Below are positions 1-64,000 of a stretch of DNA of 64,000 nt, piece by piece. How positions within the stretch are numbered: position 1 is the stretch's first letter; each line of letters starts with the position of its first letter. Below the pieces are notes generated by a model. The model did not search any database and was not told the origin of the DNA. It was given only the letters and a program-made list of their open reading frames with translations. The stretch covers positions 8,494,001 through 8,558,000 of the forward strand of contig NC_043026.1 in assembly GCF_006345805.1 (NCBI RefSeq), in the 5' to 3' direction. Position numbers and translations under genes: made by a program. The stretch is from Octopus sinensis (taxonomy: Eukaryota).

Positions 1-2098
1 CATTACTGAATATTTCCTTATTCGTTTCAGATGTAATGGAAGGGAAACGAAGACCAGAATCAAGATTTGATAATGACACAGATTCCAGAATGTTCACTTG
101 GTCCCCATCAATCTTTATGCAATGACATTCAATCAATTCAATATGTGCACACCAGTAAATATTTCCCACTTTTCTCCATATCACACCATAAGGTACTTGA
201 CTTTCCCAAACTTTATATTTCCCCAAATTTTCTTGCTTCAGTTGAAATATTTCTCGTCTGTTAGGGACCGTGACCATTATGCCTCTTCCATGTGTAAAAC
301 ACACACCACCAACTAAACTTCCTAGATCTCTGTGGCATAGCAATTCCCCATCTCTATCAAACATTTTAACATTTCCATTATTGGCTTTTTCACACACAAC
401 TGTCTTTCCTTCATCAGAGATGTCAATATCTTTCACCTGAACAAGACATTCGTCTGTTTGTAAATGACAAACAGGGAATTTTTCCCGATTAAGCTGAAAC
501 AAACCTTCAACATACAATTTATCTTTGTTGTGGCTCCCAGCAAAACGTGGACCATTACAGTTTATACTTGTGAAATCTATTTTATCTTTATAAATTCTAC
601 TATTTATAAATATTCTGTTGTATTCTCCTGTCTGTGTCAAACAGACTAAGCTGTTATAGCCAGTGAAATCACCATAACGATCCCACCATCCATAAATGTA
701 CAAATAACTGTCATCAATTGTCATGTTGTTGTATTTAATATCATCATAAGCCATGTAGTGTCTAACTGAATGCAAATACTGACCACCACTGTTGAAGAAT
801 ATTATGAATCTTCTATTGCTGACAATGATGACACCATTAGCAGTAACTATAATATTACAGATGTAATTAATAAGTCCACGTCTGTCTTTCGTTAATGTCT
901 CAGGTATGCCTATTTGTTTTATTATATTCACGGTTGAATGTTTTTCGTCTATAACGATAACATACAAATTACATTTATCTCTATATTTACTACACAACAG
1001 TTGATTGTTTGATAAAGAAGCAATACATTTATATTCATTTCTTGTCAGGTAGGTTACCGACGACAATGGGAACCCAACTTTTAAAGTCAACAATTGGGAC
1101 TTAGCACCATAAGTTGTAATGACCAGTGTGTTTCTCTGCCAACGACACATATTAATAGGAAAAACATTCAATTTGATAGAGTCCACAAGTTGACCGTCAA
1201 ATGTGAATATCTTAATGTTTTTATTATTCCAGTCATATGACGCTATCAGGTTATTTTCAATAACACACAAACGGCGAATGTACACTGGTTTTTGGTCTCC
1301 AAAACCTGAAGGGACAACGACATGTCTAGCTTTGTCAGAAACTGTCAGGTCCTGTAGATATAAAGTGGAAGACAACATTTCACTGACAGAAATGTTTCTG
1401 GAAAATACATCCACCAGGTCGATATAATAATTAAGTTGATTATTTGTAACGAGATCATTAACTAACAAATTATGATTGTTTATGGCAAACATACGGCTTC
1501 TGTCTATCAGATAAACAAATATTTTATCAATAGATCCACCGCAGAGATTGAGGGGACGTTTCACTTGGGACATTAAAACACTGGGGACCATCTTACTACT
1601 ACTATAACCACCACCACAGATACTAGTGTTGTAATGAAAGGCTATTTTCCTAGTAACAATTAATAATTTTCGTGTTTCATTTTCTATTGCTAATGATTTC
1701 ACAAACACAGGGATATTAATTGTCTTAAGTACTTCGACTTGATTATAATAATTGATGGCTAAAATATCTAAATGTGATGGATTATCACAGTAACAAACAA
1801 TTTCACATTCACCCATCTTACACACCCGTACATAAGGCTGCCTTAATGATACACTTCTCACTGTCTTTGATAGGTTTCCGATGACCCTTAATTGTTTCTG
1901 TAGGGGTAATGTGACCCCTATATGATTAGAACCCCACTAACATATATCTGTGGCTGTAGACAGCAGAGATAATCTGGGCACAATGTCTCCTTCCTCAGAA
2001 ATGCACGACAAGCAATCATGCTTGATGTCGGACACCACCAACTGTCCATTGGACAGATTACATATTTCGCCAATGACAAGTTTTTGGTCATTCTCCTT
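1..2098 (-). pseudogene. Out-of-frame remainder of paralogue A (propellers 3-5, continues beyond the window start)
   Basis: Manual translation gives KENDQKLVIGEICNLSNGQLVVSDIKHDC..., then one in-frame TAG at 1937..1939 (DIC*WGSNH vs DICRWDSNH in B and C). The frame is then open to position 1 (...GLRFPSITSETNKEIFSN), matching B and C. Confidence 0.85.
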
Positions 2099-2099
2099 T

Positions 2100-4223
2100 T
2101 CATAGATTTAGATTTTTGAAAGAAGGATTTTTAATGGGTAAACAACAGCCAGACGACTGGTCTTGATACTTGTAAAGAAGAACCCTGTTGAGTTGAGTGT
2201 CGGGGACATTAAGAGTTCCTTGGAAAACAGCAATGTGAGGGTGAACAGGGAAAGGCAGTTCCCACTGCCATTTCATTTCTCCATATAGATCGTAACATCT
2301 GAGAATAGAGTGTCTCCTGAAGAGGACATAGAAATAAACATTATCAGAGTAGATGTGACGAGGGTAGCCATAGAATGGAAGGTATTTTTGAAAAAGTTCT
2401 TCACCACATGTGGAATAAAATACCATTTTATTTTCGTTTCCATCTACGACTACAAAATTAATTGGAGTTGCAGCAATGCTGACATTATGATGTCCCAGAG
2501 AAATTCTTTTTGCAATGTCAACTTTATCTTCATTGATCAATAGGATATGGACCTCGCTTTTGTTTTCAGTGGTGGTCACAGCCAGACACTTATTTGATAC
2601 AATATGACATATTTTCATGTAACCAGTTTGCACCTTTATTAAAGGGCCTTTTCTTAGTTCAGGACAGGTGATATACTGAAACCCTTTCATTTCACGATAA
2701 AAGACCAGGAATCTGTTTGTGTTTATTCTACAAAGTGCAGAAGGTGAAGAATTAAAAGTTATATAATTTTGGCTATTTTTTCCCTCAATATCAGAGAGTA
2801 ATATAGCTTTCTTATTCCCGTAGAGCATTAATATGGAAGATGTTGACATAGGAAGAATATTTTTGACATTATAGAAATCCTCAATATATATATGGTTGAT
2901 CAGACTGGGTGTACATAGCTGGTTGCTGTAAGACGGCTTGAACCAAAAATCTTTAGTTGTCCCTATATTATGCAGAACCCCAAAATAATCAGTCAAGAAA
3001 ATAGTATCTGAGCAAACGCAAAAATACCGACATTTCATTCCAATTTCCCTCTTTGACACACCACCCTTACCTGAAATCCGATAAATAATATGTCCCTGGA
3101 GGACATAAAAATGGTTTTGGTACACAGTGATGCTGGTTGGGAGATCCAGAGAATGGGTCTCTACCTCAAATATCTGCTGGCCATCCACATCGTAACAGGT
3201 AACTCTGTTAATATTAGCAAATGCTATTAACAGGTTACCTTGTGGACCAACAGCAATATCTGCAGGTATCTCTTTGCCAATAAATTGAGTGATAATTCTA
3301 TTATCTTCCCAATCAATGAGGAATATGGTCTTACCAAACAGTTCTACACCTATAAGCGTAGAATGTTCCAAATAAGAAACCAAGATTAATCCTAGCTGAA
3401 TTCTTTTGATTTTAAAACTTAAAGGGTTGATAATAAGAATCATTTTTTTGAAGGGGAGGGTGGCCAGGACTGTGTCTTCACTGATTCTAGTAAAATCAGT
3501 GACAGAAGATGAGCAATGAACTTCATTTCTGTTGCCGTCTCTTGTTATACAACATATTGTCATACAGTGGCGGGAATATGTTACAATACCCCCTTGTATG
3601 ACAACAATATTGGATATGGGGTTGCTTAAGTCTTCACCAGATTCCTCAATCTTTGCTTCTCTGGTTACAACCGAAGAATGTGGCCGAAATTTCTTGATTA
3701 TTTTTGGTGCCTCAATGATTTTGTGTTTGTCTTGCAAAACATTTGTCTTAATGTATTGTTCCAAAAAACATTCAAGTTTTCCTATAATACTAAAATCTTG
3801 GCTGTAATCATATTCCTTAATGTCTTTCTGCAAAATTTCTATTCTCTGTGTAAAATCTTTTAGAAAATTATTTTCATCCAAACCAACACTTTTTAAAAAA
3901 GTACATATTTTTTCCCGAGAATTTATCAACAAATTAATTTTGTCTTCATAGGCATTGAACCTTGTATAATATACACGTTTGTCCAAAATATTTCGTCTTC
4001 CAATTATTTCCCAGTTTTTAGGGTCTCCTTTATGTCTTTTTTGTTTTGTTGTTGACTGAAATGAAGATCTTTTCTCGGACATTTCTCTCCTTGAACCGTC
4101 ATCTCTCTCATATTTACACCTTTTATTGTCAACTCCTTCTTCATCCCATTTTGGTGTCGAGTTCCTTAAAGCCCTTTTCAGAGGGATAAGTTTCCTTAAA
4201 GTATTTTCAGTCTGGTCTTCCAT
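2100..4223 (-). CDS. Multi-beta-propeller (NHL/TolB-like) protein, paralogue A, truncated 707-aa ORF (N-terminal region plus propellers 1-2)
   Basis: 707-aa ORF collinear with the first 707 aa of the intact 1781-aa paralogue at 26652..31997. It ends at NLNL* because an 8-nt net deletion (ctccttttc-a-tagatttag here vs ctccttttc-tttgagtcg-tagatttag in copy C) shifts the frame. Confidence 0.85.
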   Translation of the reverse strand: MEDQTENTLRKLIPLKRALRNSTPKWDEEGVDNKRCKYERDDGSRREMSEKRSSFQSTTKQKRHKGDPKNWEIIGRRNILDKRVYYTRFNAYEDKINLLINSREKICTFLKSVGLDENNFLKDFTQRIEILQKDIKEYDYSQDFSIIGKLECFLEQYIKTNVLQDKHKIIEAPKIIKKFRPHSSVVTREAKIEESGEDLSNPISNIVVIQGGIVTYSRHCMTICCITRDGNRNEVHCSSSVTDFTRISEDTVLATLPFKKMILIINPLSFKIKRIQLGLILVSYLEHSTLIGVELFGKTIFLIDWEDNRIITQFIGKEIPADIAVGPQGNLLIAFANINRVTCYDVDGQQIFEVETHSLDLPTSITVYQNHFYVLQGHIIYRISGKGGVSKREIGMKCRYFCVCSDTIFLTDYFGVLHNIGTTKDFWFKPSYSNQLCTPSLINHIYIEDFYNVKNILPMSTSSILMLYGNKKAILLSDIEGKNSQNYITFNSSPSALCRINTNRFLVFYREMKGFQYITCPELRKGPLIKVQTGYMKICHIVSNKCLAVTTTENKSEVHILLINEDKVDIAKRISLGHHNVSIAATPINFVVVDGNENKMVFYSTCGEELFQKYLPFYGYPRHIYSDNVYFYVLFRRHSILRCYDLYGEMKWQWELPFPVHPHIAVFQGTLNVPDTQLNRVLLYKYQDQSSGCCLPIKNPSFKNLNL

Positions 4224-4230
4224 AGTGAAT

Positions 4231-4260
4231 CTGTAAAGAAATATAAGGAAAACATTTAGC
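4231..4260 (-). promoter_or_regulatory. 3' splice acceptor 7 nt upstream of the ATG of paralogue A
   Basis: Minus strand ttttccttatatttctttacag|attcactATG, with a polypyrimidine tract plus CAG; conserved in all three copies. Confidence 0.7.
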
Positions 4261-4626
4261 TTTGTGAAAATATTAAAGTTTCAGGGAGATGATGTTTGCT
4301 TCATCATTTGAAAAACACAAACAAAACATTTATGTATTTCTGTCAGTTAATTAATCTTGTCTAATTAATATTTAAACAACTTATTACAATCTATTCTAAG
4401 ATGTCTTAATAAGTTTCATTAATTACATGGAGTCTAAATATTAGAAATAATTATTTTCACTGGAAATGATATTTGCTCTCAACATCACAAAGAAATAGTC
4501 ATGTGTGGCTTAGATTTATTTAACGATAATTAGTCAAAGAGATTCCCCTACTCCAAAAGTAAAGAAATCATTTAGCTTTGTGAAAATAATAAAGTTTCAG
4601 GGAAATTATCTTCACTTCATTGTTTT

Positions 4627-4960
4627 AAATACACCTGGCTTCCGTGCCGGTGGCATGTAAAAGACACCATTCGAGCGTAATCGTTACCAGCATCGCCTTA
4701 CTGGCACCTGTGCCGGTGGCATGTGTAAAAGATTCGAGCGAGGTCATTGCCAGTACTGCCTGACTGGCCCCATGCCGGTGACACGTAAAAGCACCCACTA
4801 CACTCTCGGAGTGGTTGGCGTTAGGAAGGGCATCTAGCTGTAGAAACTCTGTCAGATGAAGATTGAAGCCTGGTGCAGCCATCTGGCTTGCCAGTCCTCA
4901 GTCAAATCGTCCAACCCATGCTAGCATGGAAAGCGGACGTTAAACGATGATGATGATAAT
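4627..4960 (+). mobile_element. 3' UTR fragment of the abundant RTE-type LINE
   Basis: Ends in ggaaagcggacgttaaacgatgatgatg. The same tail follows an ORF2 C-terminal remnant at 24335..25005 and recurs many times in the window. Confidence 0.7.
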
Positions 4961-5034
4961 GATGAAACTAAATATTTATGTATTCCTATCAAAGATAGTC
5001 AAATTAACATTTAATCAACTTTTACAGTATAATA

Positions 5035-5245
5035 CACAAAAACCGTTCGATTTACTTCAACATTTAAATTTAATTTGTCAAAATATTTTCGTCGCTTTCA
5101 GACCACGACCTTCTCACTGACAAAGCTTCATGCTGCATCTCCAAGCATGAAGCTTTGTCAGTGAACAGGTCGCGGTCTCAAAGCGACGAAAATATTTTGA
5201 CAAATAAAATTTAAAAGTTGAAGTGAATCTAACGGTTTTTGTGTG
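5035..5245. mobile_element. Palindromic MITE-like element
   Basis: Arms aaaccg...caaaatattttcgtcgctttcagacc...ctgacaaagcttcatgc / gcatgaagctttgtcag...aaagcgacgaaaatattttg...cggtttt. A related half copy lies at ~46340..46480. Confidence 0.7.
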
Positions 5246-5579
5246 TTTCTTAAATGGCTTATAAACACCTTCCATGCTGCAATTGTTTTCGTTCCAGCAC
5301 ACGATCTCAGATCAAGTCACTTGCTATGCAAGTACATCTCCGTAATCCAGTATAATGATTAGCAACAAACATCTCATTACATTCTATTGTATTAATGAAG
5401 GAAGTATTAAAATGTTTCATTAATTACATGAAGTATAAATATTAATTTCAAATTTTGGCACAAGGCCACAAAATTTGTGGGAGGGGTAAGTCAATTACAT
5501 CAACCCTGGTGCTCAACTGGTACTTATTTTATCGACCTTAAAAGGACGAAAAGCAAAGATGACCTCGGTGAAATACATC

Positions 5580-5885
5580 ATTATCATCATCATCGTTTAG
5601 CGTCCGTTTTCCATGCTAGCATGGGTTGGATGGTTCAACTGGGGTCTGGGAAGCCAGAAGGCTGCTGCACCAGGCCCAGTCTGATCTGGCAAAGTTTCTA
5701 CGGCTGGATGCCCTTCCTAACACCAACCACTCCGTGAGTGTAGTGGGTGCTTTTTACGTGCCAGGCGGGGCTGGCAAACGGCCACGGTCGGATGGTGCTT
5801 TTTTATGTGCCACTGGCACAGGGGCCAGGCGAGGCTGGCAATGGCCACGAACGGATGGCGCTTTTTACGTGCCACCGGCACGCAG
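5580..5885 (-). mobile_element. RTE-type LINE 3' UTR fragment
   Basis: Reverse complement of the tail seen at 4627..4960. Confidence 0.7.
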
Positions 5886-6078
5886 TATAATTATTAGAAA
5901 TAGTTATATACACTGGAAATTATATTTGTTTTCAACATGACAAAATAATAGTCATATCTCGTTTAGAATTATTTCTGATAATTACTCTAACAGGTTTATC
6001 TGCCCCTAAAAGTACTCAATAAGGAGATGCTCTAAGCTTTAGAGAAAATTTACTTTGAAATAACATGGGGAATGTCAT

Positions 6079-6784
6079 GATGATGGCAATCCCTCAAGGT
6101 CGAGGATGATGGTCTTTGCGCAAATTTACTGGTGAGTCCGTAGGTGACCGATAAGACCAATTCTTGCTTGAAAAGATCGGTCGCAGTCCGGACATCTAGT
6201 GCCGGTAGGGAGAGTTGCACATGGTTGTTGTTGGCGCTCCTTCCGTCGTCGTCTTTTCTCCTCCAGCTCTGCAGACCTTTTCGACTCGAAATTCGCCGTT
6301 CCCTCATGGATGGTGGTTTTCCAGAGTGGTCTGTTTTTTGCCGTTTCCTCCCAGTTAGTGAAGTCGATGTCACACTTTTTGAGGTTCGTTTTCAGGGAGT
6401 CCTTGTAGCGTTTCTTCTGGCCTCCTTTTGTATGCTTGCCATCTTTGAGTTGGGAGTAGATCTGTTTGGGAAGTTGTTCGTCAGTCATTCTAACCACGTG
6501 GCCGCTCCATCTTAGTTGGCCTTTGATGACATAGGCTTCGATGCTGGTCATTTTTGCTTCTTGTAGCATGCTGACGTTTGTTCTTCTGTCTTCCCAGCTG
6601 ATGTTAAGGATCTTCCGAAGACGGCTTCGAACAAGAGTTTTTGCTGATCGGGACATCCGAACCGAAACCAAACTCATGGTGCACGGGGCAGTCATTATTC
6701 CAACCCTCCTTTATGTACCCGAAACCTGGACCCTGTATAGGCACCACCTGAAAACGCTCGAGAAATTTCACCAACGCTGTCTTC
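6079..6784 (-). mobile_element. 5'-truncated, 5'-inverted RTE (BovB-like) LINE with 12-bp TSD
   Basis: Minus strand encodes the RTE ORF2 C-terminus (LRKILNISWEDRRTN...QLRWSGHVVRM...CPDCDRSFQARIGLIGHLRTH). Plus strand ~6620..6786 encodes the immediately upstream segment (RLRTRVF...PTLLYVPETWTLYRHHLKTLEKFHQRCLR). TSD ggggaatgtcat at 6067..6078 and 6785..6796. Confidence 0.9.
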
Positions 6785-6999
6785 GGGGAATGTCATAGCA
6801 CACACATCAATCATGATCAAATTTTATTAATTCTTTTGGCCTGGCTGCTACATATTTGTACCTGTCAAAAATTTTACTACCCAAATCTTTAAAATTCCCA
6901 TTTTATGTGATGCAGTATAATACCACTCCAGTTTTACTAGTATATAGCGCCAGATGTATGATTGGAGTGTATGACACTATAATCTTTTCTGTTCTAGGT

Positions 7000-7600
7000 A
7001 CAAGGCCTGAAATTTGGGGGAGAGGGGACCAGTCGATTAGATCGACCTCAGTACACAACAGGTACTTAATTTATCGACCCCAAACGGATGAAAGGCAAAG
7101 TCGACCTCAGCGGGATTTGAACTCAGAACGTACAAGACAGACGAAATACTGATAAGCATTTCGCCCAGCGTGCTAACATTTCTTATTTCTTTACTGCTCA
7201 CAAGGGGCTAAACACAGAGAGGAAAAACAAGGACAGACAAACGGATTAAGTCGATTACATCGACCCCAGTGCGTAACTGGTACTTATTTAATCGACCCCC
7301 CAAAAGGATGAAAGGCAAAGTCGATCTTGGTGGAATTTGAACTCAGAACATAGTGGCAGACGAAATACCTATTTCTTTACTACCCACAAGGGGCTAAACA
7401 CAGAGAGGACAAACAAGGACAGACAAACGGATTAAGTCGATTACATCGACCCCAGTGCGTAACTGGTACTTATTTAATCGACCCCAAAAGGATGAAAGGC
7501 AAAGTCGACCTCAGCGGAATTTGAACTCAGAACGTACGATACAGACGAAATACTGATAAGCATTTTGCCCAGCGTGCTAACGTTTCGCCAGCTCGCCACC
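7000..7600 (-). mobile_element. tRNA-derived SINE multimer (three partial units)
   Basis: Repeated cgaccccagtgcgtaactggtact...ggatgaaaggcaaagtcgacctc...gaatttgaactcagaac units. Confidence 0.8.
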
Positions 7601-7769
7601 TTTTGTGTATGACACGATAATGACAGCTCAAAAAGCTTGCATGTGTACGAACCGTCATCCATTACCGTCTTGAGAAAAAATTCCAGGTTGAAAGGGTTAA
7701 TATGGAACAATTAGCAAAACATAGACTTTATGCTTCATAGACATTTGTCAGATACAAGTCAGACTGAAC

Positions 7770-9240
7770 ATTTTGCTAGTTAGTTCTGGTTGTTAGCATA
7801 GAGAAGCTTCCAAGGGCAGCCAGTCTTAAATTCCTGTTTTGACCTAGGGGCCTGTGATAAACAGGAGAGGGCTGAAAGCCAGTCCTTCATGAACTCTTAT
7901 CTGTACACCAGTGGTTCCCAAACTTTTTTAGAGTCGCGACCCACTATTTATCACACCAGTTTATGACGACCCACTTAACTCTACTGAACTATCTCGATAG
8001 ACAGCAGTTAATCAAAGCTAATGCGTAATTTTATAACTTTTTGCGACCCACTAAGATTCCGTTCGCGACCCATCTGTGGGTCGCGACTCATAGTTTGGTA
8101 ACCACTGCCCTACAATAATTTCATTTCTATACTTCTTGCCAACTTTGACCTTACTGACAGCATCCCAATATATAGGCCTTGTACAGCTGAGAGGGCTGAA
8201 AGCCAATCCTTCATGAACTCTTATCTGTACACCAGTGGTTCCCAAACTTTTTTAGTAGAGTCGCGACCCACTATTTATCACACCAGTTTATGACGACCCA
8301 CTTAACTCTACTGAACTATCTCGATAGGCAACAGTTAATCAAAGCTAATGCGTAATTTTATAACTTTTTGCGACCCACTAAGATTCCGTTCGCGACCCAT
8401 CTGTAGGTCGCGACTCATAGTTTGGTAACCACTGCCCTACAATAATTTCATTTCTATACTTCTTGCCAACTTTGACCTTACTGACAGCATCCCAATATAT
8501 AGGCCTTGTACAGCTGAGAGGGCTGAAAGCCAGTCCTTCATGAACTCTTATCTGTACACCAGTGGTTCCCAAACTTTTTTAGTAGAGTCGCGACCCACTA
8601 TTTATCACACCAGTTTATGACGACCCACTTAACTCTACTGAACTATCTCGATAGACAACAGTTAATCAAAGCTAATGCGTAATTTTATAACTTTTTGCGA
8701 CCCACTAAGATTCCGTTCGCGACCCATCTGTAGATCGCGACTCATAGTTTGGTAACCACTGCCCTACAATAATTTCATTTCTATACTTCTTGCCAACTTT
8801 GACCTTACTGACAGCATCCCAATATATAGGCCTTGTACAGCTGAGAGGGCTGAAAGCCAGTCCTTCATGAACTCTTATCTGTACACCAGTGGTTCCCAAA
8901 CTTTTTTAGAGTCGCGACCCACTATTTATCACACCAATTTATGACGACCCACTTAACTCTACTGAACTATCTCGATAGACAGCAGTTAATCAAAGCTAAT
9001 GCGTAATTTTATAACTTTTTGCGACCCACTAAGATTCCGTTCGCGAGCCATCTGTGGGTTGCGACTCATAGTTTGGGAACCACTGCCCTACAATAATTTC
9101 ATTTCTATACTTCTTGCCGACTTTGACCTTACTGACAGCATCCCAATATATAGGCCTTGTACAGCTGTCACCAGCCACTTCTCTGTCCTTAGTACAGAGG
9201 ACTTCTCTGTCAAGGGCTTTCTCATGTCAACAAAATCCAA
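7770..9240 (-). mobile_element. Degenerate LINE reverse-transcriptase fragment carrying a MITE and tandemly amplified
   Basis: Minus-strand remnants WLVTAVQ..., DAVSKVKVGK, VHEG..FSPLLF and FKTGCPWKLLYANN (decayed LLYADD RT motif). Confidence 0.75.
7865..9167. repeat. Four-copy ~327-bp tandem repeat (RT fragment plus a ~200-bp hAT-like MITE)
   Basis: ORF track repeats at 8051/8378/8705. Each unit has cagtggttcccaaact...agtttggtaaccactg TIRs (first MITE 7909..8107). Confidence 0.9.
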
Positions 9241-9244
9241 GTAC

Positions 9245-9535
9245 AGGATCATGATCGTAAGGTTGTGAGTTCGATTCCCCGCGACGCGTTGTGTCCTTGA
9301 GCAAGACACTTTATTTCACGTTGCTCCAGTCCACTCAGCTGGCAAAAATGAGTTGTACTTGTATTTCAAAGGGTCAGCCTTGTCACTCTCTGTGTCACGC
9401 TGATTATCCCCGAGAACTACGTTATGGGTACACGTGTCTGTGAAATGCTCAGCCATTTGCACGTTAATTTCACGAGCAAGCTGTTCCGTTGATCGTATTA
9501 GCTGGGACCCTCGTCGTCGTAACCGGCGGAGTCTT
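9245..9535 (+). mobile_element. tRNA-derived SINE (5' truncated)
   Basis: Near-identical to the full copy at ~13920..14245 (B-box gttcgattccc; shared 3' end ggcggagtctttaaa). Confidence 0.8.
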
Positions 9536-9999
9536 TAAACAGAGCTCTATTCTCGGTTCAATGCTTCTCCTGAAGTTAAAACCAGGAAGACAGCATTAGT
9601 AGCGCTTTCCACTGGCACAAAACCAAACTGAATCTCATCAAGACTAATTCTCTTTCTAATTAGTCGAGCGATGTCCCCCCTCTGTAAACTTCATTACCTG
9701 GCCCAGGAATTTGATTTCTCGTTAATTAATTCTGTCTTAGGTGTAATCTTTACCTATGTAACAGTTGACCATAATGCTGTTACACCTGTATCAGGACAAT
9801 TATCCCCACCCATGAGGACAATTACCCCCAACAACAACTACTCCCTAGGACAATTACTGCCCCCCCCCCCGCGGTTAATTACTCCCTCTCCAATATATTA
9901 AGAAGTTTTAAATCATCATCTTGTTCTCCTCGTGGGTAATTGTCCTTGAGGGGGGGGGGGTTATGTCCATGGAGCGGGATAGTAAGATAGTAAATATCC

Positions 10000-10165
10000 T
10001 AGACTCACTACACCAGTCATTGGGTATGATTCCCACATGGACAACCTGATTAACTACATGGGTGACTGGGGCCATATCCCCTTCAGACAGATATTTTAAG
10101 CATCTCAGCAATGAATCCTGGTGGACCTTAAACATCTCAGCAGTAGAAAGAAAGGATGAACAAAC
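10000..10165 (-). mobile_element. LINE RT fragment
   Basis: Minus-strand remnants AEMLKIS and VTHVVNQVVHVGIIPNDWCS, typical of RTE-type RT upstream of the YKGKG motif. Confidence 0.6.
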
Positions 10166-10181
10166 AACTGGTATTGGTGAA

Positions 10182-11332
10182 GAGCTGGCAGAAGGGTTAG
10201 CACACCGGGCGAAATGCTTAGCGGTATTTCGTCTGCGTTACGTTGTGACTTCAAATTCCGCCGAGGTCGACTTTGCCTTTCATCCTTTCGGGGTCGATAA
10301 ATTAAGTACCAGTTGCGCACTGGGGTCGATGTAATCGACTTAATACCTATGTCTGTCCTTGTTTGTCCCCTCTGTGTTTAGCCCCTTGTGGGTAGTAAAG
10401 AAATAGGTATTTCGTCTGCCGTTACGTTCTGAGTTCAAATTCCGCCGAGGTCGACTTTGCCTTTCATCCTTTCGGGGTCGATAAATTAAGTACCAGTTAC
10501 GCACTGGGGTCGATATAATCGACTTAATACCTATGTCTGTCCTTGTTTGTCCCCTCTGTGTTTAGCCCCTTATGGGTAGTAAAGAAATAGGTATTTCGTC
10601 TGCCGTTACGTTCTGTGTTCAAATTCCGCCAAGGTCGACTTTGCCTTTCATCCTTTTGGGGTCGATAAATTAAGTACCAGTTACGCACTGGGGTCGATGT
10701 AATCGACTTAATCCCTTTGTCTGTCCTTGTTTGTCCCCTCTGTGTTTAGCCCCTTGTGGGTAGTAAAGAAATAGGTATTTCGTCTGCCGTTACGTTCTGA
10801 GTTCAAATCCCGCCGAGATCGACTTTGCCTTTCATCCTTTCGGGGTCGATAAATTAAGTACCAGTTACGCACTGGGGTCGATATAATCGACTTAATACCT
10901 ATGTCTGTCCTTGTTTGTCCCCTCTGTGTTTAGCCCCTTATGGGTAGTAAAGAAATAGGTATTTCGTCTGCCGTTACGTTCTGTGTTAAAATTCCGCCAA
11001 GGTCAACTTTGCCTTTCATCCTTTTGGGGTCGATAAATTAAGTACCAGTTACGCACTGGGGTCGATGTAATCGACTTAATCCCTTTGTCTGTCCTTGTTT
11101 GTCCCCTCTGTGTTTAGCCCCTTGTGGGTAGTAAAGAAATAGGTATTTCGTCTGCCGTTACGTTCTGAGTTCAAATCCCGCCGAGGTCGACTTTGTCTTT
11201 CATCCTTTCGGGGGTCGATAAATTAAGTACCAGTTACGCACTGGGGTCGATGTAATCGACTTAATACCTATGTCTGTCCTTGTTTGTCCCCTCTGTGTTT
11301 AGCCCCTTGTGGGTAGTAAAGAAATAGGTATT
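10182..11332 (+). mobile_element. SINE head plus six ~184-bp tandem body units, flanked by a direct repeat
   Basis: Six gtcgactttgcctttcatcc units. ggtattggtgaagagc occurs at 10170..10185 and 11327..11342. Confidence 0.85.
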
Positions 11333-11354
11333 GGTGAAGAGCATGGGGTTTATA

Positions 11355-13236
11355 TTAGTTTGGTGCAAAGTCAATGGCCAATTTTTTAGAAATCAGTTTT
11401 CGATAGTATTTTTTTAAAATGTGCCTCTTGCAATGTCTGAAGAATATCACAAAGAATAATTTATACATTTTTCTTTCAGATTCTGATTCTATTGGCCATA
11501 ATCGTCTGCTATATTTGCACCCATGTGCACACCATCTAAGGATCACAGCAGACATGTCTTACTCTATGAGTTTGTGGAGGCACATGGCCTAGTGGTTAGA
11601 GCAGTGGACTCGTAGTCGAGGGTTCGAATCTCAGACCGGGCGATGTGTGTGTTTATGAGCGAAACACCTAAGCTCCACATGGCTCTGGCAGAAGGTAATG
11701 GCAAAACTTCTGCTGACTCTTTCGCCACAACTTTCTCTTACTCTTTCCTCCTGCATCTTGCAGCTTACCTGCGACGGACCGGCCTCCACTCCCTCATTTG
11801 AAGGATGCTGCAGAAGTTAGGGGTTGAGAAATGGCTGGGGAGAGCCATCAAAGCCATGTACAGGGGTGTTATCAGTGAGTGGAGGCACATGGCCTAGTGG
11901 CTAGAGCAGCGGACTCGTGGTCGAGGGATCGCGGGTTCGAATCTCAGACCGGGCGATGTGTGTGTTTATGAGCGAAACACCTAAGTTCCACGCGGTTCCA
12001 GCAGAAGGTAATGGCGAAACTTCTGCTGACTCTTTCGCCACAACTTTCTCTCACTCTTTCTTCCTGCATCTTGCACTCACCTGCAACAGACCAGCGTCCC
12101 GTGCAGGTGGGGAACCTATACGCCGAGGAAACCGGGAAACTGGCCCTTATGAGCCAGGCATGGCTCAAGAAGGAACAAACAACTCTATGAGTTTCATAAA
12201 GGTGTCAATGCAAGCACAGCATCAAAGTAACTTCAGAGAATTTATGGGGATCATGTAGCGAGTGAAAGAAGTTGCAGGACATGGTTATCTCGCTTCAGAA
12301 GTGAGGATCTGAGTTTGAGAGATGAGCCAAAAGAAGGTCGTTCAAAACAACTTGATTCCAAAAAGTTGGAAGCTGTTGTCACAGAAAATTCAACCACTAC
12401 TAGTAGAGAACTTGCAGAACAGTTTAACGTAGCCCATACACATGCTCTACGCAAACCGAAAAGGATCTGAAGGATTTCAGTGGTTGGAAAATGGATCCTG
12501 TATGAACTATCTCCAGAGAATCTGCAAGCAGCATGTTGCTTGTTGTCAGTCATTGCTTTCACAACACCTTAAGGAACTATTTTTAGGAAGGCTTGTTACA
12601 GGTGAGGAGAAGTGGATCCTTCACCATAACGTTAAACACCACCGATCGTGGATCAGTTGAGGAGAATTACCTGTTCAACAACCAAGAGGAGGACATATTG
12701 AGTGTATGGTGGGATACTGAAGGAATTGTCCATTACGAAGTGTTAGACAACAATCAAAAACGGTTACTGCTAATCTCTACTGCGATCAACGTCATTATTT
12801 GAAAGCAGCTTTGGACAAAAAGTGAGCCTGCTTAGTCAACAGAAAGAGTGTCATCTTCCACCATGATAATGCCCATCCTCAGACAGTTCGACTGACCAAA
12901 GATCTCTTGGAAGAGCTTGGTTGGGAAATATTGCTTTATCCTCCATATTCTCCGGACCTTCCTCCTTCTGGTTATCACTCGTTTCGGGAGCTACAGAACC
13001 ATTTGAATGGTCTTAGGTTGACATCAAAGGAACAGGTTGAAAATGAGTTGGATTCATATTTCACATCAAAACGTAAAGAATCTTACAAGCATGGCATTTA
13101 TAAGCATATTGACAGATGGTACGAAGTTCTAGAAAGCAATGGAAATTATGTTAATGAATAAATATTACCTTAATCATGGGCTTTTTCATTTTTAATAGGG
13201 ACCTTAAAATCGGCCATTACCTTTGCACCAACCTGA
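11355..13236 (+). mobile_element. Full-length decayed mariner transposon with a nested insertion
   Basis: TIRs ttagtttggtgcaaagtcaatggcc / ggccattacctttgcaccaacctga with TA flanks. Transposase remnants MCTPSKDHSRHVLLYEF, VTGEEKW, LSVWWD, HHDNAHP, YPPYSPDL, with several frameshifts and stops. About 1.26 kb after removing the insert. Confidence 0.9.
11574..12181 (+). mobile_element. Composite SINE - LINE RT fragment - SINE insertion
   Basis: Two gtggaggcacatggcctagtgg tRNA-like heads separated by a ~95-bp RT remnant (LQKLGVEKWLGRAIKAMYRG). TSD actctatgagttt at 11561..11573 and 12182..12194. Confidence 0.8.
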
Positions 13237-13244
13237 TATTATAT

Positions 13245-13620
13245 ACTAGCAGTATCGCCCGGCGTTGCTCAGGTTTGTAAGGGAAATAACTATAAAGCAT
13301 TTTTAGAGAGTTATAGCCAAAAAATAGCAAAAAAATGATGGTAAATTTTTTTTGAGAGTTAAAAAAGGTGGAGTTGCGTCCCCTAGACAGTTTGTGGTTT
13401 GTGTTTCTGATTCTCGACCCCATGTCGAATTTATCGATTTTTTCAGAACTGGGGGAACTTTTCAAAATTTTCGCTGCGTTCGTTTTGAATTATGACATTG
13501 GGCTATGTGTGTGTCAAGTTTCATCAGAATCGGTTGAAAGCCGTGGTCAGGGTGAGGGTACGAGAAAACAGACACACAGACACGCACACAGACAAACTGC
13601 CGTTTATATAGAGAGAGATT
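13245..13620 (+). mobile_element. Non-autonomous Helentron-like (HINE/DINE-1-like) element
   Basis: Starts actagcagtatcgcccggcgttgctc and ends acagacaaactgccgtttatata. A reverse copy lies at ~40010..40378. Confidence 0.6.
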
Positions 13621-13919
13621 TAAACATAAGCACAGGTATGGTTATGTGGTAAGAAGCTTGCTTCCCAACAACATGGTTCTGAGATCAGTCCCATTGCATG
13701 GCACCTTGGGCAGGTGTCTCCTACTATAGCCTTGGGTCAACCAAAGCCTTGTGAGAGGATATGGTAGACGGAAACTGAAAGAAGCCCATTGTATCATGCT
13801 ACATGGCAGTGAAACATGGGCCGTGACTGCTGAGGACATGCAGAAGCTCACAAGGAATGAGGCCAGTATGCTCCGATGAATGTGTAATGTCAGTGTGCAT
13901 ACGCGACAGAGTACCTTGG

Positions 13920-14245
13920 TGAGGGCGCGTGGCTTAGTGGTTAGGGCATTCGGCTCATGATCGTAAGGTTGTGAGTTCGATTCCCGGCGACGCGTTGTGT
14001 CCTTGAGCAAGACACTTTATTTCACGTTGCTCCAGTCCACTCAGCTGGCAAAAATGAGTTGTACTTGTATTTCAAAGGGTCAGCCTTGTCACTCTCTGTG
14101 TCACGCTGATTATCCCCGAGAACTACGTTATGGGTACACGTGTCTGTGGAATGCTCAGCCATTTGCACGTTAATTTCACGAGCAGGCTGTTCCGTTGATC
14201 GTATCAGCTGGGACCCTCGTCGTCGTAACCGGCGGAGTCTTTAAA
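13920..14245 (+). mobile_element. tRNA-derived SINE, full length
   Basis: A-box tggcttagtgg, B-box gttcgattccc, A-rich tail. Confidence 0.8.
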
Positions 14246-14493
14246 AAAAAGTACCTTGAGAGAAAAGTTGGATCTAAGAAGCATCAGATGTGGTGAGCAA
14301 GAGAGACGAATGCTCTGTTTTCTGTGTGTGTGTGAATATTTAGAACATTTTTGAACGTTTACATGTTTGAATAATAGGACCTATTTATGACCTTGAAACA
14401 CCAAGGACTTTTCCCATTCTTCCCAAGCGTTAAACTAACACACCTGCCTGTTGTTCCTTCACCTGTCTTCGTCTTTCGTTTCCTGTATGTATA

Positions 14494-14565
<72 letters not shown>

Positions 14566-15058
14566 TGTGTGATAACTACTACCCATCATTCAAACGTGTT
14601 GAAAATGTATTAGTACTTGTTCTATAATAAAATATCCAGCATATTTCGAAACCTTGCAGTTCTACTAATAAATATGGCTAAAACATGAATCCAACTTAAA
14701 AGGCAACACCAGAGCTTGTGAGATGAATTAAACCCGCTAAGGCAATGCTCTTGCATGGTCATGGTTCAGTAACGAATGAGTAACACACAAAACATACATA
14801 GCTTAAAATGTCCGTTGACCTATTTCTAAATGACACTCAGGCTTTTCAATTATTATTCACTTCTTTCTTGTCAACAAGTCCACACTTTTAAATAACCACT
14901 ATTTCTCAACATAGCAAGTAATTCCACAGAAATTACAAATATTTCTAAATTTAACAAACTATGAAACGGATTATTGTTTTGAATATTGTATTTAAATGTA
15001 ATCTATAACTGATATGTAAAAATAAAATCTTTTTAAACTTAACAGAATAGTTAAGAAA

Positions 15059-15586
15059 TGACAAGACAGTCAGTCGCCCGCTGACACTTGTTGACGCTAC
15101 ATCAAAGAAGCCAGGGAACGGAAGAAAGAAGAAGGAAGAAGACATGCACCCAACACCAGAGCTGAAGACACCTCCGAAAGGAGGGGGGCCCCACCACGTC
15201 AAAACGGTAGAGGAGTAGGGGCCGAAACCGGACGTGGTTCCTCCTGAGGATGTCTTGAGCTAACTGGATCCTATAAAGGAGCTGTTGTGGTAGTAGACCA
15301 CAAAACATGGTTGAAATTCCTAAAGGAAAAAATTTGACAAGACAGTCAGTCACCGGCTGAAACTCACTGACGATACATCGAAGGGGCCAGGGAACGGAAG
15401 AAAGAAGACATGCACCCAACACCAGAGCTGAAGACACCTCCAAAAGGGGGGTGCCCCACCACGTCAAAACGGTAGAGGAGTAGGGGCCGAAACCGGACGT
15501 GGTTCCTCCTGATGATGTCTTGAGCTAACTGGATCCTATAAAGGAGCTGTTGTGGTTGCAGACCACAAAACATGGTTGAAATTCCT
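15059..15586. repeat. Two-copy ~276-bp direct repeat of unknown TE origin
   Basis: tgacaagacagtcagtc...catggttgaaattcct occurs at 15059 and 15335. Confidence 0.8.
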
Positions 15587-16479
15587 CTTTTGCAATATCC
15601 TGCCTCTTATATTATCGCATTGGAACCTCAAGGGTATGCCCTGGCATTTGCCACCATAGATATCTTTCTCTTCCTTTACTCAACCATCTAATTTATATTC
15701 TGATCCCTTGTGAGTATACCTGGTACTTTGCCACCCTCTCTATCCTACAGTCTCCCACTTTCTCTCTCCTTCCCTTGGGTTGAGCAAACGTGTATTTCCT
15801 TTGCGGTAGCGCACCTGTTTCTGTCTTCATTCCTGATCTCTCCCTCTCCAACCATGTATAACCTTGTGCTTCCTCCACAGCAAGACACCTGTATCTGTCT
15901 CTCTGTCTCACTATAACCTTTCATCCTCCAACACAAGATATCCTCCTCCTCTCTTGAAAGTTTTTTTTTTTTGTCTTGCAGAGTACTAGGTGACCCTATA
16001 GTGCAGGTGCCACTTAAAAGCATCCAGCTGTAAAAATCCTGCCAAAACAGTCACAGAGGTCTGGTTCAGGCTTCTGTCTGGCCAGCTTTTGTGAAACTGT
16101 CCCACCATGGAAAGCGGACATTAAACGATGATGATGATGGTGTCAAAATACAACTTATATAAGCGAAATATTAAAACATAAAAAATTAATTTTATAATCA
16201 GTCAATGTATTTCAAATGGAAGAATTATATTTCTTTAAAGATATTAAAATCATGGTTTCTGTTGTTGATCTTTAACTTAAAGTTAATTCTTATTCTATGA
16301 TCAAAGATGTTCTAGCCATGACCTTCCCATATTCTTCATTAACGATAAAATGGTCCAGTTCACACAGAAGTTTAGAAATTTCATAATTGGTTCGTAACAG
16401 AGTTTATAATAATTCCAGAGAATGAAAAATAATTCTCAGAAGCCATTCATCTGACAGATCACATTTAAAATGGTGAGAA

Positions 16480-16790
16480 AATATATTTAGCACATTCCAC
16501 AGTAGAAAAAAGATACCCTTCCCCCACCCCTAACCCTAAATCTAAAATAGATTGAAATGCAATAGATCGATACTAGGGTTATAATTATGGGTGACAATTT
16601 CATATGTCACCGCTACGGAAAATGGGATTTTTTTCTAGCGGTGTCAAATAAAAATGTCACCCATAATTATGGCCCTAGTATCGATCTATTGTATTTCAAT
16701 CTATTTCAGATTTAGGATTAGAGTTAGGGTTAGTTAGTGTTAGTTAGGGTTAGGGTTAGGGGTTCTTCCCAAATGTAAATAAACCCATTC
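16480..16790. mobile_element. Palindromic MITE fragment with TTAGGG-like subterminal repeats
   Basis: ccctaaccctaaatctaaaatagattgaaatgcaatagatcgatactaggg / ccctagtatcgatctattgtatttcaatctatttcagatttagg...gggttagggttagggg. Confidence 0.7.
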
Positions 16791-16799
16791 TATTTCTTA

Positions 16800-17173
16800 A
16801 AGCCTTGGTTTTTGGCAAAGTGCTTAACTGAAGTATAAAGTTACAGAGAGAAATTATAGTTAATGAGAGAAAATGGGAATAACATCACGAAGTATTCTGG
16901 GTTGGAAATAAGTGACAAACACCGCAGAGTGTAGTGAATATTCAAATTTAGATATTTACTAGACGTCTCTGAAGGAAAATATAAGGGATGATATGTTTAG
17001 AGGTTAATAAGAGCCTTGGTTTTTGGCAAAGTGCTTAACTGAAGTATAAAGTTAGAGAGAGAAAATGGAAATAACATCACGAAGTATTCTGGGTTGGAAA
17101 TAGGTGACAAACACCTCAGAGCATAGTGAACTTATATTTTCGTTTAAATATATATTTACTAGACGTCTCTGAA
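16800..17173. repeat. Two-copy ~200-bp direct repeat
   Basis: agccttggtttttggcaaagtgcttaactgaag...actagacgtctctgaa occurs twice. Confidence 0.75.
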
Positions 17174-17687
17174 CGAGGTTAATTAAAATGATTTTCACAA
17201 TATTTACCGGAATCAATAACAGGATTTCAATCTCCGCAGAAGATTTTTCTGTCTTATAGATGTCTTGGAAGTTGAATTCGTTGAAGATGTGACAAAATTG
17301 TCACACCTGCCAGTGTTTAACTGCCATTTGCCTGAGAGAAGCCGACAGGTACGTCAGCGTTACTTAGCATATGCCTTTGCTTAGATGCGTGTGTGTATAT
17401 CGTAATGTGTGTGTAGGCGGGTATGTTGAAGTGATATGTATGTATGTACATGTTTAATTAAATAAGTGTGTGTGCTGTAGTGTATATGTGTGTGTGAGTG
17501 TGTCAAATATTTTCCATTGACTTCCGCTGACATTCCCAGTGACCATAAATAATATATTTTTTCCTTTTCCCCAATTCTCTCTCTCTTTCTTTCTCATTTA
17601 CGTCGTTTCCGACGCTGTCGCCACCACCACACAAACAGTTTCCATAAAAACAACACTTAATGTCCGTCAACAACATATTTTGGCTCA

Positions 17688-18114
17688 ATCTTTCGTCTCT
17701 AGTAGACCTTTCCGTCGATTTCCGTAAAAAACTTCCTTTTTTTTTTACATATGGGCTTGCGGGAACTTTTGAAGTAATGAGAGCGAAAGAGACTAAGAGA
17801 AAGCGATTGTATGACGAGGGAAGTTCTTTTGAAGTTACCGTGCATGGCAAGCATTGATGTACATGTGTGTGTGTGTGTGTGTTTGATGGGGTGTGGGAGA
17901 CAGACAGTATGTTGTGTAAGTGAAGTGCTTCTGTTAGTGTGTGTAAAGAGACAGAGAGAGTAATGTGTGAAAGAGAGAGATAACTGAAATTTTTTACTCG
18001 GTGTATGTGTATATGTATGTATATTACTTCAAAAGTTCCCGCAAGCCCATATGTAAAAAAAAAAAAAAAAATTTTTACGGAAATCGACGGAAAGGTCTAC
18101 TAGAGACGAAAGAT
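17688..18114. mobile_element. MITE with ~85-bp TIRs
   Basis: atctttcgtctctagtagacctttccgtcgatttccgtaaaaa...catatgggcttgcgggaacttttgaagtaat and its reverse complement at ~18023..18114. Confidence 0.8.
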
Positions 18115-18269
18115 CGCCCATATTTTTATTGTTTTCGTCTCATTCCGTTACATGGTTAAAAATTTATTTCGAATGCTTCAACACGTATACATGTGGTGTA
18201 TGCAAGAGATTCGAAATAAAGGCACCTACCTTCTCTTCGCTCAGACGGAGACCCTTCAACGGTAATGGA

Positions 18270-18622
18270 TCCTTCAGAAACGTTAGCATGCCGGACGAAA
18301 TGCTTAGCGGTATTTCGTCCGCCGTTACGTTCTGAGTTCAAATTCCGCCGAGGTCGACTTTGCCTTTCATCCTTTCGGGGTCGATAAATTAAGTACCAGT
18401 TACGCACTGGGGTCGACGTAATCGACTTAATACCTATGTCTGTCCTTGTTTGACCCCTCTGTGTTTAGCCCCTTGTGGGTAGTAAAGGAATAGGTATTTC
18501 GTACGTCGTTACGTTGTGAGTTCAAATTCCGCCGAGGTCGACTTTGCCTTTCATCCTGTTGGGGTCGATAAATTAAGTACCAGTTACGCACTGGGGTCGA
18601 TGTAATCAACTTAATCCCTTTG
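18270..18622 (+). mobile_element. SINE dimer
   Basis: Same family as 10182..11332. Confidence 0.8.
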
Positions 18623-19189
18623 TAATGGATCCTTCAACACAGCCCGACCCGAACGCTAGAGATAGCAGCTGCTTCACCCAACCTTAACAACGTGCTGACC
18701 CCGTCTTACCCGCTCGGCGACCTGACTCGAAAAGGCAGAATGCTGCCCTCGCTCCGCGCGCGTCACCGCTGCCCCTTCCGGTCAGCCCCAAGTTCCGGTC
18801 AGCTCCCCAGCTGCTGACCTCATCCCACAATACATACATATTAACACACATAAATGTGTGTGTGTGTGAGAGAGAGAGATGGCTCTTGAGCACTACTGGC
18901 AAAATGTAACACAGTAACAACCTGTTGCTTGGTCGGGTTGTGGGCGACTAAACTGTATTCCTTTATTCCTTGTCTGTCCTTGTTTGTCCCCTCTGTGTTT
19001 AGCCCCTTGTGGGTAGTAAAGAAAAATATAGAGAGAGGAAAGAACAGAGGCGGGGATGAAACAAGGACAGTCTTACGCAGGGCTGGGGTTACAATCGTGA
19101 TACTTTACATGAAATACGGATGATAAATCGAATTTGACAATGAAAATGAAAAATGCAAATAAAAATATAATTATAATTAAATATAATTA

Positions 19190-19523
19190 GGCGCAGGAGT
19201 GGCTGTGTGGTAAGTAGCTTGTTTGCCAGCCACATGGTTCCGGGTTCAGTCCCACTGCGTGGCACCTTGGGCAAGTATCTTCTACTATAGCCTCGGGCCG
19301 ACCATAGCCTTGTGAGTGGATTTGGTAGACGGAAACTGAAAGAAGCCCGTCGTATATATATATATATATATATTGTCAAATTCATTGTCAAATTCGATTT
19401 ATCATCCGTATTTCATGTAAAGTATCACGATTGTAACCCCAGCCCTGCGTAAGACTGTCCTTGTTTCATCCCCGCCTCTGTTCTTTCCTCTCTCTATATA
19501 TTTCTTTACTACCCACAAGGGGC

Positions 19524-19591
<68 letters not shown>

Positions 19592-19743
19592 TAGGAGTGG
19601 CTGTGTGGTAAGTGGCTTGTCTGTCCGGGTTCCGGGTTCAGTCCCACTGCGTGGCATCTTGGGCAAGTGTCTTCTACTATAGTCTCGGGCCGACCAAAGC
19701 CTTGTGAGTGGATTTGGTAGACGGAAACTGAAAGAAGCCCGTC

Positions 19744-19745
<2 letters not shown>
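19190..19745 (+). mobile_element. Two tRNA-derived SINE heads (ggagtggctgtgtggtaag family) with (TA)n tails
   Basis: Copies at ~19190..19352 and ~19590..19745. Others at 44285..44440 (minus), 49382..49540, 60855..61262 and 61730..62160. Confidence 0.8.
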
Positions 19746-19825
<80 letters not shown>

Positions 19826-20574
19826 GACGGGCTTTGCGTATGTGAATCGCAGGGTTACGTCGTATATGGAGCCTCCACTTGTAGAAAATAGATATAAACA
19901 GTCTTTGACTGCCATTTCTAATTCTTTCGGTATGCTGCCTGCCCTTTTAATTATATTTACTATATATACGGAACTCTACAGAAGTTCCTGACGCTAAAAG
20001 TCATATTTACATACCGAAATTTACCGGTAAATAATTGTTGGTTATCGAAAAAACCATGAAAAATTATTTACCCTTTTTATTATATTACCATTTGGATTTC
20101 TTACTCCATTGCGATCATCCCGGTGGCGCGCATGGTAGAATTTTGGAGGGAAATTTGCGGTCCCAGTCGTTTACTTAGTTTTAACCTATGCACTCTCCCC
20201 CCACTATCTGATGTCGCATGGTCAGAGGTGAGGTTAGTTGGCATTTGATAAAGCTAACGAATATGGTGCTGACGAAAGAAATTAGGCAATTTCTCGCCTA
20301 CGATCTAGAAACATGTTCACCATTAACGGTAAGAGACTTTTCGCTTATTTTCTTTCCGATTTTACGTATGTGAATCGCAGGGTTACGTCGTATATGGAGC
20401 CTCCACTTGTAGAAAATGGATATAAACAGTCTTTGACTGCCATTTCTAATTCTTTCGATATGCGGCAGAGCAACCTGTTTCCTGCCCTTTTAATTATATC
20501 TATATATATATATATATATATACGAAGGGAACTTACTGTGTGATTGACCGTTATTAAGACAAAAGGAGCTATTT

Positions 20575-20685
20575 GAATGACCACTAAGTAAGGGGAGGGA
20601 GTACAGGTAAGGGAGTAAAAACGCGATTACAATGAACATTTTTACTCCCTTACCTGTACTCCCTCCCCTTACTTAGTGGTCATTC
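20575..20685. repeat. Perfect 47-bp inverted repeat with a 17-nt loop
   Basis: gaatgaccactaagtaaggggagggagtacaggtaagggagtaaaaa (20575..20621) and its exact reverse complement (20639..20685). Confidence 0.9.
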
Positions 20686-20837
20686 TAATAGTTCAGTCAC
20701 ATAGTAATTTCCCTTGCTTCACGGTCATTTTCATAGCAAATATTTTTTTTCATGGCCCAATAACTGATGAGATGCCAGCGTGGGTTTCTTTTCATATAAA
20801 AATGGAAAAAAAATTTAATATGATCCATAAAAATCCT

Positions 20838-21451
20838 GGGATCTTTTCCTTTTGAACGGCACATGTCAACAAAATTTCTAGTTAACTAAACACTTTTAAA
20901 CTTCGTATACTGGTAGAATGTGTTTATAAAACATCATTTTCTCTTGGTTTTATTGAGAAAATTCTATAGTTTGTAAGATATTTCGTTTGAAAATCCGGGC
21001 ATTTCGGCAATTTTAACCAATCGATTACCTCCATTGAGCTAAAATCATTTGCTGCGTCTAAAACTGAGACGACATCCTGTAACTAATCCTAAACCTCCCC
21101 CCTAACCCTAACCCTAAATTTTTTTTTCTTAATTGTTAAATTAATTTAATTCCATTGCTTTAGTTTTTTTTACACGCGTAACAATTAAATTAATTTAACA
21201 ATTAATGAAAAAAAATTTAGGGTTAGGGTTAGGGGGGAGGTTTAGGGTTAGTTACAGGATGTTGTGTCAGTTTTAGACGCAGCAAATGATTTTAGCTCAA
21301 AAGAGAGCATAGGATTGGTTAAAATTCGAAAAATTAAACTACTTTAAACAAACGAATTACAATTTTATCAAGAAAGCCAAGAGAAAAAAATGTTTTATTT
21401 TAAAGTGTTTAGTTAACTAGAAATTGTCTGCTGTTCAAAGGAAAAGATCCA
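20838..21451. mobile_element. Foldback MITE with long TIRs and internal telomere-like repeats
   Basis: gggatcttttccttttgaacggc...aaggaaaagatcc termini, with ccctaaccctaaccct / agggttagggttaggg internally. A right-half copy lies at ~60625..60843. Confidence 0.8.
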
Positions 21452-22099
21452 AATACTGTCCTAAAGAGCTCTCACGCCATGCTAGATATAACAGCCAAGT
21501 GTGCTAAAAATTAAATTGGTTTACACTTTAAGAAGGATCTGTGAAACACTATACTACAAGGGCGAGAAACGTTAGCACGCCGGGTGAAATTCGTAGCCGT
21601 ATTTCGTCTGTCGTTACGTTCCAAGTTCAAATTCCGCCGAGGTCGACTTTGCCTTTCATCCTTTTGGGGTCGATAAATTAAGTACCAGTTACGCACTGGG
21701 GTCGATGTAATCGACTTAATACCTTTGTCTATCCTTGTTTGTCCCCTCTGTGTTTAGCCCCTTGTGGGTAGTAAAGAAATATATACTACAAGCGGTCTCA
21801 TACGATGCCAGAAATACCAGCCAAATTTGCAACGTGTTATTTACATTACATCATATTATGAAACCTTCGCAGTCTACGCAGTAAAACAGGGTTTAGTTCA
21901 GACAACAGAAATTAATGCGATTTGTGTTGTGTCAAGGGAGAACGTGGTAGTTGATAATTTAAAAAAGGGATCTAAGGAGAGTTATCACCCTTGCTCTGTT
22001 GCACTCTCTTTCTCCTACCATCATTATATATTCCACATCTGTGGCATCTTCTCCCACCTGTCCCTCTCCCTCTTCTATTAAACACACTCGCACACACAT

Positions 22100-22104
22100 A
22101 ACAG

Positions 22105-22137
<33 letters not shown>

Positions 22138-22330
22138 GGCTTTCACCTCATTATAGTGATCCCTATGTCTCCCCCGTTTTACTTCTTTATTACCTCATAC
22201 TCTCCCCTCTTTCAGTAAATACATCGTTCGCCCCTTTTTTTTTGCTGTAGTTCCCCCGTCTCTCTCTCTCTCTCTCTCTCTCTTCCTCTCTCTCTCTTCC
22301 TCTCTCTCTCTCTCTCTTCCTCTCTCTCTC

Positions 22331-22365
<35 letters not shown>

Positions 22366-22906
22366 GTCTATCTCTTTGTCTGTCTGTCTCTCTCTCTCTC
22401 TCGCTTCCTCTCTTTCCCTCTCTCTCTTCCTCTCTCTCTTCCTCTCTCTCTCTTCCTCTCTCTCTCTCTCTCTCTCTCTCTGTCTGTCTATCTCTTTGTC
22501 TGTCTGTCTGTCTCTCTCTCTCGCTTCCTCTCTTTCCCTCTCTCTCTTCCTCTCTCTCTCACTCTCTCTCTCCCTCCCTCTCTCCAACTATCTTCTCGTC
22601 AGAAGACAGAGAGAGCAATAGGTGCCCTGCGATCATGCTAGAATTAGAAGCCAAGCCAAGTACATGCAAGTTGACAGTTTTCATAGAAAGATGCAGAACA
22701 TTTCGGGAAGCAGCTGCAGAAATATTGGAAGGCAAAGTGGACCTCGGCAGAATTTGAACTCAGAACATAAAGACAGGCAAAATGGCGCTAAGCATTTCAC
22801 CCAGCACACCAACGGTTCTGTTCACTCGCTTCCTTCAGGTCTTGGAATACTGAAATTTCTAAAGATTAGACTCAATGGCTGAATATCATTTCCCAAATTT
22901 TTTTTC

Positions 22907-22953
<47 letters not shown>

Positions 22954-22965
22954 TCTCTCTCTCTT

Positions 22966-23001
<36 letters not shown>

Positions 23002-23023
23002 CTCTCTTCCTATCTCTCTCTTC

Positions 23024-23071
<48 letters not shown>

Positions 23072-23450
23072 TCCTCTCTCTTCTTCCTCTCTCTTCCTCC
23101 CTCTCTCTCTCTCTCTCTTCTCTCTCTCTTCCTCCCTCTCTCTCTCTCTCTTCCTCTCTCTCTTCCTCCCTCTCTCTTCCTCTCTCTCTCCCTCTCTCTC
23201 TCTTCCTATCTCTCTCTCTTCCTATCTCTCTCCCTCTCTCTCTCTTCCTATCTCTCTCTCTTCCTCCCTCTCTCTCTCTCTTCCTCCCTCTCTCTCTCTT
23301 CCTCTCTCTTCCTCTCTCTCTCTTCCTCCCTCTCTCTCTTCCTATCTCTCTCTCTCTCCTCCCTTTCTCTCTCTTCCTCTTTCTCTCTCTCTCCCTCCCC
23401 CTCTCTCCCTCCCTCCCTCTCTCTACTCTTCTTTACTTCGTCTCTCTCTT
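22100..23450. repeat. (CT)n-rich microsatellite tracts
   Basis: Two long CT/CTT tracts, ~22100..22590 and ~22905..23450. Confidence 0.95.
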
Positions 23451-23929
23451 CAGATAATCACTTGAATCACATTTGACTGTTATTGTTATTTTTTTAATTT
23501 AATTTTATTTTATCTAGTTTCAGCTCACGAGCTGTGGCCATGCTGGGGCACCACCATTAGATATTAAAGAATACAACAGGGGTGTCCCCCGCCACCTCCC
23601 TGCCGGAGCCTTGTAGAACTTTAGGTGTTTTCGCTCAATAAACACACACAACGCCCGATCTGGGAATCGAAACCGCGATCCTTCGACCGCGAGTCCGCTA
23701 CCCTAACCACCAGTCCATTGCCCCTCCCCTCCCCCCACCACCATCCCCGTCCCCGTCCTTCCCAGCATCTGACAATCCGTCGCTGTGTGACGAAAGGCCG
23801 AAGCTTACTTTCAGGCGTTGTCCAAGCCGTTTGCAAACTGACGAAGCATCTCATTTGCAGAGCCGAGACAACTTGAAGTGTTCGAGTGTTCTAATTCTGA
23901 AATTGTTCCGTGTAAAAAGCAAACGCTCA

Positions 23930-24049
23930 CACAACCACCGCCACCACCACAACCACCATCATCATCACCATCATCATCACAATCATCATCATCATTCTCC
24001 TCCTCCTCCTCCTAATCATCATCATCATCATCATCATCACCATCACCAC

Positions 24050-24084
<35 letters not shown>

Positions 24085-24135
24085 CCACCACCACCATCAC
24101 CATCATCACCATCATCATCAGCAGCAGCAGCAGCC
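23930..24135. repeat. (CAT/CAC)n trinucleotide tract
   Basis: Seen directly; it accounts for the spurious poly-His ORF. Confidence 0.95.
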
Positions 24136-24334
24136 GTTCAAGGATTTGGATCTGGAGATCTCCATTTCCAGCGACTTCGAGGGCCACCTCCCAGTGGTGT
24201 CGGGTGTCAACGAAGAGCCCTCAACTACAACAAGACGGCCAAAGCTTTTTTTTTCCCAAGGTCTGGGGTCTCCCGCCCCTAAGCCCTAGACCCTCCCCTA
24301 ATTCCTTGCCATTATGAATTGATTAGAGAATTTT

Positions 24335-25005
24335 ATTGACTGATGTGAAAAAGTGTGAAAAAGTGCCACACCCTAGCAGTTGAGGGATCCTGTGGAAGAG
24401 GTAGACCCAGGAAAACCTGAGACAAGGTGGTGAAGCACGACCTTCGAACTTTAGGTCTCACCGAGGAAATGACTAGAGACCGAGACCTTTGGAAGTATGC
24501 TGTGCGTGAAAAGACCCGGCAGGACAAGTGAGACCATGACCCGTGGCCTCTACCTGGGATGTAGCCAGTCCACTTATGCATACCTTTCCTTCTTGGGACA
24601 CAAAACTCTACTTGTGAAGACCTGTTGAGGCAAGTGAAAATCAAAATCGATCAACATCAATGGAAATTGCAGCTGTGATTCCAGTGCCGGGGGCACGTAA
24701 GAGAACCATCCGAACGTGGCCGTTGCCAGCGCCGCCCCGACTGGCCTCGTGCTGGTGGCACGTAAAAAGCACCATCCGATCATGGACGTTTGCCAGCTCT
24801 GTCTGGCACCTGTGCCGGTGACACGTAAAAAGCACCCACTACACTCTTGGAGTGGTTGGCGTTAGGAAGGGCATCCAGCTGTAGAAACACTGCCAGATCA
24901 GACTGGGCCTGGTGCAGCCTTCTGGCTTCCCAGACCCCAGTTGCACCATCCAACCCATGCTAGCATGGAAAGCGGACGTTAAACGATGATGATGATGATG
25001 ATGAT
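24335..25005 (+). mobile_element. RTE-type LINE 3' end (ORF2 C-terminus plus 3' UTR)
   Basis: Remnant RGRPRKT..VVKHDLRTLGLTEEMTRDRDLWKYAV, followed by the common UTR and a (GAT)n tail. Confidence 0.8.
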
Positions 25006-25717
25006 GTGGTATGCTGGCAGAATTGTTAGCATATTAGACAAAATACTTAGAGGCATTTTGTCCGTCTTTATGTTCTGAGATCAAGTTCTACTCAAGTCAT
25101 CTTCACCTTTTGTCCTTTTGGGGTTCGTGAAATAAGTACTAGTTGGGCAGTGAGGAGGGAGGGGATTGATGTAATCAACAAGAACCTTCCCCTCAAAATT
25201 TCATGCCTCATGCCTATAGTAGAAAGCATTATATATGTGTGTATATATATATGTGTGTGTGTGTATGTAAAAAATACAAACTGGGACAAGAACGCAAAAC
25301 ATTTAGAAGACGATACAAAAAACACAGACGGGACATTCGAAGCCTTCAATCTTCATTCAAGAACCGGATCATCCTGGCAATTTCGGCTGATTAATCTTGA
25401 GATTGCTCCGACCTGGCCAGCCCCAAAGGAAAATCTAAGCCAAGCGCATTAGATTCCTTGGAAGAAAGCCTCGAATGTATACAAAACAAGGACGGAAAAA
25501 CGGACGATGTTACACGAATATGAATACAAAAATACGTAAAAACAATAATGATAATAATAATAACAAAAACAAGACGTCACAGACAGGCGTCTTTCAACAG
25601 GACGTGTGAACTTTGAGCTGGCGCATTAGAAAAATGCCTTGGGGCATATATATATATATATATATATATATGAATGAATAAATGGAATTTAACGCAGGTA
25701 TAAATCAAATATTATGT

Positions 25718-25799
25718 TTTCGACACATGTTTCGAAAATTCCACTGATACTATTCAAAAGAATAAATGGTATAAACAATGCAATCTTCTCTTCAGGAAA
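25718..25799 (-). ncRNA. Type I minimal hammerhead ribozyme motif (GUC site)
   Basis: Minus strand uuuc-CUGAAGA-GAAGAUU...AAUUUUC-GAAA-CAUGUG-UC/gaaa: complete core, 7-bp stem II, 4-bp stem I, short stem III. Confidence 0.65.
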
Positions 25800-26033
25800 G
25801 TGAAAAAAACGAAAAAGACATTTTAGGAAAAAATTATGGATTTGTATAGCGATTAACTGAACGCTTTTAATATTATTCCACGTAAACACTAAGTTTCTAC
25901 CTTTATAAACAAGGAGTTACAACCGCTTTACTTGTGAGATTTTTGCTACCCTGGTAACTATTTATTTATTTTTTCCATGATAATTGTTAACAAGGTAAAA
26001 ATACACTCATCTATTTATATATTGTACTTTATA

Positions 26034-26160
26034 ATCTCTGAAGAGGCCTTGGGATATATTTGTAAGTGTCTCATTTATAACCACATATTAACTTATCACA
26101 CCTGGCTAATATGAGCATAATGAGATACTCATATCTACATGGCTGAAACAGCTGTAAGAT
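26034..26160 (+). ncRNA. Type I hammerhead-like motif (GUA site), slightly degenerate
   Basis: aucu-CUGAAGA-GGCC...GGCU-GAAA-CAGCUG-UA/agau. G10.1-U11.1 replaces the canonical G-C pair, and loop II is ~92 nt. Confidence 0.5.
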
Positions 26161-26362
26161 GTAGTTTATATTTATATTTATTTATATTTATTTATACATA
26201 TTGTACTTATTGAATCATATTACTCATTGATGTGCATTGTTTTTTTTCTGTACTATTATGTTTGACCTTGATGTTCATATGTAGAGGTTTAATAAATTAT
26301 GTGATTGGGTATTATCTGGTAGTTGATTTTTGATATAGGTGTATTTCTCCATTTTCTTATTT

Positions 26363-26414
<52 letters not shown>

Positions 26415-26415
26415 T

Positions 26416-26450
<35 letters not shown>

Positions 26451-26651
26451 TAATGAATACACACATACCATATATGTAATGTATATACAGAAAGAGATAG
26501 AGTGTATGTGTTGAAGAATATCACAACAATAATTGATAGAATAATCATTAGTGTGTAGAATGCAACGTCAGTGATGTAGGTTCAATTTCCAGGTGAACAC
26601 GGAATCAATAACAACAACAACAACATCAAATTTTAATATTTCTGAAAATAT

Positions 26652-29600
26652 TTATTTGTCATAATAAAAAAAAGCAAAAGATTGACGTCCAGGAATAATT
26701 CCAAAAACCATCAAAGAATTTTCTGAAACATCCAAACCAAGAACTGTGAAAACTTCATTATCGTCACCCCTGAGGAGCAAATATTTCTGAATATTTTCAG
26801 ACGTCTGCTGTTCAATATTTTCAAATGTTTGGTGTTCAATGTAAGCAGGTATTTGGTAAATACTGTTATCTTTATCTGTTATATAAACATATCCAGCACA
26901 CGTTGTTAGATATGGTTTGTAAATATAATAATCTGGATCGATGGGGAGTTTAATACTCCTGACCAAATGTTCGCGATACCAACAGACATCATAGTCCCCA
27001 CTACTCCATCCCTCCCTCTCCTCCTTCACCACAACAATCTCACCACCAGATGTCACTACTATACCACACACAACTGACTCTACGTCTTCGTCTTCTACCT
27101 CCAAAACTCCAGAATCCACTTTACAATTGTATTTACATGTCACACCATCAACATCAACAATATCTATGTAGTAGTTGTAGTTTCTCACACCTTTAGTTAT
27201 GTCTCTAATATAATGACCACCACACACGAGTTGACTGTCGTTGTATTTATAAATCCTGTTGTAGAATTTTTCAGTTTTGATGGTTTTTAAACAACAGAGA
27301 TCCCTGTTGAAGAACATCAGTTCTTCACCAAAGGTGACAATAAAACATTCATCTGTCCACTGACATATGTCCAGTGGTGGTTGTGGTAGTTGTTCATGTT
27401 GAAGTATGTCCACTGTTGTTGTTGTTGTTCTGATTAATGTGACACTTTCTCGAAATATCAACACACTCACATTCTCATCTAACTTAATTAGTTTACTGTT
27501 CTGGTCCCTAATGTCCATAAAATCATAATTAACAGGTTCCTCAAATGCAGGAATGGAAAAAGGGACCATTGCTGTCCTATATGGAAGTCTCCTCACTGAT
27601 ATTTCATCAATTCCTGAATTATTAATCTCCGCTATGTAATTACCACATCTCACCTTTAATCTACCTTTACCAATTATTTCACCTGATTTACCTCTTCTTC
27701 TTCCTCCTCCATCTCCATCTCCTCCTCTGTATTCCAATTTATTAATTAATTCATTACTGAATATTTCCTTGTTCGTTTCAGATGTAATGGAAGGGAAATG
27801 AAGACCAGAATCAAGATTTAATGACGACACAGATTCCAGAATGTTCACTTGGTCCCCATCAATCTTTATGCAATGACATTCAATCAATTCATTATGTACA
27901 CACCAGTAAATACCCGCCACTTTTCTCCATATTACACCATAAGGGATGAGACTCGACCAAACTTGAGATGTCTGCAAATCTTCTCCATTCAGATGAAATA
28001 TTTCTTTCCTTTTAGGAACCGTGGCCATTATGTGTGATTCTTGTGTAAAACACACACCACCAACTAAACTTGCAACATTTCTGTGACATAGCAACTGGCC
28101 GTCTTCATCGAATATTTTAACATTTCCATTATTGGCTTTTTCACACACAACTGTCTTTCCTTCCTCAGAGACATCAAAATCTTTTACTTGAACAGGACAT
28201 TTGTCTGTTTGTAAACGAGCAACCGGGAATCTTTCCCGACTAACTTTGAATAAACCTTCAACATATAATTCACTACTGCAGCTTCCAACAAACCTTACTC
28301 CTTTACAGTTTATACAGGAGAAATCTACTGTATTTTTATAAATTCTGTCATTCAAAAATATTCTCTGGTATTCCCCATTCTGGGTCAAACACACAATGTT
28401 ATCATACCCAGTGTAACCAATATACCTTTCCCACCGACCATGAACAAACAAATAATTGTCATCAATTGTTATGTTATCGTAATCACTATTATACCACATG
28501 TAGTGTCTAATTGAATGTAAATACTGACCATCACTGTTGAGAAAAATTATGAAAGTATCATTGTTGACAATGATGACATCTTCATCAGTAACTGTAATGT
28601 CACAGATGTAATTAATATAGTTATCACCATGTTTGTATCTCGTTAATAATTTCTCAGGTATGTATATTTCTCTTCTTATATCCACGGCTGAATGGGCTTC
28701 ATCAATATGAAAGACATACAAAGTACGTTCGTCTTCCCATTTATTACACACCAGCCAATTGTTTGACAAAGAAGTGACATATTTATACCTATCCCTTGTC
28801 TGATAAGTTACCAACGACAACGGGAATTCCACTTTTAATGTCAACAGCTGGGATTTATCATCGCCAGTTGTAATGACCAGTGTGTTTGACTGCCACCGAC
28901 ACATATTGATACTATCAACATTCAGTCTGATAGAGTCCAGAAGCTGACCGTCAAATGTTAATATCTTGATGTTTTTATTATTATTGTCATATCCTGCAAT
29001 CAGGTTGTTTTCAATAACAACAAAACAAATAATGTACACTGGATATTTGTCTCCAAAACCTGGAGGGACAACAACATGCCTAGCTTTGTCAGAAACTGTC
29101 AGGTCCTGTAGATATAAAGTGGAAGACAACATTTCACTGACAGAAATGTTTCTGGAAAATACATCCACCAGGTCGATATAATAATTAAGTTGATTATTTG
29201 TAACGAGATCATTAACCACCAAATTATGATCATTTATAGCAAACATACGGCTATTATCAATAAGATACACAAACATTTGGTCAACAGATCCACCATAGAG
29301 ATTAGGGGGACGTGTCACTTGGGGCATTAAAACACTGGGGACCATCTTAATAATACTACTATTCCTGACATGGCCACCACCACTGGTACTAGTGATATAC
29401 TGAAATGCTTTTTTCCTAGTAACAATTAATAACTTTCTTGATTCATTTTCAATTGATAATGATTTCACAAAAACAGGGATATTAATTGTCTTAATTACTT
29501 CGACTTGATTATAATAATTGATGGCTAAAATGTCTAAATGTGATGGTTTATCACAATAACAAACAATTTCACATTCACCCATCTTACACACCCGTACATA

Positions 29601-31997
29601 AGGCTGCCTTAATGATACACTTCTCACTGTCTTTGATAGGTTTCCGATGACCCTTAATTGTTTCTGTAGGGGTAATGTGACCCCTATATGATTAGAATCC
29701 CATCGACATATATCTGTGGCTGTAGACGGCAGAGATAATCTAGACACAATGTCTCCTTCCTGAGAAACGTATAACAAGCAATCATGCTTGATGTCAGACA
29801 CTACTAACTGTCCATTGGACAGATTACATATTTTGCCAATGAGAAGTTTTTGGTCTTTCTCCTTTACTTTGAGTCGTAGATTTAGATTTCTGATGTAAGG
29901 ATTTTTGATGGGTAAACGACAGCCAGACGACGGGTCTTGATACTTGTAAAGAAGAACCCTGTTGAGTTGAGTGTCCGGGACATAAAGAGTTCCTTGGAAA
30001 ACAGCAATGTGAGGGTGAACAGGGAAAGGCAGTTCCCATTGCCATTTCATTTCTCCATATAGATCGTAACATCTGAGAATAGAGTGTCTCCTGAAGAGGA
30101 CATAGAAATAAACATTATCAGAGTAGATGTGATGAGGGTAGCCATATAATGGAAGGTATTTTTGAAAAAGTTCTTCGCCAGATGTGGAATAAAATACCAT
30201 TTTATTTTCGCTTCCATCTACGACTACAAAATTAATTGGAGTTGCAGCAATGCTGACATTATAATGTCCCAGAGAAATTCTTTCTATAATGTCAACTTTA
30301 TCTTCCTTGATCAAGAGGATATGGACCTCGCTTTTGTTTTCAGTGGTGGTCACAGCTAAACACTTATTTGATACGATATGACATAGTTTAAAGTAATCAG
30401 TATGGACTTTCATTAAAGGGCCTTTCATTAGCCCGGGGCATGTGATACACTGAAATTCTTTGTTTTCACGGTAAAACACCAGAAATCCTTTAGAATTCAT
30501 TCTACAAAAGCAAGAAGGAATCTCTAGGAAAGTTGAATTATTTTGGTTAATTATTTCTCCAGTCTCAGTGAATAATATAGCTTTATTATTCCTGTAAAAT
30601 ATTAATATAGAAGATGTAGACATAGGTAGAATATTAGTAATGTTGTAGCAATCTTCAATATAAATATAGTTGTTCAATGTTGGGGTCCATAGCTGGTGGT
30701 TATATGACTGCCTGGGCCAAAAGTCTTCATTTGTTCCAATGATATGAAGGACATCAAAATAATCGGTTACAAAAATGTTTTCTTTGCCAACAGAAATATG
30801 GCGGCATTTCATGCCAATTTCTCTTGTTCTCACAGCACCTGTACCTGAAATCCGATAAATAATATGTCCCTGAAGGACATAAAAATGGTTTTGGTACACT
30901 GAGATGTGGCTTGGAATGTCCAGGGAATTGGTATCCACCTCAAATAACTGCTGGCCATCCACATTGTAACAGGTAACCCTGTTAATATTGGAAAAGGATA
31001 CTAAGAGTTTATTTTGTGCTCCTACAGCAATATCTGTTGGTGTTTCTTTGGTTATGAATTCGTATTTTATTCTATTCTCTTCCCAGTCAATGACGTATAT
31101 GGTCCGACCAAACAGTTCTACACCTATAAGCATAGAATGTTCCAAATAAGAAACCAAGATTAATCCTAGCTGAATTCTTTTGATTTCCAAACTTAAAGGG
31201 TTGATAATAAGAATCATTTTTCGGAAGGGTAGGGTGGCCAGGACTGTGTCTTGACTGATTCTGGTAAAATCAGTCACAGAAGATGAGCAATGAACTTCAT
31301 TTCTGTTACCGTCTCTTGTTATAAAACATATTGTCATACAGTGGCGGGAATATGTTACAATACCCCCTTGTATGACAACAATATTGGATATTGGGTTGCT
31401 TAAGTCTTCACCAGATTCCTCAATCTTTGCTTCTCTGTTTACAACCGAAGAATGTGGCCGAAATTTGTTGATTATTTTTGGTGCCTCAATGGTTTTGTGT
31501 TTGTCTTGCAAAACATTTGTCTTCATGTATTGTTCCAGAAAACATTCAAGATTCGCAAAAATGACAAAATCTTGGCTGTAATCATATTCCTTAATGTCTT
31601 TCTGCAAAATTTCTATTCTCTGTGTAAAATCTTTTAGAAAAGTATTTTCATCCATTCCTATACTTTTTAAAAAAGTACATATTTCTTCCCGAGAATTTAT
31701 CAACAAATCAATTTTGTCTTCATATGCATTGAACCTTGTATAATATACACGTTTGTCCAAAATATCTCCTTTTCTAATTATTTCCCAGTTTTTAGGGTCT
31801 CCTTTATGTCTTTTTTGTTTTGTTGTTGGCTGAGATGAAGCTCGTTTCTCAGACATTTCTCTCCTTGAACCATCATCTCTCTCATATTTACACCTTTTAT
31901 TGTCAACTCCTTCTTTATCCCATTTTGGTGTCGAGTCCCTTAAAGCTCTTTTCTGAGGAGTAAGGCTTCTTGAAGTGTTTCCTCTTGGGGCTTCCAT
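26652..31997 (-). CDS. Intact single-exon 1781-aa protein with about six tandem NHL/TolB-like beta-propellers, paralogue B
   Basis: 5346-nt uninterrupted ORF. Recurrent blade motifs (TDIAVGAQNKLLVSFSNINRVTCYNVDG; TDICRWDSNHIGVTLPLQKQLRVI; LDICQWTDECFIVTF) resemble the NHL-like propellers of molluscan B-box/NHL proteins. No signal peptide, transmembrane segment, RING or B-box is visible. Confidence 0.9.
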   Translation of the reverse strand: MEAPRGNTSRSLTPQKRALRDSTPKWDKEGVDNKRCKYERDDGSRREMSEKRASSQPTTKQKRHKGDPKNWEIIRKGDILDKRVYYTRFNAYEDKIDLLINSREEICTFLKSIGMDENTFLKDFTQRIEILQKDIKEYDYSQDFVIFANLECFLEQYMKTNVLQDKHKTIEAPKIINKFRPHSSVVNREAKIEESGEDLSNPISNIVVIQGGIVTYSRHCMTICFITRDGNRNEVHCSSSVTDFTRISQDTVLATLPFRKMILIINPLSLEIKRIQLGLILVSYLEHSMLIGVELFGRTIYVIDWEENRIKYEFITKETPTDIAVGAQNKLLVSFSNINRVTCYNVDGQQLFEVDTNSLDIPSHISVYQNHFYVLQGHIIYRISGTGAVRTREIGMKCRHISVGKENIFVTDYFDVLHIIGTNEDFWPRQSYNHQLWTPTLNNYIYIEDCYNITNILPMSTSSILIFYRNNKAILFTETGEIINQNNSTFLEIPSCFCRMNSKGFLVFYRENKEFQCITCPGLMKGPLMKVHTDYFKLCHIVSNKCLAVTTTENKSEVHILLIKEDKVDIIERISLGHYNVSIAATPINFVVVDGSENKMVFYSTSGEELFQKYLPLYGYPHHIYSDNVYFYVLFRRHSILRCYDLYGEMKWQWELPFPVHPHIAVFQGTLYVPDTQLNRVLLYKYQDPSSGCRLPIKNPYIRNLNLRLKVKEKDQKLLIGKICNLSNGQLVVSDIKHDCLLYVSQEGDIVSRLSLPSTATDICRWDSNHIGVTLPLQKQLRVIGNLSKTVRSVSLRQPYVRVCKMGECEIVCYCDKPSHLDILAINYYNQVEVIKTINIPVFVKSLSIENESRKLLIVTRKKAFQYITSTSGGGHVRNSSIIKMVPSVLMPQVTRPPNLYGGSVDQMFVYLIDNSRMFAINDHNLVVNDLVTNNQLNYYIDLVDVFSRNISVSEMLSSTLYLQDLTVSDKARHVVVPPGFGDKYPVYIICFVVIENNLIAGYDNNNKNIKILTFDGQLLDSIRLNVDSINMCRWQSNTLVITTGDDKSQLLTLKVEFPLSLVTYQTRDRYKYVTSLSNNWLVCNKWEDERTLYVFHIDEAHSAVDIRREIYIPEKLLTRYKHGDNYINYICDITVTDEDVIIVNNDTFIIFLNSDGQYLHSIRHYMWYNSDYDNITIDDNYLFVHGRWERYIGYTGYDNIVCLTQNGEYQRIFLNDRIYKNTVDFSCINCKGVRFVGSCSSELYVEGLFKVSRERFPVARLQTDKCPVQVKDFDVSEEGKTVVCEKANNGNVKIFDEDGQLLCHRNVASLVGGVCFTQESHIMATVPKRKEIFHLNGEDLQTSQVWSSLIPYGVIWRKVAGIYWCVHNELIECHCIKIDGDQVNILESVSSLNLDSGLHFPSITSETNKEIFSNELINKLEYRGGDGDGGGRRRGKSGEIIGKGRLKVRCGNYIAEINNSGIDEISVRRLPYRTAMVPFSIPAFEEPVNYDFMDIRDQNSKLIKLDENVSVLIFRESVTLIRTTTTTVDILQHEQLPQPPLDICQWTDECFIVTFGEELMFFNRDLCCLKTIKTEKFYNRIYKYNDSQLVCGGHYIRDITKGVRNYNYYIDIVDVDGVTCKYNCKVDSGVLEVEDEDVESVVCGIVVTSGGEIVVVKEEREGWSSGDYDVCWYREHLVRSIKLPIDPDYYIYKPYLTTCAGYVYITDKDNSIYQIPAYIEHQTFENIEQQTSENIQKYLLLRGDDNEVFTVLGLDVSENSLMVFGIIPGRQSFAFFYYDK

Positions 31998-32004
31998 AGT
32001 GAAT

Positions 32005-32034
32005 CTGTAAAGAAATATAAAGAAAACATTTAGC
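32005..32034 (-). promoter_or_regulatory. 3' splice acceptor upstream of paralogue B
   Basis: Minus strand ttttctttatatttctttacag|attcactATG. Confidence 0.7.
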
Positions 32035-32289
32035 TTTGTGAAAATATTAAAGTTTCAGAGAAATGGTGTTTACTTCATTAATTTAAATACATAAGCAAAA
32101 CATCTCTGTACTTCTGCCACTGTATTAGCTTGTCTAATTAACATGCAAGCCAACTTGAATTTAATTAAATGTAAATCATGATCACATTAATTAAATTGCT
32201 TCAAATAATTTTTGCATAGTTTAATGAAATATAAACTTCGTTATATCCTATGAAAATAATTGAAATCTTTTATTGCATAATGACCTGTT

Positions 32290-32672
32290 GAGCCAAGTAA
32301 AACCAACACAGTAGCTGGGGCCAGTGCCCTCTGACTGGCTCCCATGCCAGTGGCATGTAAAAAGCACCATCCGAACATGGTCGATGCCAGGCCTGCCTGA
32401 CTGGCTCCCATACCAGTGGCATGTAAAAAGCACCATCCAAACGTGATTGTTGCCAGTACCGCCTGACTGGCCCCTGTGCTGGTGGCACGTAAAAAAACAC
32501 CCACTACACTCTTGGAGTGGTTGGCTTTAGGAAGGGCATCCATCTGTAGAAACACTGCCAGATCAGACTGGAGCCTGGTGCAGCCATCTGGCTCTCCAGT
32601 TCTCAGTCAAACTGTCCAACCCATGCCAGCATGGAAAACAGACGTTAAATGATGATGATGATGATGATGATA
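32290..32672 (+). mobile_element. RTE-type LINE 3' UTR fragment
   Basis: Common tail ending ggaaaacagacgttaaatgatgatg. Confidence 0.7.
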
Positions 32673-32804
32673 TGAAAAAATTTATGCAAATGTGAATTTA
32701 AGAGTGTGTGGTGTGTTGTTAATAATGAATACATGTATGTGCATGTACACACACACACACTGGTTATAAATAGTTCCTATCGTTAAAACCTACTGATATA
32801 ATAA

Positions 32805-33200
32805 TAATAATAAACATTGTGTACAGTGCTCAGGTGCACTACAACTCATCTAAAGTGTATATATAATCAGGTGTAGTTTCGGCGGATTTCGGAAAGCATG
32901 AGGGCCTTAAAGGATGCAGTGTCATGGCAGTCAACAACTGACGCAGGCAGTTTATTCCATGCTTCAGCAACTCTGAGCGTGAAAAAATGTTTCCGAAAGT
33001 CATGGGAGCTGTGTTGTTTTCTGACTTTGTGGGCATGTCCACGTGTGTTAGACACATGGAGATCAAAAAGGTGTCCAGTGTTGTTATTGGTGAGGTGATT
33101 AAAATATCTAATATTTTTTCACACCTAGCTGTTCTACGAATAGATATTGTTGAAATATGTACCAAACTCAGAAATGAATCCCTGGGGTTCATATGATTGA
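32805..33200 (-). mobile_element. CR1/L2-type LINE 3' fragment
   Basis: TRGHAHKVRKQHSSHDFRKHFFTLRVAEAWNKLPASVV is a CR1 ORF2 C-terminal motif; (ATT)n-like tail. Confidence 0.8.
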
Positions 33201-33479
33201 TTAAACCCAGTTAAGCAACACCCCCCCCCCCCAGCAGGGCCATGGTTCAGTGACTTTAAAGAGAAAATCACATGACCCACATATTACAGTATATAGCTGG
33301 AAATTTCTGAACCACCACCATCGCCGCTGCCGCTACCACCACCATCACCACCACCACCACCACCACCACTATCACCACAATAATATTAAAAACATTAAAA
33401 TTATTTTTATAAACTGTAAACATTTGAAATGCGACAATTATATTTGTTTAAAATATGTTAAACTTATAGTTTCTGTTAT

Positions 33480-33855
33480 TATTTCCACCTTAGCAAAGGC
33501 AGAGGTATTGTTTACAGTTGTATTTGTTTGTTGGTTTGTTTGTGGACAAGATATCTCAAGAACCACTGGATAGATTCCGATGAAACTTTCAGAGACATTT
33601 GGCCTCGGGACTGGGACAAACTGATTAGATTTGGGGTTTGATCCGGTACTGGACAAGGATTCTAGACTATTTTTCCCTTTTGTTTTTTTCCTTAATTTTT
33701 GAGAGCGATCAGGTTCATTTTTTGTTTTCTCGTTTGTGAGAGCAGCCAAGTTTATTTCAGATATTCTCATTTTAAAAATTATAATCTCTGGCTAATTATT
33801 GGGAGGACGTTGGTGTTGCCTTGGCAGAGGTTTGAACTCTCAGAGTGCTCTTGTT
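33480..33855 (+). mobile_element. Non-autonomous Helentron-like element
   Basis: Subterminal ccttagcaaaggcagagg ... ccttggcagaggtttgaactctcagagtgct and an internal (TTTG)n run. Confidence 0.5.
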
Positions 33856-33899
33856 TATGATTAGCTTAACTTTAACTTTGTAGTGCCTTGGGAGACTCA

Positions 33900-34325
33900 T
33901 ACTACCTATTTCTTTACTACCCACAAGGGGCGAAACACAGAGAGGACAAACAAGGACAGACAAACGGATTAAGTCGATTATATCGACCCCAGTGCCTAAC
34001 TGGTACTTATTTAATCGACCCCGAAAGGATGAAAGGCAAAGTTGACCTCGGCAGAATTTGAACTCAGAACATAGCGACAGACGAAATACCTATTTCTTTA
34101 CTTCCCACAAGGGGCTAAACAGAGAGGGGAAAAACAAGGACAGACAAAGGGATTAAGTCGATTATATCGACCCCAGTGCGTAACTGGTACTTAATTTATC
34201 GACCCCGAAAGGATGAAAAGCAAAGTCGACCTCGGCGGAATTTGAACTCAGAACGTAACGGCGGACGAAATACGGCTACGCATTTCGCCCGGCGTGCTAA
34301 CATTTCTGCCAGCTCACCGCCACAG
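33900..34325 (-). mobile_element. SINE dimer
   Basis: Same family as 10182..11332. Confidence 0.8.
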
Positions 34326-34679
34326 CCAGCTCTCCACCCTTAATATCTAACACACTCACTGGTTCAATTTCCACTCATCTTTTTTTTTTTTTTTTGTGTG
34401 TCTTCCAAAAAATTTTAGCTGCTTTTGCAAACTTGCCGAATCTGTCCCCTATCAGAGCTGCGTTCCTCTTATCCAGTAACACTATGGTCAAAGATAGCCT
34501 AACGATGACCCTCTCATAGTTTTCATCTATAATGATAAATGGCAAAACGAATTTCTGTGTGTCAGTGTGTCACACTTTGGTTCCCTCTCTCTCACTATTC
34601 AGTGACACTTCTACTATTCCTTGTGATGAGGTGAGAGCAATAGTAGGCATAGAGACGGTGGTGGATTGACGGCTGTGAT

Positions 34680-35050
34680 GGTAATGGGGCGATAGTAGTA
34701 GTTTGAGCTGTAGTTGTGATAGAGGCAGAGGCGACAGTAATGGTAGTGATGGTGGTGGTGGTGGTGATTGTTGTAGCGGAGCAGTCAGGGATGACGGTGA
34801 CTTTAAGTGACATGAAAGACAGTGGTGGTGGTGGTGGTGGTGGTGGCGGTGGTGGTGGTGGTGGTGGTGGTGGCGGTGGTGGTGGCGGTGGTGGTAGTGG
34901 TAGTGATGGTGATGGTGGTGGTGGTGGTGATTGTGGTGGTGGTGGTGGTGGCGGTGGCGGTGGTGGTGGTGGTAGTGGTAGTGATGGTGGTGGTGGTGGT
35001 GGTGGTGTTGGTGGTGGTGGTGGTGTTGGTGGTGGTGGTGGTGGTGGTTG
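34680..35050. repeat. (GGT)n trinucleotide tract
   Basis: Seen directly. Confidence 0.95.
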
Positions 35051-35495
35051 AAAACAATCAACAGAAAGAGAGAGAGAGAGAGAAAGAAAAAAGTTAGACA
35101 GAAAAAAAAATTAGGCTGACTCCAGAATGGGAAGACAAAGCCAAAATGTTATCGTGCAGCTTTGCAAATAAGTTTCAAGTTGACAAATTAAATCATTGTT
35201 TTGATGGAAATTGTTCGTTGCTTGAAAAATATTAGTCAAGTTTTATAAAATTTAATATGAAGTGTCATTGTTGAGCTAACCCTTCTGCCAGCTCACCGCC
35301 TATATATAAGTAAATATATATATATATATATATATATAACATTATTGGTGAATTGAAGAAATGGAGCTGAACGCAGATTGAACAGAAATCGTTTTATTTC
35401 ATTCTACACGTGTTTACTGCTGTGATTTTTGCTACTAAGGTATCGGTTAAACTTTTGATTAATCTACTACAAGATTATTCATCTTTCTATTTCAC

Positions 35496-35555
<60 letters not shown>

Positions 35556-35556
35556 G

Positions 35557-35615
<59 letters not shown>

Positions 35616-35879
35616 GTATGTGTTTGTTTGTTGTTTGTGTTTGTCTCTCCACCATCGCTTGACAACCGATGTTGGTGTGTTAACGTCCCCGTCACTTAGC
35701 AGTTCAGCAAAAGCGATCAACAGAATAAGTACTAGGCTTACAAATAATAAGTCCTGGGGTGGGGTGTCGATTTATTCGACTAAAGGTAGTGCTCCATCAT
35801 GGCCGCAGTCAAATGACTGAAACAAGGAAGCGAAACGAACACTTGTACATCTATGCATGTACGTACGTTTGTATGCGTT

Positions 35880-35895
35880 CGAGTATATACGTGTG

Positions 35896-35927
<32 letters not shown>

Positions 35928-36731
35928 TGTATACATGTATGTATGTATGTGCGTATTTATGTATGTATGTATGTATGTATGTAAGTGTGTATGTATGTAT
36001 GTATGTATGTGTGTATGTATGTATATATGCAAGTGTGTATGTATGTATGTATGTATGTATGTATATATGTATGTATGTATGTGCGTATTTATGTATGTAT
36101 GTATGTATGCATGTATGTATGTATGTGTGTATGTATGTATGTATGTATGTGTGTATGTATGTATGTATGTATGTATGTATGTATTTATGTATATATGTAT
36201 GTATTTATGTATGTATGTATGTGTGTATGTATGTGTGTGTGTATGTATGTATGTATGTGTGTATGTATGTATGTATTTATGTATGTATGTATGTGTGTAT
36301 GTATGTATGTATGTATGTATGTAAGTGTGTATGTATGTATGTATGTATGTATGTGTGTATGTATGTATATATGCAAGTGTGTATGTATGTATGTATGTAT
36401 GTATGTAGTATGTATGTATGTATGTATGTATGTATGTATGTATGTATGTATGTATGTGTGTATGTATGTATGCATGCATGTATGTATGTATGTATGTATG
36501 TATGTATGGGTGTATGTATGTATGTATGTGTGTGTGTATGTATGTATGTATGTATGTATGTATGTATGTATGTATGTATGTAGTATGTATGTATGTATGT
36601 ATGTATGTATGTATGTATGTATGTATGTGTGTATGTATGTATGTATGTATGTATGTATGTATGTATGTATGTATGTATGTATGTATGTATGTGTGTATGT
36701 ATGTATGCATGCATGTATGTATGTATGTATG

Positions 36732-36764
<33 letters not shown>

Positions 36765-37340
36765 GTGTATGTATGTATATATGCAAGTGTGTATGTATGT
36801 ATGTATGTATGTATGTATGTATATATGTATGTATGTATGTGCGTATTTATGTATGTATGTATGTATGTAAGTGTGTATGTATGTACTTATGTATGTAAGT
36901 GTGTATGTATGTATATATGCAAGTGTGTATGTATGTATTAATATATTTACTACAGTCATATTTACCAGTCAATGATCGTGTTTCCCTTCCAATCTGGGGG
37001 GCCTTTGTATCTCAGCAAGATCTGTGCCAGCTCAACTTGTTGAAGGAGCGGGAACGAAGTGACTTGTGCTATTAATGGTGTCTCACAACTGTAACTTTGC
37101 CAACGAGAAGCTTATAGGAACGTGGGTGTTACATTGGTTGTGTCTTTATATGTGTGTATATGTTGTAAAGTGTATGTATGTATGTATGTATGTGTGTGTG
37201 TGTGTGTGTGTGTTTCAATTACAAATGTATGTTATGTATGTTTTATGCTTGATTAAAGCTATGTGTGTGTATGTATGTATGTATGTATGTATGTATGTAT
37301 GTATGTATATATGTATGTATGTATGTATGTAGTATGTATG

Positions 37341-37374
<34 letters not shown>

Positions 37375-37380
37375 TGTATG

Positions 37381-37414
<34 letters not shown>

Positions 37415-37738
37415 TGTATGTATGTATATATGTATGTATGTATGTATATATGTATATATGTATGTATGTATGTATGTAGTATCTATGTATGTGTGTCTGT
37501 ATGTATGTATGTATGTATGTATGTATGCATGCATGCATGTATATATGTATGTATGTATGTATGTATGGATGTATGTATGTATGTATGTATGTATATATGT
37601 ATGTATGTATGTATGTATGCATGCATGCATGTATATATGTATGTATATATGTATGTATGTATGTATATATGTATATATGTATGTATGTATGTATGTAGTA
37701 TGTATGTATGTGTGTCTGTCTGTATGTATGCATGCATG

Positions 37739-37772
<34 letters not shown>

Positions 37773-37916
37773 TGTATGTATGTATGTATGTATATATGTA
37801 TGTATGTATGTAGTATGTATGTATGTATGTATGTATGTATATATGTATGTATATATGTATATATGTATATATGTATGTATGTATGTATGTAGTATGTATG
37901 TATGTATGTATGTATG

Positions 37917-37950
<34 letters not shown>

Positions 37951-38059
37951 TGTATGTATGTATGTATGTGTGTATATATGTATGTATGTATATATGTATA
38001 TATGTATGTATGTATGTATGTAGTATGTATGTATGTGTGTCTGTATGCATGCATGCATG

Positions 38060-38095
<36 letters not shown>

Positions 38096-38370
38096 TGTAT
38101 GTATGTATGTATATATGTATGTATGTATGTATGTAGTATGTATGTATGTATGTATGTATGTATGTATGTATGTATGTATATATGTATGTATGTATGTATG
38201 TATATATGTATATATGTATGTATGTATGTATGTAGTATGTATGTATGTATGTATGTATGTATGTATATATGTATGTATGTATGTATGTATATATGTATGT
38301 ATGTATGTATATATGTATATATGTATGTATGTATGTATGTAGTATGTATGTATGTGTGTCTGTATGTATG

Positions 38371-38402
<32 letters not shown>

Positions 38403-38414
38403 CATGCATGCATG

Positions 38415-38445
<31 letters not shown>
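35880..38445. repeat. Two ~1.1-kb (TATG)n tracts
   Basis: ~35880..36940 and ~37255..38445; they generate the many MYVC/IHTY pseudo-ORFs. Confidence 0.95.
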
Positions 38446-38447
<2 letters not shown>

Positions 38448-38864
38448 GTCTGCCAATTTCATACCATTCAGGAATGTCGCATTTCTCGTGACTGCTGCGT
38501 ATATAATATATACCTCACCCCCCACATCCTATACACATCTACATTCCTTCGTCCTCTTTTCCTTTCGTGATCTCCAACACCACCACTGCTGCCACCAGCA
38601 TAATCTGCAGCAGCAGAAGCAACGCTACTGCCATGACAACGACGATCATCACCACCACCACCACCACCGCCGCCGCCGCCACCACCACCACAACCACCAC
38701 CACCACCACTTAATCACTCAACCGGTTTTTCATGCAAACGATTTTTAACATTTGTTAATTACTTTTTCTTTTTGTTATTGGTTTGGCCTCAATTTCTTTC
38801 TGCGAACAAAATACAATTGACATGTTTTAATACATATATATATACACACATACACACACACACA

Positions 38865-39253
38865 GCCTTGTCTGGCACGTAAAAAGCACCATCCGATCGT
38901 GGTCATTTGCTAGCTCACCTGGCCCCCGTGCCAGTGGCACGTAAAAAGCACCATCCGATCGTGGCCGTTTGCCAGCCTTGTCTGGCACCTGTGTCAGTGG
39001 CACGTATAAAGCACCATCCGATCATGGCCATTGCCAGCCTCGTCTGGCACCTGTGCCGGTGGCACGTAAAAAGCATCCAATACACTCATGGAGTAGTTGG
39101 CGGAGTTAGGAAGGGCATCCACCTGAGAAACACTGCCAGATCAAGACTGGGCCTGGTGTCAGCCTTCTGGCCAGCCAGACCCAGTTGAACCGTCCAACCC
39201 ATGCTAGCATGGGAAAGCGGACGCTAAACGATGATTGATGATGATATATATAT

Positions 39254-39286
<33 letters not shown>

Positions 39287-39594
39287 AGGCGCAATAGCCC
39301 AGTGGTTAGGGCAGCGGACTCGCGGTCGTAGGATCGCGGTTTCGATTCCCAGACCAGGTGTTGTGAGTGTTTATTGAGCGAAAACACCTAAAGCTCCACA
39401 AGGCTCCGGCAGGGGATGGTGGTGATCCCTGCTGTACTCTTTCGCCACAACTTTCTCTCACACTTTCTTCTGTTGGCCTGCTCGCTTAGCCAGCGGGGTG
39501 ACGTCATTTAAAGGCTAAAACAATGCGAAGCACATTGTGACCAGCGATGTGTAGCAACATCTGAATAGCCTGGTCGGTCACGGTGGTCACAGTG

Positions 39595-39625
<31 letters not shown>

Positions 39626-39787
39626 ATATATAGATCTATATATATATACCATATATATATGTATATGTATAGAAAACACTGCCAGATCAGACGGGCCTGG
39701 GCAGACTTCTGCTTCCCAGATCCCCGGTCGAACCGTCCAACCCATGCCAGCATGGAAAGCGGACGCTAAACGATGATGATCATGATG

Positions 39788-39835
<48 letters not shown>

Positions 39836-39965
39836 TATGTATAGAAACACTGCCAGATCAGACTGGGCCTGGCGCAGCCTTCTGGCTTCCAAGACCCCAG
39901 TTGAACCATCCAACCCATGCTAGCATGGAAAACGGATGCTAAACGATGATGACGATGATGATGAT
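38865..39965 (+). mobile_element. Cluster of LINE 3' UTR tails and a tRNA-derived SINE (~39285..39590)
   Basis: Three ...cggacgctaaacgatgat-type tails plus a ggaggcgcaatagcccagtggttagg head. Confidence 0.7.
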
Positions 39966-41083
39966 ACACACACACACACACACATACATAACTATGAACA
40001 AATCTCTCTCTATATAAACGGCAGTTTGTCTGTGTGCGTGTCTGTGTGTCTGTTAGGTTGTACCCTCACCCTGACCACGGCTTTCAACTGATTCTGATGA
40101 TGAAACTTGACACAACATAGCCCAATGTCATAATTCAAAAACTAACGCAGCGAAAATTTTGAAAAGTTCCCCAGTTCTGAAAAAAAATCGATAAAAATTC
40201 GACATGGGGTCGAGAATCAGAACACAAACCACAGACTGTCTAGGGGACGCAACTCGACCTTTTTAACTAAAAAAAAAAATTTACCATCATTTTTTTCCCA
40301 TGTTTTTGCTATTTTTTGGCTATAACTCTCTAAAAATGCTTTATAGTTATTTCCCTTACAAACCTGAGCAACGCTAGTATATATATATATATATATATAC
40401 TGCTAGTATATATATATATACACCAGTAAATATATACATTGATAATCCTAGGAATGCCGAATAGAATTTCTATCCCTATCTCGTTCCCAAACGAATCGCT
40501 GGTTAATTTAGAAGTAATTATGTAATTAAAAAACAATTCCAGTAATCAGTAAGTGATAATTGCAGAAATTAGGTTGACTTAACCCTTTAGCATTTAACCC
40601 GGCCAAAATATTTTTCCTATTTTATCTTCAAAGTGGCCAGATCCAGCCTTTCACACCTACCCTACAATCATCATCATCATCATCATCCACATCGTTTAAC
40701 ATCTGCCTTTCATGGTGTGGCATGGGTTGGATGGTTTGACTGAGGACTGGCAAACCAGGAGGCTGCTCCAGGCTCCAGTCTGATCTGGCAAGGTTTCTAC
40801 AGCTGGATGCCCTTCCTGATGCCACCCACTCTGAGAGCATAGTGGGTGCTTTTCACCTGCCACCAGTACAAGAGCCAGTTAGGCAGCACTGGCATCGAAC
40901 ATGCTCAAATGATGCTTTTTATGTGCCACCGGCATGGGAACCAATCAGGTGGCACTGGCATCAACCACGCTCAAATGGTGCTTTTTACGTGCCACCAGAA
41001 TGGGAGCCAGTCCAGCGATGTAAATATATAATAGATATGATATAATAGATATAAGCATACATGTATATATGTGGTGTGTGTAT

Positions 41084-41116
<33 letters not shown>

Positions 41117-41898
41117 TATATATATGTATGTATGTATGTATGTATACACACACACACACAAAGATAAATTGATAGATACAAACTGAGTGGGCAAACAAAA
41201 ATATGAGACATTGCCTAGTGCTTTTTTATTTTGATAAGCCTGGTACTTATTCTATCAGTTTCTTCTTATGAAACCAGTAAGTTATGGGGATGTAAATAAA
41301 CAAACAGCAGTTGTGAAGCAGTGATGAAGGAGAAACACAAAGACACACACACAGACATACATGAATAATATCGGCAACTCCTTAAGACAATAAAATGAAT
41401 AAATTAAATAAGTAAGTTTTATTGACTTTTTGATAAGATTATACTTAGATTTTCCTAATGTATTTTCTTTTGATTTTAGCATCTGACCCCTAAACCCCTG
41501 ACTGTGTTATCTCTTTAGATTCTCTTTAAATTCATAGCTGATTTCAACAGCAATAAATTAGCTGTTTTACTGGCCAAAGAATAATATTCTCCTCTAGTTC
41601 CTAGATGCCTGTAAATTAAAACCAGACTTGCCGTCTACTAATTGTCTGTATAACTAGAACCTCTTTTTATTTATTTTTTCCCTTCTTCCCATTTCTTTCT
41701 CTTTCTCTCTTTTTCTGTTTCTTCTCTTATTCTCTTTTCCTTTTCTCTTCTCTTTTAGTCCCCTTTCCCCCCTTTTTTGCTCCCTCCTCCTTTATTTTCT
41801 CTCTTTTCTTCTATTTCCTTCCCTTCTATTCTTGGCCTCTCTAGAAAGCCTTCAGCCTTTAAAAGTTAAATAGCTACAGCCTCTGTAAATAGCAGTAA

Positions 41899-42609
41899 TG
41901 TGATTATGTAGCAAATACCTAATCATATAACAAGTTTTGATACCTACCTCATTGTGTTCAACCATTGATAAATTTATCACCTGTGAATATGAGATTCCTC
42001 TTCATTCTCTGGAAACTTACATCTACACCATTGGAAATTGTGCATCTATACAAAGGATTAATTCACCCTCTCTGTAATGCTAATAAGCAGGAATTGAGAC
42101 CCACCTCGTTGTGATTAACAATGGATAAATTTGTCTTCTGTGAGTATGTAATCCCTCATCATATCTCTGGAAATTCATATGTGCTCTATGGATTAGGTCA
42201 CCTTCTCTGTGATGCTATTAGAACTTTTTTAAAATTCTGTGATAAGACTGTACATCATCTTTAAAGAACTTTAATGAACTTTGGAAATCTGTTTATGTTA
42301 CTTAATTATCTACATTACTTCATGAGTATAGCCTCAACCACTAGGATGTCTAGAGAACTCACATGTATTTTAGCTGATGAGTACGGGACACGTTTAAATG
42401 CTGTAATTTTTACAACTTTTAATAAAGCCTGTCCTTGTATGAAACGATTGTACTAAAACCTATCTATTTTTTGCTTCTTTCTCGCTTATAATCACCCCAC
42501 ATTACTGTATTGTTTAAAACAGTATAGTTTTCTTTTGGTGCATCTAAGTTAGGTACCATATTCAAGTAAATTCATTTAAATTAACTTGAATCTTTATGCT
42601 TTTTGTATA

Positions 42610-42705
<96 letters not shown>

Positions 42706-43980
42706 TCAAAGAGCAATAAAGATTCAAGTTAATTTAAATGAATTTACTTGAATATGGTACCTAACTTAGATGCACCAAAAAAACTATACTGATTTAACAA
42801 TACAGTAATGCGGGGTGATTATAAGCGAGAAAGAAGCAACAAGAATGGATAGGTTCTTAGTACGATCGTTTCATACAAGGACAGGTTTTATTAAAAGTTG
42901 CAAAGATTACAGCATATAAACGAGTCCCGTACTCATCAGCTAAAATACATGTGAGTTCTCTAGACATCCTAGTGTTTGAGGCTATACTCATGAAGTAATG
43001 TAGATAATTAAACAGATTTCTAAAGTTCATTAAAGTTCTTTAAAGATGATGTACAGTCTTATCACAGAATTTTTAAAAAAGTTTTAATAGCATCACAGAG
43101 AAGGTGACCTAATCCATAGTGCACATATGAATTTCCAGAGATATGATGAGGGATTATATACTCACAGAAGACAAATTTATCCATTGTTAATTACAACGAG
43201 GTGGGTCTCAATTCCTGCTTATTAGCATTACAGAGAGGGTGAATTAATCCTTTGTATAGATGCACAAATTCCAATGGTGTAGATGTAAATTTCCAGAGAA
43301 ATGGAGATGAATTTCATATTCACAGGCGATAAATTTTTCAATGGTTGAACACAATGAGGTAGGTATCAATTCTTGTTATATGATTAGGTATTTGCCACAT
43401 GATTAACAAAATTGATACCTACCTCATGAATAACAAGAATTGATACCTACCTCATTGTGTTCAACCATTGAAAAATTTATCGCCTGTGAATATGAAATCA
43501 TCTCCATTTCTCTGGAAATTTACATCTACACCATTGGAATTTGTGCATCTATACAAAGGATTAATTCACCCTCTCTGTAATGCTAATAAGCAGGAATTGA
43601 GACCCACCTCGTTGTAATTAACAATGGATAAATTTGTCTTCTGTGAGTATATAATCCCTCATCATATCTCTGGAAATTCATATGTGCACTATGGATTAGG
43701 TCACCTTCTCTGTGATGCTATTAAAACTTTTTTAAAAATTCTGTGATAAGACTGTACATCATCTTTAAAGAACTTTAATGAACTTTAGAAATCTGTTTAA
43801 TTATCTACATTACTTCATGAGTATAGCCTCAAACACTAGGATGTCTAGAGAACTCACATGTATTTTAGCTGATGAGTACGGGACTCGTTTATATGCTGTA
43901 ATCTTTGCAACTTTTAATAAACCTGTCTTGTATGAACGATCGTACTAAAAACCTATCCATTCTTGTTGCTTCTTTCTCGC
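41899..43980. repeat. Triple-arm inverted repeat (700-bp arms around a TA/CA spacer plus a third inverted copy)
   Basis: Arm 1 41899..42605, arm 2 42707..43407 (inverted), arm 3 43430..43980 (inverse of 42825..43379). Confidence 0.9.
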
Positions 43981-44230
43981 GTATATATATATATATATAT
44001 ATACTCTTTTACTCTTTTACTCTTTTACTTGTTTCAGTCACTTGACTGCGGCCATGCTGGAGCACCATCTTTAGTCGAGCAAATCGACCACCGGGACTTA
44101 TTCTTTGTAAGCCCAGTACTTATTCTATCGGTCTCTTTTGCCGAACCGCTAAGTAACGGGGACATAAACACACCAGCATCAGTTGTCAAGCAATGCTAGG
44201 GGGACAAATACAGACACACAAACACACACA

Positions 44231-44271
<41 letters not shown>

Positions 44272-44769
44272 TATATATACATATATACGACGGGCTTCTT
44301 TCAGTTTCCGTCTACCAAATCCACTCACAAGGCATTGGTCGGCCCGAGGCTATAGCAGAAGACACTTGCCCATGGTGCCACGTAGAGGGACTGAACCCAG
44401 AACCATGTGGTTAGTTAGCAAGCTACTTACCACACAGTCATATATATGAATGTATGTATATATGTATATATATATATATATGTATGTATGTATGTATGTG
44501 TTTGTTTGTTGTTTGTGTTTGTCTCTCCACCATCGCTTGACAACCGATGTTGGTGTGTTAACGTCCCCGTCACTTAGCAGTTCAGCAAAAGTGATCAACA
44601 GAATAAGTACTAGGCTTACAAATAATAAGTCCTGGGGTGGGGTGTCGATTTATTCAACTAAAGGTAGTGTTCCATCATGGCCGCAGTCAAATGACTGAAA
44701 CAAGGAAGCGAAACGAGCACTTGTACATCTATGCATGTACGTACGTTTGTATGTGTACGAGTATATACG

Positions 44770-44997
44770 TGGGTATATGTATGTATGTATGTATATGTAT
44801 GTATGTATATGTATGTATGTGTGTATGTATATGTATGTATATGTATGTATGTATGCATGTATATATGTATGTATGTATGTGTGTATGTATGTATATGTAT
44901 ATATGTATGTATGTATGTGTATGTATGTATGTATGTATGTATGTATGTGATGTATGTATGTATGTATGTATGTATGTAATGTGTGTATGTATGTATG

Positions 44998-45031
<34 letters not shown>

Positions 45032-45467
45032 TGTATGTATGTATGTATGTATGTATGTATGTGTATGTATGTATATATGTATGTATGTATGTATGTATAT
45101 ATGTATGTGTATGTATATATGTATGTATATATGTATGTATGTGTGTATGTATATGTTTGTATATATGTATGTATATATGTATGTATATATGTATGTATGT
45201 ATGTATATATGTATGTATGTATGTATATATGTATGTGTGTATGTATGTATGTATATATGTATGTATGTATGTGTGTATGTATATGTTTGTATATATGTAT
45301 GTATGTATATATGTATGTAGGTATGTCTGTATGTATGTATGTATGTATGTATGTATATATGTATGTATATATGTATGTATGTATGTATGTATATATGTAT
45401 GTGTGTATGTATATATGTATGTATATATGTATGTATGTGTGTATGTATATGTTTGTATATATGTATG

Positions 45468-45501
<34 letters not shown>

Positions 45502-45653
45502 TGTATGTATGTATGTATGTATATATGTATGTATGTATGTATATATGTATGTGTGTATGTATATATGTATGTATATATGTATGTATGTGTGTATGTATAT
45601 ATGTATGTATATATGTATGTATGTGTGTATGTATATGTTTGTATATATGTATG

Positions 45654-45687
<34 letters not shown>

Positions 45688-45750
45688 TACATGTATGTAT
45701 GTATGTATGTATGTATGTATGTATGTATGTATGTATATATGTATGTATGT
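44770..45750. repeat. (TATG)n tract
   Basis: Seen directly. Confidence 0.95.
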
Positions 45751-46494
45751 TAAAGCATTCCAAATATATTTTTATTCACGTACAGAAAGCAGGCAAAAAG
45801 CCTAAAACAAGTGGTTGTTGAACAATAAGCATTGTTCTATGGAGGTATTGTTGGAAATGAAGTAAAGAAAGAAAGAAAGACAGAGATATGAGTCAGAGAG
45901 GTGGGGGTCAGAGATAAGTCATCGCTGATAAACATATGTACGTATATACATACTAAAACACACACACACTGTTGCAACAAAGCACACACATACACCACAC
46001 TACAACATACACATAAGCCTCACTCATGCACACATACACATATGTACACAGTCCTACATATACTTGAAACATGACCCGGACAAAGTAGCGCCCACATGTC
46101 TAGAAGCTTCGCTCTGATGTTTTGTAAAAATTACATGGGCTGTTGCCGCGGTAACAGCTTTGCCCATTTCAACAAATTGAGCTTTCACGATATTCTGAAG
46201 ATTGAAAAAATTTGAGGCTGAAGTTGAAATCCTGTCACTGGCTTTGGTAATTATTACTTTGAAAATAATCTTAATTAACACACAATTTAATAATATATAT
46301 ACATCGTTAAACATTTTCCAGTTTTACTTCAAACATGAATATACTAATTGCAGCGTGGAAGGTGTTTATAAGCCATTTAAAACACACACAAAAACGTTAG
46401 ATTCACTTCAACATTTAGATTTAATTTGCCAAAATATTTTCGTTGCTTTGAGACTGCGATCTGTTCACTGACAAAATTCAGTGTTGCATAATTA

Positions 46495-47095
46495 TACCTA
46501 TTTCTTTACTACCCACAAGGGGTTAAACACAGGGAGGACAAACAAGGACAAATGGATTAAGTCAATTACATCGACCCCAGTACGTAACTGGTACTTATTT
46601 AATCGACCCCGAAAGGATGAAAAGCAAAGTCGACCTCGGCGGAATTTGAACTCAGAACGTAACAGCAGACGAAATTCCTATTTCTTTATTACCCACAAGG
46701 GGCTAAACATAGAGGGGACAAACAAGGACAGACATAGGTATTAAGTCTATTATATCGACCCCAGTGCGTAACTGGTACTTAATTTATCGACCCCCGAAAG
46801 GATGAAAGGCAAAGTCGACCTCAGCAGAGTTTGAACTCAGAACGTAACGGCAGACGAAATACCTATTTCTTTATTACCCACAAGGGGCTAAACACAGAGG
46901 GGACAAACAAGGACAGACATAGGTATTAAGTCGATTATATCGACCCCAGTGCGTAACTGGTACTTATTTAATCAACCCCCGAAAGGATGAAAGGCAAAGT
47001 CAACCTCGGCGGAGTTTGAACTCACAACGTAACGGCAGACGAAATACAGCTTCGCATTTCGCCCTGTGCGCTAAGGTTTCTGCCAGCTCGCCGCC
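46495..47095 (-). mobile_element. SINE trimer
   Basis: Three body units plus a head (gccagctcgccgcc). Confidence 0.8.
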
Positions 47096-47580
47096 TTCGT
47101 GTTGCATAAATATAGCCCCATTATCAAGACTTCCTTTTGTAACCCCCAAAAGAACTCCCCTTAATATTTGATTTTTTCTTTTTTTACATAAACCTCTTTT
47201 CCTATACCGTTATATTGAAATTCGTTTTATTTTCAGATAATATTTTTATAAGACTACAAACTGTGAAAACATTTTACAAGTAAGATATTTCGTTTACATT
47301 TTCCTATCCATTTTTTCTTTCCTTCTTCATCCTGTTCCATTTATTTTAATTCCTGTTTCAGATTTATACTTTAAATGTGGTTTTGTATGCCATATTATCA
47401 GATACATCCGTGTTATATTCCAACAAAATAACATATAGTTATAACTATTAAAGATTATTTGCCAACAAATGGTTAGGACGGATGTTACTGTTAAATTCTG
47501 TTGGCAAATAATTTTTACTCTAGAATATTGTTATTTCAGAGATTTAGAAATAAAAAAAATTTTCTATGTAAAAAATATTT

Positions 47581-48599
47581 GGGATCTTTTCGGTTTGAAC
47601 GGCAGTTTTTAACATAATTTTTAGGTAACTAAAAAATTTTAAACTTCGTATACTGGTAGAATGTGTTACATAAAACATCTTTTCCTCTTGGCTTTATTGA
47701 GAAAATTCTATAGTTTGTAAGATATTTCGTCTTTAATTTCAAGCATTTTGGCAATTTCAACCAATCACTCACGTCTATTGAGGTAAAAAAATATTCTGGG
47801 CCGTATGAATATGTCCCTTGTTTAAGAAACAGATTGGGGATCTTTTCTGTTTGAACGGCAGTTTTTAACATAATTTCTAGGTAACTAAAAAATTTTAAAC
47901 TTCGTATACTGGTAGAATGTGTTTATAAAACATCATTTTCTCTTGGCTTTCTTGAGAAAATTCTATAGTTTGTAAGATATTTCGTCTTTAATTTCTTGCA
48001 TTTCGGCAATTTCAACCAATCACTCACGTCTATTGAGGTAAAAAACATTCTATGCCGTATGAATATGTCCCTCGTTTAAGAAACAGATTGGGGATCTTTT
48101 CTGTTTGAACGGCAGTTTTTAACATAATTTCTAGGTAACTAAAAAATTTTAAACTTCGTATACTGGTAGAATGTGTTTATAAAACATCATTTTCTCTTGG
48201 CTTTATTGAGAAAATTCTGTAGTTTGTAAGATATTTCGTCTTTAATTTCTTGCATTTCGGCAATTTTTACCAATCACCGACCGTCTATTGAGGTGAAAAC
48301 ATTCTGTGCCGTATGAATATGTCCCTCGTTTAAGAAACAGATTGGGGATCTTTTCTGTTTGAACGGCAGTTTTTAACATGATTTCTAGGTAACTAAAAAA
48401 TTTTAAACTTCGTATACTGGTAGAATGTGTTACATAAAACATCTTTTCCTCTTGGCTTTATTGAGAAAATTCTAGAGTTTGTAAGATATTTCATCTTTAA
48501 TTTCTTGCATTTCGGCAATTTCAACCAATCACTCACGTCTATTGAGGTAAAAAAATATTCTGTGCCGTATGAATATGTCCCTCGTTTAAGAAACAGATT
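47581..48599. repeat. Four-copy ~254-bp satellite derived from a MITE terminal region
   Basis: Units start gggatcttttc at 47581, 47837, 48091 and 48345 and are homologous to the left arm of 20838..21451. Confidence 0.9.
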
Positions 48600-48988
48600 G
48601 GGTTTATTTACATTTGTGAAGAAAAAAATACCCTTCCCCCACCCCTAACCCTAACCCTAACTAACCCTAAGTCTAAGAAATTAAAGGAATTAAAATGTTT
48701 TTAATTCTCAAGTGAAACTTCATGATTTGTAGATCAAAATTTACAGCCGTAAAATTAATTAATTAATTAATTAATTATGAGTACATAAAACTGAGACGTT
48801 CTCTTCTAAGTTTGGCTTTAATTATATATAAACTAGCCACATAACTAGTTCTGAAATCTCAAGAAGGGTAGCATCATATACTAAACAGGGGAAAATCTGC
48901 TGGAGGAGAATCTGCCTGGGGTTAAACTAGTAGTAACAATCAACTTCCACTCCGATGTGGTCGTTTGCTTTGCTGTTTATATAAAAAC

Positions 48989-49381
48989 TATTGGGTTGTC
49001 CGGAAAGTTTGTGCCGATTTATAGTAGCTTACCTTTCGACTTATTTTAGAACATGGTTGAGTTCATAAAACAGGATTTGACCACACCTCCGTTTAGAGCA
49101 CAGTTTAAGCTATCTTTTCGTGGAAGAAGGTTTATGTTCCTATAACCTGTGTTAAATCTGTAACCCTTTAAAATGGAAGATAAGAAAGTTCATTTTCGGC
49201 ACTTGATGCTTTGGGAACCAGACAAAAATTGCTGCAGCTCGGCTTGGATGTGTTACCCCACCCTCCATATTCACCAGATATTGCTCCTTAGGATTTCCAT
49301 TTATTCAGGTATCTGCAGAATATTCTTAATGGTAAAAATTTCAATTCCTTGGATGATGTAAAAAGATGCATTGAATTCTTT
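48989..49381 (+). mobile_element. Internally deleted mariner fragment
   Basis: TIR tattgggttgtccggaaag. MEDKKVHFRHLMLWE is joined to DVLPHPPYSPDIAP..FHLFRYLQNILNG. Confidence 0.8.
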
Positions 49382-50139
49382 GAGTGGCTGTGTGGTAAGT
49401 AGCTTGCTAACCAACCACATGGTTCCGGGTTCAGTCCCGCTGCGTGACATCTTGGGCAAGTGTCTTCTGCTATAGCCCCGGGCCGACCAATGCCTTGTGA
49501 GTGGATTTGGTAGACGGAAACTGAAAGAAGCCTGTCGTATATATGTATATATATATGTATATGTATGTGTGTGTTTGTGTGTCTGTGTTTGTCCCCCTAG
49601 CATTGGTCTCCAAGACTTGTGGTGGGGAAAAAATATCCTCTGTCCAGGAGACCAAACCTGAATGCACATAACAGAGAAATCCTTTTCTAAGAGGATCCCC
49701 AAGAACTAGGTGGTGGTGCTTCAATAAATAACAAATTAAGGTTATCATCCAGGTAGGCCACTGTGGGATTCGAACTTAGATTACAAAGAGCCAGAACAAA
49801 TACTGTAAGGTGTCTCCTCTTATGTCTAATGATTCCATTAGACCGCTATCTTAAACTTGTATTTTATTTTTCGACCCCCTGGAAAAAGGAAAAGCAAAGT
49901 TTGCCTTATCAGGATTTGAACCCAGAATGTTGAAGGCCTGAATCTTCAGACATTTCTGCCGAATATGAATTCATTTCAAACACAAAATTGGAAATTGGCA
50001 ACCATGCCGATAAGATCTGGCCTTTTACCATCCACTCGGTCTAGGCCTGCTGCTCAAGATGGGATGGGAAGCCTGCAGCCTTTCGGCCATAATTTTGTTC
50101 AGAGGGATCTGACGTGGCAGCAAGCTGTAGGTTAAATTG

Positions 50140-50575
50140 CTATCTCTTTCCTCCTCCTCTCTCCCCGTTTTCTCCTCCTCCTCTCTCCCCGTTCCCTCCT
50201 CGTCCTCTCTTCCCGTTCTCTCTCCTTCTTCTCTCTCTCTCTGTTCTCTCCTCCCCCTTTGTCTCCGTTCTCTCCTCCTCCTCTCTCCACATTCTCTCCT
50301 CCTCCTCTCTCCCCATTTTCTCTTCCTCCTCTCTCCCTGTTTTCTCCTCCTCCTCTCTCCCCGTTCACTCCTCCTCCTCTCTCTCTGTTCTCCCCCCTTT
50401 GTCTCCGTTCTCTTCTTCCTTTCTTTCTTCCTCTCTCTTCTTTCTTTCCTCTTTCTTTTTTCTTTCTCTCCTCCTCTCTCTTTATTTCCACCTCTTTTCT
50501 TTCATTTTTCCTCTCTTCTTCCTTTCTTTCCTCCTCTCTTTTTCTTTCTTTCTTTGTTTCCTCCTCTCTCTTTCC
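50140..50575. repeat. CT/CCT-rich low-complexity tract
   Basis: Seen directly. Confidence 0.9.
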
Positions 50576-50951
50576 TTGAATTTATATACTGTACTTGAAT
50601 TTATATATTGTACTTGAATTTATATACTGTACTTGACCAAAGTCTTAATAAGTAGGAAGGCAGACAAGCCACAAACGCCTTCAGGTAGATGGCCCTGCTC
50701 AATCTATAGAAAAGGTGTAGGTAGATACTCTATAAGATGTACCAAGTGTATATATGGACCGGTTTCTGGTTTGACCACACTCCTTACCTTCCTCAGCACG
50801 TCTTAGCCCTTAGAAACATCATCTCAGTCCATCACATTAAAGTCTGCTGGTATCCTTAATTGCTTAGTGCCAAAATGTGGGCAGCCTCCATGTGGAAATT
50901 ATTAATAACCCGCAAAAATATTCAGAATTGAATATTTATATTTATATATAT

Positions 50952-51730
50952 ACTAGCAGTATCGCCCGGCGTTGCTCGGGTTTGTTTCGACCCTTTAGAA
51001 TTGGAATTTTTGAAAAGTAAAAAAATTTGCATTATGTAGCTTGTTATTCTCTTTAAGTGAACATTTTTCTGGTTGAAATACACTGAAAAATGGCGACACA
51101 GCAGTCAGAAAATCGTAAAAAATAGGGATTTTCATAGAAAAAAAGCACCCTTTTGATGTAAATAATTTTTGGTGTTAACATGCTGCAATTTGAATTTTTT
51201 CTTCTATGGAAGGAAGAGCAAGCCTTCTTCTATCATGCTCTCAATTTTGGTCAACTTGCGCCACAGGGTCTCGGAGGAGATAGTGTTAGTTGAAGGCTAC
51301 CAAACCTGCCACACACAGACAACTTCAGCTTTATATATATACTAGCAGTATCGCCCGGCATTGTTCGGGTTTGTTTCGGCCCTTTAGAATTGGAATTTTT
51401 GGAAAGTAAAAATTTTGCATTATGTAGCTTATTATTCTCTTTAAGTGAACATTTTTCTGGTTGAAATACACCGAAAAATGGCGACAGAGCAGTGAAAAAA
51501 TCGTAAAAAATAGGGATTTTCATAGAAAAAAAGCACCTTTTTGATGTAAATAATTTTTGGTGTTAACATGGTCCGATTTGAATTTTTTCTTCTACGGAAG
51601 GAAGAGCAAGCCTTCTTCTATCATACTCTCAATTTTGGTCAACTTGTGTCACAGGGTCTCGGAGGAGATAGTGTTAGTTGAAGGCTACCAAACCTGCCAC
51701 ACCCACACAGACAACTGAATATTTATATTT
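50952..51730 (+). mobile_element. Head-to-tail dimer of a Helentron-like non-autonomous element
   Basis: Two ~389-bp copies starting actagcagtatcgcccggc (50952 and 51341), joined at a (TA)n. Confidence 0.7.
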
Positions 51731-52071
51731 ATATAGATATTAATATTGTTATTATTGTCAAATACACAATGGACTCTCCCATCAAAGATGATGTGGGAGA
51801 GTTCAGTTTTGGGCGTTAATGACCTTCACAGACGATTCGTTTATTGTGATCAAATAGTCATGCCGCACATTAGCTCACTTTGTCCATCAAATCGATTTTA
51901 CCTGAATAGGTGCATGGTGTACCACGTGTGAGGAGTTGAAGTGATTGCTCAGGGACACAATGCACCAGGCTAGTCTATGATTTGAAACCATGACCCTGCA
52001 ATTACAAGTACAACGCCCTAACCATTAGGCCATGCATTCTCATTTATGTATATGTAACAGTGTTTTTTTTT

Positions 52072-52642
52072 TGTAACGGGAGAAATTAATTAGTAAACTT
52101 TATTGGGATTGTAACAGGATCTGGAATCGGTATCACTGAAAGGGTGTCGATCCGATCCCGTCACATACAATTTAGTTAGATATAACAGACGAAGTCAGGT
52201 TATCTAGGAAAGACAGCAAATTGTTGTTTATTATTCGTGACGGTGTACGTATTTCTGAAGGGAAAACGACAGTCGAATCTGTTGTACAGCTTCTTGTTGG
52301 TTGGTTGAAGTGATTCGATGTCATCCGCGGCTAAGTCGGTGTAGTTATCAGAGACTACCAAATGCACGTCTGTTCACGAGGGCTGAAATAGCCAGAGAGA
52401 GTGATCGAGTTGACTGGGCCTTAGGGGTCAGTTTCCCGCACATGCGCATGGGGAAGACTTCCGGTGGCCACCCGGAAGTAGTCCCATTCTGCGCATGCGC
52501 GCTGAACCTTACACAGTAGCATCACTACAGGATGATGTTGGTTGGTGTGACGATACGAGTTTGTTGTTATGACTGCATGTTGTAAGATGAAGAAAGATGC
52601 ACAATGTATAAAGTTTTAAGGAAGGATTTATTTACCGTTACA
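52072..52642 (-). mobile_element. Probable solo LTR
   Basis: 571 bp bounded by tgtaacgg...ccgttaca (TG..CA, 8-bp inverted ends). AATAAA on the minus strand near 52228, and a GC-rich promoter-like block at 52440..52500. No TSD seen. Confidence 0.5.
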
Positions 52643-53164
52643 TTACAAATACCTTGCCTCGACGGGCAGGTTTTGATACATCCAAAAGCATGCAAAGTAA
52701 AGTTTGTGCTTGTGTCCTCTTGATTGTTTAGTAGTAGCAATTACAGAGAGAGATAGAATGAAGTTGTAAGAGAACAGAATTAGAGCTAGACAGAATTGTA
52801 TGGTGTTGTCTGACAGTAAACTTCATTTCTCCCTTTGACCAAGGCTGGTCAGCCACACCTCGTTGAGTTCTCACGACTGTGACGAACCTGGCCGAGTCGT
52901 CACCCGGCCGGTGACTAACAGATTTTTGCTTGGGATGTTCTTGCTTATATAACTATCCAGAAGGATAGATATATCATTGAGAACAATAAATTTAGTTGGT
53001 GGTCTTGTTATCTATTCTAGCTTTTGGTGAAGTAGAAGAGGTGAGAAAGAGTCAAGTGGTGAAGACATTATTTCGGCCTAGCTGAAGTCATCTGGAAAAT
53101 GTAAAAACTGCTGTCGGAGAAAAACCATTGTTCCACCGTGGGAACAGTTCTGTAGCAGTGTTGA

Positions 53165-53520
53165 TTTAAATTTGGCTATGGTGGATCGAATCTACTTCAT
53201 GCATGCAAGATTCCCTACATATATATACCCACACATATATAAATGGAAGTTGCAGGATGTCCAAATACTGGGTCACCTTCAAGAGTTTCCCTTCCTTGCC
53301 TAAATTTGGCTGCCCTCTTTTGCACAGTTGATAAAGCTGGAGCATCATCCCCTAATGTAGCAACCATGTCAGCATGAATGTCCTTGGGGGCTAAACCCAT
53401 TTTCTACAGGGACTTGAAAATATCACGATGCCAACTTTTGTCCATTTTCAAGAGAGGTTGTCATGGTTACATTTGAAGGGTTCTTTAAGCAGTCAGGGGT
53501 CAGTTTACTTGGAAACAAAT
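53165..53520 (-). mobile_element. Mariner transposase N-terminal fragment
   Basis: MGLAPKDIHADMVATLGDDAPALSTVQK.AAKFRQGRETLE.DP (helix-turn-helix region). Confidence 0.75.
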
Positions 53521-53544
53521 AAAAACGCTTCTAAATAAGAAAGT

Positions 53545-53900
53545 CTCTTTTACTTGTTTCAGTCATTTGACTGCAGCCATGCTGGAGCACCACCTTTAAT
53601 CGAGCAACTCGACCCGGGACTTATTCTTTGTAAGCCCAGTACTTATTCTATCGGTCTCTTTTACTTGTTTCAGTCATTTGACTGCGGCCATGCTGGAGCA
53701 CCACCTTTAATCGAGCAACTCGACCCCGGGACTTATTCTTTGTAAGCCCAGTACTTATTCTATCGGTCTCTTTTACTCGTTTCAGTCATTTGACTGCGGC
53801 CATGCTGGAGCACCACCTTTAGTCGAGCAAATCGACCCGGGACTTATTCTTTTGTAAGCCCAGTACTTATTCTACCGGTCTCTTTTGCTGAACTGCTAGG
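53545..53900 (-). repeat. Three tandem ~105-bp SINE 3' fragments
   Basis: tctcttttacttgtttcagtcatttgactgcggccatgctggagcacc... repeated three times. Confidence 0.8.
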
Positions 53901-54009
53901 TAATATAATTATTTCTAATATTTAGACTCCATGTAATTAATGAAACTTATTAATACATCTTACAATAAATTATAATGAGCTCTTCTAATAATTACTATTA
54001 TAATAACAA

Positions 54010-54348
54010 TAATAATAATAATAATAATGAAATTATTGTATACAGTGCTCAGGTGCACCACAACTTGTCAGAAAGTATGTATAAAGTATATGCAGTAATG
54101 TACAAATGTCTGGAAAGCGAACAGTGTATGAATCAGATACATGCTTGCGTGTGTATGGTGGGGAGAATATCAGGTGTAGTGTTGGCGAATCTCAGGAAGC
54201 ATGGAAGTTTTGAAGGATGCAATGCTCCGACAACTAACAACTGATGCTGGCAGTTTGTTCCATGCTTCAGCAATTTTCAGTGTGAAAAAATGTTTCCGAA
54301 AGTCATGGGAGCTGTGCTGTTTTCTGACTTTGTAAACATGCCCACGGA
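54010..54348 (-). mobile_element. CR1-type LINE 3' fragment inserted in the intron segment upstream of paralogue C
   Basis: RGHVYKVRKQHSSHDFRKHFFTLKIAEAWNKLP. It interrupts sequence that is contiguous upstream of paralogue A (4260..4450). Confidence 0.8.
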
Positions 54349-54462
54349 ACAAAAAGTTGCTTAATTATTAATTAGACATCCTAATGAACCGACAGAAATA
54401 CCTAAAAGTTTTGTTTATGTGAAGTAAACATCATCTCCCTGAAACCTTAATGTTTTCACAAA

Positions 54463-54492
54463 GCTAAATGTTTTCCTTATATTTCATTACAG
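54463..54492 (+). promoter_or_regulatory. 3' splice acceptor upstream of paralogue C
   Basis: ttttccttatatttcattacag|attcactATG. Confidence 0.7.
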
Positions 54493-54499
54493 ATTCACT

Positions 54500-57400
54500 A
54501 TGGAAGACCGGATGGGAAATAGTTCAACACTCACATCCCAGAAAACAGCTTTATGTCAATCAGCAACAAAAAGTGTTGAAGAAGGAATGAACAGCAAAAA
54601 GTGTAAATATAGGAGAGAGAATGACTCAAGGAGAGAAATGAGACAGAAAGGAGACCCTAAAAACTGGGAAATAATTAGAAAACGAGATGTTTTGGACAAA
54701 CACATATTTTATACAAGGTTCAATGCATATGAAGACAAAATTAATTTGTTGATAAATTCTCGGGAAGAAATATATACTTTTTTAAAAAGAATAGGAATGG
54801 ATGAAAATACTTTTCTAAAAGATTTTAGAAAGAGAATAGAAAATTTTCAGAAAGACATTAAGGAATATGATTATAGCCAAGACTTTACTATGTTTGGAAA
54901 ACTGGAATTGTTTTTGGAAAACTATTTAAAGACAAATGTTTTACAAGACAAACACAAAACCATTGAACCACCAAAAATAATTAAAAAATTTCGGCCTCTT
55001 TCTCCAGTTTTGACCAGAGAAGCAAAGATTGAGGAATCTGGTGAAGACTTAAGCAACCCAATATCCAATATTGTTGTCATACAAGGGGGAATTGTAACAT
55101 ATTCCCGCCATTGTATGACAATATGTTGTATAACAAGAGACGGCAACAGAAACGATGTTCGTTGCTCATCTTCTGTCACGGACTTTACTAGAATCAGTCA
55201 AGACACAGTCCTGGCCACCCTCCCCTTTAGAAAAATGATTCTTATTATCAACCCTTTAAGTTTTAAAATCAAAAGAATTCAGCTAGGATTAATCTTGGTT
55301 TCTTATTTGGAACATTCTGCGCTTATAGGTGTAGAAATGTTTGGTCGGACCATATACGTCATTGACTGGGAAGAGAATAGAATAAAATACGAATTCATAA
55401 CCAAAGAAACCCCTTCAGATATTGCTGTAGGAGCACAAAACAAACTCTTAGTATCCTTTTTCAATATTAACAGGGTTACCTGTTACAATGTGGATGGCCA
55501 GCAGGTATTTGAGGTGGATACCAATTCCCTGGACATCCCAACCCACATCTCTGTGTACCAAAACCATTTTTATGTCCTCCAGGGACATATTATTTATCGG
55601 ATTTCAGGTACAGGTGCTGTGACAACAAGAGAAATTGGCATGAAATGCCGCCATATTTCTGTTGGCAAAGAAAACATTTTTGTAACCGATTATTTTGATG
55701 TCCTTCATATCATTGGAACAAATGAAGACTTTTGGCCCAGGCAGTCATATAACTCCCAGCTATGGACCCCAAGATTGAACAACTATTTTTATATTGAGGA
55801 TTGCTACAATGTTACTAATATTCTACCTATGTCTACATCTTCTATATTAATATTCTACAAGAATAATAAAGCTATTTATTCACTGAGACTGGAGAAATAA
55901 TTAACCAAAATAATTCAACTTTCCTTGAGATTCCTTCTTGCTTTTGTAGAATGAATTCTAAAGGATTTCTGGTGTTTTACCGTGAAAACAAAGAATTTCA
56001 GTGTATCACATGCCCTGGGCTAATGAAAGGCCCTTTAATGAAAGTCCATACTGATTACATTAAACTATGTCATATTGTATCAAATAAGTATTTAGCTCTA
56101 ACCACAAATGGAAACAAACACGAGGTCCATATCCTCTTGATCAAGGAAGATAAAGTTGACATTATAGAAAGAATTTCTCTGGGACATTATAATGTCAGCA
56201 TTGCTGCAACTCCAATTAATTTTGTAGTCGTAGATGGAAACGAAAATAAAATAGTATTTTATTCCACATGTGGTGAAGAACTTTTTCAAAAATACCTTCC
56301 ATTCTATGGCTACCCTCATCACATCTACTCTGATAATGTTTATTTCTATGTCCTCTTCAAGAGACACTCTATTCTCAGATGTTACGATCTATATGGAGAA
56401 ATGAAATGGCAGTGGGAACTGCCTTTCCCTGTTCACCCTCACATTGCTGTTTTCCAAGGAACTCTTTATGTCCCGGACACTCAACTCAACAGGGTTCTTC
56501 TTTACAAGTATCAAGACCCGTCGTCTGGCTGTCGTTTACACACGAAAAATCCTTACATCAGAAATCTAAATCTACGACTCAAAGAAAAGGAGAATGACCA
56601 AAAACTTGTCATTGGCAAAATATGTAATCTTGCAAATGGACAGTTGGTGGTGTCCGACATCAACCATGATTGCTTGTTATACATTTCTAAGGAAGGAGAC
56701 ATTGTGTCTAGATTATCTCTGCCGTCTACAGCCACAGATATATGTCGATGGGATTCTAATCATATAGGTGTCACATTACCCCTACAGAAACAATTAAGGG
56801 TCATCGGAAACCTATCAAAGACAGTGAGAAGTGTATCGTTAAGGCAGCCTTATGTCCAGGTGTGTAAGATGGGTGAATGTGAAATTGTTTGTTATTGTGA
56901 TAAACCATCACATTTAGATATTTTAGCCATCAATTATTATAATCAAGTCGAAGTAATTAAGACAATTAATATCCCTGTGTTTGTGAAATCATTAGCAATA
57001 GAAAATGAATCAAGAAAGCTATTAATAGTTACTAGGGAAAAAGCATTTCAGTACATCACTAGTACCAATGGTGGGGGTCATGTCAGGAATAGTAGTAGTA
57101 TTAAGATGGTCCCCAGTGTTTTAATGTCCAAAGTGAAACATCGTTCCAATCTCTGTGGTGTATCTTCTGATAAAATGTTTGTTTATCTGATAGACAGTAG
57201 TCGAGTTTTCACCATAAATGACTATAATTTGGTGGTGAGAGATTACATTACAAGTAATCAACTTGATATTCATGTCGACCTGGTAGATGTATTTTCCAGG
57301 AACATGTGCGTGAGTGAAATGTTGTCTTCTAAATTGCATCTCCAGGATCTGACAGTTTCCGATGAAGCCCGACGCATTCACGTTGCTTCCCGGTCTTTTG

Positions 57401-57595
57401 TAGATAAGCAACAAGTGGATACTCAGAGTTTGGTTATTACTGAAAACAACCTGATCGCGGGATTCGACAGGAGGAATAAAAACATCAAGATATTAACATT
57501 TGATGGCCACCTACTGGACTCGGTCAAATTGAAGGTCAACAATATCAAGATGTATCACTGGCACCCAAATGCCCTGGTTATCACAACCGATGATG

Positions 57596-57639
<44 letters not shown>

Positions 57640-59850
57640 GGTAATGAGAAATGTCGACTGTTGACCTTAAAAGTTGAATTTCCATTGTCGCTGGTAACTT
57701 ACCAGACGATAGATAGATACGAATGTATCGCTTCTCTGTCGGACAATCAACTGGTGTGTATTAAACGGGAAGATGAATGTATTTTGTATGTTGTTGACAT
57801 TGACGAAATCCATGCGACTGTGAATGTAATAAAACAAATACATTTCTCTCAGGTACAATCCTGGAGAGACATCTATGATCTTATAATTACAGCCGGTGAT
57901 GTCATCATTGTCACTAACTCAAGATTCCTAATTTTCTTCAACCGTGATGGTCAGTATTTACATTCAGTCAGACATTACATGGGGTATGTCAATAAATATA
58001 ACAACATGATAACTGATGACAGTTACCTGTACATTTATGGTCAGTGGGACAGGTATTGTGACTACAAAGGATATAAAAATATTGTGTGTTTGACCCAGAC
58101 TGGTGAATACGACAGAATATTTTTGAATGACAGAATTTACAAAGATAAAGTAGATTTCTCCTGTATAAACTGTAATGGATTAAGGTTTGTTGGAAGCCAC
58201 AGGCACACTAATAAATTCTATGTCGAAGGATTGTTTAAGCTTAGTCGGGAGAGATTCCCTGTTACTCATTTGCAAACAGACAACTATTCTGTTCAGGTGA
58301 AAGATTTTGATGTCTCTGAGGAAGGAAAGACAGTTGTGTGTGAAAAAGCCAATAATGGAAATGTTAAAATATTTGATAGCGATGGGGAATTGCTATGCCA
58401 CAGAGACCTAGGAAGTTTAGTTGGTGGTGTGTGTTTTACACATGGAAGAGGCATAATGGTCACGGTCCCTAACAGACGAGAAATATTTCAACTGAAGCAA
58501 GAAAATTTGGGGAAATGTAAAGTTTGGGAAAGTCGAGTACCTTATGGTGTAATATGGAGAAAAGTGGGAAATATTTACTGGTGCGCACATATTGAATTGA
58601 TTGAATGTCATTGCATAAAGATTGATGGGGACCAAGTGAACATTCTGGAATCTGTGTCGTTATTAAATCTTGATTCTGGTCTTCGTTTCCCTTCCATTAC
58701 ATCTGAAACGAATAAGGAAATATTCAGTAATGAATTAATTAATAAATTGGAATACAGTGGCGGAGATGAAGTGGAAAGAGGTAAATCAGGTGAAATAATT
58801 GGTAAAGGTAGATTAAAGGTGAGATGTGGTAATTACATAGCGGAGAGTAAGCCAGGAATTGATGAAATATCAGTGAGGAGACTTCCATATAGGACAGCAA
58901 TGGTCCCTTTTTCCATTCCTGCATTTGAGGAACCTGTTAATTATTTTTATGGAAACATTAAGGACCGGAATAGTAAACTAATTAAGTTAGATGAGAATGT
59001 GAGTGTGTTGATGTTTCGAGAAAGTGTCACATTAATCAGAACAACAACAACAACAGTGGACATACTTCAACATGAACAACTACCACAACCACCACTGGAC
59101 ATATGTCGGTGGACAGAGGAATGTTTCATTGTCGCCTTTGGTGAACAACTGATGTTCTTCAACAGGGATCTCCGTCGTTTAAAAACCATCAACAGTGAGA
59201 AATTCTACAACAGGATTTATAAATACAATGACAATCAACTCGTGTGTGGCGGTGGCCACTATGAAAGCAATAACAGTGAAGGTGTGTGTGGTGGTTATTA
59301 TGTTGGGCAAATTAAGAGTGGGCAACACAGTTATTATGTAGATGTAGTTGAGATTGATGGTGGCACATGTGAATACATTCATGAAGTTTGTTCCGGGGTG
59401 AATGAAGAGGTGGAGAATGTTGTGTTTGTAATGGATATAGTAGTGACATCTGGTGGTGATACTGTTGTTGTGGAGGAGGAAAGGGAGAGATGGAGGCGGG
59501 ACGTTTGCTATTATTTCCGATGGTACAGGGAGCAGTTGGTTAGGGTTATAAAGCTCCCAGCGTATCGAAATTCTTATTTTTATATACCTTTTCTAACCAC
59601 TCAAAGACAATATGTTTATATAACGGATAAAGATAATAATATTTACCAAATACCTGAATATATTGCACAGCAAACATCTACAGGTATTGAATACCTGACA
59701 TTTGATCGTATCAGCCAATATCTCCTCCTTAGGGGTGAAGATAATGAAGTTTACAAAATTCTTGGTTTTGATATTTCGGACAATTCTTTCATGGTTTTTG
59801 GAATCATTCCAGGACGTCAATCATTTGCTTTCTTTCATTATGACAAATAA
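54500..59850 (+). CDS. Paralogue C of the multi-propeller gene, split by a single 1-nt deletion (ORFs 54500..55900 and 55951..59850; 1783 aa if repaired)
   Basis: gctatttattcactgag at 55871 vs gctatattattcactgag in B: one A is missing between 55875 and 55876. Both flanking ORFs align to B end to end and share the C-terminus VFGIIPGRQSFAFF.YDK. Confidence 0.85.
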
Positions 59851-59959
59851 ATTTTTTCAGAAATATTATTCTTTGTTATTATTATTATTAGGGGTCAGCT
59901 GGGGATTGAACCTGCAGTGCATTCTACATACTAACAATTGTTACTGTAACATACTTCAA

Positions 59960-60283
59960 CACAATTTGTCTGTCTATCTATCTATCTATCCTTTTATCCA
60001 TCTATCTATCTATCTATCTGTTTACCTATCTATCTATCTATCTTTCTGTCTGTCTGTCTATCTATCTGTCTTTCTATATATCTATCTATCTATCTGTCTT
60101 TCTATCTATCTATCTATCTCTCTAGCTATCTGACTGTCTGTCTATCCATCCATCTATCTATCTGTCTGTATATCTATCTATCTATTTATCTATCTATCTC
60201 TCTATTTATCTATCTATCTATCTATCTCTGTCTATCTATCTATTTATCTATCTCTCTCTCTATCTATCTATCTGTCTTTCTAC

Positions 60284-60314
<31 letters not shown>

Positions 60315-60434
60315 CCTATCTATCTATCTGTTTATCTATCTATCTATCTCTCTATTTATCTATCTATCTATCTGTCTTTCTATCTATCTATCTATCTGTC
60401 TGTCTATCTATCTATCTATCCATCCATCTATCTA

Positions 60435-60466
<32 letters not shown>

Positions 60467-60497
60467 TCTTTGTGTATCTATCTATCTGTCTTTCTAC

Positions 60498-60571
<74 letters not shown>

Positions 60572-60588
60572 CTATCTATTTATCTATT

Positions 60589-60621
<33 letters not shown>

Positions 60622-60622
60622 C
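59960..60622. repeat. (TATC)n tract
   Basis: Seen directly, ~110 bp after the stop of paralogue C. Confidence 0.95.
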
Positions 60623-61019
60623 TGTTGTCTCAGTTTTAGACGCAGCAAATGATTTTAGCTCAAAAGAGAGCATAGGATTGGTTAAAATTCGAAAAATTAA
60701 ACTACGTTAAACAAACGAGTTACAATTTTCTCAAGAAAGCCAAGAGAAAAAAAAGTTTTATTTTGACACATTCTACCAGTATACGAAGTTTTAAAGTGTT
60801 TAGTTAACTAGAAATTGTCTGCCGTTCAAAAGGAAAAGATCCCATACACATATAGGCGCAGGAGTGGCTGTGTGGTAAGTAGCTTGTTTACCAACCACAT
60901 GGTTCCGGGTTCAGTCCCACTGCATGGCACCTTGGGCAAGTGTCTTCTACTATAGCCTCGGGCCAACCAAAGCCTTGTGAGTGGATTCGGTAGACGGAAA
61001 CTGAAAGAAGCCCGTCGTA

Positions 61020-61065
<46 letters not shown>

Positions 61066-61557
61066 TGTGTGTTTGTCCCTCTGGCATTGCGTGACAATCG
61101 ATGCTGGTGTGTTTATGTCCCCGTTACTTAGCGGTTCGGCAAAAGGGACCGATAGAATAAGTACTGGGCTTACAAAAAGAATAAGTCTCGGGGTCGAGTT
61201 GCTCGATTAAATTAAGCGGTGCTCCAGCATGGCCGCAGTCAAATGACTGAAACAAGTAAAAGAGAGTACACAAACAAGAATAAGCACGTGCACCCACGGG
61301 TACAAACACGCTGGCACACCCACAAACAAGAACGTGTACACAGACAGACGAACATGTACACACACGCACAACCCATTAGCTTTTCCTACCCATTGTCAGT
61401 TGACAAGACAACATGCGGTCACGGAAAAAAACCGAATCCATTGTTTAGATTTTTGCGAGGGAAAACGAAAGATCGCCATTGTTTTTAAAAATTCTAATTC
61501 TTTAAATTTTTAAATTTTGTTTCCGTTTCAATCGTGCCATAAATCAATAAATTGGTA

Positions 61558-61891
61558 CTACTTGAGAACAGCGGTACCGGTGCGCGCACTCGCATAGTCG
61601 CGCATCCGCGCTAGCTAGTCGTGACTAGTCGATCCTACAACGACTACGTAGCAAAGTAAATAAAACACAAAATAAATAATTTTTGTTAAACAAAGTAAAT
61701 AATTTTTTAATTAAAGTAAATATCATCTAGGCGAAGGAGTGGCTGTGTGGTAAGTAGCTTTCTTACCAACCACATGGTTCCGGGTTCAGTCCCACTGCGT
61801 GGCACCTTGGCCAAGTGTCTTCTGCTATAGCCTCGGGCCGACCAAAGCCTTGTGAGTGGATTTGGTAGACGGAAACTGAAAGAAGCCTGTC

Positions 61892-61949
<58 letters not shown>

Positions 61950-62232
61950 CTGTGTTTGTCCCCCTAGCATTACTTGACAACCGATGCTGGTGTGTTTTCT
62001 TTCCCGTCACTTAGCAGTTCGGCATAAGGGACCGATAGAATAAGTACTGGGCTTACAAAGAATAAGTCCCGGGGTCGATTTGCTCGACTAAAAGGCAGTG
62101 CTCCAGCATGGCCGCAGTCAAAATGACTGAAACAAGTAACAGAGAAAAGAAGTAGAAACACAAAGTAAGGATCGACTAGTCATGCCTAGCTAGTGCGGAT
62201 GCGCGCACCGGGACCACTGTCGTCAAGTAGCA
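61558..62232. mobile_element. MITE with GC-rich ~75-bp TIRs and a nested SINE
   Basis: ctacttgagaacagcggtaccggtgcgcgca...gactagtcgatcct vs aggatcgactagtc...tgcgcgcaccgggaccactgtcgtcaagtag. Confidence 0.7.
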
Positions 62233-63064
62233 CCCAATAAAATATCTCTCTGTCTATCTACTGTCTGCCTTATCTCTGTATTTATGTATCTATCTCTTTA
62301 TCTTTCTATCTTTAACCTTTCACTCCATTAACTCTCTTTCTTTTTAATGTTATCGAATTCTCGTTTAAGTCTCGTCCGCAAACACGAGATTTAATATTTG
62401 CTGCGGAATTAGAATCTCGCCAGATCAAAATGGTGTAGAAATAAAGAAGAAATTTTTTTAGAAATCATAAAACGTGAATTTTCTCCCGTTTGAATCTTTC
62501 TTTCATCCGATCCATCTCAGAAATTATAAAACGTGAGCTTTCTTCCCGTTCCAGCTCTTCCTTTATCAAATACATCTTCTCAGAAATTATCTGTAAGTGT
62601 TTTTAACCCAAAATTTATGATTTTTCCTTTTTTTTCTCAATTATTTAATATGAAAACAATTCTTGTTTCTCTCTTCAATGCCCAATTTTCTGGGTTTTTT
62701 TCTTTTTACATCGTAATCCTTTCGTGGCCCTCTCGCCTTTGGTGCGGATCTTAAACTGCGACTTCATTCTTCATTCAAGCCTTTTTCTTTATAATGTTTT
62801 CGTTTGTCAAAGAATTTGTAGCAACCCAGAAGACACGTTTTTGATCATCGTTCGTCTACTCAGGCAGGATCGTCCTGTGGCTACAAAATCTCCGTTGAAG
62901 CCGCTACAAGGTTGCTCCACCAGCTAGAGACAGCACCCAAATTTACCCTCAAATGACCCCTTTCGATTTTTGAAAATATGTTATCATCTGCTCTGTAGAG
63001 TAACACGTAGTTTTACACAGTACGGAGGTGTAGATGTCTGTAAATATGTCGATATTTACACAAA

Positions 63065-63480
63065 ATAAGGCGGCGAGCTGGCAGAATCGTTAGCACGCCG
63101 GGCGAAATGCGTAGCCGTATTTCGTCTGTCTATACGTTCCGAGTTCAAATTCCGTCGAGGTCGACTTTGCCTTTCATCCTTTCGGGGTCGATAAATTAAG
63201 TACCAGTTACGCACTGGGGTCGATGTAATCGACTTAATCCCTTTGTCCTTGTTTGTCCCCTCTGTGTTTCGCCCCTTGTGGGTAGTAAAGAAATAGGTAT
63301 TTCGTCTGCCGTTACGTTCCGAGTTCAAATTCCGCCGAGGTCGACTTTGCCTTTCATCCTTTCGGGGTCGATAAATTAAGTACCAGTCACGCACTGGGGT
63401 CGATGTAATCGACTTTAATCTCTTTGTCCTTGTTTGTCCCCACTGTGTTTAGCCCCTTGTGGGTAGTAAAAAAAATAGAT
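63065..63480 (+). mobile_element. SINE dimer
   Basis: Head aaggcggcgagctggcagaa plus two body units. Confidence 0.8.
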
Positions 63481-64000
63481 ATTTACACAAATTTGTGCAA
63501 TGTAATTTTAATAACAAATTTCAAAACGAAATTTCAGTTGTTCAGATAAATGTTTATAACTACAGCTGATCAGTGTAGGAACGTATAAGAGTTAAGTTCT
63601 CATTCTCAAATACCAATTGTTTTAGTAACCTCCGTAGCTTATACTGTTTCTCTCTTATTTCAGGATATTGGATGACATTGTTACTAAAGAATTATATATT
63701 ACCGCGGATTTATCATCTTTCAAAGATTAACAGCACGGGATAAAGAACAGATATTCCAATCATTATCATCGTTTAACGTCCGCTCTCCAAGCTGGCATGG
63801 GTTAGCCCGTTTCATAGGAGCTGGCCGTCCAGAAGACTACACCAAACTTGTGTGTCTGTTTTTTTACATGATTCTTACAGTTGGGTGTCCTTCCCAACAC
63901 CAACCACCCTGCAGAAAGATCTGAGTGCATTTTACGTGGTAGAATTACTTGAAAATCATCATCATCATCATTTAACGTCCGTTTTCCATGCTAGCATGGG

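Follow-up and report, generated by a model that had tools for sequence, protein, structure and literature searches.

Mosaic identity consistent with non-allelic gene conversion in an Octopoda-restricted family of predicted multi-beta-propeller genes

Three paralogues and their predicted proteins

The window analysed here, a stretch of 64,000 nucleotides of Octopus sinensis DNA, contains three paralogous genes, designated A, B and C, at the positions given by the first-pass annotation (Table 1). They lie 22-25 kb apart with unique sequence between them. The family to which they belong is restricted to Octopoda, with most of its copies on one chromosome of roughly 29 Mb, and in its genes a short 5' exon precedes a single giant exon that codes for a predicted multi-beta-propeller protein of approximately 1,780 aa. 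In B, a polypyrimidine tract and AG form a canonical splice acceptor, the end of which is about 7 nt 5' of the ATG at 31997. Because the window start cuts the coding exon of A, approximately 1.1 kb of its 3' end is missing; in the window sequence A is a pseudogene, disabled by an 8-bp deletion (approximately 2100-2103) and by a stop codon in frame (1939-1937). The sole break in the reading frame of C is a 1-bp deletion (55875/55876), which results in ORFs of 466 and 1299 aa. Upstream of the genes homology extends over approximately 147-162 bp, and over 336 bp when A is compared with certain copies from elsewhere, as had been described before; downstream it covers about 286 bp at approximately 66% identity, and not the 20 bp or so past the stop that had been reported.

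Table 1. Coordinates of the paralogues and of their shared or divergent segments (window positions)
Feature	A	B	C	Strand	Remarks
Paralogue A	4223..1			-	Coding exon runs off the window start
Paralogue B		31997..26652		-	Intact 1781-aa ORF, single coding exon; P0002 gene model
Paralogue C			54500..59850	+	Orientation opposite to A and B
AB tract 1	4032-4166	31806..31940		-	A-B identity 94.1%; to C 74%
AB tract 2	3666-3774	31440..31548		-	A-B identity 96.3%; to C 81.7%
AB tract 3	1278-1496	29032..29250		-	A-B identity 95%; to C 71-73%
BC tract		30357..31106	55346..56094	B -, C +	B-C identity 96.7%; to A 76-77%
AC tract	20..359		58374..58713	A -, C +	A-C identity 97.6%; to B 84.4%
Homogenised core	1499-2437	29253..30211	56240-57198	B -	All three 92-94% identical overall
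Hypervariable stretch	362-1276	28113..29030	57424-58371	B -	All pairs approximately 77-79% identical
B/Bv patch		31037..31763		-	68 differences in 727 nt, 45 of them within the 326 nt at 31438-31763

The encoded protein starts with a basic N-terminus, followed by approximately six predicted beta-propeller-like domains, so that the five propellers counted initially become about six beta-rich domains. Four of these were modelled by AF2 as all-beta with a pLDDT of about 80 (aa 201-427, 444-686, 972-1248 and 1479-1781); the remaining two have low confidence. Foldseek searches with both halves of B gave a probability of 1.0 and E-values from 1e-21 to 1e-14, the best matches being tandem propellers. 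They included multi-beta-propeller proteins such as the WD40 subunits of IFT-A, Utp21, DDB1 and the YWTD propellers of LRP, but the identity of B to these is just 7-12% and the whole-model TM-scores are low (0.13-0.26). Judged from these models, the likeness of B to known propeller proteins is one of generic fold only.

A Pfam scan of B gave no domain at threshold and only two sub-threshold matches, to DUF4934 and to the WDR90 propeller. Neither a signal peptide nor a transmembrane segment was found in B when both were looked for. No internal repeats were detected by BLASTP of B against itself; its propellers are thus not recognisably alike, which makes an exchange from propeller to propeller within one gene unlikely. 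The family turns over fast and is lineage-restricted, and conserved single-copy relatives adjoin it. A transposable element was considered and rejected, since the homologous unit is surrounded by no terminal inverted repeats, only by a (TA)n tract, B has no transposase, reverse transcriptase or integrase match in Pfam, and most copies are on one chromosome.

Mosaic identity within and beyond the window

Each of the three possible pairs of paralogues is nearly identical somewhere in the gene. A 1321-1460 and B 29075-29214 differ by 1 mismatch in 140 positions, where A and C have 33; B 30400-31130 and C 55322-56051 by 24 in 731, where B and A have 170; and A 130-350 and C 58383-58603 by 5 in 221, where A and B have 45. 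These pairings agree with the first-pass annotation, exactly so in its mismatch counts, as does the N-terminal peptide that A and B have in common and from which C differs, with a 42-nt deletion. The near-identical stretches are at most 1 kb long and are flanked by sequence that is 15-30% diverged. AB tract 3 holds a perfect run of 137 nt, and the longest such run in the tracts of A, B and C is 141 nt; together with the later divergence of 2-5% within tracts, this indicates that most of the events among the three genes are not very recent. In the homogenised core most 150-nt windows are 95-99% identical, and synonymous diversity across the family falls to approximately 0-0.04 at codons 571-690. 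The hypervariable stretch corresponds approximately to predicted propeller 4 (aa 972-1248); four-gamete incompatibilities are dense there, and pN/pS rises to 0.9-1.25 at codons 1081-1140.

The clustering of these similarities exceeds chance expectation by far. The alignment of A, B and C contains 813 variable sites (251 AB, 191 AC and 324 BC), which form 366 runs where 560 ± 12.7 are expected (z = -15.3). Tracts of pair identity contain up to 30, 23 and 38 variable sites, whereas 10,000 shuffles yielded at most 14, 11 and 14, and a PHI-like test on nine copies gave z = -15.9. The Hudson-Kaplan Rm of 127 is not taken as a number of events, since at such divergences it is raised by recurrent mutation.

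Within one gene pair, synonymous divergence ranges from about 0.05 to 0.7-1.2, with jumps of roughly tenfold between adjacent blocks. Between A and B, dS is 0.05-0.12 at codons 61-300, 0.66-0.80 at codons 301-540 and 0.06-0.13 at codons 541-840; between B and C it is 0.06-0.09 at codons 301-540 and 0.7-1.2 at codons 901-1080. As dS follows the blocks, constraint at the protein level does not explain them. Bootstrapped neighbour-joining trees of separate segments were built from ten copies, namely A, B, C and seven further paralogues. They group A with B at nt 235-560 (100% bootstrap), place A outside a group of B, Bv, C, D1, D2, F and G at nt 850-1500 (99.5%), unite B, Bv, C, D2 and F at nt 1510-1640 (100%), and join A with C at nt 3811-4060 (100%). 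The addition of seven copies therefore did not reconcile the segments, and a single tree does not fit. The GC3 profile showed no convincing excess in the homogenised segments, and a reading by GC-biased conversion was dropped. The ratio pN/pS lies between 0.9 and 1.4 in a few 30-codon windows and between 0.2 and 0.7 elsewhere.

The exchanged units are not the propeller modules that had been proposed initially. Tracts end inside predicted propellers or extend across their borders: the BC tract (aa 298-547) starts halfway through propeller 1 and stops halfway through propeller 2, AB tract 3 (aa 916-989) spans the predicted domain 3/4 border, and a tract at aa 1296-1409 likewise cuts or straddles predicted domains. 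With no domain borders bounding these tracts and a single-exon CDS, domain or exon shuffling was rejected.

Nor is the exchange confined to the cluster, as had been thought. The same near-identical tracts occur in copies 50-150 kb away, and also in others that sit at 2.4 and 10.3 Mb along the same chromosome; the dozens of family copies, about 30 of them on OX597841.1 if unannotated pseudogenes are counted, have stretches of 98-100% identity in common. The version of the BC tract is found in D1, D2 and F at 96-100%, and likewise in G over most of its length. The version of the AC tract, by contrast, was found neither in seven other sequenced copies nor in 37 annotated family proteins, and this block alone looks like a private exchange between A and C. 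Pseudogenes A, C, E1 and E2 have tracts in common with intact genes. E1 and E2 also have 3 kb of upstream sequence in common at 97.5%, and the locus L001 carries additional tandem copies of the 3' end of the gene. Among O. vulgaris copies the core and the domain-5 segments agree at 88-99% of positions, against 60-89% in comparisons with O. bimaculoides copies. Two versions of propeller 1 occur, with 94-96% and 63-67% identity to B, and these are more diverged from each other than the two species are.

The window is collinear with O. vulgaris OX597841.1 of assembly GCA_951406725.2 at 22.02-22.05 Mb (approximately 30 kb, about 97.5-99% identity), where Bv is the collinear counterpart of B, an allele, a sister-species orthologue or perhaps a very recent segmental duplicate. 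For A and C, no counterpart above approximately 78% identity was found among the 37 family proteins. B and Bv differ by 0.78% over 4.4 kb (34/4385), but by 13.8% in one patch of 326 nt (45/326 at nt 235-560, followed by 23/401 at nt 561-961; Fisher p = 2e-34), and pS is 0.185 in the patch and 0.015 outside it. At the sites concerned B has the states of A and Bv those of C and D2, while identity is 98-100% on either side. The patch is probably the footprint of a recent conversion, and it may also reflect polishing: the O. vulgaris reference assembly was made from ONT reads with Illumina polishing (PMC10700109), and polishing can bring in variants from paralogues, an artefact that might account for part of the patch. 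None of the sampled paralogues is identical to either version (B differs from A by 6.4% and Bv from C by 5.8%, a match of approximately 94% to the donors), so that either the donors are unsampled or the patch is composite. Of the earlier statement that exchange is ongoing there thus stands one recent patch, with assembly polishing as a caveat.

Origin of the mosaic

We consider that the mosaic arose by repeated non-allelic gene conversion, in tracts of approximately 0.1-0.75 kb, within this Octopoda-restricted multi-propeller family, and give this reading a probability of about 0.85. The data strongly support conversion between paralogues, as proposed in the first-pass annotation, over explanations by chance, by selection or by one common tree. 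One copy would suffer a double-strand break and be repaired, with no crossover, from a paralogous copy, whereby roughly 0.1-0.75 kb of sequence would be pasted in. In this way some segments would with time become homogenised across the family by concerted evolution, and others would persist as old, deeply diverged versions, each gene ending up as a different mosaic; frameshifted copies would participate as well. Which copy donated each tract, in which direction and by what kind of repair are matters of inference. Discrete inner tracts of high identity, flanked on either side by diverged sequence, agree with conversion of the non-crossover type and not with crossover, and the inversion of C relative to A and B and the end of homology approximately 150 bp upstream and 290 bp downstream point the same way.

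In a tandem array, chimeric genes might instead have been born by unequal crossing-over or segmental duplication with intragenic breakpoints, with no later conversion. Recent duplications are clear in this family, as in the upstream sequence of E1 and E2 and in the extra 3' ends at L001. A crossover leaves one junction, however, whereas each gene has many alternating switches; the shared tracts are internal and did not carry their flanks along; a crossover of C with A or B would invert the DNA between them; and the B/Bv patch is bordered by near-identity on both sides. We regard this origin as quite improbable. That the mosaics were produced in assembly, when reads from near-identical paralogues were mis-joined or mis-polished, is very improbable. 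Dozens of copies with stretches of 98-100% identity, in a reference assembly of ONT reads polished with short reads, would invite such errors, but long reads would easily cover identical stretches of this length among diverged ones, and the genes are widely spaced in unique sequence. Moreover, all B junctions except the one patch recur in a second, independent assembly with 0.8-2.5% divergence, and the A/C-specific block and a private block of A at 2583-3332 match no other known copy and hence cannot be borrowed from one.

The hypervariable regions at codons 1081-1140 and 1621-1740, where pN/pS is about 1, could suggest that blocks under purifying selection alternate with fast-evolving ones along a single gene tree, through heterogeneous selection or mutation rate. 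Rate variation cannot alter topology, though, and the grouping switches between AB, BC and AC at 100% bootstrap while synonymous divergence tracks the blocks; selective constraint was rejected on these two grounds, and the probability of this explanation is practically negligible. A selected diversity-generating system, in which conversion from a reservoir of copies including pseudogenes reshuffles the surfaces of intracellular sensors, would agree with the constant-plus-hypervariable architecture of the genes, with the tracts that pseudogenes and intact genes have in common, with a lineage-restricted and rapidly turning over family beside conserved relatives, and with the frequent use of beta-propellers as binding platforms. 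Yet pN/pS exceeds 1 in short windows only and is approximately 0.4 between B and Bv, an immune-type domain was not found in Pfam, and neutral birth-and-death together with conversion accounts for all observations. As an account of the mosaic we give it very little credence.

Significance and comparison with known systems

Conversion among clustered paralogues is textbook knowledge, and the mechanism is therefore not new. What is new is its occurrence in an uncharacterised octopod multi-propeller family, not described before; a literature search on such a family and on gene conversion in octopus clusters found nothing. Gene conversion in this family would provide a clean and statistically overwhelming cephalopod case, in which two counterparts, 99% identical elsewhere, are told apart by one patch. 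Homogenised scaffolds occur in the family together with deeply diverged, cassette-like versions and hypervariable stretches, beside conserved single-copy relatives, and this combination makes the family a candidate lineage-specific innovation. It also carries a warning: if recombination is left out of the model, trees of the family, its orthology calls and its dN/dS estimates will be misleading, and so will its reference gene models, several of which are fused or truncated.

The comparison with immune and allorecognition genes is an analogy only. In B no Pfam or recognisable signalling domain, signal peptide or transmembrane segment was found, and a check for diversifying selection showed pN/pS reaching about 1 only in patches. 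It is improbable, but conceivable, that the chromosome-28-like cluster is an octopod-specific repertoire of intracellular, hypervariable beta-propeller sensors for which conversion is a selected source of diversity. Such a repertoire might serve, for example, in innate immunity or in surveillance of genetic conflict, with intact and disabled copies as templates, and would be to cephalopods what NWD genes are to fungi, or an equivalent of receptor diversification templated by pseudogenes.

The HNWD/NWD genes of Podospora (het-d, het-e and het-r) are the nearest match to the allorecognition analogy drawn in the first-pass annotation. Their hypervariable WD40 propeller repeats evolve in concert, the unit of exchange being the individual, highly similar WD repeat, and NACHT and HET domains are present. 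Like them, the octopus genes form a beta-propeller family, predicted to be intracellular, with exchange between loci and hypervariable positions; unlike them, B shows no internal repeat similarity by BLASTP and no NACHT or HET domain in Pfam. In clustered protocadherins, non-allelic conversion occurs among tandem large variable exons, and the resemblance extends to tandem paralogues with one large exon, to the homogenisation of some segments and the diversity of others, and to sub-kilobase tracts that are independent of domain borders. The octopus protein is nevertheless unrelated, lacking cadherin repeats, a signal peptide and a transmembrane segment, and pseudogenes, inverted copies and copies separated by megabases all take part in the exchange. 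In CYP21A2/CYP21A1P, a gene undergoes conversion with an adjacent pseudogene. Although the octopus family has many potential donors instead of one, its disabled neighbours too have conversion tracts in common with an intact gene.

Gene copies and mosaic structure

The window is eukaryotic DNA with a GC content of 28-48% per 2 kb, and it holds exactly three copies (A, B and C) of the gene for a giant, predicted multi-propeller protein. In B a polypyrimidine tract and an AG acceptor end ~7 nt upstream of the ATG, and gene models of relatives contain a short 5' exon, so that a single giant exon makes up essentially the whole coding sequence. The lesions that disable A are an 8-bp deletion (~2100-2103) and a premature stop (1939-1937). 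The sole lesion of C is a 1-bp deletion at 55875/55876, its frame being otherwise open over 1783 codons, so that C must be a pseudogene of very recent origin unless the deletion is a sequencing error. Two paralogues of the Octopus vulgaris reference, E1 and E2, are likewise frameshifted.

The intergenic DNA is rich in microsatellites and SINE-like arrays. The very long microsatellites account for the extreme GC/AT skews and the overlapping spurious ORFs of the window. The gene family is unrelated to the SINE-like repeats and 184-186-bp arrays that fill this DNA; a transposon reading of the family was rejected, as no terminal repeats and no TE domains were found.

Coordinates of the genes, shared tracts, repeats and added paralogues (window positions unless a record is named; near-identical tracts are named after the pair that shares them)
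Feature	Position	Strand	Remarks
Gene A	4223..1	-	extends past window start
Gene B	31997..26652	-	intact ORF, 1781 codons
Gene C	54500..59850	+	inverted relative to A and B
AB tract 1	A 4166-4032 / B 31940-31806		pair 94.1%, third copy 74%
AB tract 2	A 3774-3666 / B 31548-31440		pair 96.3%, third copy 81.7%
BC tract	B 31106-30357 / C 55346-56094		pair 96.7%, third copy 76-77%
Core, A, B and C all alike	B 30211-29253		92-94% overall; 95-99% in most 150-nt windows
AB tract 3	A 1496-1278 / B 29250-29032		pair 95%, third copy 71-73%
Stretch diverged among A, B and C	B 29030-28113		~78%
AC tract	A 359-20 / C 58374-58713		pair 97.6%, third copy 84.4%
Hypervariable patches in B	~28578-28757, 27948-28037, 26778-27137		codons 1081-1140, 1321-1350, 1621-1740
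End of upstream homology	32144-32159, 4371-4385, 54338-54353		also in L002 and L003, other loci compared
Very long microsatellites	35898-38447, 44776-45750, 22259-23449, 59969-60623		(TATG)n, 2.5 kb and 1 kb; (TC)n, ~1.2 kb; (TCTA)n, 0.65 kb
SINE-like repeats, scattered	4635-4980, 5576-5880, 24685-25008, 38919-39249, 40668-41012		~340 bp
Tandem arrays	7184-7553, 10223-11332, 33903-34273, 46494-47047		unit 184-186 bp
D1, D2	OX597841.1 21.87-21.90 Mb
E1, E2	OX597841.1 21.93-21.97 Mb
Bv	OX597841.1 22.02-22.05 Mb
F	OX597841.1 2.44 Mb
G	OX597841.1 10.3 Mb

The three copies were aligned with MAFFT, and a sliding-window scan of their identity revealed a striking block pattern, the borders of which were set by a four-state HMM over variable sites. 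The first-pass annotation had described a patchwork in which each pair is near-identical somewhere, and its counts proved exact: 1 mismatch in 140 nt between A and B versus 33 between A and C, 24 in 731 between B and C versus 170 between B and A, and 5 in 221 between A and C versus 45 between A and B. The 813 variable sites (251 supporting AB, 191 AC and 324 BC) fall into 366 runs, versus 560 ± 12.7 expected (z = -15.3), and the longest pair-identical tracts, of 30, 23 and 38 variable sites, were reached in none of 10,000 shuffles.

Short flanking homology had also been described, and only its downstream extent, put at ~20 bp, needs correction, to a weak similarity (~66%) reaching ~286 bp past the stop. 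Upstream, homology stops ~147-162 nt into the intron, at nearly the same point in all copies; A, D2, E1 and E2 have 336 nt in common (98%). This sharp common limit suggests that the original duplication unit ended here.

Silent divergence, segment trees and the counterpart of B

Synonymous divergence was computed by the Nei-Gojobori method in 60-codon windows. Between A and B, dS was 0.05-0.12 over codons 61-300, 0.66-0.80 over codons 301-540 and 0.06-0.13 over codons 541-840, and between B and C it was 0.06-0.09 (codons 301-540) versus 0.7-1.2 (codons 901-1080). It rises and falls with the identity blocks, and a tenfold swing inside one gene pair implies differing coalescence times, and hence recombination. 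When paralogues from O. vulgaris (GCA_951406725.2, chromosome record OX597841.1) were added, the mosaic did not reduce to a single topology: among ten sequences the trees grouped (A,B) at nt 235-560 (bootstrap 100%), left A outside (B,Bv,C,D1,D2,F,G) at nt 850-1500 (99.5%), and grouped (B,Bv,C,D2,F) at nt 1510-1640 (100%) and (A,C) at nt 3811-4060 (100%). A PHI-like four-gamete test on nine copies gave z = -15.9.

Bv (protein P0002), the O. vulgaris counterpart of B, lies in a locus (L001) collinear with window positions 18027..48338 at ~97.5-99% identity, intergenic repeats included, which makes this locus either the allelic or orthologous counterpart of the window locus or a very young duplicate. 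No annotated counterpart of A or C was found in the O. vulgaris reference. Between B and Bv there are 108 coding differences, 45 of them within 326 nt (nt 235-560), 23 within the next 401 nt (nt 561-961) and 34 in the remaining 4385 nt outside this patch (Fisher p = 2e-34); pS is 0.185 within the patch and 0.015 outside, and both flanks, upstream intron included, are 98-100% identical. Over nt 235-560 the states of B are almost all those of A and the states of Bv those of C and D2; in the segment tree B joins A (100%) and Bv joins C. We interpret the patch as the footprint of a recent conversion, or of more than one with overlapping tracts, that postdates the split between B and Bv. Outside the patch, silent divergence is 1.5%, close to the published O. 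vulgaris heterozygosity of 1.22% (PMC10700109). Neither version of the patch is identical to a sampled paralogue, the distance being ~6%, which means that the donors lie outside the sample or that the patch is composite. The reference was assembled from ONT reads with Illumina polishing (PMC10700109), which can import paralogous variants, a caveat on the patch. All junctions of B outside the patch recur in this independent assembly, which counts against chimeric assembly for B.

Just past the Bv stop, the last ~240 nt of the gene recur twice more in tandem (~82% identity; L001:21253-22141). These copies are absent from the window (26400-26900 compared) and constitute a structural difference between the counterparts at the 3' end of B.

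Predicted domains and range of the family

In B, Pfam gave nothing above threshold and BLASTP no internal repeats. AlphaFold2 models from a 24-sequence family alignment predicted confident all-beta domains (pLDDT ~80) at aa 201-427, 444-686, 972-1248 and 1479-1781; the stretches at aa 720-960 and 1249-1476 were also beta-rich but were modelled with low confidence. The beta-rich domains thus number about six, where five propellers had been proposed. For both halves the best Foldseek matches in the PDB were tandem beta-propeller proteins (IFT-A subunits, Utp21, DDB1, LRP4/LRP2). The ~200 N-terminal residues are basic and hydrophilic, and B has no signal peptide and no convincing transmembrane segment, so that the protein is probably intracellular.

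The tracts do not follow these domains. Predicted propellers 1 and 2 are each cut near their middle by the BC tract (aa 298-547), AB tract 3 (aa 916-989) crosses the predicted domain 3/4 border, predicted domain 5 contains the AC tract (aa 1296-1409 and beyond), and the B/Bv patch (aa 79-320) extends from the N-terminal region into propeller 1. Modules are not delimited by introns in the coding sequence either. The proposed exchange of propeller modules is therefore not borne out: the units exchanged are arbitrary stretches set by homology, as conversion predicts, and not whole propellers.

HMMER, run exhaustively over 1.84 billion representatives, recovered 24 clusters and no more; each named member that was examined came from an Octopus species or from Argonauta hians. 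Other chromosomes harbour distant members (the P0045 and P0039 protein clusters) that are 33-48% identical to B, and across O. vulgaris, O. sinensis and O. bimaculoides these are at least 90% conserved. The family has a long history in Octopoda, and fast turnover is limited to the 29-Mb chromosome cluster. Several gene models of the reference appear to be annotation artefacts: in P0001 (2526 aa) two neighbouring frameshifted copies are fused (L003:8460-30234), and in P0005 and P0010 a family member is attached to C2H2 zinc-finger or DUF4371 domains.

Family-wide mosaic and its probable explanation

Nearest-neighbour scans showed that the BC version of nt 850-1500 also occurs in D1, D2 and F, and in G over most of the tract (96-100%). 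Since F and G lie megabases away, the mosaic is family-wide, and the description of the exchange as intra-cluster is unsupported. The A version of this segment is at most 82% identical to each sequenced copy over most of the tract, 91% at most in any 120-nt window, and at most 71% to any of the 37 annotated family proteins. At nt 3811-4060, A and C alone carry the AC version, another version being common to all seven remaining copies (96-100%); this makes the A/C block the best candidate for direct exchange within the window, an exchange necessarily non-crossover because A and C are mutually inverted.

Pooled over nine copies, synonymous diversity is ~0-0.04 at codons 571-690 and 0.25-0.42 in the hypervariable codons 961-1260 and 1591-1740, where pN/pS reaches ~0.8-1.25. 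Short hypervariable patches in B have a pN/pS of 0.8-1.4 (nine copies) and could reflect diversifying selection or relaxed constraint. In the core and domain 5, protein identity is 88-99% among O. vulgaris copies and 60-89% to O. bimaculoides copies. Propeller 1 exists in two versions, with 94-96% and 63-67% identity to B, a gap exceeding the divergence of the species. The pattern is the classic signature of partial concerted evolution over old cassette-like variants.

The best explanation, to which we give a probability of about 85%, is that non-crossover interlocus gene conversion has occurred repeatedly in a birth-and-death family that includes the pseudogenes A, C, E1 and E2, which would themselves take part in conversion. 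The conversion reading at the core of the first-pass annotation is thus supported by the dS swings and the conflicting trees, which also contradict heterogeneity of rate or constraint as the source of the blocks. An assembly or polishing artefact is very improbable, given identical stretches of at most 1 kb set between sequence diverged by 15-30%, in genes 22-25 kb apart, and the independent replication of the B mosaic. Chimeric genes formed at duplication via unequal crossover are very unlikely, since identity switches back and forth many times, flanks are not shared and C is inverted. A selected, diversity-generating role is possible but very unlikely, and the suggested immune-like role of the family is unsupported. 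Interlocus conversion is a familiar process in tandem families; what draws interest here is an uncharacterised, octopod-only family of predicted propeller proteins with a constant-plus-hypervariable layout.

What the first reader, a model, noticed from the sequence alone, without database searches (positions are those of the whole stretch)
26652..31997. Cluster of giant single-exon genes encoding about six tandem beta-propellers without TRIM RING/B-box
Seen: three paralogues (A minus, B minus, C plus; B and C head-to-head) with a ~5.3-kb uninterrupted coding exon. In B a blade-1/blade-2 signature recurs six times at ~250-290-aa spacing: NPISNIVVIQGG/VTDFTRISQDTVLATLP (~aa 200), YNITNILPMSTS/PSCFCRMNSKGFLVFY (~450), LIGKICNLSNG/ATDICRWDSNHIGVTLP (~720), VYIICFVVIENN/SINMCRWQSNTLVIT (~990), VQVKDFDVSEEG/VGGVCFTQESHIMATVP (~1270) and KLIKLDENV/PLDICQWTDECFIVTF (~1510). 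Established: molluscs have expanded B-box/coiled-coil/NHL-like proteins that normally carry one propeller. Inference: a lineage-specific, multivalent intracellular binding protein built by propeller multiplication; I do not recognise this architecture from any characterised family.
Basis: partly seen in the sequence, partly recalled or inferred. Interest (0 to 1): 0.85.

Follow-up and report, generated by a model that had tools for sequence, protein, structure and literature searches.

The report
Octopus six-propeller NHL-like gene family
The window holds one intact and two broken copies of an octopus-only gene whose 1,781-residue protein strings together six copies of the beta-propeller normally found once in TRIM-NHL-type proteins. 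The gene belongs to a family of roughly 100 copies crowded onto one small chromosome, and I found no paper describing it.

Summary
Window 26652-31997 (minus) is an uninterrupted 1,781-codon frame (gene B). All twelve quoted motifs are present, spaced 233-282 aa apart.

**Six units.** A profile of single NHL-like propellers from cephalopod and bivalve RING/B-box proteins matches B at six separate sites: aa 195-387, 469-682, 709-841, 981-1297, 1279-1350 and 1518-1776.

**Fold.** AlphaFold2 gives four confident six-bladed propellers (units 1, 2, 4, 6). Unit 3 is modelled with about five blades at moderate confidence. Unit 5 is partial. Foldseek returns only multi-propeller proteins.

**No TRIM head.** No RING, B-box, signal peptide or membrane segment was found.

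**Corrections.**
- Paralogues A and C each carry a frameshift.
- A conserved splice acceptor lies 7 nt before the ATG, so this is one coding exon, not necessarily a one-exon gene.
About half lie on contig C30, and about 30 are intact.

**Range and selection.** Relatives were found only in Octopus and Argonauta. B has a collinear O. vulgaris orthologue (dN/dS 0.38). Flank homology is graded, so this is not a mobile element.

**Function** (a multivalent intracellular binder, possibly a diversified recognition repertoire) is inferred, not shown.

The parts
26652..31997 (-). Gene B: intact coding exon of 1,781 codons plus stop
   Evidence: A collinear O. vulgaris orthologue has the same 5,343-nt frame, with dN/dS 0.38.
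32005..32030 (-). Polypyrimidine tract plus AG (…tttctttacag|attcactATG). Probable splice acceptor 7 nt upstream of the ATG, implying a 5' exon further upstream.
   Evidence: The same motif is kept in paralogues only 59-63% identical in protein. Annotated homologues splice into it and then read 'FT' before the Met.
31752..31997 (-). aa 1-82: basic, disordered N-terminus (net charge +9; contains KQKRHK)
   Evidence: pLDDT 21-34; charge count.
31512..31751 (-). aa 83-162: four predicted helices at low to moderate confidence. The most variable part of the family. No detectable similarity to the TRIM coiled coil.
30693..31412 (-). Unit 1 (aa 196-435): six-bladed propeller
   Evidence: About 24 strands at pLDDT about 80 over aa 201-428. 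NHL-like profile hit at aa 195-387, 94% probability.
29898..30692 (-). Unit 2 (aa 436-700): six-bladed propeller
   Evidence: 24 strands at pLDDT about 80-87 over aa 440-686. Profile hit at aa 469-682, 71% probability.
29082..29897 (-). Unit 3 (aa 701-972): probable propeller. The first three blades are the most conserved stretch of the family. The second half is poorly modelled.
   Evidence: Profile hit at aa 709-841, 97% probability. pLDDT 60-80 for aa 720-840 and below 50 after that. Invariant residues V732...Y800.
28248..29081 (-). Unit 4 (aa 973-1250): six-bladed propeller. The unit most like single NHL-like propellers and one of the most variable among paralogues.
   Evidence: Profile hit 99.4% probability, E 2e-21. 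hmmsearch reached a RING/B-box/NHL protein of Sepia pharaonis at E 9e-7. pLDDT 80-88. pN/pS 1.0-1.3 over aa 1081-1140.
27558..28247 (-). Unit 5 (aa 1251-1480): partial or degenerate propeller of about 3-4 blades, followed by a disordered Gly/Arg-rich loop. The first blades also resemble WD40 repeats.
   Evidence: aa 1279-1350, 64% probability.
26655..27557 (-). Unit 6 (aa 1481-1781): six-bladed propeller with insertions. Acidic (net charge -23). Variable second half.
   Evidence: pLDDT 85-93. Profile hit at aa 1518-1776, 97% probability..
26366..26651 (-). Conserved segment downstream of the stop (3'-UTR-like), ending in (TCTA)n/(TA)n
2..4223 (-). Paralogue A (aa 1 to about 1415; runs off the window). 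Broken by a deletion of about 8 nt with a frameshift at about 2099-2102.
54500..59850 (+). Paralogue C (full length), head-to-head with B. Broken by a 1-nt deletion with a frameshift at about 55876.

Best explanation
Gene B encodes a soluble, non-enzymatic protein, probably cytoplasmic or nuclear.

**Shown: layout.**
- A short basic disordered tail and a small helical region.
- Then six tandem units derived from the six-bladed NHL-like beta-propeller that cephalopod and other mollusc RING/B-box (TRIM-like) proteins carry once.
- Four units are modelled as complete propellers, one as probable, one as partial.
- The ubiquitin-ligase head (RING, B-box) is absent.

**Shown: family history.**
- The gene arose within Octopoda. 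It then multiplied by DNA-level segmental duplication with gene conversion to about 100 loci, about 30 of them intact.
- About half of the loci lie on one small chromosome.
- Propellers 1-3 are kept under purifying selection. The second halves of propellers 4 and 6, and the N-terminus, vary freely between copies.

**Inferred: mechanism.** Each propeller offers a binding face, as NHL propellers do for RNA or protein partners. The chain would therefore act as a multivalent adaptor. The conserved units would hold a common partner and the variable units would give each paralogue its own ligand specificity. Without a RING it cannot ubiquitinate by itself. It would act by sequestering, clustering or scaffolding. 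The birth-and-death pattern fits a diversified recognition repertoire, for example against viruses or transposons.
For: **Architecture**
- Open frame.
- Six profile hits to single NHL-like propellers.
- Internal repeats.
- AlphaFold2 domains.
- Foldseek best matches are all multi-propeller proteins (IFT-A, LRP4, LRP2, DDB1, CPSF160), E 1e-23 to 1e-14.

**Origin**
- hmmsearch links unit 4 to RING/B-box/NHL proteins.
- A joint profile of five such propellers plus B's unit 4 hits solved NHL domains of TRIM3, TRIM2, TRIM71, Brat and Thin at E 1e-27 to 1e-19.
- Octopus itself has single-propeller relatives, each read from a single open frame, with the same signature. L020 has RING/B-box-type cysteine motifs before the propeller, and L019 has a long disordered N-terminus.

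**Localisation**
- No RING, B-box, signal peptide or membrane segment.

**Family**
- At least 163 matches, about 115 listed loci, 49 of them on C30.
- Tree with old 1:1 lineages and a recent burst.
- Restricted to Octopus and Argonauta.

**Selection**
- Orthologue dN/dS 0.38: 63.5 non-synonymous against 44.5 synonymous changes, where neutrality predicts about 85 against 23.
- Paralogue pN/pS is 0.27-0.5 in units 1-3 and 0.9-1.3 in parts of units 4 and 6.

**Gene conversion**
- dS ranges from 0.07 to 0.70 between units of the same gene pair.
- pS is 0.17 in the N-terminus against 0.01-0.02 elsewhere between orthologues.

**Duplication mode**
- Flank homology grows with relatedness, from about 150 bp to more than 1.8 kb.
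Against: - No expression, localisation or ligand data were available, so the function is inference only.
- Pfam's NHL model does not reach threshold on any unit. The best is E 0.2 in unit 1.
- The family-only profile does not reach solved NHL domains (TRIM71 at E about 1), so the NHL link is transitive.
- Units 3 and 5, the most conserved in sequence, are the worst modelled. Unit 5 may not be a closed propeller.
- pTM of 0.35 and 0.55 says nothing about how the propellers are arranged relative to one another.
- Overall pN/pS among intact recent copies is 0.63, and most loci are broken. Much of the family may be drifting.
- Window-scale ratios near 1 do not prove positive selection.
Confidence: 0.8

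Rival explanations
1. The copies belong to, or are carried by, a mobile element (a retrocopy burst or a transposon cargo). That would explain the gene-sized homology block, the mixed orientations and the roughly 100 copies.
For: - Within the window, homology between A, B and C stops about 150 bp upstream of the ATG. Between B and C it stops about 290 bp after the stop codon, at a microsatellite. No intergenic homology is seen despite dS of about 0.27.
- Many copies are about equally distant from B, at 85-88% identity in unit 3.
- Orientations are mixed.
Against: - Flank homology is graded, not fixed. Close paralogues share more than 1.8 kb upstream (the whole fetched flank) and up to 1.2 kb downstream. 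Others share 470-1,040 bp.
- A conserved splice acceptor precedes the ATG, which a processed retrocopy would not keep.
- The protein has no transposase, reverse transcriptase or integrase domain.
- Copies are concentrated on one chromosome.
- B is collinear with its O. vulgaris orthologue over about 30 kb.
Confidence: 0.04
2. The family is mostly decaying, functionless DNA: a once-useful gene that amplified in a repeat-rich, recombination-prone small chromosome. B's open frame would be a recent survivor with no present role.
For: - Two of the three copies in the window, and most loci genome-wide, carry frameshifts or stops.
- pN/pS among intact copies is 0.63.
- No transcript evidence was obtainable here.
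Against: - About 30 loci keep open frames of 1,650 aa or more. By chance, one such frame has a probability of about 1e-61.
- The orthologue pair is intact in both species, with significantly fewer non-synonymous changes than neutrality predicts.
- Units 1-3 have pN/pS of 0.27-0.5.
- Deep lineages (P0057/P0099, P0046/P0132, and others) are kept as 1:1 orthologues across Octopus species.
Confidence: 0.1
3. It is a conserved housekeeping scaffold, like DDB1/CPSF160 or the IFT-A WD proteins, that has merely diverged beyond recognition. On this view it is not a derivative of TRIM-NHL propellers.
For: The best Foldseek matches are DDB1, CPSF160, IFT-A and UTP proteins. The first blades of unit 5 match WD40 repeats at E 6e-7 in the large library and 4e-4 in the PDB.
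Against: - Those matches have TM-scores of 0.1-0.2 and about 9% identity. They show only that several propellers are present.
- Sequence profiles tie all six units to NHL-like propellers.
- There is no orthologue outside Octopoda.
- A housekeeping scaffold would not be expected to exist in about 100 copies.
Confidence: 0.03

Closest known systems
Cephalopod and mollusc RING/B-box/NHL-like proteins. Examples: Acanthosepion (Sepia) pharaonis CAE1315789.1 (P0081, 656 aa), and single-propeller genes of Octopus read from single open frames (L020, 996 aa; C6:8215845-8217701, 634 aa).
   Same: The propeller is the same, including the blade-1/blade-2 signature (…VV/IV.SD……F..DG…….P.GIC.W……VTLP). hmmsearch E is 9e-7 and profile-profile E is 2e-21 for unit 4. 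The coding sequence is likewise a single open frame.
   Different: [quoted passage not shown] B has six units and no RING or B-box. Its N-terminal helices show no similarity to their coiled coil.
Canonical TRIM-NHL proteins (TRIM71/LIN-41, TRIM2, TRIM3, Brat, Mei-P26, Thin)
   Same: They have a six-bladed NHL propeller that serves as the substrate-binding (RNA or protein) module. They are related through the mollusc intermediates.
   Different: Direct similarity is not significant (E about 1), and Pfam NHL is below threshold. They have one propeller per protein. They are E3 ligases or translational repressors with an RBCC head. That NHL propellers bind RNA or protein is established knowledge and was not tested here.
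LRP/LDL-receptor family (LRP2, LRP4): several six-bladed YWTD propellers in one chain
   Same: They also have many six-bladed propellers strung in one polypeptide, and they are among the best Foldseek matches.
   Different: They are extracellular, have a signal peptide and a membrane anchor, and their propellers are separated by EGF modules. There is no sequence relationship. B has none of these features.
DDB1 / CPSF160 / SF3B3 three-propeller scaffolds and tandem-WD40 proteins (IFT-A, UTP, EML, WDR90)
   Same: They are intracellular multi-propeller adaptors and match at fold level.
   Different: They have seven-bladed WD40-type blades (general knowledge, not tested here) and are conserved eukaryotic genes rather than a lineage-specific expansion. 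There is no sequence similarity beyond a WD40-like blade in unit 5.
Large lineage-specific intracellular receptor repertoires, such as fish finTRIM and NLR expansions (comparison from general knowledge, not tested)
   Same: There are tens to hundreds of clustered paralogues. They show birth-and-death turnover, gene conversion, a conserved core and variable ligand-side domains.
   Different: Those families keep an effector domain (RING or NACHT). This family has no recognisable effector.

Membership tests
NHL-repeat six-bladed beta-propeller | Pfam NHL (PF01436) match above the gathering score | tested here: not met
   The whole protein and each unit were scanned. The best is E 0.2 (12 bits) in unit 1.
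NHL-repeat six-bladed beta-propeller | Profile-level homology to bona fide NHL propellers | tested here: met
   A profile of six single propellers matches six sites in B at E 2e-21 to 7e-5. Five of the six carry Pfam NHL hits, and three of the six carry RING and/or B-box hits. A joint profile of five of them plus B's unit 4 hits solved TRIM2/3/71, Brat and Thin NHL domains. The family alone does not reach them, so the link is transitive.
NHL-repeat six-bladed beta-propeller | Six four-stranded blades per domain | tested here: met
   About 24 strands at pLDDT 80-93 in units 1, 2, 4 and 6. Unit 3 (18-20 strands, lower confidence) and unit 5 (about 12-15 strands) are inconclusive.
TRIM / RBCC | N-terminal RING finger | tested here: not met
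   No Pfam hit. tblastn with the RING/B-box parts of three relatives gave only non-significant matches in the window, lowest E 0.3. None of the 53 homologues has RING or B-box in the precomputed Pfam column.
TRIM / RBCC | B-box zinc finger | tested here: not met
   The single 14-aa tblastn match (E 0.41) lies in a 66-nt tandem repeat.
TRIM / RBCC | Coiled coil before the C-terminal domain | tested here: inconclusive
   Four helices are predicted at aa 83-162, pLDDT about 55. Profile comparison with the pre-propeller parts of TRIM-like relatives gave 0.4% probability.
WD40 repeat proteins | Pfam WD40 repeats across a propeller | tested here: not met
   No WD40 hit in Pfam. Only the first blades of unit 5 match bacterial WD40 proteins weakly.
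LDL-receptor class B (YWTD) multi-propeller receptors | Signal peptide, EGF modules between propellers, membrane anchor | tested here: not met
   No Pfam EGF or Ldl_recept_b hit. There is no hydrophobic N-terminus or membrane-like segment. The resemblance is at fold level only.
Mobile element or retrocopy | Fixed termini shared by all copies, and element-encoded enzymes | tested here: not met
   Flank homology is graded, from 38 bp to more than 1.8 kb. A splice acceptor is retained. No transposase or reverse transcriptase domain is present. Target-site duplications were not searched for.
1:1 orthologue of a conserved multi-propeller gene | Full-length relatives outside the lineage | tested here: not met
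   In the hmmsearch of 1.84 billion representatives, every hit whose source was looked up below E 1e-10 is from Octopus or Argonauta.

The most novel reading that the evidence does not exclude
Octopuses evolved a new class of RING-less, six-propeller intracellular recognition proteins from TRIM-NHL genes. They expanded it to about 100 genes that fill much of one small chromosome. Conserved propellers 1-3 would dock a common partner, and hypervariable propellers 4 and 6 would read diverse RNA or protein ligands. This would be an invertebrate counterpart of the vertebrate finTRIM and NLR repertoires, built on a different scaffold.
Probability: 0.2. Interest if true: 0.85.

Novelty: new variant of a known kind. 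Interest (0 to 1): 0.62.

Why it matters
Cephalopod genomes are known for the protocadherin, C2H2 zinc-finger and GPCR expansions. None of the literature searches I ran found a description of this family, and all database members are labelled 'uncharacterized'.

It would be one of the larger lineage-specific expansions in Octopus: about 100 loci of 5.4 kb each. It shows a clear route from a known module (the TRIM-NHL propeller) to a new architecture, six propellers in one chain without the ligase head.

If the copies are expressed, the family gives a tractable case for three things:
- how multivalent propeller arrays are built and diversified;
- a candidate intracellular recognition system in an animal whose immunity is poorly understood;
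- an example of gene conversion and birth-and-death evolution focused on one small chromosome.

For annotation it also matters that current gene models fuse or split many copies.

Tried and rejected
- **Self-BLASTP of B:** no internal hits. The repeats are visible only to profiles.
- **Pfam on the whole protein and on each unit:** nothing significant.
- **phmmer against PDB sequences:** nothing. The family-only profile against the PDB gave only a weak WD40 match and a non-significant TRIM71 match.
- **N-terminal region against the pre-propeller parts of TRIM-like relatives:** no similarity.
- **tblastn for RING/B-box coding sequence in the window:** only non-significant matches, lowest E 0.3.
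- **Retrocopy or mobile-element idea,** prompted by the gene-sized homology block in the window: rejected after comparing 16 further copies with their flanks.
- **A 1,836-aa RING/B-box open frame on C21 (L018),** checked as a possible intermediate with several propellers. It has a long Ser/Thr-rich tail and no propeller.
- **Word-based homologue search with the Sepia TRIM-like protein:** only 4 hits, so the size of that family could not be measured that way.
- **The genome search with the full-length protein:** failed twice. It worked with unit 3 alone.
- **Literature searches** by topic and by LOC identifiers found no description of the family.
- **Other open frames in the window:** only a LINE ORF2-like tail.
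- **ARAGORN:** no tRNA genes.
Full report
**1. The observation**

Window 26652-31997 on the minus strand is an uninterrupted frame of 1,781 codons. With the base composition of that strand, a stop-free run of this length has a chance of about 1e-61.

They lie at aa 201/241, 451/494, 719/760, 987/1029, 1269/1312 and 1502/1541, so the units are 233-282 aa apart.

Two paralogues are in the window:
- A lies at 2-4223 (minus) and runs off the left edge.
- C lies at 54500-59850 (plus), head-to-head with B.

They are 75-83% identical to B in protein. Both are broken. A lacks about 8 nt near 2099-2102, and C lacks 1 nt near 55876; each deletion shifts the frame.

**2. Are the six units real?**

BLASTP of the protein against itself finds nothing. 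An alignment of 17 full-length family members compared with itself by hhalign gives off-diagonal matches:
- aa 736-828 with 1514-1618, 93-95% probability;
- aa 975-1074 with 1257-1367, 80%;
- aa 1029-1144 with 1541-1656, 82%;
- aa 727-841 with 996-1114, 55-70%.

The stronger test came from outside the family. A profile of units 3-6 was searched against 1.84 billion representative proteins. Beyond the family it found RING/B-box/NHL proteins:
- P0081 of Acanthosepion pharaonis, E 9e-7;
- P0087 and P0089;
- the NHL proteins P0085 (a bivalve), P0086 and P0090.

Each of these has one propeller.

A profile of these six single propellers matches B at six separate places:

| Site in B (aa) | Probability | E-value |
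|---|---|---|
| 981-1297 | 99.4% | 2e-21 |
| 1518-1776 | 97% | 3e-11 |
| 709-841 | 97% | 4e-10 |
| 195-387 | 94% | 2e-7 |
| 469-682 | 71% | 4e-5 |
| 1279-1350 | 64% | 7e-5 |

A joint profile of five of these single propellers plus B's unit 4 hits solved NHL domains of TRIM3, TRIM2, TRIM71, Thin and Brat at E 1e-27 to 1e-19. The family profile alone does not reach them, and Pfam's NHL model stays below threshold on every unit. The NHL assignment is therefore transitive but consistent.

**3. Structure**

AlphaFold2 was run on two overlapping halves, aa 1-980 and aa 690-1781, each with a 30-sequence alignment. It gives all-beta domains with about 24 strands each at:
- aa 201-428 and 440-686 (pLDDT about 80-87);
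- aa 973-1247 (80-88) and 1471-1781 (85-93).

Unit 3 is modelled with 18-20 strands. Confidence is moderate for aa 720-840 and low after that. Unit 5 has about three blades (aa 1270-1391), then a disordered Gly/Arg-rich loop, then three more strands.

Foldseek against the PDB returns only proteins with several propellers: IFT-A, LRP4, LRP2, DDB1, CPSF160 and UTPs, at E 1e-23 to 1e-14. TM-scores are low, as expected when the arrangement between domains is undetermined.

The first 82 residues are basic and disordered. Residues 83-162 form four helices at low confidence, with no similarity to the coiled coil of the TRIM-like relatives.

There is no RING or B-box. There is also no signal peptide or membrane-like segment.

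**4. Gene structure**

Seven nucleotides before the ATG lies '…tttctttacag'. This motif is kept in paralogues down to 59-63% protein identity, and annotated homologues splice into it. The protein is therefore encoded in one exon, but the gene probably has a 5' exon.

The first exon in the O. vulgaris model ('MCIGCGG') maps into a (TATG)n array, so it is doubtful.

A second N-terminal type ('MEKINEENK…') exists in other copies.

**5. Family and genome**

The contig lengths of the window's assembly equal those listed for O. sinensis proteins, so the window is O. sinensis, C30:8494001-8558000.

Unit 3 alone finds at least 163 matches in this genome:
- about 115 listed loci, 49 of them on the 15.1-Mb contig C30 between 1.5 and 15.1 Mb;
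- many on small unplaced contigs, some of which look like duplicate haplotigs;
- a few on C1, C2, C9, C10, C25 and C27-C29.

About 30 loci lie in open frames of 1,650 aa or more. Most others are cut short or carry stops.

Around the window there are eight copies within 125 kb, in mixed orientation.

All strong database relatives are from O. vulgaris, O. sinensis and O. bimaculoides, plus Argonauta hians (P0055, 1,913 aa). None is from the cuttlefish whose proteome supplied P0081.

The tree shows:
- a deep singleton lineage kept 1:1 between species (P0057/P0099, also a single coding exon);
- Argonauta as sister to the remaining Octopus copies;
- several old 1:1 lineages;
- a recent burst that contains B and C.

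**6. How the family spread**

Inside the window, homology between A, B and C is confined to the gene plus about 150 bp upstream. Between B and C it extends about 290 bp downstream of the stop. This suggested a mobile unit.

Sixteen more copies were fetched with their flanks. They show that flank homology grows with relatedness, from 38-160 bp between distant copies to more than 1.8 kb upstream and 1.2 kb downstream between close ones. There are no fixed termini.

B is collinear with its O. vulgaris orthologue over about 30 kb at 95-98% identity.

The family therefore spread by segmental duplication.

Gene conversion is indicated by uneven synonymous divergence. dS ranges from 0.07 to 0.70 between units of one pair. 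Between orthologues, pS is 0.17 in the N-terminus against 0.01-0.02 elsewhere.

**7. Selection**

Between the O. sinensis and O. vulgaris orthologues, both with intact 5,343-nt frames, dN/dS is 0.38. There are 63.5 non-synonymous and 44.5 synonymous changes, where neutrality would give about 85 and 23.

Among 14 intact recent copies, overall pN/pS is 0.63, distributed as follows:
- 0.27-0.5 across units 1-3;
- 1.0-1.3 at aa 1081-1140 (unit 4);
- 0.9-1.1 at aa 1621-1740 (unit 6);
- 0.75-0.9 in the N-terminus.

Across the whole family, units 3 and 5 are the most conserved. Units 4 and 6 and the N-terminus are the least conserved.

**8. Interpretation**

*Shown:*
- an Octopoda-restricted family;
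- six units derived from the NHL-like propeller of TRIM-like proteins;
- no ligase head;
- massive clustered expansion with turnover and conversion;
- purifying selection on part of the protein.

*Inferred:*
- intracellular location;
- action as a multivalent binder in which conserved propellers hold a common partner and variable ones confer specificity;
- a possible role as a diversified recognition repertoire.

The rivals (mobile element, decaying junk, diverged housekeeping scaffold) are each contradicted by specific results, listed in the Rival explanations section.

**9. Novelty**

The fold and the module are known. The architecture and the expansion are not described in Pfam, in the PDB, or in any paper returned by the literature searches I ran. 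I class it as a new variant of a known kind.

Noticed in passing
window 6126-6710 (minus): A 194-aa open frame reads like the C-terminal tail of a LINE ORF2 protein ('…ISWEDRRTNVSMLQEA…LRWSGHVVRM…') and ends in a C2H2-type knuckle. It is a retrotransposon remnant upstream of paralogue A.
   Followed up: partly
window 35898-38447 and 44776-45750; also 59969-60623 and 22259-23449: Very large microsatellite arrays: (TATG)n of 2.5 kb and 1 kb, (TCTA)n of 0.65 kb, and (TC)n of 1.2 kb. They create spurious open frames of 300-440 aa in several reading frames. The first exon of the O. vulgaris gene model for B's orthologue maps into the (TATG)n array.
   Followed up: partly
window 10223-11332; also 7184-7553, 33903-34273, 46494-47047, 63057-63484: A SINE-like unit of about 184 bp occurs as a six-copy tandem array and as scattered copies at 84-93% identity. 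ARAGORN calls no tRNA in the window.
   Followed up: no
window 7865-9167, 47577-48602, 50941-51709, 53543-53886: Further long-period tandem repeats: 327 bp x4, 254 bp x4, 388 bp x2 and 112 bp x3. Their nature is unknown.
   Followed up: no
B aa 1255-1342 (window about 27972-28235): The first blades of unit 5 match WD40 repeats of bacterial STAND/CHAT proteins (E 6e-7 to 1e-3) and a solved Nostoc WD40 fragment (E 4e-4). The other units match NHL-like propellers. This could be convergence of blade motifs or a mosaic origin.
   Followed up: partly
L005-L010 (G000 C30, 3.46-9.65 Mb) against B, L002-L004: The family has two alternative N-terminal types ('MEAPRG/MEDQ…' and 'MEKINEENK…'), each with its own upstream acceptor-like sequence. 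Copies of the second type share more than 1.8 kb of upstream flank.
   Followed up: partly
O. vulgaris models P0002, P0006, P0011: Public gene models fuse neighbours. P0002 (2,526 aa) joins two family copies. P0006 joins a C2H2 zinc-finger gene to a copy. P0011 joins a DUF4371 (transposase-like) segment to a copy. Many other models are fragments of 1,000-1,600 aa, consistent with frameshifted copies.
   Followed up: partly
B against L022 (O. vulgaris OX597841.1): Synonymous divergence between the orthologues is about ten times higher in the N-terminal 195 codons (0.17) and higher in unit 1 (0.08) than in units 2-6 (0.01-0.02). This points to a recent gene-conversion tract at the 5' end in one species.
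   Followed up: partly
L018 (G000 C21:16208500-16217500): A single 1,836-aa open frame encodes a RING/B-box/coiled-coil head followed by about 1,400 aa of Ser/Thr-rich low-complexity sequence and no propeller. It is another unusual single-frame TRIM-like gene in octopus.
   Followed up: no
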